From assembly GCF_963921235.1 (NCBI RefSeq), contig NC_086106.1, positions 21,018,001 through 21,082,000 of the forward strand: 64,000 nt of DNA, in the 5' to 3' direction. Source of the stretch: Mobula hypostoma (Eukaryota). Under the pieces are notes generated by a model. The model searched no databases. It saw only the letters and a list, made by a program, of their open reading frames with translations, and was not told the origin of the DNA. Shown one piece after another: positions 1-64,000 of the stretch. The first letter of the stretch is position 1. The number at the start of each line of letters is the position of its first letter. The translations under genes were made by a program, and so were the position numbers.

Positions 1-245
1 GACATGGTTTGAGACTTTGCATCTGAAGGTCAATTCGAGTTCATACGTTAATGCATGTTTTTTCTGCGTGTATGAAAATATATCTTCAATGTTTCTATTA
101 TGGTTGTCATTATACAAAGACTTCACTGGCACACATCACAAATGTTAAATCTGTTTCCTTTTCAATGGAGGTACCTGGCATGATTTTATTGTTTCTATAT
201 TTCTATTTTTTTTTCTTCATTTCAGAGCTATAGTACCTCTAATTA

Positions 246-299
246 TTATTTCATTTTTTTAATTTCATTGTACAGAACTTGGTGTTCCTCAGTGGGATC
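246..299 (-). other. Candidate terminal coding exon (DPTEEHQVLYNEIKKMK*) of an unidentified gene
   Basis: On the minus strand a pyrimidine-rich acceptor (tgctcttgcttatctctccaacag) is followed by a 17-codon phase-0 frame, two TAA stops and AATAAA at 190-185. It carries a V-x-Y-x-x-I motif. No homology check was possible. Confidence 0.35.
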
Positions 300-529
300 C
301 TGTTGGAGAGATAAGCAAGAGCAGCTGTCGGACCGTTGTCGCTGGGTCTCAGCATGATAGTCAACCAGATTACTGCAAAACTCCCTTTAATCTGCGGGTT
401 TGATAGTTGGTCAGTATCGGTGCGCAGAGAGCGTAGAGTACTGTGTTAAGTAGCAGTATGTTTGGAATTCGAGATAGGACTATTTAATTCAAGACGATTA
501 ATGTCCCGCTTTCATTTAGCAATTAAAAG

Positions 530-2280
530 ATACAGAGCAGGCAGAAGACCAGAGAGTGAGGTCCAAGAGGAGGAGGAGTGATGACGGGAGAAGGACTCAT
601 CGGAGTGGAAAAGAGTGTCTTATCCAAAGCAGTAGGTCGGAGGTGTAGGCGGCAAAAGTAAAACGCAGCGTCATGGCGGGCGCGGAACTCACCGAAGTGT
701 GTGCGCAGGGGATAAATGTAGGACACATACGGAGAATAGAACGTTTTCCCTCAGTGAGAGAAAGATCAGAGAGAATGTTGAAGGCCCGGCTCGGATCAGA
801 TGGGGGAAGGGCGTTGGTACTGTCAGAGCAGAGGGGAGGGTTGGGATGTTACGGTCAGGTAAGGTGAGTGGAAGATGGAATCTCCGAGGACCCAAGAGCT
901 AGCGATGGACACTGAGAGACATAGGATTGCAGAGTCGTGGCGGGGGAAATGAAGCAGTGGGATCCACCGGCAGCCCATAATGACCCAGCTTGGAAGTGCG
1001 CTGTCAAGGCAATTATCGGAGTTGCATCTAGTGCAATCAGCTCTTTGAAGGTGCCGGAGTTTGTTGAAATTTGTATTGATGACGGTGGGTTCTAGGGTTT
1101 GAATCTACTCGGGATCCTTAAAACTGTTCAGGTCGGCAGCGTAGGTCACGTTCTGGGGACGTCCGTGCTTGCCAGAGTCGGAGACGGCAGGTTATGAAGT
1201 TTGTAGAGGGGCCATCTTTGGATCCTTGTAGGACGTGAGGAAGTCAAATAACCGGCGATTGAAAAAATTGGATCCCTCGTAGGATAAAGGAGTGTAGTGG
1301 TCCATCGCCGGCAGCGGAGGGACAACCTCAGAGTTGCGGAGGTGACTGAGATAGGGACTCCCGATATATCCTCATGGCGGAATGGGTGGTGCGTAGAGCG
1401 CGGTACTAGAAACAGCAGGAAAAGCAGTCAATTGAATGTAAGTTCCTGGCGTTCTCAGAGGGTCCGAATCGGGAGGCTTCTAAAGGGAGCTGGAAGATAT
1501 GTGGTACAAGCTGACAGCGAAGACGTTTGCAGTCGGGTACGGTGCTGTGGTAGCAGGCCTGGGTGAGTACGCTGTCAAAGTGTTGGAGGTCAGCAGAGGT
1601 ACAAAAAGGGAGCAGTGAGAAAGGGTTTCGCTGAACTTCCGTCGAAGGTAACATGTGAAATTCTTCATAGTAGATATCGCTGGAAGTGACTTCACAGCGT
1701 AGTAGTGCAATCACGACCAAAATAAAATCTGCAAATGCTGGAAATTCAACCAACACCCACAGAAAGCTGTAGTTACTCAGCATGCCAGGCAACATATATG
1801 GAAATGAATTTGGTCGACGTTTGGCGCCGTGACCCTTTTTCGGAAAAAAAAGATGGGAAGCAAGAGTAAGAAAGTGGACGGAGGGAAGGAAGACCCACAA
1901 GGTGTTAGGTAAAACAAGAAGGGGAAGAGAAGTGAAGCGAAGTGCGAGGAATCTGATTGATTAAAGGGATACGGGCCTGGAGAACGCAGAATCGTTTGGG
2001 AAGGAGAGAAGGCCATGTAAGTAAGAAAATGAGGAGGAACACCAGAGAGAAGTGATCGGCAGGTAAGGATGTAAAGTGAGATAGCAAGTAGGGGGCGGGG
2101 TTCATTACCAGAGATCCGAGAAATCGATTATACTGCCATCACGGTGGAAACTACGTAGAATATGAAGTGTTGCTATTGCAGCATCTGCGTGGTCTCATCA
2201 CAAAAGTAGAAGAGCGAATGGACTGACATTTTGGAAAGGTAATGATTAGTGGAAATTAAAATCGGTAGCCACTGGGAGTT
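530..2280 (-). mobile_element. Penelope-like element remnant: GIY-YIG C-terminus and pseudo-LTR followed by the 5' part of the ORF
   Basis: Minus 2280-2100 translates to a degenerate LPVA.HFN...MSVH...QH.IF...DG.NIDF GIY-YIG tail. 1700-1850 is the typical pLTR sequence (aaatgctgg...actcagca...gtcgacgttt). ORF 1406-1900 resembles the start of a ray Penelope ORF. Boundaries approximate. Confidence 0.7.
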
Positions 2281-2689
2281 ACAACCTAATATTCATTTAT
2301 CTTCATATTCCAGCAACTCCCTACATTCCTTCATGGAGCCCTTTGCTTTTTATTCCTTTCCCCACTACTTTTTTTTATCTAATGCAATTCTCTCTGCATC
2401 TGTTCTGCCCTTCATTTCGTTTCTTCTTCCCTTCAGAAAAAAAAAGTCTTTTGGAATTCAGTCTGTGAGAGATAGTCGGTGTCGAGCAATTTAAATTGCT
2501 TAGTCGCATCAACGTGCATGCGCATCATAGTTCTCTGTTACGCTGTCCTCCTGTTTCCTATCCAAACTCCTGTCGAACTCTGAAATCGAGGTCGCATTGC
2601 ATTGCCAGCTCGTTCGGCGCTCTCACGAATCTCTGAGTTAAAAAAAAAAATCCACTATGTTGGGATTTTTTTTTTTTAACTTTATACAC

Positions 2690-3440
2690 TTAACGCTTAA
2701 CCTCTAATTGAAGGCTGACCAAACCTCAGTGGAAAAACCTGTTTGTTCTTACTCGATCTAAACCCCTCTTAATTTTATGTGTGTCCGTCAAGTCATCCCT
2801 CAATCTTCTACGTTCCAAGTGGGCGGGGGGGTGGGGGAGTCTTAATCTATTATTTTTTTTTTTCCTTATAACTCACGTCGTCCTGTCCTTGCAATATTTC
2901 TGTCTATTCGTTCAACCTTAGTTAGATCTAACCTTTAGGCAGGTGACCAAAACAGCACGCACGACTCCAAATTAGGTCTCAACAACGTCTTTTAAAACTC
3001 CAACATAACATCCCATCTCCTAAACTCATCACTTTGATTTATGAACGCCAATGTGCTGAAAGCTGTCTATACGCCGCCATCGAACTGATGTGCCACGTTC
3101 AATAAATTATGGAGCAGTATTTCCAGATCCCTTTGTTTGATCGCACTCTTCAGTGGCATACCGTTCACGGCAAGGTTCTTAGCATAGTTACTCCTACCGC
3201 ATTTTTCTGCATTAAATTTGATCTGTCATTTTCAGCCCATTTTTCCAACGGGCCCAATTCCCTCTGCAAGCTTCAATGGTCTTCCTCGTTGTCCACTACA
3301 CCGTCAGTCTTGGTGTTATCCGCCAATTTGCTAATCCAGTTAACCACATTATCATTTAGATCATTGATACAGACGAGAAAAAAAAACAAGAGATCAAATA
3401 CGGATCCCTGCAGCACACCACTGCTCAACGGCTGCAATTC
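2690..3440 (-). mobile_element. CR1-clade LINE fragment (RT C-terminus and 3' region)
   Basis: ORF 3273-3494 has SGVLQGSVFDLLFF..INDL...ISKLADNTK, a degenerate CR1 RT motif (SGVPQGSVLGP...SKFADDTK). Confidence 0.7.
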
Positions 3441-4985
3441 AGGGACGGGGGGGCGGGGGGGTGTGCGGGGGGTGCAGGGGCGGGGGTGGTTCAAACTCTA
3501 GCTTCTTCGACAAAGCCAATATGTAATACAATCTACTTTCTCATCATGAATGCTGAGCGATTAAGCCTTCATGCCCTATCTCCCAAGAGAGACCCATTCA
3601 AAAACATTACTAACCATAAAGCACAGGAGCAGAATTAATCCATTCAGCACATCAGGTCTGCTCCGCCATTTCATCATAGCTGACCCCGGACCCCATTCAA
3701 ACAAACACAGCTGTTTTTTTTTGATATATCCTTTGATGTCCTGACCAGTCAGGAAACGATCAACGTCCGGTTTAAATATAAGCACGGATTTGGCCTTCAG
3801 CACAGTCAACGGCAGAACGATCCTCAAATATTTTGCTCTCTGGCTGAGATAATTCCTCCTTTCCTCTGTCGTAAAGGGTCGCCCCTGAATTTTGAGGCTG
3901 TTCGCTCTGGATCTTGATGCTCCCACCTTAGGACGCTACCTCTCCGCATCTACCCAATCGAGAACTTTCAACTTTCGGTAGTTTTCAATCAGATGCTGCC
4001 CATGCTCACTCGCTCGCGCATACTTCTAAGTTCGAGTGAGTAGGGGCCCAAAACTCTCCTTGTTTTTTCAGACTTTCCGTGCAGGAAATATTCTCGTGAA
4101 CCTCCTCTGAACTTTCGCCAATGGCAACACAGCCTTTCTATGATAAGGGACCAAAAGCTATTGACAATACTCCACGTGCGGCCTAACTTGTGTCTTATAA
4201 AGGGTCAGAATTATGTCCCTGCTCTTATATTCTGTTCTCCATGAAATAAATTCTAATATTGTATTTTCCTGATTCAGCACAGATTGAACCTGTAAATTAA
4301 CTTTCTAAGATTCTTGCACGAGGACTCTTCAGTTCCTCTGCGATGATGATGTTTGAAACGTCTCCCCATTCAGATAATAGTCACACTGTTAATTTTTCAA
4401 TTAATGCACTATCATACTGTTCCCAGCTCTGTATGCCATCTGCCACTCTTTAGCTCATTCTTCCAAATTGTCCGATTCCTGCTGCAATCACGTTGCTTCT
4501 TGAACACTACCTTCTCCTCCAGCTATCTTCATATCATCCGTAAACTTTTCCACAAAGCCATCAATTTCATTAACTAAATCATTGACAAGCAATGTGAAAA
4601 GTACCGGTACCAATACTGACACCCTGACCAACAACACTAGTCACAAGCAGCCAACCAGCAAAAGCCCCTGGTATTCCCACTCACTGTCTACTGCTTGCAA
4701 GCCACTCTGTTATCCATGCCAGTATCTTTTCCGTAACGCCATAGGGATTTAACTTGCTAAGCAGTCGCATGTGCTACAACTTATCAAACGCCTTCTGAAC
4801 ATCCAAGTAGATGACAGCCACTGATACTGCATTGTCCACTCAGCTTGTTACTTTTTCGATGAACTCCAGCAGATTTGTCCGGCAAGTTTTCTATTTGGAG
4901 AAGCCATACAGATTTTTATTTATTTTCTTATTAATCTTCAATTACCTCGAAACCTCATCCTTATTAAAACGTTCCCGACCACAGA

Positions 4986-5198
4986 CACACGAGGAATTCT
5001 GCAGATGATGGAAATTCAAGCAACACACATCAAAGTTGCTGGTGAACGCAGCAGGCCAGGCAGCGTCTCTAGGAAGAGGTACAGTCGACGTTTCGGACCG
5101 AGTCCTGACGAAAGGTCTCGGCCCAAAACGTCGACTGTATCTCTTCCTTGAGATGCTGCCTGGCCTGCTGCGTTCACCAGCAACTTTGATGTGTGTTG
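4986..5198. mobile_element. 213-bp Penelope pLTR-derived hairpin insertion with 12-bp TSD
   Basis: 83-bp inverted arms (5020-5102 and 5117-5199, 5 mismatches, 14-nt loop). The direct repeat cccgaccacaga lies at 4974-4985 and 5199-5210. Confidence 0.85.
5101..5136 (+). ncRNA. Minimal (dimer-type) hammerhead ribozyme motif, degenerate
   Basis: AGTC-CTGACGA-aaggtctcggccc-AAAACGTC-GACT. Stem I is AGTC/GACT, the core is CUGANGA, and stem III is palindromic ACGT. GAAA has become AAAA and stem II has one mismatch. Confidence 0.6.
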
Positions 5199-5829
5199 CC
5201 CGACCACAGATGTTAGGCTAACTGACCTATAATTTATTTTATTGTGCCTACGTAACTTCGTAAAGAGTTGAGTGAAATTTCCAATCTTCCAGTAATCAGC
5301 TATGGATATCTAAGCCTTCCATTTGTCAACTTCTTCCTCTGTGGGACAAATCTATCCTGTGCCTTGTGAATTATTGCCAGAAACTTCAGCCGTTCCTTCT
5401 CTGCCATCATCTCCGCCAGTATCCTCTTCCAATTCACCTGGGCAAGCTCCTTTGTCATGCCTCTGTCATTCCTTTTCTTCCCATTGCGATACAGATACAT
5501 ATGTCTTATACTTCTCCCTGTCAAATTTTATTATGAATTTAATCATTTTATGAACACTGCAGCCCAGGGGATCCTTTACGTTAAGCTTCCGAATAAGAGC
5601 TGCGTTATTAAACAACACGGAATTTAAGATAGCCTTTCCCGGAATAGACTGACGCACAGTCTTCTCTCAAAAGCCGTCTCGTAGGCTTTCACAAATTCCC
5701 TGTTTCATGATACACCAACCTGATATTCCCAATCCACTATGTAGGCCATGCCTGTAACATCCTCTGTCTTGACCTTTTGTGGTTCTACCCTGAGTAATTG
5801 TTCTGCCCTAACAGGAACGTATTAATTAT

Positions 5830-6470
5830 ACCTCATTCTTTCTTTGAAGATTCCCAGTCATCCCGGCGATTGTATTTCAAGCAGAAGTAATGCAAGGCAA
5901 CTGGAGGTACTGTGTTCTCTGGAAGACGTTCTCACACTAATTAGAGAAGCTTCTTCAGATCTGATCAATGCTGGGTAGTTGTCCGGCATATAAACTCTGT
6001 AAATTGTATAAATGTATAGCAATCACATGAGGATTGGTAAAAATCGCAGAGGTAATGAAAAGTAAAAGCTGGCCCAATATAGGAGGGCTAACAGTTCAGG
6101 TCAAAACTGGACTGTATATCTTCACCTAAGAATAAGGGACACTCCTTTGATGATAACGTGTACATATTTTGGACAGAGAGGACAGGTTGTTTAAAAGAAT
6201 AGTGAAAAAAGCAATCTTTGTCAAACTGGAAAACCCACCCTGAACAGAAGGGATGGGGTAAGACATTGTGTAAGAGCTGCTTACAATGCAGTCTTAACAT
6301 CTGTACACTGGTGTCTCCAGAACAGTTCACACTCCAGTCATGCAAAGTGAAGTCTAATGACCTTCAGATTATATTTATGACACTTAAAGACCCTGATGTG
6401 ATTGCTTTACTTTTAAACAACCCACCGGGTTTATAAGCTGGAAAATCAGTCATTGAAGATGGACTGGAAG
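5830..6470 (+). mobile_element. Second Penelope family fragment (GIY-YIG C-terminus plus inverted pLTR)
   Basis: About 6090-6300 gives a degenerate SGQNSAVYLHL..KGHSF...DREDR.F.R.VKEAIFVKLE.P.LNR. A decayed hammerhead core lies on the minus strand at 5925-5958. Confidence 0.65.
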
Positions 6471-6584
6471 TTTTATCGATGTATTTGTTGACAGTGTCCT
6501 ATTATTGGGAGTATCCTCCGGAATACCTCACATAGTTTATCTCTGACGGAAACAATCGGGTTATATTACTGTAGCCGCTTTTAC

Positions 6585-6608
6585 CCCTGGTGTATTACTA
6601 TTTGCAGT
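6585..6608 (-). other. Candidate 24-nt phase-0 micro-exon (TANSNTPG)
   Basis: Minus strand shows a tandem TACTGAC branch-point-like motif, a long pyrimidine tract (tttcttttggtttgttttctcccag), 24 nt, then GGG|GTAAAA. It lies in a non-repeat island between two retroelements. Confidence 0.3.
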
Positions 6609-6749
6609 CTGGGAGAAAACAAACCAAAAGAAACACAGAATATGCACGCAGCTGGTCAGTAAGTCAGTAAGACTTTGCTCAATGGAACGACAAAACAGAT
6701 ATTCTACCATCTGGGCAATAATACAGCAACCAATATACGAACGTACTTA

Positions 6750-9700
6750 GAGCATAAGACCATAAGAAAAAGGGACAGAGTTGGCCATTCGGCCCATCGA
6801 GTCTGCTCCGCCATTTTATCATAAGCTGATCCATTCTCCCATCTAGTCCCACTCCCCCGCCTTCTCACCATAATCATTGATACCCTGGCTACTCAGATAC
6901 CTAACAATCTCTGCCTTAAATACACCCAATGACTAGGCCTCCACTGCTGCCCGTGGCAACAAATTCCATAGATTCACCACCCTCTGACTAAAACAAAATC
7001 TTCGCATTTCTGTTCTGAATGGGCGCCCTTCAATCCTTAAGTCACGCTCTCTCGTACTAGACTCCCCCATCATGAGAAACAACTTTGCCACATCCACTCT
7101 ATCTATGCCTTTCAACATTCGAAATGTTTCTATGAGGTCTCCCCTCATTCTTCTAAACTCCAAGGAATGCAGTCCAAGAGCAGACAAACGTTTCTCAAAT
7201 GTTAACCCCCTCATTCACAGAACCATTCTCGTGAATGTTCTCTGTATCCTCTCCAACCTCAGTAAATCCTTTCACAAATAAGGAGACCAAAACTGTCCAC
7301 AATACTCCAAGTGAGGTCTCACCAGCGCCTTATAGAGCCTCAACACCACATCCCTGCTCCTGTAATCTATTCCTCTAGAAATGAATGCCAACATTGCATT
7401 CAACTTCTTCACTACTGGCTCAACCTGGAAGTTAACTTTGAGGGTATCCTGTACGAGGACTCCCAAGTCCCGTTGCATCTCCGAACTTTGACTTCTTCCT
7501 CCATTTAAATAATAGTCTGCCGGTTTATTTTTTTTTATGCCAAAGTGCATAACCATACACTTTCCAACATTGTACTTCCTTTGCCACTTCACTGCCCATT
7601 CTTCCAAACTATCCAAGTTTTTCTGCAGACTCTCCGTTTCCTCAGCACTACCGGCCCCTCCACCTATCTTTGTACCGTCAGCAAACTTAGCCACAAAGCC
7701 ATCTATTCCATAATCCAAATCGTTGATCTACATTGTAAAAAGAAGCGGTCCCAACATGGACCCCAGTGGAACAACACTGGTAAACGGCAGCCAACCGGAA
7801 TAGGATCCCTTTATTCCAACTCTATGTTTCTTGCCAATCAGCCAACGCTCTATCGCCGTATGTAACTTTCCCGTAATTCAATGGGCTCTTATCTTGTTAA
7901 GGAGCCTCATGCGTGGCCCCTTGTCAGAAGCCTTCTGAAAATCCAAATATACAACACCCACTACATCTCCCTTGTCCAGCCTATTGGTAATTTCCTCAAA
8001 AAATTGTAATAGGTTTGTCAGGCAAGATTTTTCTTTAAGAAATTCATGCTGAGTTCTGCCTATCTTTTCATATGCCTCCAGGTACTCTGTGACTTCATCC
8101 TTGAAAATCGACGCCAACAACTTCCCAAACACCGATGCCAAGCTAACAGGTCTAAAATTTCCTTTTTGCTTCCTTGCCCCCTTCTTAAAAAGCGGAGTGA
8201 CATTTGCAAGCTTCCAGTCCTCCGGAGCCATGCCAGAGTTCATCCACTTTTGAAAGATCATCGCTGATGCCTCCGCAATCTCCACAGCTACTTCCTTCAG
8301 AATGCCGGCTGCATTCCATCTTGTCCGGGAGTTTTATCTACCTTTAGACTTTTCAGCTTCCTGAGTACTTTCTCTGTCGTTTAATTGTGACTGCGCACAC
8401 TTCTCTTTCCTGCCACTCTTGAGTGTCCGATATACTGCTGATGTCTTCCTCAGTGAAAATTGATGCAAAATGTGCGTTCGGTACCTCTGCCATCTCCTTA
8501 TCTCCCATTACAATTTCTGCAGCATCATTTTCTATCGGTCCTATATCTAATCTCAACAGTCTTTTACTCTTTGTGTACTTGAAAATGTTTTAGTATCCTC
8601 TTTGATATCATTTGCTAGCTTCCTTTCATAGTTAATCTTTTCCCTCTAAATGACCTTCTTGGTTTCCTTTTGTAAGATTTTAAAAAGTTCCCAATCGCCT
8701 GTCTTCCCACTACTTTTTTGCTTCCTTGTATGCCTTCTCCTTTGCTTTAACTTTGGCTTTGACTTCTCTTGTCAACCATGGTTGCATCCTTTACCCACTC
8801 TAAAATTTCTTCTTTTTTGGAATATACCTGTCTTGCACCTTCCTCACTTCTCACATAAACTCCACCCACTGCTGCTCTGCTGTCTTTCCCAGTAGTGTCC
8901 CTTTCCAGTCAACTGTGGCCAGTTCCTCTCTCAAGCCACTGTAATTTCCTTTACTCCACTGAAATACCGACACATCAGATTTCGGCTTCTCTTTTTTCCA
9001 AATTTCACAGAGAACTCAATCATGTTATGATCACTGCCTTCCAAGGGTTCCTTCACCTCAATCTCCATATCACATCCAGTTCATTACACAGTACCCAATC
9101 CAGTACAGCCGATCCCATAGTGGGCTCAACAACAAACTATTCGAAAAACCATCTTGCAGACATTCTACAAATTCTCTCTCTTGAGATCCAGTGCCGACCT
9201 GATTTTCCCAATCCACTCGCATGTTAAAATCCCCCACAATTTTCACAGCACTGCCCTTCTGACAAGCCTTCTCTATTTCCAGTTGCAACTTGTAGTCCAT
9301 ATCCCTGCAGCTGTTTGGAGGCCTATAAATAACTGCCATCAGGGTCCTTTTACCCCTGATATTTCTCAGCTGAACCCATAAAGATTCTGCACCTTCCGAT
9401 CCCATATCACGTCTTTCTGATGATTTAATATCAGTTTTACCAATAAAGCCACGGCACCCCCTCTGCCTAGCTTCCTACCCTTCCGATACACCGTGCATCA
9501 TTGGACGTTCAGCTCCCAGAGACATGCATCCTTTAGTCAGGTCTCAGTGATGGCCACAATATCATAGCTGCCAATCTGTAGCTGTACAAGATAATCCACT
9601 TTATTCCTTATGCTGCGTGCACTTAAGCATAACACCTGAAAACCAGTATTTGGTACTTTTCGCTTCGATTTCACTGCAACTTTATTGCACTGCAACTCAT

Positions 9701-11045
9701 TCCAATGGCTACAAATTTGCCCCATCACTAGCTTGTCTTTCCTGACATCTTAACTGCTCATTATCTTAGATCTATTTCTGTTTTCCCCTACCTCCGCTCT
9801 GTCATTCTGGTTCCCATCCCCCTGCCAAATTACATTAAACCCTCCCTAACAGTTGAATTAAACTTTCCCGCCAGGACATTGGTCCCCTTTGGGTTCAGGT
9901 GTAAGCTGTCCTTTTTGAACAGGTCATGCTTCCCCCAGAAGTGATCCCAATTATCCAAGAATCTGAAGCCCCGCCCCCTACACCAGTCTCTCAGCCACGC
10001 ATTCATCTCCCTGATCCTGCTATTCTTTCCCTCGCTAGCACGTGGCACAGTAGCAATCCCGAGATTACTACCCTGGAGGTCCTGCTTCTCCGCTTCCTTC
10101 CTAACTCCTGTAAATCTCTCTCAGGACCTCCTACTTTGTCCTCTCTCTGTCATTGGTACCAACATGTACCAAGCCAACTGGCTGCTCACCGTACCCCTTC
10201 AGAATATTCAGGACCTGATCCGAGACATCCCGTACCCTGGCACCTGGGAGGCAACTCACCATGCGGGTAGCTCTATCAGACTCACAGCATCTCCTGTCCG
10301 TTCCCCTGACTATGGAATCCCCTACGACTACCGCATTTCTCTTTTCCCTCCTTCTCTCCTGCACAAGAGCGCCAAGCTCAGTGCCAGAGACCCGGTCACC
10401 GTGGGCGTCCCCTGTCAGGTTATCCCCTCAACAGCATCCGGCACAAGATATTTGTTGCTGAGGGGGACAGCCACAGGTGTGCTCTCCACTATCCGGGCAT
10501 TTCCCTTCCCTCTCTTGACAGTGACCCTGTATTCTGCTCCCTGTAGCCTAGGGATGACTACCTCCCTGTAGCTCCTGTCTATCACATCTTCACTTTCCCT
10601 AATAAACAGTAGGTCATCAAGCTGCAGCTCCATATCCCTACAACGGTCTCTGAGGAGTTGCATCTCGCTGCATCCGGCGCTGATGTGGCCATCCGGGAGG
10701 CTAGAGGTCTCCCAGGATTCCCACATCTGACACTCTGATAAACGACTAACCCTGCAGACATGCTATCTCATTCATCAGGAATGAAACTGGAAAAATAGAT
10801 CTACTCACCCACTTACCTCACCAGACAAACGGACTTTTTAAACGGTTAGCTCTTACCTTTAGCTGTGTGAGACCTACTGTTCCTGTCTGTCCGAGACGAT
10901 TAGCGAAAGGGGGCGGGGGGCGGGTGGAGGAGAAGAAAAAGAGTTGGTGCTTCGCTCTCGCCTCTTCCCGTTCACCGCCGAAGTCCGTTGAAGCTAAAGG
11001 CCTACACTCTGCTCCCACTCACTCTGCTGCCCGCTCCGACAGCTG
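6750..11045 (-). mobile_element. Near full-length degenerate CR1-clade LINE (SGNH-esterase ORF1, APE and RT ORF2)
   Basis: ORF1 esterase motifs (VVGDSIVRG, VHVGTND; 9830-10726), endonuclease motifs (IVAITET, YRPPN, GDFN; 9070-9728) and RT motifs (KFADGTK, LYKALVRPHLEYC; 6933-8285). Several frameshifts. Confidence 0.9.
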
Positions 11046-11448
11046 CCCTCTGTATAGGGTCGACCATGTTTCGATGGATCATGTCTTGCTGCGTGAAAGG
11101 CTTTTAATGTTTGTATACATGCATTTTGTACTGACATTGTCGCAAAGGTAAAGGAAAATTAATTTCTCAGTTAAAATCTCCGGACTCATATTAGAAATGA
11201 TTATAACGTTTACCTTCTAGATCACCAGCGGCCAATTACGTGTAAGATATATCCTTGACTCGTATTTCTTCTTTCTTTAAGAGCCTTGAATCATAGTCGT
11301 CTCCAGATTACATACCAGTGAGACGAACTCTTGTGCTTTCGACTTATAGTTTTATGCCTTGGATGGCCTGACCCGATTATGCAATTTTCGGATTTGTTTA
11401 AAATTCTGCTCACCTGCAATTCAGCGTCTTTATGAAGGGGATGAATAG

Positions 11449-11645
11449 GTGGCGAGACACGGTAGCGTTGTGTTTAACACAACGCTTTACATTATAGAAG
11501 ACTCTGGTTCAATTCTCACCGCTGCCTGTAAGGTATTTGTGTGTTTTTCCCGTCACCACGTGGATTTACTGCAGCTGTTCTAGGCCAAAGTCGTACTAGT
11601 TTGTAGATTAATTTGAGGTTTTAACTTGTCCCCAGATTAGGCTCG
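11449..11645 (+). mobile_element. tRNA-derived elasmobranch SINE (HE1-like), decayed
   Basis: ggcgagacacggtagcg...ggttcaattctcaccgctgcctgtaagg...ttcccgtcaccacgtgg, with A-box-like and B-box-like motifs. Paralog at 28624-28820. Confidence 0.7.
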
Positions 11646-11717
11646 AGCTATAATTAAGAATGCTGGGCAGACTGGCTCGAAGTGCTGAAAGAACCTTCTG
11701 TTCGCTGTTTCGGAATA

Positions 11718-11896
11718 NNNNNNNNNNNNNNNNNNNNNNNNNNNNNNNNNNNNNNNNNNNNNNNNNNNNNNNNNNNNNNNNNNNNNNNNNNNNNNNNNNN
11801 NNNNNNNNNNNNNNNNNNNNNNNNNNNNNNNNNNNNNNNNNNNNNNNNNNNNNNNNNNNNNNNNNNNNNNNNNNNNNNNNNNNNNNNNNNNNNNNN
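11718..11896. other. Assembly gap (179 N)
   Basis: Run of N. Confidence 1.
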
Positions 11897-14800
11897 GGAA
11901 AAGATGATTCATTTTCTGGCTATCCGGAACATTTTTATTTAACGTTCGACTGCCACAAAATTAACGAATCGAGAATTCATATATGTAGCAAGAGAACTAC
12001 ACCAATATTGCAAGTTTTTTACTTACGTAAATATGGCTATACATTCTAGCCTAGAACCTACCGTGGACATACCAGATTTAAAGATACCCAAAACGGATCG
12101 TGATCCAGAACGCTGCCATATGACTAAAGGTGATGGTATGTGTTTCTTTATTAATCCAGGATGTTTTTGACGCGTAACTGTCATTACAGACACATTTATA
12201 TCTAACAGTGAAGGTGTACTCCTTAAATGCATACCGTCTGATTTTCCTCGAGAATATACCTTCGCCAGTTTGGCTGGTATGTACATTCTCCCATAAATTG
12301 AATCGCGCGAGCTGCCAGAAACACTTTGAGATCAACCACGGCAATCTGGTCTCTGGCACTGAATCTGGTTCCGTGGTGCAGAAGGGAAAAAAGAAGATCA
12401 GGAATGAGTTAAGCATTGCGGATTCCATAGTGAGTGGAACTGACAGGAGGTTCTCTCAGCATGATAGAGATACCGGCATGGTGTGTTGCCTCACAGATTC
12501 CAGGGTACAGCATGTCTCGGATCGTGTGCGGAGTATTCTGAAGCGAGGGGCGGAAAAGCCAGGAGTCTTGGTGCACGTTGGTACTAATGATATAGGTAGA
12601 AAAAGAGAGATGGTCCTGAAGAGGGAATGCAGGGAGTTGGTTAGGAAGCTGAAAGGCACGACTTCCAGGGTAGTAATCTCAGGATTGCTGCCAGTGCCAC
12701 ATGCAAGCTAGTGCAAGAATATCATGATCAGGCGTATTAATGTGTGGTCGAGAGACTGGCATCGGGGATAGGGGTTCCGATTCTTAGATTATTGTGACCT
12801 CCTCTGGGGGAGGAACGAACAGTACAAAAGGAACGGTTTACACCTGAACACAAAGGGGTCCAATATCCTGTTGGTACATTTAATACAGCTGTTAAGGGGA
12901 ATTTAAACTAATTTGTCAGGGTGTTGGGAACGGGAATGATCGGGCTGAGCAAGGGGAAGACAGAAATAAGTCAAACATAGCATACAACAGAGATTATAGA
13001 AAGGACAGGTAGAAGATGAGGCTTGATAACAGCTAGTGGCGTGGGTTCGAGGGCAGTAGATGCGTGGTGCTGATAAAATAGAGAACAACAGATACTGGAC
13101 CGAAAGTGTTACATTTGGAAAGCACGCAGCATAAGGAATTAAATGGATAATCTTGTAAATCAGCTACAGATTGGAAAATATGACTTTGTGGCCACCTCTG
13201 AAACTTGGCTAAAGGATGGCACTATTGGGAGCTGAATGTCAAAGGATATACGGGGTATCAGGAAAATAGGTTAGTAGGCAGAGCGTTACTGCGGTACTGT
13301 GTATAAGAAGTAATATTAATTCATTCGAAAGTGATGACGTAGGATTGGAAGGCGTAGAGTTTTAATTGGTTGATTTAAGAAATCGCAAGCGTGAAAGGAC
13401 CCTAATGACAGTTGTATACAGGACTTCAAACAGCAGCCGGATGTGGAGTACAAATTACAGCAGGAATTAGACAAGCCGTGTCAGAAGGCAACATCATGAT
13501 AACCATTGGGGTTTTTAATATGAAGGTGGATTGGACAAACCGGGTCAGACCCTGAACTCAAGAGAGAAAATTGTAGAATGTCTGAGGGATGGCATTTCAC
13601 AGCAGCTTGTTGTTGAGCCAACTAGGGGATCGGATATGCTGGATTGGGCGTTGAGAAATAATCTGGTGATATGAGAGGCTAATGCTTAAGGAACACTGAG
13701 GGACCCGTGATCACAATATAATCGAGTCAACAAGACCAATAGAAACGAACATTTGCAGGAAGGACAGCAGCGGAGCAATGGCTGGAGATTCTGCGAAAAA
13801 TGAGGGAACTGCAAGACAGAAATATTGCAAATAAAAACAACTTTTTAAGGGGAAGATAGACAACACCGTGGCTGACAAGTGAATTCAAGAACCAAAGTAA
13901 AATCAAAAGATAGGCCATACAAGGAAGCTAGAGCTGGTGGGAAGGCAGAGGATTGGAAAGTTCCTAAAAACTTGCAGACTGAAACTAAGGAGGTCACGAG
14001 GAAAGAAAAGATCAATTATGAAAGAAAGCTGGAGACTAATTTCAAAGAAGAAACTAGAAGCTATGTTAAGTATATAAAGGGTAAAAGAGAGTGGAGTGTA
14101 GATATAAGACCAAAACAAAATGACGCTGGAGATATTATAATGGGACTTGCAGAGACGACAGAGGAACTGAATGCGAAATTTGCATCAATATTCACAGTGG
14201 AAGACGTCTCCAGTATACCGGACATTGAAGAGTCTATGGAAGTGAAGTTTGTGCAGTGAAAATTGCGACTGAGAATGTGTTTAAGAATCTTAATGGTCTG
14301 AGGATGGATAAATCTCCTGGACCGGTTGGAATGCACCCTAAGGTTCTGAAGGAAGTAGCTGGAGGATCACAGAGGTAATGACGATGACCATTCAATAATT
14401 GATAGATTCTGGTATTGCACGTGATAACTGGAAAATTGCAATTGTTATTCCGCTGTTTAGGAAGTGTCGAAGGCAGCAGACAGAAAACTAAAGACCTGTT
14501 AGCCTGGCATCAGTGCCTGGGAAGCGTTGGAATTGATTGTTGGTATGAAATTACGAAGTACTTGGATGCAAATGTCAAGATAGACCGAAGCGAAAATGTT
14601 TCTTCTGAAAGGTAAATCCTGACTAACAAACCGCCTGCAATTCTTTGAAGAAAATACAGGCAGGGTAGACAAAGAATATACAGTAGACGTGGTGTTCTTG
14701 GATTTTCAGAAGAACTTTGTCGCACATGGTGCAGCACAGGAAGCTGCTTAGCAAGATAAGAGCCCATAGAATTACAGGGTAGTTACCAACATGGGTGGAG

Positions 14801-17750
14801 CATTGGCTGGTGGGCATAAAACAGAAAATGGGAATAAGGGGATCCTATTCTGGCTGGTTGCCGATTGCCAGTGGAGTTTCACAGGGATTGGTTTTGGGAC
14901 CGCGGCTTTTCACTATGTTACTCAATGAACTGGACAGGGATATTAATGGATTTGTGGCTAAAATTGCCGATGATACAAAGATAGGTACAGGAGCGGGTAG
15001 TCTTGATGAAACAGAGAACCTGCAGAGAGACTTTGATAGTTTAGGGGAACGGGCAAAGAAGTGGCAAGTGAAATACAATGCCGGAAAGTGTATGGTCTTG
15101 ATCATTGGTGGAATAATTAAATTGTGCAGACTATTATTTAGATGGGGAGAATGACTTGAGAGTCATTGTGCAAGATACCCTAAAGGATAACCTCCAGGTT
15201 GAGACAATTTTGAGTAAGGCGAATGCAATATTGACACTGATTTCAAAAGGTGTAGAATATAAAAGCAGGGATGTGATGTTGAGGCTGTATAAGGCACTCG
15301 TGAGACCACAGTTGGAGTATTGTATGCATTTTTCGGCTCCTTATTTTAGAAAGGATATACTGACATTGGAGAGGTTTCACAGGAATGGGAGGGTTACACT
15401 ATGAGGAGTGTCTGGCAGCCCTCGGGCTATATTTCCTGGAATTCAGGAGAATGAGGGGGTACCTCATAGAAACATTCCGAATGTTAAAAGACCTGAATAG
15501 ATTAGATTTTTCAAAGTTATTTCCCATGGTAGGGTATTCTAGGACATGAGGGTACGACATCAGGCTTGAAGGATATTTATTTAGAACTCAGATGCAGAGA
15601 AATTACTTGTCGGAGTGTGGTAAATCTACGGCAATTATTTGCCGCCAGCGGCTGTGGAGGCCAACTTATAGAGTGTATTTTGGGCAGAGATGGATAGTTT
15701 CTTGATTAACCTGGGCATCCAGGGTTATTGGGGTAAAGGCAGTGGAGTGGGAATGACTGAAAGAATAGGATCAGTCAATGATTGAATGGCGGAGCAGAAT
15801 CGATGGGCCGAATAACCTGTATATGCTCCTTTATCTCATGGCGATATGGTCTTATGATTTACGGAGTTAACTAAAGACTGTCGGGAATCTGTTGTTATTA
15901 TCACCGGCAATTTTAACCATGCTACCTGAAAACATGAACTTTCCCTTATTCACCACCACGTCAGCTCATATGGTGTGCAGCTAATACAGTATTCACGACT
16001 ATTTCTGCAGCTTCATTAAAGATGGATTTCATGTCACATGTCGCACTCCGATGGACATTCTGACCACTCTATGATTCAGCTCATTTCTGCATACGAGTTT
16101 TCAGTTTGTAAAAATATGGTCTGATATGTCTAAAGATATATCAGGATTCTGCTTTGATTGCACTGATTTGAACAACTTTAAAAGTAGTAATGAAAGTATT
16201 GATGAATACCTTGATACATTTGCCTCCCATGTTCGCTATCGTGAAGCTGCCTTCTGACCAAATAACGAAATCAGCAAATTTAGCAATACCAAACCTGGTT
16301 CGTCGAAGATCTTAGTTAGCTTCATATGGTGGAGGAGGAACAATACAGAAAGTGGAGACAAAGCTGAGTTCTATATTTCCACTACATGCTGGAGCACGAA
16401 GCCTGAAATGCCAAAGACCAACGTTCAGTCAAACGGGAAACTAAGACTTCTGCAAGTATCTTTTCGTTTGTCCACCAAGTTCCTGTATCTATTACTGATA
16501 AAATAAGAAGTCCCCTCCTCGCCAGATGACCTCTTCCTGCCACTGGTTAAAAGTGATCTACAAACCTCTTTGTATATAGACCAATTATAATGTAGACTTT
16601 TCAAAGGCAGGTTATGTATTTTGTCAAATCGGTAACTCAGAACTTTTCCGATCCGCTGCATTTCGCCAACAGAGCCAGCAGATATGCAAATAATGTAGTT
16701 GACACTGCTATGCACTTCATACTACAGAATATCCTTTCCACTGCTATAAATATCAGGGATTCCCATTCCGATTTCATTTCAGTCTTCAATGCAATATTCC
16801 CTGAACTCCTGCCAGAGAAATGCTCCAATCATATCGTACCGGGCCCCGCCGCAACTTGAACCAAAGCATCCTCCCTGATGGATGCAGAAAGTGAGACTGG
16901 CCACCGACATGTTCACATCCCGCTTATTTAGAACCGTTGGGCGACAATCATGTGTTGAAACCCTCCCCTATTTTCTCCATCCGTCAAAGACAGCACTCCA
17001 GAGATCGACCAATTCAAATCTTAAACTTTGAACGCGGCGTAACTGACATTGGATTCACACTCGAGACATCAAATACAAGTACTGCCAGGAAGTAACGGAT
17101 TCCGGAATGCAGTCAAAACTGTGGAACTGCATATCGATTTGAACAGAAATCAGTCTGCCCTACTCTCATTCAATATTAAAAACTCCACAGTTAGCACCGT
17201 TTCGACATTTAGGTTCTTCCGCATCATTATCTAATGGTGGCTCACGGGGCAGATCCATATTTCCGTTATTATCAAAATAGCTGTGCACAGGATGTATCTT
17301 TTGTAGTATTTTGTAAAATTCCATCTTCCCCAGAGTATGCCCGTGCAATTCTTCACTGCCATTATAGGGAGCGACCTCTCAGTCGCCATTACTGTCCGCT
17401 TCCCTGCGTCATGCACTGACAATATGTGAAAATGACTGCGAACAGACAGGCCAGCAGAAGGATGATGGGCTACAGCCTACCTTGAGAACAGGACATGCAT
17501 GTTCTCGCAAGAACAACGCAGGCAGGAAAAAAAAAGCGCGAACACTATCCACCCAGCAGAATGTTATCCCTAATAAACGACAGAATTAGGAGATTTCAAG
17601 GGAGAAAGCGATCCAATATAAGCACGACTAAAGTGATTGATAGTGTCCGGAGTTCACTCATCTTCAGTGGAAATCCTGTTTACTTTCACCTATTTATACC
17701 CCTGATAATTTTACATACTGCTATCTTCCACGTTCTAAGGGTTTAGTTCG
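11897..17750 (+). mobile_element. Rex1/Babar-type LINE interrupted by a CR1 at about 12345-15855
   Basis: Degenerate EN motifs (K.KG.G.CF.IN, VYI.P, IITGNFNHA) and RT motifs (DPLHFANRA..NNVVDTAMHFILQ, KTVELHID, VSTFRF). Confidence 0.75.
12345..15855 (+). mobile_element. CR1-clade LINE nested in Rex1 (present in both duplication copies)
   Basis: Esterase ORF1 motifs (IADSIVSG, VHVGTNDIG; ORF 12208-12711) and RT motifs (SGVSQGLVLGP, KIADDTK, LYKALVRPQLEYC; 14795-15404). Confidence 0.85.
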
Positions 17751-18460
17751 TTACCCATTCAATCTTTCCATATAACTCAGGTAATCAAGCCCGGAAACCC
17801 CCTTGCAAATCTTTTCTGTACTCATTCGACTTCCTTTACATCTCTCATCTAGGTGGGTGTCCGGAACAGCTCTCAAGACTTCATATTAGGCCTCAGCAGC
17901 GTCCTATCCCACTTCAACGTAACATTTCATTATCTGTGGTACAACATTCAATAAATAATGGACCTGTTGTCCCAGATCACTTTGTGCACTACACTCTTCA
18001 ATGACATACTGTTCGCAGTGTAATTCCCGCACCTGTGTGTAATGAGATCGACCTGTCATTTTCAACTGTTTTTTTGGTCAGTTAGTCCGGCTCCCGCTGC
18101 CAACTCTGGCAATTATTTTCGTTCTCCAGTGTACCATTATTCTTGGAGTTATCGGCAAATTTACTGATCAGGTTAACCAAGTTATCATTGAAATCATTAT
18201 CTAGATGACAAACAAGAACAGACCGAGAACTGATCCGTGCAGCACTCTACTTGTCATCGGACTCCATTCAGAGAAACACCCATTTCCGCTTCTCCCACAA
18301 GGCCAATATCTAATCAAAATAACTATCTTATCTTGAATGGCAAATAACTTAACCTTCTTGAGCAATCTCCCATTGAGAACTTTGCGAAATGCGTGGCTAA
18401 CGTTCATGTAGATAACATTCTCCGCCTTGTCGTTTGCAGTCTTACCCTGAATAATTATTT
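17750..18460 (-). mobile_element. CR1 RT fragment
   Basis: ORF 18201-18407 has GRLLKKVK...SRVLHGSVLGLFLFVI. Confidence 0.65.
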
Positions 18461-19429
18461 TGCACTCACAGCAACATTATCAGTTGTTCAGCATTGCAAA
18501 ATTTGCAAATATATTCGATGATTTCTCCAACGGCTAATTCTTTAAATTTTCGAGGCAATACGTAGGTCAGGTGAGCAACCGGTGTTTACTATATTGCTTT
18601 ACCGTGACCTCTTCCACAACTGTGAGTGCAACGGAGAGCTGAGCATGATAGAGTTCACGTGAGGCATTGGGCGTAATCTCATGAGCTCCTTCTTTATTTT
18701 CTTCATTTAATGTATTTTAGTACTTAAAAAAAAAACAATTTTCTTTGTCAGATTTTTCATTATCGCCCTCATCTCTCTGATCCTTTTCGTCTCGTTATTT
18801 TTTTTCCGTTACTTTTCCTGCCTCATTTGCAATATTGATAAACGTCCTTACCATTTACTTCTCAGTACATTAGCAATAATCCCGCACTTATTTCATTTGA
18901 TTCCGCCATGTCTCCTAAAGATGTAACAATCGGGTTAAATTACTACCGTTGTTTAAACGCTAGGTCAGTAAGTGTTCGTAATGCGGGCGGAAAACAAACC
19001 ACAAGGAAGACAGTAGATGCACACCATAAGTTTTGAGGATAGGATTGAACTGTGCTCAGTGGAATAGCCAAGCAGAAATTCAACTGACTGGGGAATAGTG
19101 CAGCAACCAATATATGACCGTGTTCCAAAGAAGAACTTTCTGAAAATGAAGGATTTTTAATTTCCTTTTACAACTTTATCACATGCATTTTGCACTGACC
19201 TATTTTTGCAACAGCAGAAGAATTTCTGAAGTAGAGTCCTTTGTCTCTAATTCCAAAGTATTGCAGCCTTTATATTCCAGGTCAATAGCGGCCAAGTGGG
19301 GGTGAGACATATCTTAGGCTAGTCTCATTTCTTTCATTAACAGTTTTAATCATTGTCTTCTCCAGATTACATATTAATTTAATGTGTTCCTGTGCTTTCT
19401 GCAAATTGTGATATGCATTGGATCTCCAG

Positions 19430-20290
19430 ACACCATGACGGGATGTTTGGATTTATTTACAAGTCAGCTCACCTGCACTCATGTCATATACTTCTGAGAG
19501 TTCAGGAAGTGCACAGGAAGTCACCAGAGGCCAGTTGGGCTTAGAACAGCGATACTGTAGTCCCTGGAAAGGCTGATTATGGGTCCTCAAATCCATAACT
19601 CAGAATTTTCCAGTTCCGCTGTAATTCGCGACAGAGCCAACGCCACTGCAGATGACGTCGTTAACGTCGGTATGCACTTTATATTTCAGCATATCGATTC
19701 TGCTGATGAATATGTCAGAAATGTCTCTCTCATTTCAGTTCAGCCTTCATTAAAGTCTACTCTTTGCATCTACAAGAGAACGGCTCCAAATTTGCGGTAT
19801 CAGGTCTCATCTGCTGCTTGATCAACAGCATCCCATTTAACAGGGGACAAGACGTGAGACCTAATCCGCACATGACCATATGCCACTGAGCCAGAACCAC
19901 TGCGCTACAGCAACCCGCTCCTATTTTCGCTATATGACAATGACAGCGTTTCAAAAACCGACCTGTTAAACTGATAAGGTTTGCAGACGACACCTCTGTC
20001 ATTGGGATAATATCCAGAGGTGTCGTGCATGTAAATTAACAATCCAGTGTGCTGGTAAAAGCAAAATACCTTGGAGCTGAAAGTCCTCAAAACTGCTGGA
20101 ATGCATTTCGATTTGAAGAGAAATGTGTCTGCTCTTCGCCAACTGATCATCAAAAACGCTACAGGTAGTACCCAATCAACCTCATGGCCCCTGGGCATCA
20201 TTATTACGGAGGATCTAATGTAAGACAGCCATATCTACGTTATTACCAAATGCCTCTGCCCACGATATACTTCTTGTGGCATTTAGTGGA
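19430..20290 (+). mobile_element. Rex1/Babar RT fragment
   Basis: ORF 19579-19821 has RANATADDVVNVGMHFIFQHIDS. Paralog at about 45120-45960. Confidence 0.6.
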
Positions 20291-21457
20291 ATTCAAAGTT
20301 AATTTATGATCAACCCATGCAAATTGAAGTTCTCTTCTCCTTTCAAGTACGACTTCAAAAAAGAAAAAAAAAGCAGCACGATCATCAGCCGCCCCAAAAT
20401 AACTCCTCCCCGCACAAAACACGAACTTAAGGGAACAGGCATATCAATCCCCAAATTCTCTCTCTCTCCGCATAAATAAAAACGAACAAAAACAGAACAG
20501 CCACATCTTCCTTCAAATACCGCCTCCCGCAGAAAATATAAATACTGAGCAAAACGGAACACCCAGATCGACCACACAAAATCCCATACCCCGACCAAAG
20601 ACTCCAACCAAAACGCAACATGCAGAATGACCCGACATTCCTTCTCCCGAGCAAATATGGAACAGGCACGTTGACTCCGAATTGCCCACCCGGCACAAAA
20701 CAAAAAAAAACACAAAATATCGGGGGAAGACCGAGAATATAAATAGCTGTAAGACTGAAAAAAAAAATCTGCAGATAGTTATAGATGGGAAAAAATGCCG
20801 TTACCACTGACACAATGGCGGGTGCATAGGGAGCATGGCCTGAGACTCGGAATCGGCTCCCAGAACTAGAGGAGACATGAACAGGCTAGGGTATGGACTC
20901 CGAGCCCGAGACTGGGCTTGGGTCTTGCCTCGGGCTCGGACCCCAGAACCAGGCATGGACATGACATGGGCTAGGGAGAGGAGGAACATGGGAACACAGA
21001 GCCTCGGTCTCGGGAGAGCAGGTATATGGATCCATGGACACATACCCAGAACACAGAGCCGGGAGCCCTCCTTGGGTACAGGACATAGGGCCGGGACTCA
21101 TGACCCTCCGCGGGGCAACGGCAAGACAGCCTGAACTACCCCACGGAGGCGAGGACAAGACAAGACAAGACAAGACTTGTCTTTCCGTGCAGCAACGACA
21201 AGAGGCCTCACTTACCCCCACGGAGGCGAGGACAGGATAAGATAAGACCAACACGAATGAACACCAGACAGTACCTATCTGGCTCTGGCGATGGAACTAG
21301 ACCGAAGTGCAGGCAGGGGATGTAGACGACGGCTAGAGGCGAGAGGGGCAGAGAAGGGATTCAGATAAGTGGGTAGAACAGGAATCAGAGCGCCAGGGCC
21401 GGGACTCGACTCAGAACTGGGAAGCCGTCAGCTCCATGACTTGATTGGTGCTTGAAT

Positions 21458-21590
21458 GCCGCTGGGCAGGGGACTTGACTAGATGCTTGAATGCCGCCAG
21501 GGCCAGGACTTGACTAGGTGCTTGAATGCCGCAAGGGTCAGGACTTGATTTGGTACTTGAATGCCCCCGGAGCCAGGACTTGACTTGGAG
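21458..21590. repeat. 35-bp minisatellite in LTR-like repeat 1 (4 units)
   Basis: Units start at 21458, 21493, 21528 and 21563. Confidence 0.85.
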
Positions 21591-23040
21591 CCTCCGGGTA
21601 GTGGCGAGGTCTCGACTCGGCCCGGGAACAGTAGACAGTGGTTCTTGATTCCCTCCGGCGGGTTAACTGACGGACCCGCCTCAGTGAGGAAACTTTGCAG
21701 GCTCGCTTTGGCGAGGTAACTGGACAGGGTTGCTCCGGTGAGGAGAGGCGAATTACCGGCACTCGCTCTGCAGAGACTACGCTTGCTCCGGCCAGATGAC
21801 GTCGACACACCGTACCTTAGATGACTTTGCAGACGCTCCCGTGCCGAACGGCTTAATGCAGGGGACTACAAACTACTGATTCAGCCAAGCGTTAATTGCC
21901 TCTATTCACCGAAGTCGAGGGACACGGGAAAACCGGAATCAACGGTCCGGATCGTAGCATAAACAAGGTAAATTTTAAGGGAATCCGATCCGGACCATGA
22001 TAATAGCCCTCTCCTAGTGGGAGCCTCCATGCGACCAAGAGATTTGCCTGTATTTTCGATGACCCGGTTGGGTGGGGGGTATTTGGCCGGCGGGCAAACC
22101 AGAACAACAACACTTTGACTTTCAGGCTGACGACAGTTTGTAAAAACACTTTGTGTTTGCTGGGTCCATTTTTGGCGAGAGCGTTATGTCACAATAGCGG
22201 GAGCACAGGTGGCAAGGGTGGACACAAATGCAAGACACATATTGTGAGGTTATTTAAATATAGTTTATTGTTCAATATCAGGAGAGCTAGGTAGGAGCAG
22301 GAGTAGCGAACTGGACAAGGATTGAGGACTACGACTAGGCTGGGACCAAGGGTCTGGACTAAGACTCGGAATCGGATCCCAGAACCAGAGGAGACATGAA
22401 CAAGCTAGGGTATGGACTCCGAGCCCGAGACTGGGCAAGGACTCAGTAGCTGGGAATTGTATCGGGCTCGGACCCCAGAACCAGGCATAAACATGTCATG
22501 GGCTAGGCTGAGGAGGAACACCGGGACACAGAGCCTCGGTCTCGGGAGAGCAGGTCCATGGAACCATGGACAAATACACAGTACACAGAGTCGGGGCCCC
22601 TCCTTGGGTACAGGACATAGGGCCGGGAGTCACACACAGAACAGAGAGCCGGGACGCCTCATTGGGTACAGGACATAGGGCCGGGGTCATCACCCTCCGC
22701 GGGGCAACGGCAAGACGGCCTCACTTACCCCACAGAGGTAAGGACAGAACAAGACATGACTCCGCGCGGGGCAACAGCAAGACGGGCAGACTTACCCCCA
22801 CGGAGGCGAGTACGAGACAAGACAAAACCAACACGAATGAACACCGGACAGTACTTATCTAGCTCCGGCGATGGATCTAGACCGAGGTGAAGGTGGGGGC
22901 TGCAGACGAGAGATAGAGGCGAGAGGGGCAAAGAAGGGATTCAGACAAGGGGGTAGAACAGGAATCACAGACCTCCAGGGCCACGATTCGACTCAGAACT
23001 CGGAAGCCATTACGCCCAGGACATTACGTGGTGCTTGGAT

Positions 23041-23385
23041 GCCGCCAGGGCCAGGACCTGACTTGGTGCCTGGATGCCGCCAGGACCAGGATTTGACTGG
23101 GTGCTAGAATGCCGTCAGGGACAGGACTTGACTAGGTTCTAGAATGCCGCCAGGGCCAGGACTTGATTGCGTGCTAGAATGCCGCAAGAGACAGGACTTG
23201 ACATGGTGCCAGAATGCGGCCGGGGCCAGGACTTGACTTCGCGCTTGAATGTCGCCAGGGCCAGAACTTGACTTGGCGCTAGAGTGCCGGCAGGGCCAGG
23301 ACTAAATTTGATGATAGAATGCCGCCAGGATCAGGACTTGACTTGCTGTTTGAATGCCGCCAGGGCCAGGACTTGGCTTGGAGCC
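23041..23385. repeat. 35-bp minisatellite in LTR-like repeat 2 (10 units)
   Basis: Consensus gccgccagggccaggacttgacttggtgctagaat. Units start every 35 bp from 23041 to 23356. Confidence 0.9.
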
Positions 23386-24324
23386 TCCGGGTAGTGGCGA
23401 GCTCTCGACTCGGCCCGGGAACAGCAAACAACGATTCTTGATTCCCTCCGGCGGGTTAACTGACGGACCCGCCTCAGTGAGGACACTTTGCAAGCTCGCT
23501 TTGGCGAGGTAGCTGGACAGGGTTGCTCCGGTGAGGAGAGGCGAATTACCGGCACTCGCTCGGCAGAGACTACGCTTGCTCCGGCCAGATGACGTCGACA
23601 CACCGTACCTTATATGACTTTGCAGACGCTCCCACGCCGAACGGCTGAAAGCCGGAGATTATAAACTACTGATTCAGCCGAGCGTTAATTGCCTCAATTC
23701 ACCGAAGTCGAGGGACACGGGAAAACAGGAATCAACGGTCCGGATCGTAACATAACGAAGGTAAATTTAAAGGGAACCCGATGCGACCATGAAAATTACA
23801 ATTTATGTTCTGGAATTTATCTGATATCATGTGGCTTGGCTTCTTTTCAACAGATAAGATGGGTCACGGAACATGTTGTTCGATAGTGTGTGGCTGACTT
23901 ATGAAGGAGCAGATGATTTGTGTAGGTTTGACGTGAAAAATTAAAGCAGGTTTTTTTAATAGATTGCACGCCAGGGAAATATTAATGGTTTCAGCGTCAT
24001 TTCCCACACATTTTACCCGTCGTGCAAACACGCAGCTGGCCTAACAAGAGTCAAAGCCAAGGTACGACATGATTTCAGTTATTCCAAAACTCGGGGATTT
24101 CAGGAGATGAAGAACGAAAAGATAACATAAGAGCTGCTGGCGTAAATAACTATTGATTCGTTATTAAACGTAGACTTTTAGGAATATGTTGTTTTGTTTA
24201 TTAACGCCTATTCTAATAACTGTTGCAGTGCCTGGAACTGGGTGGCATATCTATCAGTGAGACCGATTAATGATATGTGGGTTTCTCTGCTCGCGCGATT
24301 GCTTGTGGTTGCACTTTCTCATTG

Positions 24325-24363
24325 AGTTTTTGTACAGCAACAGATGGACGTCAACACACCGTG
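24325..24363 (-). other. 23-bp-spacer recombination signal sequence of V1
   Basis: Heptamer CACGGTG (24363-24357), exactly 23 nt of spacer, nonamer ACAAAAACT (24333-24325). Confidence 0.95.
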
Positions 24364-24667
24364 ACACTCATCGCACAGAAGTAAAACCCAGAGTCCTGGG
24401 TATCTGCACGTTTAATTGTTAATGGTATATTCTTCCCGTCGTTGGTCTGGTCAGCCTCGAACTTTCCTTTTGCAAAATCCGCATCTTTTCTGTTACTTTT
24501 ATCCCGGTATAATATAAAGCGCAAGGGCTGATTATTTTGCTGTTGATACCAATATAGATCAGGGTCGCTGTGACTTGATGTGTAGCTACACTGTATTTCC
24601 ACATCATCACCTTCCACCGCGTCCAACACGGCCTGGGGCTGTGTCACCGAATCTGCCTGAATATGTA
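24364..24667 (-). CDS. TCR alpha/delta-type V segment 1, V exon
   Basis: Acceptor tttttatttaag, phase 1. Reads (V)HIQADSVTQP...IQCSY...LYWYQQ...DSGFYFCAMS, with canonical Cys, Trp and Cys, no stops, ending at the RSS. Confidence 0.92.
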
Positions 24668-24754
24668 CTTAAATAAAAAGGTGATATCAGTGCTAAGTTG
24701 GAAGGTCGTTAATAATATGGAAACGTAATAGATTTAAAGCCAGACCAGACTTAC

Positions 24755-24794
24755 CGAATAACGTCCATAATACAACGAGAACAGGGAGAGACAT
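24755..24794 (-). CDS. V1 leader exon (MSLPVLVVLWTLF)
   Basis: ATG at 24794, hydrophobic signal peptide, G|GTAAGT donor, and an 87-nt intron that splices in frame to the V exon. Confidence 0.9.
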
Positions 24795-25639
24795 GTATTT
24801 GATTTTAAATTATCTAACAATGTACAACGTTGACTCTTCCTGCATCTGAAAAAAAGCAGCACTGTGATAGTCTACGTGAAATCACGAGATTTAAACCCAA
24901 TTCACGGGAGGGGCGGGTGCAACAGAAGGTCAGGGTATATATACCAAGACAACCAATTCAGATAACAGGAAAGCAGACTCTGACTTCAATTTCACATCAC
25001 GTCGTCTCGGCATTCTGACCGGCATTCATGTGTGCAATTGGCATTGGGCGCCACCTAATCTAGCCAGAATAATATTTCAGCAGTTTATCCCCCATCGTCC
25101 ATCGCCACCAATCGGCCTCTGGGAAAAATAAATAAAAAGTTTATTTTTATTGTGAAACGGTACACGTATGGACCTGTTTTCCACTAGGAAAACGAGTAGG
25201 GAAATCCTATCCGACCCATAATGTTAGGCTTAGACAGGGTGAACACAAAAATGAAATGATGAACGGGAATCTAAAATAATAAAAAAAAAAATTTGAAAGG
25301 CGTGGAAGCGAACAAACGAAGAAAGGACGCGAGAGATGATGTCTCTCTCCTCCAGCTGCCAGCTTTTTTTATTCCAGTGTTAATATCAAGATATTGTTCG
25401 CCACTGCATTGTTTTCTGATCAGTCAGGTGGAGCTTGGTGAACAGTTGCGGACCACGTGATAAATGTGCTGCCACAATGCCTTAAAAGACAAAAGAAAGA
25501 ATTGTATGAGGTTCAACAAATACAAACACATACATAAATACATAAATACATAAATAAATAAATACAAACACATAAACACATACACATAATACAAACACAT
25601 AAACAAACACATAAATAAATAAATAAACAAACACTCAAA

Positions 25640-26950
25640 GTTACCTCCGCAGTGATGACGTGTTTGGAAAAGTTGGCGATTAAAGATATCATCTCCTGCC
25701 TCAGAAATAACTTGGATACGCTTTAGTTTGCATCCTGTCACAGCGTGTCGTCAACAGATGCTTTCTCATTGGCTCCTGTGTCACAGAGCGACATCCAGGC
25801 AGCAAAAATGCATACACCTGAATGGTATTTACCGACTACAGCTCGGTGTTAAATGCTATAATCCTGTGAAATCTAATCAATAAGCTGCAACAAATTGGCC
25901 TCAGTATCTCCCTGTGCAGGTGGTCTTCGATGTCCTCATTTGCAGATCGCAGTCCATTCGAATTGCCAAAGCGATCTGTTCCGCATTTTCCATCAGCACT
26001 GATATCCCACAAGGCTGAATGGTTTCCCCCTGATCTACTCGTTTTACACTTATGGCTGCAAGGCCAAGGATAGCTGTAGTGCCATTTGTTTTATTTATCT
26101 TTGATGACGACGCACTGTATTTCGCCAAATAAAAGTTAGTGAGGAAGTTTGACAATCTGGGTGAGCCGCACCTCAGCGATAACCTCTTACGCGATTCAGC
26201 GAGAGTAAGGAGTTGATTCGTGACTTCAGCCGCAGGAAGCTGGAGGACTGTTAGCCTGTCCTCTTCAGAGGTGGAGAGGGCAGCAATTCTAAATGATTTA
26301 ATCTTGTCACGTCAGGGGATCTATGTGCTAAAACGAAGAGAGCAAAACAGCACCTCGTCTTGCTTAGATGTTTTCGAAGATTTGATATGACAACTAAAAC
26401 TTGGACAAATATTTGCAGCCGTTACCTTGAAGGTATATTGACAGGTTGCATCACAGCCTGGTATGGAAATATCAATGCCTTTGATGAGAAAATCCTACAC
26501 AATTAGAAGATGCGGATCAGTCTATCACGGGCGAAGCCTTTTCCCTACCATTGAACATATGTACATGGAGCGCTGTCGCAGGAAAGGAACATCCAATGTC
26601 AAGGACTCTCATAACAAACACCATGCTTCCGGCTTGCTGCTGATGTCAGGAAATTCGGTACAGGAGCATCAGGACCCACAGCATCCAATTCATGTACAGT
26701 TATTAAACCACAGCAACAGGATCCTGAACCGAAAGTAATAACATCACTAAACATCATTTGCTCCAGCACTGGTCAGTTCCTAGAACCCATGGACTTACTT
26801 TCAAGTTCTATTTATCGCTCTATATTTATATATTTATGCACGCATGCATTTATTTATTTAATTTTCTATCTATATATCTACCTGTACGTGTGTTTATGGC
26901 CTATTTTTCTCAGCTCAACAAGGTAGAAGCTTTAGTACGGTAGTAGACAA
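25640..26950 (+). mobile_element. Rex1/Babar-type LINE 3' fragment
   Basis: Degenerate VMTCLEKL...NNLD.L.FA...STTDA RT region. Paralog at about 48395-49520. Confidence 0.6.
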
Positions 26951-27427
26951 GTACATACGTTCCTCAAATGCTGGGAACCTGTGGGTTATGCATTGCTGTT
27001 TAGTATCGTGGCTTCCTGAAGAGCTGCATATATATACTGTACAGGCGTAATTGTGCAAAACTATTTTGTAGCTAATTTATGTGATACCTTTTATTGATAT
27101 TGCTATTGGAACAACGTATACACTGTTCAGTAGCAACGTTTTTTTTTAAGTTCCTCTTTTAATTTGCTATAATTCTGATATTCGTCCACGTTGTTTTGTG
27201 AGCGTTTGGTGTGCTTGGAATAGGTATATCAATTAGGTAAGTTCTTCTTTCATGTATATCTTGCAATATTATATTTGGATGTTTATTAGGTATTGTGGTC
27301 TCCGTAGTAAAGATCGGTTGTAATATAATTTGCAGGTATGTAACTTTAAAACAGTCAGCCTTGTATTTATAGTAAGACATGATGTATTTTGTTTAAGGTA
27401 TACAACAAGGCTTTTGGTGAACGATGA

Positions 27428-27428
<1 letters not shown>

Positions 27429-27482
<54 letters not shown>
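27429..27482. repeat. (ATT)18 microsatellite
   Basis: Perfect trinucleotide run. The paralogous site in copy 2 (about 49724-49755) is shorter and interrupted. Confidence 0.95.
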
Positions 27483-28623
27483 TTGTCTTTTGCATACCGG
27501 TTGTATTCCCGTCCTTTTGAAGGCTGTCTTTCATTGATCCTATTGTGTTTCTTGGATTTACTCTGTATGCCCTCTGTGTGACGTATATGCAATTTGATAA
27601 TAATTTTATTTTGAATTTTGAACAAACTCCCGGGAACAAATTGTAGCACGTGATATAATTAAACCATGCGCCAAATAAGTTACGGCCTTACTGCTGGAAA
27701 AATACAATCGATAACCTAGGAATATGCTTCAACTTTAAATGTCACGACGCTGCTGAATCTCCTCTGCACGCTCTGCAAAACTGGCATATCATTTTTATAT
27801 TAGCCAACACGAATTGAATATGAAACTACAAGTGACTTCCAGTATGAGTTCCTAATGTTGAAACTGTATCCGTGCGGCAAAAGAAATCATGCTATATGCT
27901 TTAGTGCCACCCTAACTACTTGTGTTGCCACTTTCATGTACCTTGTGAGCTTTGTCACCAAGATCATTCAGGACATGTTTTGTATAGCGTCATCTTGTTT
28001 ACAGTAGGAACTTCCCTTACATGCGGCCTTCTGCAGTGTACCGTAACTGGATTGAACTTCATTTTCGATTTGTCACCTGTAGCTGCAACGGATCCATACG
28101 CTGCTGTATCCTTAGATAACCTTTGTTTTTCTATCCACGAATACATCAATCCTTGTGTCATATTCAAGGTTAATAATTTGCCATTCTAGACTAGATACTT
28201 TCTGTCTACTGGCACCACAACCGTGACTAATGGGATACAACTTAATTCGTGTCCTTTCAATCTTTCATTGTGACTCAACTAATAACCTGGAGTAAATACC
28301 ACTGATTCCCGATCTTGATTTCCTTATCCTTTCGTACTAGTTCATGATTTTCCTTAGTTGTAATTAACATGTTTCAACCATTGCCATGCGACAAATCAGT
28401 CCTTAACCAATAGCAATAGCTCACAGAGTTCTTGTCGTTGCTCCTGTCTCTTTGCATTTCCCCAATTAAGCACGTTCCCCCCTTATTCCAGCCTTATCTT
28501 TATTAATAGCTATCGTAGAAAATAGTTTTATGTCTTGGATGGCCTGACCCGATGATGCAATTTTCGGATTTGTTTAAAATTCTGCTCACCTGCACTTCAG
28601 GGTCTTTATGCAGGGGATGAACA

Positions 28624-28820
28624 GGTGGCGAGGCACGGTTTCGTTGTGTTAACACAACGCTTTGCATTATAGAAGACTCTGGTTCAATTCTCGCCGCTGC
28701 CTGTAAGGTATTTGTGTGTTTTCCCCGTGACCACGTGGGTTTACTCCAGCTGTGTTAGGCCAAAGTCGTACTAGTTTGTAGAGTAATTTGTGGTTTTAAC
28801 TTGTCCCCAGATTAGGCGAG
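28624..28820 (+). mobile_element. tRNA-derived SINE, paralog of 11449-11645
   Basis: ggcgaggcacggtttcg...ggttcaattctcgccgctgcctgtaagg...ccccgtgaccacgtggg. Confidence 0.7.
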
Positions 28821-28898
28821 GGTTATAATTAAGAATGCTGGGAGGACTGGCTCGAAGTGCCGAATGAAACTTCTGTGCGCTGTTCCGGAATAGAAAAA

Positions 28899-29070
28899 NN
28901 NNNNNNNNNNNNNNNNNNNNNNNNNNNNNNNNNNNNNNNNNNNNNNNNNNNNNNNNNNNNNNNNNNNNNNNNNNNNNNNNNNNNNNNNNNNNNNNNNNNN
29001 NNNNNNNNNNNNNNNNNNNNNNNNNNNNNNNNNNNNNNNNNNNNNNNNNNNNNNNNNNNNNNNNNNNNNN
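28899..29070. other. Assembly gap (172 N)
   Basis: Run of N at the position paralogous to the first gap. Confidence 1.
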
Positions 29071-31666
29071 AATTCAGGAAAAGCGGATTAATTTTCACGC
29101 TATCCAGAACATTTATATTTAACGTTCGTCTGCCATAAAATTAAGGAATCGAGAATTCATGTAGAATGGTACAGCACAGAACAGGCCCTTCGGCCACGCT
29201 GTTGTGCCGACCCTCAATCCCTTCCTCCCATATAAGCCCCCAAATTAAATTCCACCATATACCTGTCTAGTACTCTCTTAAAATTCTCTACTCTATCTGC
29301 CTCCACCACTGACTCAGGCAGTGCATTCCACGCACCAACCACACTCTGAGTAAAAAAAAAAACCTTCCTCTGATATCCCCCTTGAACTTCCCATCCCTTA
29401 CCTCAAAGCCATATCCTCTTGTATTCAGCAGTGGTGCCCTGGGGAAGAGGCGCTGGCTATCCACTCTATCTATTCCTCTTATTATCTTGTACACCTCTAT
29501 CATGTCTCCTCTCATCCTCCTCTCCAAAGCGTAAAGTCCTAGCTCTCTTAATCTCTGATCATAATGCATACTTTCTAAACCAGGCAGCATCCTAGTAAAT
29601 CTCCTCTGTAACCTTTCAAATGCTTCAACATCCTTCCTATAGTGAGGTGACCAGAACTGGACATAGTACTCCAAGTGTGGCCTAAACAGAGTTTTATAGA
29701 GCTGCATCATTACAGGGCGACTCTTAAACCCTATCCCTCGACTTATGAAAGCTAACATCCCATAAGCTTTCTTAACTATCCTATCCACCTGTGAGGCAGC
29801 TTTCAGGGATCTGTGGACATGTACCCCGAGATCCCTCTGCTCCTCCACAATACCAAGTATTCTGCCATTTACTTTGCACTCAGCTTTGGAGTTTGTCCTT
29901 CTAAAGTGTACCACCTCACACTTCTCCGGTTTGAACTCCATCTGCCACTTCTCAGCCCACATCTGCACCCTATCGATGTATCTCTGCAATCTTTGACAAT
30001 CCTCTACACTATCTACAACACCACCAACCTTTGTGTCGTCTGCAAACTTGCTAGCCCACCGTTCTAACCCCATATCCAGGTCCTTAATAAAAATCACGAA
30101 AAGTAGAGGTCCCAGAACAGATCCTTGTGGTACACCACTAGTCACAATCCTCCAATCTGAGTGTACTCCCTCCACCACCACCCTCTGCCTTCTGCAGGCA
30201 AGCCAATTCTGAATCCACCTGGCCAAACTTCCCTGGATTCCATACCTTCTACCTTTCTCAATAAGCCTACCGTGTGAAACCTTGTCAAATGCGTTACTAA
30301 AATCCATATACATCACATCTACTGCACTACCCTCATCTATATGCCTGGTCACCTCCTCAAAAAAAAAGGCTTGATAGACGCGATCTGCCCTTAACAAAGC
30401 CATGCTGACTGTCCCTGATCAGACCATGGTTCTATAAATGCCTATACATCCTACCTCGAAGTATCTTTTCCAACAACTTTCCCACCACAGACGTAAGACT
30501 CACTGGTCTATAATTACGCGGACTATCACTACTACCTTTTCTGAACAAGCGGACAGCATTCGCCTCCCACCAATCTTCCGGTACCTTTCCCGTGGACAAC
30601 GAGGACATAAATATCCTAGCCAGAGGCTCAGACTCTCACTTCGTGGAGCTGCCTGGGTAATATTCCGTCAGGCCTCGGGGACTTATCTGTCCTAATGTAT
30701 TTTAACAACGCCACACCTCCTCTCCCTTAATATCAACATGCTCCAGAACATCAACCTCACTCATATTGTCCTCACCATCACGAAGTTCCCCCTCATTGGT
30801 GAATAACGAAGAGAAGTATTCATTGAGGACCTCGCTCACTTGCACAGCCTCCACAGCACATCTTCCCATCCTTATCTCTAATCGGTCCTACCTTCACTCC
30901 TGTCATCCTTTTTTTCTTCACATAAGTGAAGAATGCCTTGGGGTTTTCCTTTACCCTGCTCGCCAAGGCCTACTCATGCCCCCTTCTTCCTCTTCTCAGC
31001 ACCTTCTTAAGCTGCTTTCTTGCTTCCTTATATTCCTCAATAGACCCATCTGATCCTTGCTTCCTAAACCTCATGAATGCTGCCTTCTTTTACCTGACTA
31101 GATTTTCCACCTCACTTGTCACCCATGGTTCCTTCACTCTACCATTCTCTATCTTCCTCACCGGGACAAATTTATCCCTGAACATCGACCGCATGTCCAT
31201 AGTACATTTCCCTGCAAAATCATCATCCCAATACACACCCGCAAGTTCTAGCCTTATAGCCTCATAATTTGCCCTTCCCCAAAAAAAAAAATGCTTGTCC
31301 TCTCTGATTCTATCCTTTTCCATGATAATGCTAAATGCAAGGGGGCGGTGGTCATTGTCCCCCAGATGCTCACTCTCTGAGCGATCTCTGACCTGACGCG
31401 GTTCATTACCTAGTACTAAATCTAATATGGCATTCCCCCTCGTCGGCTTGTCCACATATTGTGACAGGAATCCATCCTGTGCAAACTTAACAAACTCTGC
31501 CCAATCTAAACCCTTGAAACTAACCAGGTGCCGAGGACTTCCGGGTCATCAAGGGAATGGCGGCGTAAGGAAAAGGTCTCTCGACAAAAAAGAAGGTAAA
31601 CTGCCCCAAAATCGAATTTAGACAAATACTTAATATTGCATAACTATATTAATAAAAGGGGCAAGG

Positions 31667-32654
31667 ATGATGTCTAAGAACAAGAATAAAAAGTCCGCTT
31701 CGAAGGCTGATAAACTTAAAGAGATGCAGCAAGGCGAAGGGCCTAGCTCTCCCACGGCAAGCCAGGACGGAGATAATGAGGGGGAATCGGTGACTCTGTC
31801 TTTCATTCTCGGAGAGAATCGCGAGTTCCGACAAGATAACAGCAAACAGCTAAAAGATATTAAAGGAGAAATAGTAAAAAACTAACTCGCGGATAGATGA
31901 AGCCGAAGCGAGGATTGTTGGAATTGAAGAGAAGCTACAAAATGCCGAGGAAGTGATAGCAGAAATGCTGAAGCTACAAGACCAACTCCAGTGGAAACTA
32001 ATAGATCAAGAATGCCGCTCGAGAAGGGAAAATGTGAGGATCTACGGAGTTCCCGAAGGAACCGAAGGTAAACCCGGATTGATGATTCCCTTCGTGGAGA
32101 AGCTGCTTGGAGAGAACCTTGATATACCGGCCACAAAAGACCTACAGATAGAAAGGGCTCACCGTGCGTTGGCACCACAGCCTCCGGCAGGCTCCCAGCC
32201 CAGATAGATTCTGATCAGATTTCTCAGTTACAGAACGAAGGAATAGGTGCTTAAAAGAGCATGGCAAAAGAAAGGTTTCACGTGGAACAACTGTAAAATC
32301 AGTTTAGACCACGACTACGCACCGGGAATTTTTGCTAGACGGAAGGAATATACGGAAACACGGAGAGTCCTGAAGGAAAACAACATCAGATTCCAGACCC
32401 TGTATCCAGATCGGCTGAGAGTCTTTTACAACGAAGGGACAAAAACTTACGCTACGGTGGAGGAGGCAACGTCGGACCTGGCGGACCGGGGACTACCTAT
32501 TAAAGTTATCACCCAACCGGAGTCGCTACTGGAGAGGATTCGGCAGAAGTCGTGGCAGTTAGTGGGGCGAGGACGCTCCACTCGAACCAGAGTGTCAAAC
32601 TACAAGGAAAAGCTGCAAATATTCAGACGCGAATGTACAGAGAATACAGATTAA
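31667..32654 (+). pseudogene. L1 ORF1 (coiled-coil, RRM, CTD), disrupted
   Basis: RSRRENVRIYGVPEG...IERAHRA...DHDY...RRKEY. One frameshift in an A-run (about 31875-31881) and stops at 32205 and 32244. Confidence 0.85.
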
Positions 32655-33015
32655 TTAAGAGAAATGACTGAAAAGAGTAAATCGGACTTAAAAGTTAAAT
32701 TAAAACTGGTAACTGAAAATAATCTAGGCGGAATAAATTGATTGATAGCAATATGGTCGAGACATAAATAGGAGAAAATTCTCTATGATTATTCAAACTG
32801 CTGAGGGCCCTCTAACACAGGGTGAAGATAGAGGTTATCCCTCTGAACTGAGGCGGGTCGGTGCTCAGGCCTCACTGTGGGAAGTCGGGGAAAATTTTCA
32901 AATGTTATACGTTCAGAAATGTCTAGGGTGTGGTTATATGTTTTGGTTTACTGTTGAGAAGGGATTGCTTACTGTTTGGTTAGAAAAGGAGAGTGCTTTT
33001 TTCTAATAGAGAAAA

Positions 33016-36000
33016 ATGCAAAACGAATTGGTAAAAATAATTTCGTATAATGTTAATGGGGTTTTGAATCCAATTAAAAGAAATAAGATTATGTCTAAAT
33101 TGAAAAAAGAGAGGGCACAAATAGCTTTCCTCCAGGAAACACATATGAGCCAATCTGAACATGGAAAATTAAAAAGAATGGGCTTTAAGCATGTATTTTA
33201 TTCATCATATAAATTGAGTCACAAAAGAGGGGTAGCTACTTTAATAGCAAGTACTCTTAATTATGAACATATTTCAGAGACTAGAGACAAAGAAGGACGG
33301 TTTGTAAAAATCACAGGAAGAATAGAAGGTACAGAAATAACATTACTGAATGTTTATGCTCCTCCAGGTAGTGAATGGTCATTTTATAGACACATTTTTG
33401 ACCTAATGGTCAGTTCTCGAGGGGTAGTAATTTGTGGAGGGGATTTTAATATTAGATTAAATCCTATATTAGATTCTTCAAGAATAGTTACTCAGAATAA
33501 ACCTCTGACTCGGAAAGTGAATTCATTGATGGAGGAGTTGGGAATTATAGATGTCTGGAGGGAATTACACCCTACTAGTAAAGATTATACATATTACTCT
33601 TTCCCTCATTCAGTCTATTCAAGGATAGACTATTTCTTTATCTTTAATACAGATAGACTCAGGATAAATAAACTGTAATATTGCAACAATTGATCTGTCG
33701 GATCATAGTCCAGTCTCTATGTCTCTAATCCTGGAAAGGAAAATGAGGAAAACACTATGGAGGCTAAACTCACATATACTTAATAACCCAAAAGTAATGG
33801 AGAGATTAAGGGGAGAAATCAAAGAATATCTAGACCTTAATGACACGGGAGAAACATCACCAGTGATTTTATGGGATACATTGAAAGCTGTACTGAGAGG
33901 GAAAATTATTTCCATTACTACTAACATGAAAAAAATCAATGCACAAAAATTAGCAGACCTTCAAGGAAAATTAAAACAACTTCAAGTTGAAGATAGCAAC
34001 AAAAGTAATTCAAATCGAAAACAGGAAATTAGGAAATTGCAAAGTGAAATTGATGATATTTATACGTTGGAAACTCAAAGAAATTTTCTTTACCTGAGAC
34101 AAAAGAATTATGAAGTAGGAGGTAAATCAGCTAGATCATTAGCATATAAATTACGAAAACAACAAGCAGACAATACAATTCATAAAATAAAGAATCCAAA
34201 GACAAAGCTTGTGGAGAGTACAATAGGGAAAATTCAAGAGAGTTTTGAAACGTATTATCGAGAGCTGTACTCCCAACCCCGGGCCCCCAATGTGCCCTAC
34301 ATAGACAGTGTATTGATTTTTTTTTAGATCTACCCAAACTTACAGATTTACAAAATGAAAGTTTATTAGAACCAGTAACTGTCAAAGAACTGAACGTGGC
34401 CATCTCTAGGTTAAAAGCTGGAAAGTCCCCGCGTTCTGATGGGTTTACCTCAGACTGGTACAAGTCCCTGAAGACACAGTTAGCCCCATTACTACTTAAC
34501 ACCTTTAATTGGATCTTGCAGAGAGGAGAGACTCCACCTTCCTGGAGAGAAGCGATTATTTCAGTTATTCCTAAAGAGGGTAAAGATAAACTAGAATGTG
34601 GCAATTATCGGCCAATTAGTGTTCTTAATTTAGATTACAAACTATTTACATCTATATTAGCGCGCAGATTGGAAAAGCTTTTACCTGGCCTAATCCATTT
34701 AGACCAGACTGGATTTATTCATCAAAGACAAACACAGGACAACATAAGGAGAAATCTGCACATATTAGAACAGGTTAATAAGAACGAGACAGAGACAATG
34801 GTAGTAGGATTGGACGCTGAGAAAGCTTTTGATTCGGTTAGTTGGGCATTCCTATACAGAGTGTTAGGAAGATTCGGCTTTCAAGAAAGGTTTATTAAAG
34901 TAATTCAGACTCTGTATGACAGCCCAACAGCCCGAATTAAGATAAATGGGGACCTCTTTGACTCCTTCATTTTAGAGAGACGCACTAGACAGGGATGCCC
35001 AATTTCTCCTCTCCTTTTTGCGCTATATATTGAACCACTTGCCCAACTAATAAGACAGAGCGAAATAGTAAAAGGTATCAAGGTGGCAGGGATTGAACAG
35101 AAAGTGGCGTTATTCGCAGATGATGTGTTGGTTTATCTGAGTGAACCAGAAAAATCATTTATAGGATTGTTTACACTGTTGGATGACTTTAGGAAAATAT
35201 CAGGTTATAAAATAAATGTAAAGAAAACGCAGGTTATGTCCCTAAATTATACACCATCCAAAAAAATGCAGGATACATACGATCTTAAGTGGGAAGCTAA
35301 ATCATTAAAATATTTAGGAATAACCCTGCCGAAGGATCTTTCAACACTGTCACAGGTAAATTATGGGCCATTAATCTCAGAGATAAAAGCAGATATGCAT
35401 AGATGGAATCTTATCCCCTTTCTAAGTTTAAATTCAAGGATAAATACTATAAAAATGAATATTCTTCCTCGGTTATTATATCTTTTCCGTACTTTACCAG
35501 TGGAGGTGGATGATAATCAATTCAGGGAATGGGACAAATGGATTTCCCGCTTCATTTGGCAAGGAAGGAAACCTAGAATTCGATATAACACCTTACAGTT
35601 ACACAAGGAAAGAGGAGGTATGGTTCTTCCTTGCCTGAGAAATTATTTTTATGCCTCACAGATAACCCCTCTGTTATATTGGTGTAATAGGGAATATAAG
35701 GCTAGATGGAAGGAAATAAAATTTGGATTAGTTGACAGTTTTCCTCTTCAGGCCTCAATAGCTGACAAAGGATTGATGGCCCAGTTGGAAAAATTTAATA
35801 ATGCTTGGATAAATCTTACATTAAAAGTATGGCAGAAGGTGGTTAATTCATGTGGAATTAATAACATGCTAAAACTCTTTAGATGGTGTGCATATGATAC
35901 CGAATTCCTTCCCAACAGAGGAGATACAAGATTTGAGCTATGGATAAAGAAAGGTCTTACAACCTACCTCTCATTTATAGATAAAAGAGTATTCCAAAGT

Positions 36001-36809
36001 TTCCAAATCCTGCAGGACAAACATGGCCTAGAACATAATGACTTTTTTAGGTACCTTCAAATACGAAACTATGTTAACCAGAGTTGTACATATACAGACC
36101 TATCAACAGTAGAATTAGAATTTTTCAAGATTCTGAATTCGGCTTGCAGTTCAATACCTAGTAAATCAGTTTCTCGCCTATATAATGCACTCTCCCATGG
36201 TAAAAATGTAAATACACTGTATATTAAAGAGAAGTGGGAGAAAGAAGCGGGGTTGGTACTTTCAGAGGAGGCTTGGGGGAAAATCTGCAGCTTTCAATGG
36301 TCCTCGACTAATTCTTTGACTTGGAGAGAACATTGTTGGAAAAACATTATAAGATACTTCAAGACCCCATTTCAGGAAAAATATAAAGATACAAATGTGA
36401 TGTGTTGGAGAAGGTGCGGCTCCAAGGAGGCAAATCATTTTCATATTTTCTGGGATTGCCCTAAATTAAGTCTATTTTGGGAAGGTATTCATAGAACATT
36501 AGTTAAGGTACTTAGGTCCCAGATACATCTGAACTTTGAGACGCTCTATTTGGGGCATGTATTGTTCCTTGAACAGTAGGAAGATATAAAGTTGCTGCAG
36601 GCCCTCTTAGCGGCAAGTAAGAAATCAATCACTAGAAAATGGCTAAATCCCCAATACCACCTACATTAGAAGATTGGTACGAAATTATCTTGGAAATATT
36701 TAAAATGGAAAAGTTGACCTACTCCCTGAGAACTCAAAAGGAAACATTTTATCAAATCTGGAATAAATGGATTGAATATATAACCCCAATGCGAGCAGAC
36801 TTTAGATGA
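33016..36809 (+). pseudogene. L1 ORF2 (APE endonuclease, RT, C-terminal CCHC), disrupted
   Basis: SYNVNG, LQETH, GGDFN and SDH (EN); LDAEKAFD, RQGCPISP and FADD (RT); CWRRC...H..W.C. Frameshifts at about 33670, 34320 and 36650 and a stop at 36577. Confidence 0.9.
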
Positions 36810-37618
36810 CTCTTCTAATGATTTATATTGCCCTTCTCATCAACACAGTAATATTGCTAACGTAAGCACCCCTAGTCTAAAGGTTTGTTGTTTTTTTTTG
36901 GAAAATAGAGAATTAACACAAGTAAAGGGAAAGATTTAGGAAAGGGATAAAAAAAAATGAAAAAATTAAGTAAATAAGTACATAGGGATTGGATAATTAT
37001 GTCTGTGGGCAGGAACAAGCACGAACAAATTGGGATATAAATACCTACAATGGTTGGTATATAGGCTTGTATGCAACATTTTGGACCAGTGGAAATGGTC
37101 CAGAAGGGTTGTATGGAAACTATTATTACCATTGTTCTTAACAACTAATTTCATTACTTAGCCTAATAGGTTAGATTAAAAAATGGAAAAGGTTATATGT
37201 GTGAAAAAAGTACATGATAATTGTGAACTCCTTATCCAAATAAAAATAAAATTAAAAAAAAAGAAACTAACCAGGTGCCAATCAATATTAGGGAAGTTAA
37301 AGTCACCCATGATAACGACCTGTTATTTTTGCACCTTTGCAAAACCTGCCTCCCAATCTGCTCCTCTGTATCTCTGCTGCTACCAGGGGGCCTATAGAAT
37401 AACCCCAATAGAGTAACTGCTCCCTTCCTGTTCCTGACTTCCACCCATATTGACGTAAACGAGGATTCTGCTTCATTACCCACCCTTTCTGTAGCTGTAA
37501 TAGTATCCCTGACCAGTAATGCCACCCCTCCTCCCCTTCTTTTTTTTCCGCCCTCTCTGTCCCTTTTAAAGCACTGAAATCGAGGAATATTGACAATCTA
37601 TTCCTGTCCTAGTGCCAG

Positions 37619-40600
37619 CATATATGTAGCAAGAGAACTAGACTCTCATTGCAAGTTTTTTTTTTTCACTTACGGAAATATGCCTAGACATTTTAGCCCA
37701 GAACATACCTTGGGCATACCAGATTTAAAGATATCCAAAACGGATCGTGACCAGAACGCTGCCATATGACTAAAGGCGACGGTATGTGGTTCTTTATTAA
37801 TCAGGATGTTGTTGAAGCGTAACTGTCATTACAGAGACATTTATAGCTAACAGTGAAGGTGTATTCCTTAAATGCATACCGTCTGATTCTGCTCCAGAAT
37901 ATACCTTCGCCAGTTTGGCTGGTGTGTACATTCTCCCATAAATTAAATCGCGCGAGCTACAAGAAACACTTGCAGATCAACCACGGCAATCTGGTCTCTG
38001 GCACTGAATCTGGTTCCCTAGTGCAGAAGAGAAAGCGGAACATGAGGTTGTGTTAGTCATTGGGGATTCTATAGTGAGTGGAACAGACAGGAGGTTCTGT
38101 CAGCCTGATACAGATACCTGCATGGTCTGTGGCCTCACAGATGCCAGGGTACAGGATGGGCTCAGATCCTGTGCAGAGTATTCTGAAGCGAGAGGCGGAA
38201 AAGCCAGGAGTCTTGGTAACGTTGGTACCAATGTTATAGTTAGAAAAAGGGAGATTGTCCTGAAGAGGGAATTCAGGGAGTTGGGTAGGAAGCTGAAAGA
38301 CACGACTTTCTGGGTGGTAATCTCAGGAATTCTGCCTGTGCCACCTGCAAGTGAGTGCAAGAATATCATGATCAGGCGAATTAATGTGTGGTCGAGGGAC
38401 TGACGTCAGTGGTAGGGCTTAAGATTCTTGGATCATAGTGACCTCTTCTGGGGGAGGAATGAGCAGTACAAAAGAAACGGGTTACACATGAACACAAAGG
38501 AGTCCAATATCCTGGTGTCACATTTAATAGAGCTGTTAAGGAGGGTTTAAACTAATTGGGCAGGGTGTTGGGAACAGGAATGATAGGGTTGAGCAAGGGG
38601 AAAACAGAAATAAGTCAAACATAGCGTACAATAGAGATTATAGAAAGAACAGGCAGAATATGAGGCTTAATTACAGTTAGTGGCATGGGTTACAGGGCAG
38701 TAGATGCGTGGTGCAGTTAAAATATAAAACAACAAATACGACCGAAAGTGTTATATTTGAAAGCACGCAGCATAAGGAATTACAATTCAGCTACAGATTG
38801 GAAAACATGACTTTGTGTCCACCTCTGAAACTTGGCTAAAGGATGGCACCATTGGGAGGTGAACGTCAAAGGATATACGGTGTATCACGAAAATAGGTTA
38901 ATTGGCAGAGCGTTGCTATGGTACTGTGTTTCAGGAGTAATATTAATTCATTAGAAAGTGATGACGTAGGATTGGAAAGTGTAGAGTTTTGATGGGTTGA
39001 TTTAAGAAATCGCAAGCGTAAAAGAACCCTAATGACAGTTGTATACTGGCCTCAAAACAGCAGCCGGATATGGATTACAAATTACAGCAGGAATTAGACA
39101 AGTCGTGTGAGAAGGCAACGTCATGATAAACCGTTGTGGTTTTTAACATGAAGGTGGATTGGAAAAACTAGGTCAGACCCGAAACTCAAGGGAGAGAATT
39201 GCAGAATGTCCGAGAGATGGCATTTTAGAGTAGCTTGTTTTTGAGCTCACTAGGGTATCGAATGTGCTGGATTGGGTGCTGTGTGACCATCTGGAGATGA
39301 TAAGAGAGGCTCATGCTATGGAACCCTGAGGGACCAGTGATCACAATATAATCGAGCTCACATTGAAATTTAAGCGGGGAAAAATAATGGAAGAAGATGA
39401 ATGGAAACGAACATTTGCAGGAAGGACAGAAGAGCGGCAATGGCTGGAGTTTCTACGAAAAATGAGGGAACTGCAAGACTGAAACTTTGCAAATAAAAAG
39501 ATTTTTTTTAAAGGAAAGATGGACACCACCGTGGCTGACAAGTGAATTCAAGAACCAAAGTAAAATCAAAAGATATTCCATTCAAGGAAGCTAGAGCAGG
39601 TGGGAAGGTAGAGGATTGGGAAACTCCTAAAAACTTGCAGACTGAAACTAAGGAGGTCACGAGGAAAGAAAAGATCAATTATGAAAGAAAGCTGGAGACT
39701 AATATCAAATAAGAAACTACAAGGTTTTTGAAGTATATAAAGAGTAAAAGAGAGTGGTGGGTAGTTATAAGACCCAAACAAAATGACGCTGGAGATATTA
39801 TAATGAGAGTTGCAGAGACGACAGAGGAACTGAATGCGAAATTTGCATCAATCTTCACAGCGGAAGACGTCTCCGGTATACCGGACATTGAACAGTGTCA
39901 GGGAATTGAAGTTTGTGCAGTGAAAATTGCGACTGAGAAGGTGCTTAAGAATTTTAATGGTCTGAGGATGGATAAATCTCCTGGACCTATTGGAATGCAC
40001 CCTAAGGTTCTGAAGGAAGTAGCTGGAATATCACAGAGACAATGACGATGACCTTTCAAGAATCGATAGATTCTGGTATTGCAACCGATAACTGGAAAAT
40101 TGCAAGTGCTATTCCGCTGTTTAGGAAGTGTCGAAGGCAGCAGACGGAAAACTGAAGACCTGTGAGCCTTGCATCAGTGCCTGGGAAGTTGTTGGAATCG
40201 ATTGTTCGGTATGAGATTACAAAGTACTTGAATGCAAATGTCAAGATAGGCCGAAGGGAGAATGTTTCTTCTGAAATGTAAATGCTGACTGACAAATCGA
40301 CTGCATTTCTTAGAATAAAATACAGGCAGAGTGGACAAAGGATATGCAGTAGACGTGGTGTTCTTGGATTTTCAGAAGGCCTTTCACAAGGTGCCGCACA
40401 TGAGGCTGCTTAGCAAGATAAGAGCCCGTGAAATTACAGGGTAGTTACTAGCATGGGGGGAGCATTGGCTGGTGGGCAGAAAAGAGAGAATGGGAATAAG
40501 GGGATCGTATTCTGGCTGGTTGCCTATTGCCAGTGGAGTTTCACAGGGGTCGGGTTTGGGACCGCGGCTTTTCACGATGTGTGTCAATGAATTGGACTGG

Positions 40601-43425
40601 AATATTAATGGATTTGTGGCTAAAAATGCCGATGATACAAAGATAGGTAGAGGAGCGGTAGTCTTGATGAAACAGAGAACCTGCAGAGAGACTTTGATAG
40701 TTTACGGGGACAGGCAAAGAAGTGGCAAGTGAAATACAATGCCGGAAAGTCTATGGTCTTGATTATTGGTGGAAAAATTAAATGTGCAGACTATCATTTA
40801 GATGGGGAGGATGAATTGAGAGTCAATGTGCAAGATATCTTAAAGGATAACCTCCAGGTTCAGACAATTGTGAGTAGGGCGAATGCAATATTGACACTGA
40901 TTTCTAAAGGTGTAGAATATAAGAGCAGGGATGTGCTGTTGAGGCTGTATAAGGCACTCGTAAGACCACAGTTGGAGTATTGTGTGCCGTTTTCGGCTCC
41001 TTATTTTAGAAAGGATATACTGACATTGGAGAGGTTTCAGAGAAGAACAACAGGAATAGAAGGGTTACACTATCAGGAATGTCTAGCAGCCCTCGGGCTA
41101 TATTTCCTGGAATTCAGGAGAATCAGGAGGTACCTCACAGAAACATTCCGAATGTTAAAAGGCATGAATAGATTAGATATTTCAAGGTGTTTTTTTTTTT
41201 CTTGTCTTCACATGGTAGGGTATTCTAGGACATGAGGGCACGACATCAGGCTTGAAGGATATCTATTTAGAACTGAGATGCAGAGAAATTACTTGTCGGA
41301 GTGTGGTAAATCTACGGAAATTATTTGCCGCCAGCGGCTGCGGAGGCCAACTTATAGTGTGTATTTTGGGCAGAGATGGATAGTTTCTTGATTAACCTGG
41401 GCATCCAGGGTTATTGTGCTAAAGGCAGAGGAGTGGGAATGACTGAAAGAATAGGATCAGTCAATGATTCAATGGCGGAGCAGAATCAATGGGCCGAAAA
41501 ACCTGTATCTGCTCCTTTATCTTATGGCGATGTGCTCTTATGATTTACGGAGTCAGCTAAAGCCTGTCGGAACTCTGTTGTTATTATCACGGGCAATTTT
41601 AAACATGCTACCTGAAAACACGAAATTCCCTTTTTCACCACCACGTCAGCTGTAATGAGTACAGCTAATACAGTATTCTGGACTATTTCTGGAGCCTGAT
41701 TAAAGATGGATTTCATGTTACATGTCGTACTCCTTTGGACATTCTGACCACTCTATGATTCAGTTCATTTCTGCATACGAGTTTTCAGTTTGTAAACATA
41801 TGGTCTGATATGTCTAAAGATATATCAGGATTCTGCTTTGATTGCACTGATTTGAACAACTTTAAAAGTAGTACTGAAAGTATTGTTGAATACATTTATA
41901 CATTTGCCTCCCATATTCGCTATCGTGTGATGCCTTCTGACCAAATAACGAAATCAGCAAATTTAGCAATACCAAACCTGGTTCGTCGAAGATCTTGGTC
42001 AGCTTCGTATGGTGGAGGAGGAACCATACAGAAAGTGGAGACAAAGCTCAGTTCTAAATTGCCAGTACATGCAAGAGCAGGAAGCCTGAAATGCCAAAGA
42101 CCAAAGTTCAGTCTAACGGGAAACTAAGACTTCTGCAAGTATCATTTCGTTTGTCCACCAAGTTTTTCTATCTATTACTAATACAAGAAGAAGTCCCGTC
42201 CCCGCCAGATGACCTCTTCCTCCTACTGGTTAAACGTGATCTGCAAACCTCTTTGTATATAGATCAGTTATAATGTAGACGTTTCAAAGGCAGGTTATGT
42301 CTTTTGTCAAATCGATAACTCAGAACTTTTTCAGATCCGCTGCATTTCCAACAGAGCCAGCAGATATGCAAATAATGTAGTTGACACTGCTATGCACTTC
42401 ATACTACAGAATATCCTCTCCACTGCTATAAATATCAGGAATTCCCATTCCGATTTCATTTCAGTCTTCAATGCTACATTCCCTGAACTCCTGTTAGAGA
42501 AATGCTTCAAACATATCGTACCGGGCCCCACCGCAACTTGGCCCAAAGCATCCTCCCTGACGGGTGCAGAAAGAGAGACTAGACACAGACATGTTCACAT
42601 CCCGCTTATTTAGAACTGTTGGGCGACAAACATGTGTTGTAACCCCTCCCCTATTTTCTCCATCCGTCAAAGACAGCACTCCAGAGATCGACCAATTCAA
42701 ATGTTAAACTTTGAACGCGGCATAACTGACATTGCATTCAACTCGAGACATCAAATACAAGTACTGCCAGAAAGTAAAGGATTCAGGAATGCAGTCAAAA
42801 CTGTGGAACTGCATATCGATTTGAACAGAAATTAGTCTGCCCGACTCTCATTCAATATTAAAAACTCCACAGTTAGCACAGTTTCGACATATAGGTTCAT
42901 CGACATCATTATCTAATGGTGGCTCACGTGGCTGATCCATACTCCGTTATTATCAAAATGGTTGTGCACAGGATGTATCTTTTGCAGTATTTGGTAAGAT
43001 TCCATCTTCCCCAGAGTATGCCCGTGCAATTCTTCACTGCCGTTATAGAGAGCGACCTCTCAGTCGCCATTACTGTCCGCTTCCATGCGTCATGCACTGA
43101 CAATATGTGAAAACGACTGCAAACAGACAGGCCAGCAGAAGGATGATGGGCTACAGCCTACCTTGAGAACAGGACGTGCATGTTCACACGAGAACAACGC
43201 AGGCAGGAAAAACAGCGCGAACACTTTCCACCCAGCAGAATGTTATCCCTAATTAACGACAGATTTAGGGGGTTTCAAGGGAGAAAGCGATCCTCTATAA
43301 GCACGACTAAAGTGAATGATAGTGTCCGGAGTTCACTCATCTTCAGTGGAAATCCTGTTTACTTTCACCTATTTATACCCCTCATAATTTTACATACTGC
43401 TATCTTCTACGGTGTAAGGGTTTAG
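37619..43425 (+). mobile_element. Rex1/Babar LINE with nested CR1 (about 37995-41545), copy-2 paralogs of 11897-17750
   Basis: Collinear with copy 1. ORFs 38050-38403 (esterase), 40472-41235 (CR1 RT) and 42392-43110 (Rex1 RT). Confidence 0.8.
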
Positions 43426-43429
43426 GTCC

Positions 43430-44120
43430 TTACCCATTCAATCTTTCCGAATAACTCAGGTAATCCAGCCCGGAAACACCCTTGCAAATCTTTTGTGTAC
43501 TCATTCAACTTCCTTTACATCTCTCATCTTGGTGGGTGTCCGGAACAGCTCACAAGACTCCATATTAGGCCTCAGCAGCGTCCTATCCCACTTCAACTTA
43601 ACATTCCATTATCTGTGATACAACATTCAGTAAATAATGGACCTGTTGTCCCAGATCACTTTGTGCACTACTCTCTTCAATGACATACCGTTCGTAGTGT
43701 AATTCCCGCACCGGGGTGTAATGAGATCGACCTATCATTTTAAACTTTTTTTTCAGTTTGTCCGGCTCCTGCTGCCAACTCTGGTAATTATTTTCGTTCT
43801 CCAGTGTACCATTCTTCTTGGAGTTGTCGGCAAATTTACTGATCAGGTTGACCAAGTTATCATTGAAATCAGTATCTTGATGACAAGCAAGAACAGACCA
43901 AGCACTGATCCGTGCAGCACTCTACTTGTCATCGGGCTCCATTCAGAGAAACACCTATTTCCGCTTCTCCCACAAGGCCAATATCTGATCCAAATAACTA
44001 TCTCATCTTGAATGCCAAATAACTAAACCTTCTTGAGCAATCTCCCATAGGGAACTTTGCGAAATGCGCGGCTAACATTCCATGTAGATAACATTCTCTG
44101 CCTTGTCGTTTGCAGTCTTA
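43430..44120 (-). mobile_element. CR1 RT fragment, paralog of 17750-18460
   Basis: ORF 43598-43855 has ISKFADNSK. Confidence 0.65.
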
Positions 44121-47100
44121 TCCTGATTAAATATTTTGCACTCACAGCAACATTGTTAGTTGTTCAGCATTGCAAAATTTGCAAATATATACAATGGTTT
44201 CTCCAAAGGCTAATTCTTTAAATTCTCGAGGCAATACGTAGGTCAGGTGAGCAACCGATTTTCACGATATTGTTTTACTGTGAGGTCTTCTACAACTGTG
44301 ACTGCAACGGACAACTGAGGATAATAGTTGGAGTTCAGGTGAGGAGTTGGGCGTATCCTCATGAGCTCCTTCTTTATTTCTTCACCTTATGCATTTTAGT
44401 ACTTTAAAAAAAAACGTAATTTCCTTGTCACGTTTTTCATTATCGCCCTCATCTCTCTCGTCCTTTTCCTGTCGTGATGTTTTTCCCGTTACTTTTCCTT
44501 CCTCATTTACAATATTGCGAAAACGTCCTTACCATTTACCTCTTAGCGCATTGGCACTAATCCCGCGCTTATTTCATTTGATTCCGCCATTTCTCTTAAA
44601 GATTTAACAATCGGTTTAAATTACTGTCGCTGTTTAAACCCTTGGTCAGTAAGTGTTCATAATGCGGGCGGAAAACAAACCACTAGGAAGAGAGCAGATG
44701 CACACCATAAGTTTAGAGGAGAGGATTGAATTGTACTCAATGGAATAGCCAAGCAGAAATTCATCTGACTGGGGAATTGTGCAACGACCAATATATGACC
44801 GTGTTCCAAAGGAGTACTTCCTGAAATTAAAGGATTTTTAATTTCCTTTTACAAATTGATTACATGCATTTTGCACTGACCTAATTCTGCAACGTTTGAA
44901 GAAGAAGAATTTCTGAAGTAGAATATTTGTCCGTAATTCCAAAGTATTGCAACCTTTATATTTCAGATCAATAGCGGCCAAGTGGGGGTGAGACATATCT
45001 TAGACTAGTGTCACTTCTTTCAATAACAGTTTTTATCATTGTCTTTTCCAGATTACATATTAATTCGATGTGTTCCTGCGCTTTCTGCAAATTGTGATAT
45101 GCATTGGATCTCCAGACACCATGGCGGGATTTACGGATTCATTTACCAGTCTGTTCACCTGCACTCAAGCCATTCACTTCGGGGAGTTTAGGAAGTGCAC
45201 AAAAAGTGACCAGAGACCAATTGGACTTAGATCAACGATATTGCAGTCTCTGGAAAGGCTGATTATGGTACCGATCGAATCCATAACTCAGAATTTTCCA
45301 GTTCCGCTGTAATTCGCTACAGAGCCAACGGCACTGCAGATGACGTCGTTAACGTCGGTATACACTTCATACTTCAGCATATGAATATGTCAGAAAAGTC
45401 TCTGTCATTTCCGCTCAGCCTTCATTAAAATCTACTCTTTGCGTCAGCAAGAGAACGGTTCCAAATTTACTGTATCAGGTCTCATCTGCTACTTGAGCAA
45501 CAGCAACCCCTTTGACAGGGGGCAAGACGTGAAACCTAATAGGCATATGACCATATGCCGCTAAGTCAGTACCTCTGCGCTACAGCAACCCGTTCCTATT
45601 TTCTCTATATAACAATGACAGCGTTTGAAAATCCGATCTGTTAAACTGATAAGGTTTGCAGACGACACCTCTGTCATTGCGATGATATCCAGAGGCGTAG
45701 ACTATGGAAGTAAACAATCCAGTGCGTTGGTAAAAGCAAAACACCTTGGAGCTGAAAGTCCTCAAAACTACGGGAATGCATATCGATTTGAAGAGAAATG
45801 TGTCTGCTCTTCACCAACTGATCGTCAAAAACGCTACTGGTAGAACCCAACCAAGCCGTTAGCCCCTGGGCATCATTATTACGTAGGATCTGATGTAAGA
45901 CAGCCATATCTGCGTTATTGGCAAATGCCTCTGCCCACGGTATATTTCTTGCGGCATTTAGTAGAATTCAAAGTTAATTTATTATTAACGCATGCAAATT
46001 GAAGTTCTCTTCTCCTTTAAGGTACGATATCAAAAAATAAAATAAGGCAGTACGATCATCAACCGCCCCAAAATAACTCCTTCCCGCACAAAACACGAAC
46101 TAAAGGGAACAGGTAGATCAAACCCCAAATCCTCTTTCTCCGCATTAAAAAATGCGAACAAAAACGGAACATTCTCATCTACCTTCTGATAACTCCTCCC
46201 GCAGAAAAAAAACAAACGAACAAAACGGAACACTGAGATCGACCACACAAAATCCCATTCCCCGACCAAAGACTCTAACAAAAACGCAACATGCAGAATG
46301 ACCCGAAAATCCTTCTCCCGAGCAAATATGGAACAGGCACGTTGTCTCCGAATTCTCCACCCGGTACTAAAAAGAAAGAAAGAAAGAAAAGAAACATCGA
46401 GGGGAAACAGCATTAAGACTGAAAATATCTGCAGGTAGGTATAGATGGGGAAAATGCTGTTTCCTCTGAATGTTACAATTTATGTCCTGGAATGTATAGA
46501 CATAATGCGGTTTGACTTTTTTCCAACAGATCAGATTGACGGAACATGTTGTTCGACAGTGTGTAGCTGAGCTATGAGGGAGTAGATGATTTGTGTAGGC
46601 TTGCCATGAGACATTAAAGGATGTTTCTTTAATAGATTGCACACCAGGGAAATATTAACGGTTTCAGCGTCATTTCCCACACATTTTACCCGTCATGCAA
46701 ATTCGTAGCTGGCCTAACAATAGTCAAAACCAAGGTACGACGCGATTATAGTTAGTCCAGAATTCGGGGATTTCAGGAGATGAAGAACGAAAAGATAACA
46801 TAAGTCCGCCTGGCGTAAATAACTATTGATTCGTTATTAAACGTAAACTTTCAGGAATATGTTGTTTTGTTTATTAACGCCTTTTCTAATAACTGTTGCA
46901 GTGCCTGCAACTGGGTAGCAAATTAAATCCCAAGAGCTGCATCAAAGAGCAATCCGACTATCAGCTCTTGGCGTATTGGGGTAAATGAAGTCAGGCAACT
47001 CAGGAAGTGGACATAAGGTCTTGAGCGCAAAGTGTGTGTGCTGCTGGGTGTAGCGATTTTCTTAACTAACTACATCTATCAGTGAGACCGATTGATGATA

Positions 47101-47149
47101 TGTGGGTTTCTATGCCAGCTCGATTGCTTGTGGTTGCACTTTCTCATTT

Positions 47150-47188
47150 AGTTTTTGTACAGCAACAGATGGAGCACAATATACCGTG
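47150..47188 (-). other. 23-bp-spacer RSS of V2
   Basis: Heptamer CACGGTA (47188-47182), 23-nt spacer, nonamer ACAAAAACT (47158-47150). Confidence 0.9.
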
Positions 47189-47492
47189 ACTCTCATTGCA
47201 CAGAAGTAAAGCCCGGAGTCCAGGATATCTGCACGTTTGATTGTTAATGGTATATTCTTCGCGTCGTTGGTCTGGTCCGCCTCGATCTTTCCCTTTGCAA
47301 AATCCGCATCTTCTCTGTCATTGTTATCCCGGTATAATATAAAGCGCAGGGGCTGATTATTTTGATGTTGATACCAATATAGATCCGGGTTGCGTTGACT
47401 AGTTCTGTAGCTACACTCTATTTTCACATCATCACCTTCCACCACGTCCAACGCGTCCTGGGGCTGTGTCACCGAATCTCCCTGAATATGTA
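47189..47492 (-). CDS. TCR alpha/delta-type V segment 2, V exon
   Basis: Acceptor tgtttcag, phase 1. Reads (V)HIQGDSVTQP...IECSY...LYWYQH...DSGLYFCAMR, an open frame with canonical Cys, Trp and Cys. Confidence 0.92.
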
Positions 47493-47579
47493 CTGAAACA
47501 ATAGGGTGAAATCAGTACTGAGTTGGAAAGCTGCTAATAACATGGAAACGTAATAGATAGAGAGCCAGATCAGACTTAC

Positions 47580-47619
47580 CGAATAACGTCCATAATACAA
47601 CGAGAACAGGGGAAAACAT
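47580..47619 (-). CDS. V2 leader exon (MFSPVLVVLWTLF)
   Basis: ATG at 47619, G|GTAAGT donor, 87-nt intron, in frame with the V exon. Confidence 0.9.
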
Positions 47620-50600
47620 GTATTTGATTGTGACTTTACTAACAATGTACAACGATAGCTCTTCTTGTATCTGAAAAAAAAACAGCACAATGATACTCTA
47701 CGTGAAATAACGAGACTTAAACCCAATTCAAGGGAGGGGCGGTGCAACAGAAGGTGAGGTTTTAAATATCAAGACAACGAACTCAGATCACTGGAAAGAA
47801 AACTCTGACCTCAATTACACATCACGTCGGTTCGTCATCCTGAGCGGCAGTCATATGTACAATTGGCATTGGGCGCCACCTAATCTAGGCGGAGTTATAT
47901 CTCAGCAGTTTATGTCTCCCACGCCTATCGCCACCAATCACCGTCAGGGAAAAATAAATAATAAGTTTTATTTTTCATTGTGAAATGGTACACGTATGGA
48001 CCTGTTTTCCACTTGGAAAACGAGTAAGGGAAACCTATACGGCCCATAATGTTTGGCATAGTGAGGGTGAACACAAAAATGAAATTATGAACGGGAAACT
48101 AAAATAATAAAATAATTTGAAAGGCGTGGAAGCAAACAAACCAAGGAAAGGACTCGCGATATGATGTTTCTCTCATCCGGCTGCCCAGCTTTGTTACTCC
48201 AGTGTTAATATTAAAATATCGCTCGGTGCTGCAGAGTTTAATGGTCAGTCAGATGGAGCTTGATCCACAGTTGCCGACCACGTGATGAATCTGCCACCAC
48301 AATGCCTTAAAAACAAAAGAAAGTAATGTATGAGGTTCAACGAAGTCGTAAAAAAACGAAATGAAATAAATAAATAAACAAACAAACTTACCTCCGCAGT
48401 GATGACGTGTTTGGAAAAATTGGCGATTGAAGATATCATCTCTTGCCTCAGAAATAACCTGCATCCTCGTCAGTTTGCCTCCTGTCACAACGTGTCTACA
48501 ACAGATGCTTTTTCATTTGCTCTTGAGTTAACAGAGCGACATCTTTTAGCAGGAGAAATGCATTCACCTGGATGGTATTTACCGACTAATGCTCGGTATT
48601 ACATGCTATAATCCTGTGAAATCTAATCAATAAACTACAACAAATTGGCCTCGATATCTCCCTGTGCAGGTGGATGTTCAATATCATCATTTGCAGATCG
48701 CAGTCCAATCGAATTGGCAAAACCATCTGTTCCGCAATTTCCATCGGCACTGATATACCACAAAGCTGAATGGTTTTCCCCTGATCTACTGGTTTTACAC
48801 ATACGGCTGTAAGGTGACGGATAGCTGTAGTGCCATGTTTTAAATTTATCTTTGATGACGACGCACTGTATTTGACCAAGTCAAAGTTAGTGAGGTTCAG
48901 TACACAGGGGCAAGATTGATGACCTGGGTGAGTCGCACATCAGCGACAACCTCTCACGCAATGTCAGCGCGAATAAGGAGCTGATTAGTGACTTCACCCG
49001 CAGGAAGCTGAACGACCGTTAGCCTGTCCTTTTCAGAGGTGGAGAGGGCAGCAACTCTAATTTCCTTCGTCTTGTAAGGTCAGGAGATCTATGTGTTAAA
49101 AGGAAGAAAGCAACGCAGCGTCTCGACTGCCTTAGATGTTTGCGAAGATTTGATATGACATCTAAAATTTGGACAGACATTTGCAGCTATTAGATTGAAA
49201 GTATATTGACAGGTTGTATCACAACCTGGCATGGAAACACCAGTGCCTCTGATGGAAAAATCCTACACAAGTAGACGATGCGGATCAGTCTATCACGGGC
49301 GAAGCCCCTTCCCTACCACTGAACATATGTACACGCAACGGTGTCGCAGGAAAGCAGCATCCTATATCATGGACTCTCATAACAAACACCATGATTCCGG
49401 CTTGCTGCTAATGTCAGAAAAATGGGTACAGGAGCATCAGGACACACATCACCCGGTTCATATACAGTTATTAAACCACAACAACAGGATCCTGAACCGG
49501 AAGAGATAACGTCACTAAACTTTAGATATTGCTATTAGAACAACGTATACACTATTCAGTCGCACAATTTTGTTTTTTAATTTTTGTTTTTTGTATTGTG
49601 TTCAGTAGTAGTAAGGATCGGTTGTAATAATCGGTGTCTAACTTTAATCCATTCAGGCTTGTATCTATAGCAAGGTATGATGTATTTCGTTTATGTTGTA
49701 AAGCAAGGCTTTTGTGAATGATGGTATTATTATTATAATAATAATTATTATTATTTTGTCTTTTGCATACTGGTTGTTTTCCCGTCCTGTTGAGGCCGGT
49801 CCTTCATTGATTCTGTTGTGTTTTTGGATTTACTCCGTATGCCCTCTGTGTGTCGTACATGGGATTTGAAAATTACTCTAATTTACATTTTGACTAAATG
49901 CTAGAGAACAAATTGTAGCGCGTGATATAATTAAACATGCGCCAACTAAGTTATGGCCGTACTGCTGGAAAAAAATAAAATCCGTAACGTAGGTATGTGT
50001 TTCAACCTTTAATGGTGCGACCCTGCTGAATTCCCCTGTATGTTCTGCAAAGCCGGCATATCATTTTTGTATTAGCCAGATAGAATTGAATATGAAACTG
50101 CTTGTGACTTGCAGTATGACTTCCTAATTTTGAAACAGTATCCGAGCGGCGAAGGAAATCATGCCATGTGCTTTCTTTACCATCCTAACTACTTGTATTG
50201 CCACTTTCGGGTACCTTATGGGCTTTGTCACTAAGATCATTCAGGACGTGTTTTCGAAAGTGTCATCTTGTTTACCGTAGGAATTTCCCATACATGTGCC
50301 CTCCGACAGTGTACTGTAACTGAATTGAACTTTATTTTCGATTTGTCACCTGTAACTGCAAACGATCCATACGTTGATGTATACTTAGAAAATCTTTCTC
50401 TCTCTATCCACGAATACATCAATGCTTGTGTCATATGCAAGGGTGATAATTAGCCCTTCTACAATGGATACACTCTGTCTTCTGGCACCACCACTGTGGC
50501 TAAGGGGATACAAATTAATTCGAGTCCTTGCAATCTTTCATTGTGACTCAACTAATAACCTGGGGTAAATTCCATTGATCCCCATTCTTGACTTCCTTAT

Positions 50601-51100
50601 CCTTTCTTTCGTACAGGTTCATGATGTTCCTTATTTGCAATTAACATGTTTAAACCATTGCCATGCGACAAATCAGTCCTTGCCTAATAGCAGCAGCTCC
50701 CAGATTTCTCTTCGTTGCTCTTGTCTAATTGCATTTCCCCAATTAAGCGCCCCCCCCTCCTTATTCCAGCCTTATATTTATTAATAGCTATCTTAGGATA
50801 TAAATATGTACGTCGATCCGCTTATTTTCTGATAACTTAAATCTCGCTGGGTAACGAACCTGCCGTGCCTTTAATTCATTATTTTTTTTTCCAGCTTGTC
50901 AACAAAATAGCCTATTTTGACGTTAAGTACATCCCACTGGATTAAACAAATTAAACATGAAAGTGTTGCATATGTTGCAATTAACAACTTTTATGATGCA
51001 AAATAAATTCTCCCTCCAGAGGTTTAATAGGGGTTTAAGTAAACGTTCTTCAGGGATTATTCAAAGGTTCAACCAAAACTGCAGATCGTGCTTATAGAAT

Positions 51101-51170
51101 ATGCATGCTCCCGCAAATGCGCCGGTGTTTGCCATCTATTATACGATTCTCGCAGCCGTTGGACTTCCAG
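51101..51170 (+). CDS. Class-A GPCR (GPR139-like), exon 1: MHAPANAPVFAIYYTILAAVGLP
   Basis: ATG, short N-terminus and first half of TM1, then a CAG|GTAAAA phase-1 donor that joins in frame to exon 2 (G-NLVTIVIL). Confidence 0.8.
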
Positions 51171-52492
51171 GTAAAATTCGGCAGAAGATGAATCAGAGAC
51201 AGTCATAGCTTAATCGTTTCTTGTCAATATGTATATTGGTTGAGCGTGCGATTATTGGAGTGGAATTGCAAGATTATCTGCTTATAATTATCTGATTGAA
51301 ACAACTCTGTCCTGATAAAACCACCATAGCTGGAAATCAAAATTAATAAAAAAGTTTTGCTTCACGTTCTGTTAGCTAATTGTTTCCACAGATATCCTGG
51401 CCGAGACCTTCCTGAGTAATTGTTAAAATGAGTGCTTCTTGTGCATTCGGCTTTTTACCAATACCAAATCAACTCTCTGTACTATGAATTGCAACGGTTA
51501 CCTTTTCAATGGGTACTTCCTAACCAATTAATTAAATATAATTCCGATTATTGTTTTTGTAATGTGGATAAGTATTTCCTTTATCCAGGCTTTATCGAAT
51601 GAACATCAATGAAATTATCGTAAACCTATGTTTATTCCCACCCACCCCAATCTGCTCCATCAACAAAAGCATCGCTACAAATAAGCAGTTTGCCAAATAT
51701 CAATTTCCTCAAATACAGAGGCTTTAATTGCAGCAATGCACGTTGAACTCTTGGGATTATAGAGCTCGTGTTTTCAATATTTTTACAGTTATATAATCAC
51801 ATACTCGTTACATTCTGATATCAATGCAGTATGGCTTACTGTAATTTAACGGATATTTTGTACGAAAGGTTGTCTGCTTTGCAGATTCCATTTCTGCTTG
51901 CATAATTGGATGCGGCGAAGGATCAATCAATATTTTGCCTATAAAGATCACAAAACAAAGAGAGTAGATTTTATTTGTTTTTTTTTGTGATATCTTTTGA
52001 GGAGTTCCTCCTTACAGACATTAGTGCATTCAAACATTGTATCTTCCTGAACATGCTTCCACTGATCGCAAACCTGATTAGGGAGCAATGTTATTCACTC
52101 GGGAGCATTTTCTCCAGCCATGATTTTGTTTGTTCGTTATTAAGAAAATGATATTTCTAAAGTGAAAATATTCTCTGGTTTCTTTCTATAACTTATTATT
52201 TGTTATTTTTGTTTCTCCCGTACACTTTACAATGAGGTCATTCTTTAAACTTCATAGTATTACTTACGATTCTGTGTCCTACACAGCGGGTGATTTTTAT
52301 TTCTATCTCGAAATTTATATGTACATGCATATGAATATAATTTATACGATTAGTTTCCACTGGGAATTCCACGAATAATTAAAACGATCATTATAATATA
52401 TAAATAGATAAAATGCATAATTTTAACATTTTGTGACAAGAGACTGGTATTTCATGCTAGATTCTCCATGATAATCATATTAATTAGTGATG

Positions 52493-52494
<2 letters not shown>

Positions 52495-52552
<58 letters not shown>
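52495..52552. repeat. (TC)29 microsatellite forming the polypyrimidine tract of the GPCR intron
   Basis: Perfect TC run ending just before the acceptor ctcaacag| (exon 2 starts at 52561). Confidence 0.95.
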
Positions 52553-52555
<3 letters not shown>

Positions 52556-52560
52556 AACAG

Positions 52561-53471
52561 GGAATTTGGTGACAATCGTGATTTTATCTCAAGGAAAGTG
52601 CGGCCTCTCGAAATGCGTCACACTCTACTTAGTGTCCATGGCGATTGCGGATTTCCTGGTCATCGCCACTTCGGTGATACTAAGTCGACTTCGGGCTATC
52701 TATTTCCCAGTTAGTTTCCTGTCCACCACGCCAGTAGGTAGTTTGACTATTGTTTTTTTTAGCGGGGTTTCCAAAGACACTTCTGTCTGGTTCACTGTCG
52801 CTTTCACCTTAGACCGGTTCATAGCCATTTCTTCCCAGAAACTGAAAGTAAAATACTGTTCTGAAAAAACCGCTACTATAGTTATAGGAATAGTTTGCTC
52901 ACTGGGATGTTTGATGAACGTTTCTACTCAATTTCTTCTTGAACCGATGTCTGTGGCGCATAACGTGCCCTGGTACTGCGCTATAACAGATGATTATTAT
53001 ATTTCAGTTGTATGGAGAGTTTGTGAATGGACACGCTGTATGCTGAACCCATGCATTTCCTTTCTCTTGATACTGTTACTGAATGCCCTGACGGTCTGAC
53101 ACATTATAGTGGCCAGTAGAGCTCGTAAAAGGCTCCGGGCTCAAGGAACTGGTGCAGCACAAGATGACGCAGAGTTGGAAAGCAGGAGAAGGTCTATCAT
53201 TCTGCTCGTGGCAGTCTCGGGCAGTTTCATCCTGTTGCGTTTCACCTATCTTGTAAATATCCTACTTTTGAAAACTACAGGCAACAATTATCCGAATAGT
53301 TCCAACATCAGAGACCCAAGGTTCATTCTCCAAGAAAGCGGTTACATGTTGGAGCTTCTCAGTTCATGTACTAACTCATGTATATATGTGGGTACTCAGA
53401 ATAAATTCAGGTTACAGTTGAAGAATGCAGTTAAATTTTCATACCAATTCATTCGCAAATCTTTCAAATAA
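52561..53471 (+). pseudogene. GPR139-like class-A GPCR exon 2 with an in-frame premature TGA at 53097-53099
   Basis: GN (TM1), MAIAD (TM2), LDRF (TM3), CxW...NPC (TM5), RRRSIILL (TM6) and SSCTNSCIY (TM7). ORFs 52566-53099 and 53109-53471 are in the same frame. AATAAA at 53777. Confidence 0.8.
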
Positions 53472-54119
53472 TGGGCATAATTATGGGCAAAACTAATAAG
53501 AATATTATCTTAGATTACAATGTTAATAATTTGGAAATTGATTATTGGCTATTTATTTAGCAAGTGCGATTGATTTTGAGTTATGTTCAATTCGCAACTG
53601 CAGTGTTGATGAATACTGAATCGAAACTGGAAAACGTGACTTTAGCTCGTTATTATTCCTCACATGCACCATTTCAGAATTCAGTTCCTGTAATCACAAT
53701 GCCGAAAAACTAAATTCACTTACTTTGAGCTATATGTGCTTCTTATAACTGTAAAAAACATTTTAAAATTACTGTGAATAAACCGAGCAATGATTGGCTC
53801 TATTGCGAATTGCTTTGTGAAATATATTAATAGCTTACCATATTAGAAACATTTCCCCACATAACATATCAGTGTAGCTAACGGTTCGATAATGGATCTG
53901 AAAATATTAAACATTATGAAGGTCAACGGATTGTTGATGTTTCTGATCGATATCGCAGAAGACGAGTGAAGTCGTATGACTTCGCATCTGACACCCTGGT
54001 CCTGCGCCCAAACTCAGTTCACGGTGAAATGATGGTGAGGTGCATTTCAATTCTGACTCATCAGTCCGGCTGGCATATGTGGCGAGATCCAATGAGTTAG
54101 AAATTTTATTTCCTTGCAA

Positions 54120-54601
54120 GATCATAGGTTCACCAGATTGATTCCTGGGATGGGAGAACTTTCATATGAAGAAAGACTGGATTAACTGGGCTTGTACTCG
54201 TTGGAATTTAGAAGATTGAGGGGGGATCTGATTGAAACGTATAAGATCCTAAAGGGATTGGACAGGCTAGATGCAGGAAGATTGTTCCCGATGTTGGGGA
54301 AGTCCAGAACGAAGGGTCACAGTTTGAGGATAGAGGGGAAGCCGAGATTAGGAAAAACTTCTTCACACAGAGAGTGGTGAATCTGTGGGATTCTCTGCCA
54401 CAGGAAACTGTTGAGGCCAGTTCATTGGCTATGTTCAAGAGGGAGTTAGATATGGCCCTTGTGGCTACAGGGGTCAGGGGGTATGGAGGGAAGGCTGGGG
54501 CGGGGTTCTGAGTTGGATGAGCAGCCATGATCATAATAAATGGCGGTGCAGGCTCGAAGGGCAGAATGGCCTACTCCTGCACCTATTTTCTATGTTTCTA
54601 T
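54120..54601 (+). mobile_element. CR1 3' end fragment
   Basis: LYSLEFRRLRGDLIETYKIL..., ending in a ttctatgtttctat tail. Confidence 0.8.
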
Positions 54602-55739
54602 AATTGTTTACCTCAATGCAAAGAGCAAGTGTCAGTTACATCTTCGTTATTTAAGGAAAAGAGAAGCAAAGGTGTAACTTTCCATACTTATAGTATAATT
54701 ATCGGATATTTACTTTTCCTTTTAAAGCCACTGGCATGGGGTTAATATTCGGAAACACTTTGACAGTCGTAGCCAAGGCAAAATATCGGCTCAGATCCAG
54801 GAGAGTCAAAGGGATCGAAAGACTGTTTATTTACATTGAGAAGTGTTGAAATATGTAACGCGCTCCCCGGAAATATTGTGTTAGATACAACCATTATGTC
54901 TAAACTCATTTAGTCGCACAGACATTAAGACAAAAAAGACGTTGAAGAATGAATTATTAATGCAAAAAAAAATATCTCCTTCGATCAGAATGTCGGTGAA
55001 TTACTCCGCTCGCTTGAGTGCTGGACTAGTATTTTAGTATATGACTTTATTATGATGTTTAAAGTTCCATCCTGGGTAGTCCGGAGAAGAAATGTATTTG
55101 TGACTTAATCCCAACTGTTGCTGATTTGCAAGTCTTAGATTCGGGAAACAATGAGGGCAGAAACTGAAATGAAAAAATGCAAATGACAGTGTGACTGCAG
55201 GGTCCTCCTAGTCATTCGAGGAACTGGACGGGTCATGTGAAATTCACTCAATAATTCAGTCTCATTGTTTCAACAGTACGTTTAACGAAATAGGGAGCAT
55301 TCACAGCTTTCGCTTAGCTATTTGTGTTGCGAGATATATTCCAAAACAACTTTCCTCCATTGCTGATAGACTCGACAACGACAGCAAAATGCTGAAAAGA
55401 CTGACGGCAATCGATCTTCGAAATATTGTCACAAAACAATGGGTGATATTAGTCAGTTACATGTTTACCAAACTCTTCTATGACACCATACTCTGGAGGC
55501 CAAACATTGATCACTCTATGAGGAGCTGCTGTAACTCGAGTCCTCTACGGTGTGGAATTCTAACAACTCACAATTTATGAGACCAAGCATGTGATTTGCA
55601 TAGCTGCCGTCCCAATTATAACTTCGTAAATTCAGTGCTGCAATATAAGTGAGGTATAGTCCTAGGAAGAGCATACAGTTCTCGGGCCTCAAGCAAGATA
55701 AACAAATATAACACAAAGTCCAGCTAATTACGTATATAG

Positions 55740-56090
55740 AGAAAAAAAAGTAAACACAATAATGGACTTAAAATCATTTAAGAGTAAAGCTAGGGGAGAC
55801 ATTGATCGCGCGGATAGTCAGATGTTTTCTTTCCAGGTCTGAAATGGATAACGCTAGAGGGCAGAGATTTAAGGACCATAAAAATAGGTCGATGTCAGGC
55901 CTATTTATTTTTTTCACAGAGTGGTGAGTGTGTGGAATGGTCTGACGACGACTGTGGTAGAGGCCGATACAATAGGGTATTTTAAGAGACTCCTGGATAG
56001 GTACCTGGAGCTTATAAAATAGAGGTATATGGGTAACCCCAGGTAATTTCTAAAGTAGGCACACGTTAACCACAACATTGTGGGCCGATG
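55740..56090 (+). mobile_element. Decayed CR1 3' end
   Basis: cacagagtggtgagtgtgtggaatgg...tttaagagactcctggatagg, with a ttctatg tail. Confidence 0.6.
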
Positions 56091-56179
56091 GGCTTGTATT
56101 GTGCCGTAGATTTTCTATGTTTTTTGAGTTTCTATAAGTATTATTTAAACACCGAGAGCCCTTAGTTTCCACAGCTAAA

Positions 56180-57330
56180 TGGATTTTTCGGGTTTGGAGT
56201 CAGCAGTGGAATAATTGCAACAAACGATTAACCTGATGGATGTTAGGTCTCCGCGGCGTGTGGATCATTGATGATAGATTTTGACTTATTTAAGCAGCAC
56301 TTCTTTACCTACAGTCAATTGTTGCGAGGGAAATACCCGTGGTGCATTGGGCAGAGTGCACTCATCTGTAGCTTCTTAAATGTCTGCGCATTTGATTTCT
56401 TGTAACAGACCATGATGGAACGGTTCAGATTATTTCAAAAGTACATTTCTGGAAGTTACAGTTAGAATGGTGGTTGAGAATTTGAACCTCCTTAACCTCC
56501 GAAGAAAGTGAAAGCTAGGGCGCTCTATCGTCATGACTAAGTCTATGTGTGAGGCCGAGAGCTCATCCGATATGCTATAGCGAGAAAATAAAAGCTGTTA
56601 AAAATGGCCAACAGCTGTTTCCATAATGCAGGCTGACGCATGGTCGGCCTCCCTTTCCTTTGTGAAGTACCAGTCAGATTTTAGTTTAGTCAGGTTGACT
56701 GATAGGTAGTTTATCGGGGCAACCGTTCACCAGTTACCTTTTGTCTTTTTAGAAACATCCAAAGTAAAACTCCCACTGAGGGAAAGTGGCAGAGATAGGT
56801 ATCGGGGTTTCAGCGTCAGAACTGCGAAGGTGTCATAGGGAATTGTTCATCAACAGGCAGCAGAGGATGCTTTAACATTTAGCTGACCATGGGGATAAGA
56901 TGTAATGAATATTATCTACTTAATAACAGAATAGGAACAGTCTTAGAATGAGAACATAGTGCAATATTAATCGAATCGTGAGAAGCAGAATACGGAGGCA
57001 TGTTTACAGAAGGAGTGAATAAGCCTGTATTTAATTCCAGGGAGAAGCAGAAAGAAAACAAATCAGAGAAAGAGATAAACATTCTCAGCTGTTACCGGAG
57101 CTGAATAATTTCCATGGAAACAAGGTAAACAACCAACCTGTTGAATTTGCAAAGTTGAATGTTGAGTATGCAGGCTGCAAAGAGCCCGAAGACGAACAAT
57201 GTGCTGTCCCTCAAGTCCCCGTTGCGATGCAGTATGATAGTTATGGAGGCCGAAACCAGGAGTTCAAATGGAAGAGAAATAGAAAATTAAAGTGGCAGCA
57301 AACAGGAGGTCGATGGACCTCTTCAGAATT
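56180..57330 (-). mobile_element. Rex1 3' fragment (about 56180-56700) and Penelope GIY-YIG 3' fragment (about 56930-57330)
   Basis: Degenerate HFLRRLRRF motif and degenerate HFN...QH.VF....LQP..LNI.F motif on the minus strand. Confidence 0.5.
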
Positions 57331-57599
57331 AAAAAAAGAAAAAAAAACAGGTGCTACAAAAAGCTGTGCTGTGGTGTATGTTTGATTTTTCCAATCTATA
57401 GGTGACCTCTTAATTAAAAAAAAATAGTGTATCCCAATGTTGTAACTTTACAATAAAATTGTCTCTATTATTTTCCTTCTCTTTGGCTTTTATTTTGGCG
57501 TCGACCTCTCATAGAACGTCCGATTTAACATGGTGCTATTGAAAATGGAAGACAGCTACCTGTCTGCTTTCAACGCAAGAACCTCGAATATATACTCAA

Positions 57600-60240
57600 A
57601 GAATAGCACATTTATATGGCAAATTGAAGTCATACAGATGGACAGCACAGAAACATGTCCCTGCTCTTCTGTTCCATGCGGAAGACAATTTAAACTCTCT
57701 ACCCCTAACTTGCTACACCGGCCCTAAAGCCCTCCATATCCCAACTACACACGTAGCAATGGAAACTACTTTTATGCGTTCAAATGGAGCTCGGATAGAT
57801 CGTTTGCGCTGCAGCTCATTCCACACCTTCACGATCCTCCAAGAAGTTGCACTCTTGTTCCCCTTAAATGTCTCACCCTTCAAACTTAAGCCAGGACCTC
57901 TGGTTGTAGCCCCACCCAACCTCCGTTGGAAAAGCCTGTTTGAATGTTACTGTCTATTCCACAACTTTTGTTTTATATCTCTAACAACTCTCCACTCAAA
58001 CGTCCACGTTCTAAAGAATACAGCCTTCGAACTTTCCTTGATATGGTATTGGGAAATGAACCTGGTCAGGTGTCAGATCTCTCAGTGGCAGAGCATTTTC
58101 GAGTGAGTGAGCACAATTCTATCACCTTTACCCTAGCATTGGAGAGAGACAGAAAGTTAGGAAAGCGTTTTATTGGAGTAACAGGAAATACGATGTTATC
58201 TGGCAGGAACTTAGATGCATAAATTGGAACATATGTTCTCAGGCAAATGCACGGAAGAAATATGGCAAATGGACAGGGGATTTTGTATAGATACGTTCCG
58301 ATGAGACAGGGAAAGGATGGTAGGGTATAGGAACCGAGATGGACAAAGGCTGTTATAAATCTGATCAAAAGGAGAAGAAGAGCTTACGAAAGGTTCAAAA
58401 AATCAAGGAATGTTAGAGATCTAGAAGATTATAAGGCCAGCAGGAAGGAGCTTACGAAAGAAATTCGGAGAGCCAGAAGATGCTATGAGAAGGGCTTGGC
58501 GGACAAGATTAAGGAAAACCCTAAAACGTTCTAAAGATATGTGAACAGCAAGCGGATAAGACGTGGGAGAACAGGATCAATCAAGTGTGACAGTGGAAAA
58601 GCTTGTACGGAATCTGGGGAGATAGCAGAACTTCTTAATGAGACGTTGCTTCAGTATTCACGACGGAAAAGGATCTTGGCGATATTAGACTTGACTTATA
58701 GGGGACTGAAAAGCTTGTGCGTGTAGATATTAAGAAATAGGATGTGCTGGAGGCTTTGGAAAGCATCGAGTTGGATAAGTCACTGGGAACGGACGAGATG
58801 TATCCCAGGCTCAAACTTTGCATCCTCAGTGGGGACGGGAGAGGTTCCAGAGGACTGGAGGGTTGCGGATGTTGTTTCACTATTCAAGAAAGTGAGTAGA
58901 GATAGCCAAGCAAATTATAGACCAATGATTCTTCCTTCAGTGGTTGGTAGGTTGATGGAGAAAAACTCTGAGAAGCAGGATTTATGAACATTTGGAGGAG
59001 CATAATATGTTTAGAAATAGTCAGCATGGTTTTGACAAAGGCAGTTCGTGCTGTAGGTGACTGATTGAATTTGTTGAGGATGTGACTAAAAGCACTGATG
59101 AATGCAGAGCGGTAGATCTACTGTATATAGATTTCAGCACGGCATTTGAGAAGCTACCGCAGGAAAGGCTTCTTGAGGAAGTAAAAAAGCATCGGATCCC
59201 AATGGACATTGTTTTGTGGATACAAAACTAGTTTTCCCACAGATGGTAAAGTGTGGTTGTAAACAGGTCATATTCGCCATGGAGGTCGGTCACAAGTAGT
59301 GTGGTTCAGATATTTCTTCTGTGACCCCTGCTCTTCGTGATTTATGTAATGACCTGGAGCGATGGGTTAGTAAATTTACTGATGACACAGAGGTTAGAAT
59401 TATTGTGGATAGTGTGGAAAGCTGTCAGAGATTACAGGAGACATTGATAGGATGCAAAACTGAGCTCAGAAGTAGCAGGTGGAGTGCAACCCAGATAAGT
59501 GTAAGGTGGTTCATTTTTGGTAGATCATATATAATGGCAGGATATAGTATTAATGGTAAGAATCTTGGCAGTGTGGATGATCACAGGGATCTTTGTGTCC
59601 AAGTCCATAGGACACTCAAAACTGCTGCACTGGTTGACTCTGTGGTTAGGGTACAAACGGTGCATTGGCCTTCATCAATGGCGAGATTGAGTTTAGGAGC
59701 GGAGAGGTAATGTTACAGCTATATAGGACCCTGGTCAGACACCACTTGGTGTCTACACTATCCTCAACTCCGGTCTCCTCGCTGCAGGAAGGATGTGGAA
59801 ACCATAGAAAGGGTGCAGAAGAGACTTACAAGGAAGTTGCTGGATTGGGGAGCATGCTTTATGACAATAGGTTGAGTGAACACGGCCTTTTTTCCTTGGA
59901 ATAAAGGAAAATGAGGGGTGAACTGATACAGATGTAAACTATGATGAGAGACTTTGAACGTGCAGATAGTCAGAGGCTTTTTTTTTCCCCCAGGGCTAGG
60001 GTGGCTTGCATGAGAGGGCAGAGATTTAAGTTGCTCGGAAGTAGACACAGAGGAGATGACAGGCAATATTTTTTTTTTCGCAGAGAGTGGTGAGTGCGTG
60101 GAATGGGCATCCGGCAACGGCCGTGGAGGCCGATGCGGTAGGGTCTTTTATGAGACTGTTGGTCAATTACATGCAGCTCAGAAAATAAAATAGATTGCTC
60201 CAGGTACCCCGAGGTAATCTCTAAGACAAGGACATGTTCT
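57600..60240. mobile_element. CR1 3' fragment (minus, about 57600-57960) and a longer decayed CR1 (plus, about 58040-60240)
   Basis: MVLGNEPGQV (EN), DWRVADVV.LFKK...NYRP, SKFTDDTEV and LQLYRTLVR motifs. Confidence 0.7.
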
Positions 60241-60349
60241 CCACAGCTTTGTGGCCGAAAAGCCTATATTGTGATCCATGCTTCTAGAACTCAGGTTATC
60301 GAGACCCGGTAACATCCATGCAAAACTCCTCTGCACTCTTTCAAATCAA

Positions 60350-61420
60350 AATCAGGTTTACTATCACTGACGTGTACTGAAATTTGTGAACTTAGCAGCA
60401 GCAGTACAATGCAAATATAATATAGAAGAAAAAGAAACATATACAAAATAGCAATAATAATAATACATAAGTGAATTAATTACACTATGCCTATATTGAT
60501 TAGATGAAAGTTCGTGAAAACATGCAGAAATAATATATTAAAAAAAAGTGAGGTAGAGTTAAAAGGTTCAATGTCCATTTTGGAATCTCATATCAGAAGA
60601 GAAAGAGTTGTTCCTGAGCCGCTTACCGTGTGTCTTTCGGCTTCTGTGCCTCCTACCAGATGGGAACAGTGAGAAAACGCATGCCATCGGTACTGGATGT
60701 CCTAAATAATGGACACTGCCTTTCTGAGACACTTTTCCTTGAAGGTATCCTGGATACTTTTTAGGCTGTTACCCAAAATGAAGCATATTCATCTTACAAC
60801 CCTCTGCAGGTTCTTTCGCTCGTGTGCAGTAGAACACCCCCCCCCCCCACCGCCACCACCCCCATTCAAGACAGTAATGCAGCTAGTCCGAATGCTCTCC
60901 ACGGTACATCTATAGACGTTTTTTGAGTGTATATGTTGACATGCCAGATCTGGACGGACTCGCAATGAAGTATAGTTGCTCTTGTGCCTTCATTATAACT
61001 GCATCGGATGTGTTCAGACTAGGTTAGATTCTCAGAGTTCTTGACACCCAGAAACTTGAAGATGCTCAGTTTCTCCACTTCTGAATTCTCTGTGAGGATT
61101 GGTCTGTGTTCCTTCGTCTTACCCGACTTGAAGTCCGCGATCGCCTCTTTCATCTTACTGCCCGTGAGCGCCAGGTTGTCGCTGCGACACCCGTCTACTT
61201 GTTGGCATATCTCGCTGCTGTACACCCTCTTGTCTCCATCTGGGATTCTACCAACAATGGTTCTATCATCAGAAAATTTATAGATGGGATTTCAGCTATG
61301 CTGCCTAACCACATAGTCATCGTATAGAGAGAGTAAAGTAATGGGATAAGCACCTCTGAGTGCACCAGTGTTGATCAAGTTTTCAACCACATTTACAACT
61401 TTCCTGTAGGTAGGTGACCA
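60350..61420 (-). mobile_element. Rex1/Babar 3' fragment
   Basis: ORF 61019-61225 has NLAL..SKMKEAIADF...KLSIFKFLGVKNSENLT. Confidence 0.6.
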
Positions 61421-62049
61421 CAGCTTCACACAATGTCCTATATTAGACTTCAACAACGGCTTATAGTACTTCAGCATAGCTATCAATACCGCAAATGAAT
61501 GAAGAGACGAGGGAATGCGAGGCTGATCCGACGTCGATTGTTGCGGGAGTCGGAACGATGTCGTGTAACGTTCCAGAAAAAGCTCGAAAGCAGTGGAAAA
61601 CTTGGAACTTCGGACACGAAGATGGAGCGAACGGAGTGGAGACACCTTAAAGTGGAGTTTCTGTCGAGCCCATTACCTTAACCTGGAGCGCACGGCCGAC
61701 TTGGTCGAATACGGGCCAGAAAACGGTCAGAGAATTTCGCTGCGGAAGGGCTCGGGTCTGAAGCGGTTGACCACTCTGCCCTTCGGTAATATAAAGGCCA
61801 GGGCTGATGGAATGAAGCGGCAGGGTGGTAGGACGAAGCGAGGGTCGAGTGGGTCCTGCTCCCCGCCGTTTTACTCTACTCTTCTCTGCGCTGATGCCGA
61901 GACAATGAGATTGCTCCGGCTGCCACGCGGTCGGTGTTTGCAAGCCTCACGCGATTTTCCCGGCTATTTGAATTGAGACTGAAGCCTGAACCGGCTGCTC
62001 CAGAATTCGGGTGTATGACTCAATCTCTTCTGGATGTCGTGGCATGTAT

Positions 62050-62455
62050 AGAACATAGAACGTAGAATAGTACTGCACAGTACAGGCCCTTCGGCCCACA
62101 ATGTCCTGCCGACCCTCAAACCCTGCCTCCCATATAAGACCCCACCTTAGATTCCTCCATATACCTGTCTAGTAGTCTCTTAAACTTCACTAGTATAGCT
62201 GCCTCCACCACTGACTCAGGCAGTGCGTTCCACACACCAACCACTCTCTGAGTAAAACATCTTCCTCTAATATCCCCCCTGAGCTTCCCACACCTTACCT
62301 TAAAGCCATGTCTTCTTGTATTGAGCAGTGGTGCCCTGGGGAAGAGGCGCTGGCTATCCACTCTATCTATTCCTCTTATTATCTTGTACACGTCCATCAT
62401 GTCTCCGCTCATCCTCTTTCTCTCCAAAGAGTAAAGCCCTAGCTCCCTCATTCTC
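62050..62455 (-). mobile_element. CR1 3' end, same subfamily as the 29161 insertion
   Basis: ORF 62116-62451 (LGLYSLERKRM.GDM..VYKIIRGIDRVDSQRLFPRAPLLNTR) is nearly the same as the end of ORF 29288-30403. Tail is (catagaa)n. Confidence 0.85.
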
Positions 62456-62599
62456 TGAAAGCTTTTATTGTTTGCATGATTTGCGCTGTTTTACCGCTAT
62501 CATGTGTAAAATATAATGTGAATCCTTTGAATGTTTGTAATCTTGTCAGCCACGTTAATGCTATGTTGTCTTCAGAATGCTACTTAACTTTTGGATGTA

Positions 62600-64000
62600 T
62601 ATTTCCCACGTCTTCCCAATTATTCCTACACATGCCAGAAATTGATGCACTGCCGTTATCTCTGCCAGTGTTCTCTCCAATCAATTTTCTCCAGCTCCTC
62701 TCACATGCCTCATTTTTTTTACTCCACTTTAATACTGATACATCTGACTTTAGCTTTTCCTCAAATTGCAGGGTGAATTATTTCATAATTTAAGCACTGA
62801 CAACTAAAGGTTCATTTACCTAAAGGTTTTTAATATATTCTGGTTCACCCAATCCGCAATAGCCGATCCCCTATTGGACTCAATCAGGAGCTTCTCTGGA
62901 ATGCCATCTCGTAGGCAGCCTAGAAATGCCCCCTCTTTGGTTCCAGCACTATCCGGAATTTGCAATCTACCTATATATTGAAATCTTTCATAACTTTAGA
63001 TATATATTTTCTAATTCCCGTTGTAATTTGTAGACCAGATGGTTAATACTTTTAGGGAGACTGTATATAACTTTTAACAGGATCGTTTTAGCTCAACCAA
63101 CAAATATTCAACATCTTCCGATCCTTTGATTCCGTTGGATCCTATACTTTCATTTTGCCAACAGAGCCTCACGTCCTCGCTGCCTTCCTGTCTCTTCTTA
63201 CAAGACAATACGTGTTCTTGGACGTTCAGCTAACAGCTATAATCTTCTTTCAGTGTTCCCTACAACATCATACATACTAATATGTAACCATGCCATAAAA
63301 GAAAGTTCCTTTACACTTTAACATACACTGTGTGCGTTACAATAAAAACACCTTTAGTTCTGTATTCATCCTTCTCGATTTATCAGCCTGTTGCAAATCA
63401 TTCCGTTGACTGCAATTTTGTACGATTATCCGACCGTCTTTGTTAGCGGTTTCCCTTTAACTGCCTCTGTTTGTAAACCATATACTCATCCTCAGCACTG
63501 TAAGAACATTTCTCATACCCCTGCCAATTTAGTTTAACTCCCTTAAATTCCAGCAAAGCAGGTCGCAAAGTTGTTGGTCTCCCTCGGCTTCAGGCACAAT
63601 CCATCCCTTTTTCATTGATCTTTCCTTCCCCGGAACACATCCCAACGATTAAGGCCCGCCGCCCCTGTACCAGTTGCTCAACCAAACATTCATCTCTCAA
63701 ATCATTCTATCCTTACCATAACTGACATGTGGCACGGGCAGAAATACAGAGATTAATACGCTGGAGTTGATGTGTTCCATATTTCTACCAAGTTCTCTAA
63801 AATAGCTCTTCAGGACCCACTTTCCTACCGATGTGCTTGGTGCTAATATGTATCAAGTCATCTGACTGCTTACCCTTCCCCACAAAATACCGTCGACCAG
63901 ATCGGAGTCATACTTGATCCGGACACCTGGAAGGCCATACCATCTGCATGCCTCTATTGCGCTCACAGAATATCGCCTCTGTTCCCGGATTGAATCTCCT
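62600..64000 (-). mobile_element. Highly decayed CR1 (EN and esterase ORF1 region)
   Basis: Similar by eye to 9200-10300 (cttggacgttcagct, gggcagaaatacagagatt, ggacacctggaaggccataccatc). Confidence 0.5.

Follow-up and report, generated by a model that had tools for sequence, protein, structure and literature searches.

How a T cell receptor (TCR) V gene multiplies in a locus crowded with transposable elements is a question raised by the window analysed here, a 64-kb stretch of the genome of the ray Mobula hypostoma, for which amplification of a V cassette by head-to-tail tandem duplication had been proposed. The self-comparison and global alignment suggested as a check on this proposal (self-BLAST and MAFFT, 64-kb window) revealed two colinear copies of one unit, arranged head to tail. 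Copy 1 (11346–28521, plus strand) comprises 17,176 bp including copy-specific blocks, and copy 2 (28522–50802, plus strand) measures 22,281 bp with its LINE insert of 8.45 kb; the difference in length is due to the copy-specific blocks. Matched blocks identified by self-BLAST are 11346–11717 with 28522–28892 (91.7% identity), 11897–11983 with 29077–29163 (87%), 11984–20810 with 37625–46469 (89%), and 23790–28524 with 46467–50802 (82–88%). The MAFFT alignment contains 13,363 columns shared by the copies, with 89% identity (K2P 0.118); the common unit of ~13.4 kb aligned plus ~0.18 kb masked sequence fits the ~14 kb originally predicted. Homology between the copies stops at 50802, as indicated by the alignment and by local alignments of the flank, and self-BLAST detected no third unit in the 64-kb window. 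The tandem duplication of the V cassette, borne out by this colinearity and by the letters at the junction, is thus supported as genuine and old.

On the minus strand of each copy lies an intact V gene, composed of a leader, an 87-nt intron, a V-set exon and a 23-spacer recombination signal sequence (RSS); a V gene with an RSS in each unit had been predicted originally. In V1, the leader exon (24755–24794, minus strand; MSLPVLVVLWTLF, phase 1, GT donor) precedes a V exon (24364–24667, minus strand) which encodes a V-set domain with Cys, Trp and a YFCAMS end (Pfam V-set, E = 1.6e-17), followed by the RSS (24325–24363, minus strand; CACGGTG, 23-nt spacer, ACAAAAACT). The corresponding elements of V2, likewise on the minus strand, are the leader exon at 47580–47619 (MFSPVLVVLWTLF), the V exon at 47189–47492 (Pfam V-set, E = 3.1e-15; 79% amino acid and 90% nucleotide identity to V1), and the RSS at 47150–47188 (CACGGTA with position 7 changed, 23-nt spacer, ACAAAAACT). 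The split leader of both genes consists of a 40-nt exon with a GTAAGT donor, the 87-nt intron and an AG acceptor, and joining of the exons restores the reading frame. Both proteins show the C27, W40 and YFC residues of a TRAV/TRDV V-set domain, and in both copies the 23-nt-spacer RSS directly follows the V exon. Both heptamers depart from the consensus at position 4, and that of V2, which ends in A rather than G, does so at position 7 as well. The only canonical CACAGTG/CACTGTG RSS is a cryptic plus-strand site (24860–24897) in the putative V1 promoter region, and it has no conserved counterpart in copy 2. A core-like TAGGTGGCGC element occurs upstream of V1 and V2. A search for the CTCF consensus gave no match at ≤1 mismatch near V1/V2, and when the 64-kb window was searched by tblastn with both V proteins, neither an additional V gene nor the remnant of one was detected.

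The nearest named relatives of the two genes are TRDV3 and TRAV, the top named matches being coelacanth and turtle TRDV3, with 54% identity of the V protein to coelacanth TRDV3. Best matches in the PDB include human Vdelta3 and TCR alpha chains, with antibody V domains scoring close behind; kinship to TRAV/TRDV rather than to IG or TRB/TRG is indicated by these top matches. With the TRDV3-type V genes (coelacanth H3AJY3; human Vdelta3 1tvd, 7lli), which are the best named matches, the ray genes share the V-set domain, the 23-nt spacer and the YFCA end, but identity to tetrapod TRDV3 is only ~40%, and the two ray genes are putative relatives of this type. Differences between V1 and V2 are concentrated in CDR1 and CDR2, and dN/dS, which rests on 30 substitutions, is 0.66 overall, 1.2 in the CDRs and 0.5 in the frameworks. 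The chance of both frames staying open without selection is ~0.03, as roughly estimated from the observed indel and stop rates. Each unit includes a complete V gene, with shared flanks that extend ~3.7 kb upstream and >3 kb downstream, and both genes persist. The only hint of expression comes from a small run of 143 Mb, possibly RNA, in which 46% of the V2 exon words occurred; a run from another organism contained 12%. Judged by their sequence, both V gene copies look usable. The human TRA/TRD locus has roughly one V gene per 15 kb. The notion that one V gene per 17–22 kb represents a very low density had to be given up, as the ray locus is not unusually sparse compared with bovine TRA/TRD, where ~371 V genes occupy ~3.3 Mb (PMC4289303).

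Shared versus copy-specific insertions provide the order of events, as had been anticipated. Among the transposable elements of the window, jockey-like LINE reverse-transcriptase fragments were identified (RVT_1, Exo_endo_phos; Pfam, ESM Atlas), and the originally proposed labels Rex1, CR1 and SINE are putative. An 8.45-kb LINE composite (29164–37618), present in copy 2 only, is flanked by a target-site duplication of ATGTAG or up to 10 bp and comprises a minus-strand RT fragment of jockey-like type (29291–30418) together with a plus-strand EN+RT LINE in three frames (33010–36576); LTRs or inverted repeats were not found in this insert. Since copy 1 keeps the empty site (11975–11983) and the insert is bounded by the target-site duplication, the insertion occurred later than the duplication. 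A GC-rich block of 2.98 kb (20811–23789), which contains minisatellites of 35 bp and, internally, direct repeats of ~1 kb, is restricted to copy 1, either by insertion into copy 1 or by loss from copy 2. Copy 1 also contains ~0.5 kb of smaller copy-specific pieces, and copy 2 has 152 bp of its own (46920–47071), located 77 bp past the V2 nonamer, with the direct repeat GCTAC(A)CCCAG at its boundaries. Searches with ARAGORN and Rfam for a tRNA-derived SINE head gave no matches in the window outside the masked stretches.

The junction between the copies lies at 28521|28522. In a three-way alignment, the sequence left of 28522 follows the end of copy 2, whereas that to the right follows the start of copy 1; ATA (28519–28521, plus strand) is common to the left flank, the junction and the copy 2 end. 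Zero extra bases were inserted at the junction, and the alignment revealed neither filler nor inverted pieces. Direct head-to-tail copies with one novel adjacency are what characterizes a non-homologous tandem duplication. The quoted junction letters and the ATA overlap are therefore confirmed by sequence and alignment, but the claim that the duplication was microhomology-mediated goes further than the overlap allows. Of random joins in this window, 5.6% share at least 3 bases (P = 0.056) and a fraction of 0.018 shares at least 4; an overlap of 3 bp thus exceeds chance only marginally, and ATA does not discriminate between end joining and a template switch during replication. Its length is 3 bp or possibly 4, as the overlap may originally have been TATA; overlaps of 0–4 bp are compatible with classical end joining, MMEJ and template switching alike.

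Divergence between the copies varies threefold along the unit, forming tiers: the left part has a divergence of ~0.11, the middle one of 0.07 and the right one of 0.135. The low-divergence tract (13848–18566, partner 39511–44242) shows p = 0.073, compared to 0.128 elsewhere, with a log-likelihood ratio (LLR) of 50.7 versus a maximum of 9.8 in 100 permutations, and non-CpG sites give the same pattern. That this inner tract of ~4.7 kb is half as diverged as the remainder suggests later gene conversion. The tiers would also be consistent with a two-step or complex event, in which either a larger or different duplication, whatever its mechanism, later lost sequence through a deletion spanning the junction, or the right part with the V gene was duplicated before the left; a larger duplication trimmed by a junction deletion would, moreover, look identical. 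We regard such a history as unlikely, as later gene conversion or a mutation rate that differs between regions accounts for the tiers equally well, the junction is clean, and one junction with strict colinearity across the unit is most simply the result of one event. Given the threefold variation, a single simple history of the unit is nevertheless an approximation. A shark-based clock would place the duplication at about 50–100 million years ago.

Non-allelic homologous recombination (NAHR) between two copies of one transposable element family, with the homology since eroded, is an obvious candidate in a unit full of LINE fragments. The original prediction that neither outer breakpoint lies in a shared repeat holds insofar as the two breakpoints have no repeat in common; the left one, however, is located inside an interspersed repeat of ~300 bp (TE-X; 11116–11418, plus strand), which is 68% identical to 19181–19479 and 44861–45165, and another copy of which thus resides within the unit. 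The breakpoint at 11346 cuts this repeat such that only its last ~75 bp were duplicated (28522–28596). NAHR requires paralogous direct repeats and leaves a chimeric repeat at the junction, but the right breakpoint is outside any TE-X copy, the repeat is found at the left breakpoint only, and the junction carries just the 3′ 75 bp of TE-X joined to unrelated sequence; the stretch to the left of the junction (28300–28521, equivalent to 50580–50802) does not resemble the 5′ portion of TE-X. Smith-Waterman alignments of the outer flanks with the matching inner unit ends, performed at 300, 600 and 1000 bp on both strands with shuffled controls, gave scores of 16–24, compared to shuffled means of 18–23 and 388–1192 for the positive control, so that over 300–1000 bp no extended similarity between the two parental breakpoints rises above shuffled sequence. 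This makes unequal crossover between repeats unlikely. As repeats with only 68% identity are detectable here, a repeat suitable for NAHR should have visibly survived ~11–15% further divergence, and we consider this origin of the duplication very improbable. The junction is resolved to the base and lacks extended homology.

A read-derived contig covering 28261–28584 spans the junction with 0 differences, is supported by four runs, and has the same depth as its neighbours, as expected for single-copy sequence. The reads of these four runs are from one sample, probably the assembly's own, and were assembled as short de Bruijn contigs, not long reads. In the run index, the junction region gave matches from Mobula hypostoma only. 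Each copy is interrupted by a run of Ns (11718–11896 in copy 1, 28899–29070 in copy 2) in positionally homologous places. Because the flanks are colinear (the offset between the copies is 17176 before and 17180 after the N runs), the lengths of 179 and 172 agree between the copies to within 5 bp, and a read-derived contig extends 48 letters beyond 28898 into the N run of copy 2, the runs look like masks of a homologous piece of ~180 bp rather than gaps of unknown size. An assembly artefact, such as a haplotype duplicated in error or a false join next to the N runs, might be suspected from the location of these runs ~375 bp into each copy and from the single sample behind all supporting reads, but is ruled out because the copies differ at 11% of the sites and by insertions on the kilobase scale that are private to one copy, a target-site duplication flanking one of them, which goes far beyond the allelic level; the independent contig across the junction and the colinear N runs likewise argue against it.

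The history we favor, with a probability of about 0.75, is a single non-homologous head-to-tail duplication of a TRDV3-like V cassette, followed by divergence, insertions and probable gene conversion, with both V genes kept. An ancestral segment of ~14 kb in the TCR alpha/delta region, made up mostly of old LINE debris and one TRDV3-like V gene, would have been duplicated once, head to tail, by a non-homologous join of its end (now 50802) to its start (11346) with the 3–4-bp overlap. End joining of sister-chromatid breaks or a replication template switch may have produced the join, and the outcome fits either. Afterwards, the copies diverged by ~11%, with copy 2 gaining the LINE composite and the 152-bp piece and copy 1 coming to possess its 3-kb minisatellite-rich block and smaller pieces, and gene conversion probably made the inner tract uniform again. 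Leader, splice sites, open frame, Cys/Trp/Cys and 23-RSS have been retained in both V genes, with CDR1 and CDR2 drifting apart. Given these intact features in both copies, the TCR-delta/alpha repertoire most likely gained one usable V segment through the duplication.

Duplication of homology units is known from the bovine TRA/TRD locus, where the smallest units are ~15 kb (PMC4289303), similar to the size of the ray unit. As in IG/TR loci evolving by birth and death, a V-bearing block was replicated in tandem; with time such copies become different in sequence, acquire insertions or shed them, and either remain functional or degenerate. In contrast to the bovine case, the ray unit has a single V gene, only two replicons and a batoid host, and its junction is readable to the base and free of repeat homology, whereas the bovine assembly is fragmented. 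The ray event also resembles non-recurrent tandem duplications with microhomology junctions, for which NHEJ, MMEJ and FoSTeS/MMBIR classes are distinguished (reviewed in PMC3597517), in its head-to-tail orientation, the absence of extended breakpoint homology, and a 3–4-bp overlap without filler. However, unlike these fresh copy number variants, it is ancient, fixed in the germline and read after ~11% divergence, and its junction lacks templated insertions or complex joints that would point to MMBIR. In the collection of papers searched, none was found that deals with the TCR loci of Mobula or with elasmobranch V-duplication junctions read to the base.

A wider reading, which we offer tentatively and consider possible but rather doubtful, is that, in this ray TCR alpha/delta region crowded with transposable elements, new V genes arise mostly when a cassette with a single V is duplicated in tandem by a non-homologous join, multi-kilobase gene conversion between cassettes coming later, with base-level junctions remaining readable for 50–100 million years because the elasmobranch clock is slow. 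If so, the TCR alpha/delta locus would constitute a dated archive of V-gene births that has been lost from mammalian loci. Growth of V families by such unit duplication is well documented, and the ray case, clean but ordinary, leaves our knowledge of V-gene evolution unchanged. It does provide a clean worked example of V-family growth in a cartilaginous fish, in which the event, the junction, the order of later insertions and CDR divergence are all legible in one window, and it illustrates that a setting rich in transposable elements need not force crossover mediated by them. The V1/V2 pair is predicted to be common to other mobulids and probably to the wider myliobatiform rays.

Self-BLAST and a finer copy-versus-copy BLAST revealed a single long head-to-tail repeat in the window, comprising copy 1 (11346–28521; 17,176 bp) and copy 2 (28522–50802; 22,281 bp). 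The matched blocks pair 11346–11717 with 28522–28892 (91.7% identity), 11897–11983 with 29077–29163 (87%), 11984–20810 with 37625–46469 (89%), and 23790–28524 with 46467–50802 (82–88%); MAFFT alignment over these blocks yielded 13,363 aligned columns with 89.1% identity (K2P 0.118). The three comparisons confirm the tandem duplication of a V gene cassette, and the shared unit agrees with the proposed size of about 14 kb, whereas the interpretation given in the original prediction was supported in part. Divergence at 11% of sites, together with kilobase-scale insertions private to one copy or the other, excludes an assembly artefact. Over the whole unit, the differences between the copies comprise nearly as many transitions as transversions (0.054 and 0.055 per site), a low ratio for vertebrate neutral DNA, and sites in CpG context differ at 25%, as compared to 9.7% elsewhere. 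The word depth of read-derived contigs rises from about 15 to 80–770 at 26433–26479 and 27420–27593, very high-copy short repeats common to both copies.

Each copy contains an N run which begins about 375 bp into the copy (11718–11896 and 28899–29070, respectively). Since the copy-to-copy offset in the BLAST alignments is 17176 before and 17180 after the N runs, their flanks are colinear and their lengths equal to within 5 bp, a difference of about one ordinary indel (77 gap openings in 13.4 kb of the MAFFT alignment). Homologous positions and nearly equal lengths indicate that the two N runs conceal the same element; they have the properties of deliberate masks over a homologous piece of about 180 bp rather than of gaps of unknown length. 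A read-derived contig runs 48 letters past 28898, into the N run of copy 2.

In a three-way alignment, the left flank ends in GACTTATA and continues with GTTTTATG, the junction (28521/28522) joins TAGAAAATA to GTTTTATG, and the end of copy 2 reads TAGGATATA followed by AATATGTA. ATA is present in all three contexts, and the alignment contains no filler bases at the junction. Immediately before ATA, both parental sequences have a T where the junction has an A; the overlap may thus have been TATA originally. A 324-base Logan contig (28261–28584) spans 28522 with no differences and with the word depth of its neighbours; the Logan contigs derive from four runs of one sample, probably the assembly's own animal, and thus support the raw data rather than providing independent confirmation. 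The proposed 3-bp overlap is real, but at least 3 shared bases occur at 5.6%, and at least 4 at 1.8%, of joins between random position pairs of this window. It is therefore suggestive only, and compatible alike with classical end joining, MMEJ and replicative template switching, the classes set out in PMC3597517.

Unequal crossover between repeats would require homology at the outer breakpoints. The left breakpoint (11346) indeed cuts an interspersed repeat of about 300 bp (11116–11418; 68% identical to 19181–19479 and 44861–45165), only the last ~75 bp of which went into the duplicated unit. However, the sequence that abuts the junction from the left (28300–28521, equivalent to 50580–50802) is unrelated to this repeat. 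When the left outer flank was aligned by Smith-Waterman to both unit ends, and the right outer flank to both unit starts (300, 600 and 1000 bp, both strands), the scores of 16–24 equalled those of shuffled sequence (means 18–23), as compared to 388–1192 for the positive control. Unequal crossover is thus unlikely, and the earlier argument against a TE-mediated event is backed by these scores; the accompanying claim of no shared repeat stands in that the breakpoints share none, although the left one lies inside a repeat. About 1.7 kb to the right of the right breakpoint (50802) starts a rhodopsin-type 7TM receptor reading frame (52494–53468, plus strand; Pfam 7tm_1, E = 1.2e-06, below the curated cut-off), which is probably a pseudogene, judging from an in-frame stop (53097–53099) and a preceding (CT)n run.

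As proposed, shared and copy-specific insertions order the events. Elements found in both copies predate the duplication, among them a jockey-like LINE (12336–15813; RT 14641–15555), an RT fragment (18085–18425) and the ~300-bp repeat at 19181–19479. An 8.45-kb LINE composite (29164–37618), consisting of a jockey-like RT fragment (minus strand) and an EN+RT LINE (plus strand) whose ORF2 is now in three frames, is confined to copy 2; its ends carry a target-site duplication of ATGTAG, or at most ATATATGTAG, its empty site is retained in copy 1, and it entered after the duplication. A further 152 bp found only in copy 2 lie just beyond the V2 RSS. Private to copy 1 are smaller pieces of about 0.5 kb and a 2.98-kb GC-rich block (20811–23789; 51–53% GC) with 35-bp minisatellite arrays (21434–21585, 23016–23381) and internal direct repeats of about 1 kb (21041–22004 and 22631–23796), in which neither a Pfam match nor a clear target-site duplication was found.

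Divergence is about 0.11 in the left part of the unit and 0.135 in the right part. The best two-breakpoint partition delimits a tract of LINE debris at 13848–18566 (partner 39511–44242), about half as diverged as the rest (p = 0.073 versus 0.128; LLR 50.7, whereas 100 permutations reached at most 9.8). Divergence changes abruptly near 18.4–18.6 kb, and the pattern persists at non-CpG sites. This unevenness may reflect regional differences in rate or a history of two steps, but later gene conversion between the cassettes, which we suspect, is the simplest reading.

On the minus strand, each copy has a single V gene (V1 and V2, respectively), composed of a leader exon (24794–24755; 47619–47580), an 87-nt intron (GTAAGT...AG in V1), a V exon (24667–24364; 47492–47189), and an RSS with the heptamer CACGGTG in V1 and CACGGTA in V2, a 23-nt spacer and the nonamer ACAAAAACT in both (24333–24325; 47158–47150). 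The exons code for V-set domains (Pfam E = 1.6e-17 and 3.1e-15). The named sequences closest to them are coelacanth TRDV3 (54%) and the TRDV3 of a turtle (40%); top PDB matches include a TCR alpha chain as well as human Vdelta3 chains (1tvd, 7lli), with antibody V domains close behind. The exons share 90% nucleotide and 79% amino acid identity, with dN/dS, based on 30 substitutions, of 0.66 overall, 0.5 in the frameworks and 1.2 in CDR1+CDR2. Given the neutral indel and stop rates of this window, the chance of both frames staying open is estimated at about 3%, so that both genes have probably been maintained. A weak hint of expression is that 46% of the V2 exon words occur in a small 143-Mb run that is guessed to be RNA. 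A tblastn search with both V proteins found no further V gene or relic within the window.

Two short blocks on the minus strand are identical in both copies. The 29-nt block CTAGATTAGGTGGCGCCCAATGCCAATTG (25035–25063; 47860–47888), about 240 nt upstream of the start codons, includes the CTCF-core-like TAGGTGGCGC and a CCAAT box, but does not match the full CTCF consensus; the 28-nt block AATGAGAAAGTGCAACCACAAGCAATCG (24296–24323; 47121–47148), directly past the nonamer, matches a CTCF-like consensus at only 9 of 14 positions. A patch about 90–175 nt past the V1 RSS (24150–24237; 46823–46910) is identical at 84 of 88 positions, versus ~87% nearby, an excess that is not significant once the number of windows compared is allowed for.

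The cassette fits two known classes. Growth of V repertoires by duplication of "homology units" has been described as a common feature of IG/TR loci, with bovine TRA/TRD units from about 15 kb upward (PMC4289303), and the ray cassette likewise is a V-bearing block copied in tandem. It also belongs with non-homologous tandem duplications that have an overlap of a few bases, which are germline copy-number changes of a standard type (PMC3597517). Distinctive are only the batoid host, the single V gene per unit, and a junction still readable at base level; against mammalian TRA/TRD loci, one V per 17–22 kb, proposed as a very low density, does not stand out as sparse. Whale-shark versus zebra-shark dS of 0.061–0.111 over about 50 My (PMC13100897) corresponds to 0.6–1.1e-9 substitutions per site per year per lineage. 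At this rate the duplication dates to about 54–98 My (K2P 0.118), or about 70–125 My from the least-homogenised right part (K2P ~0.15), order-of-magnitude estimates, as the clock is taken from sharks and ray rates may differ. At such an age, the V1/V2 pair would be expected in taxa well beyond the genus.
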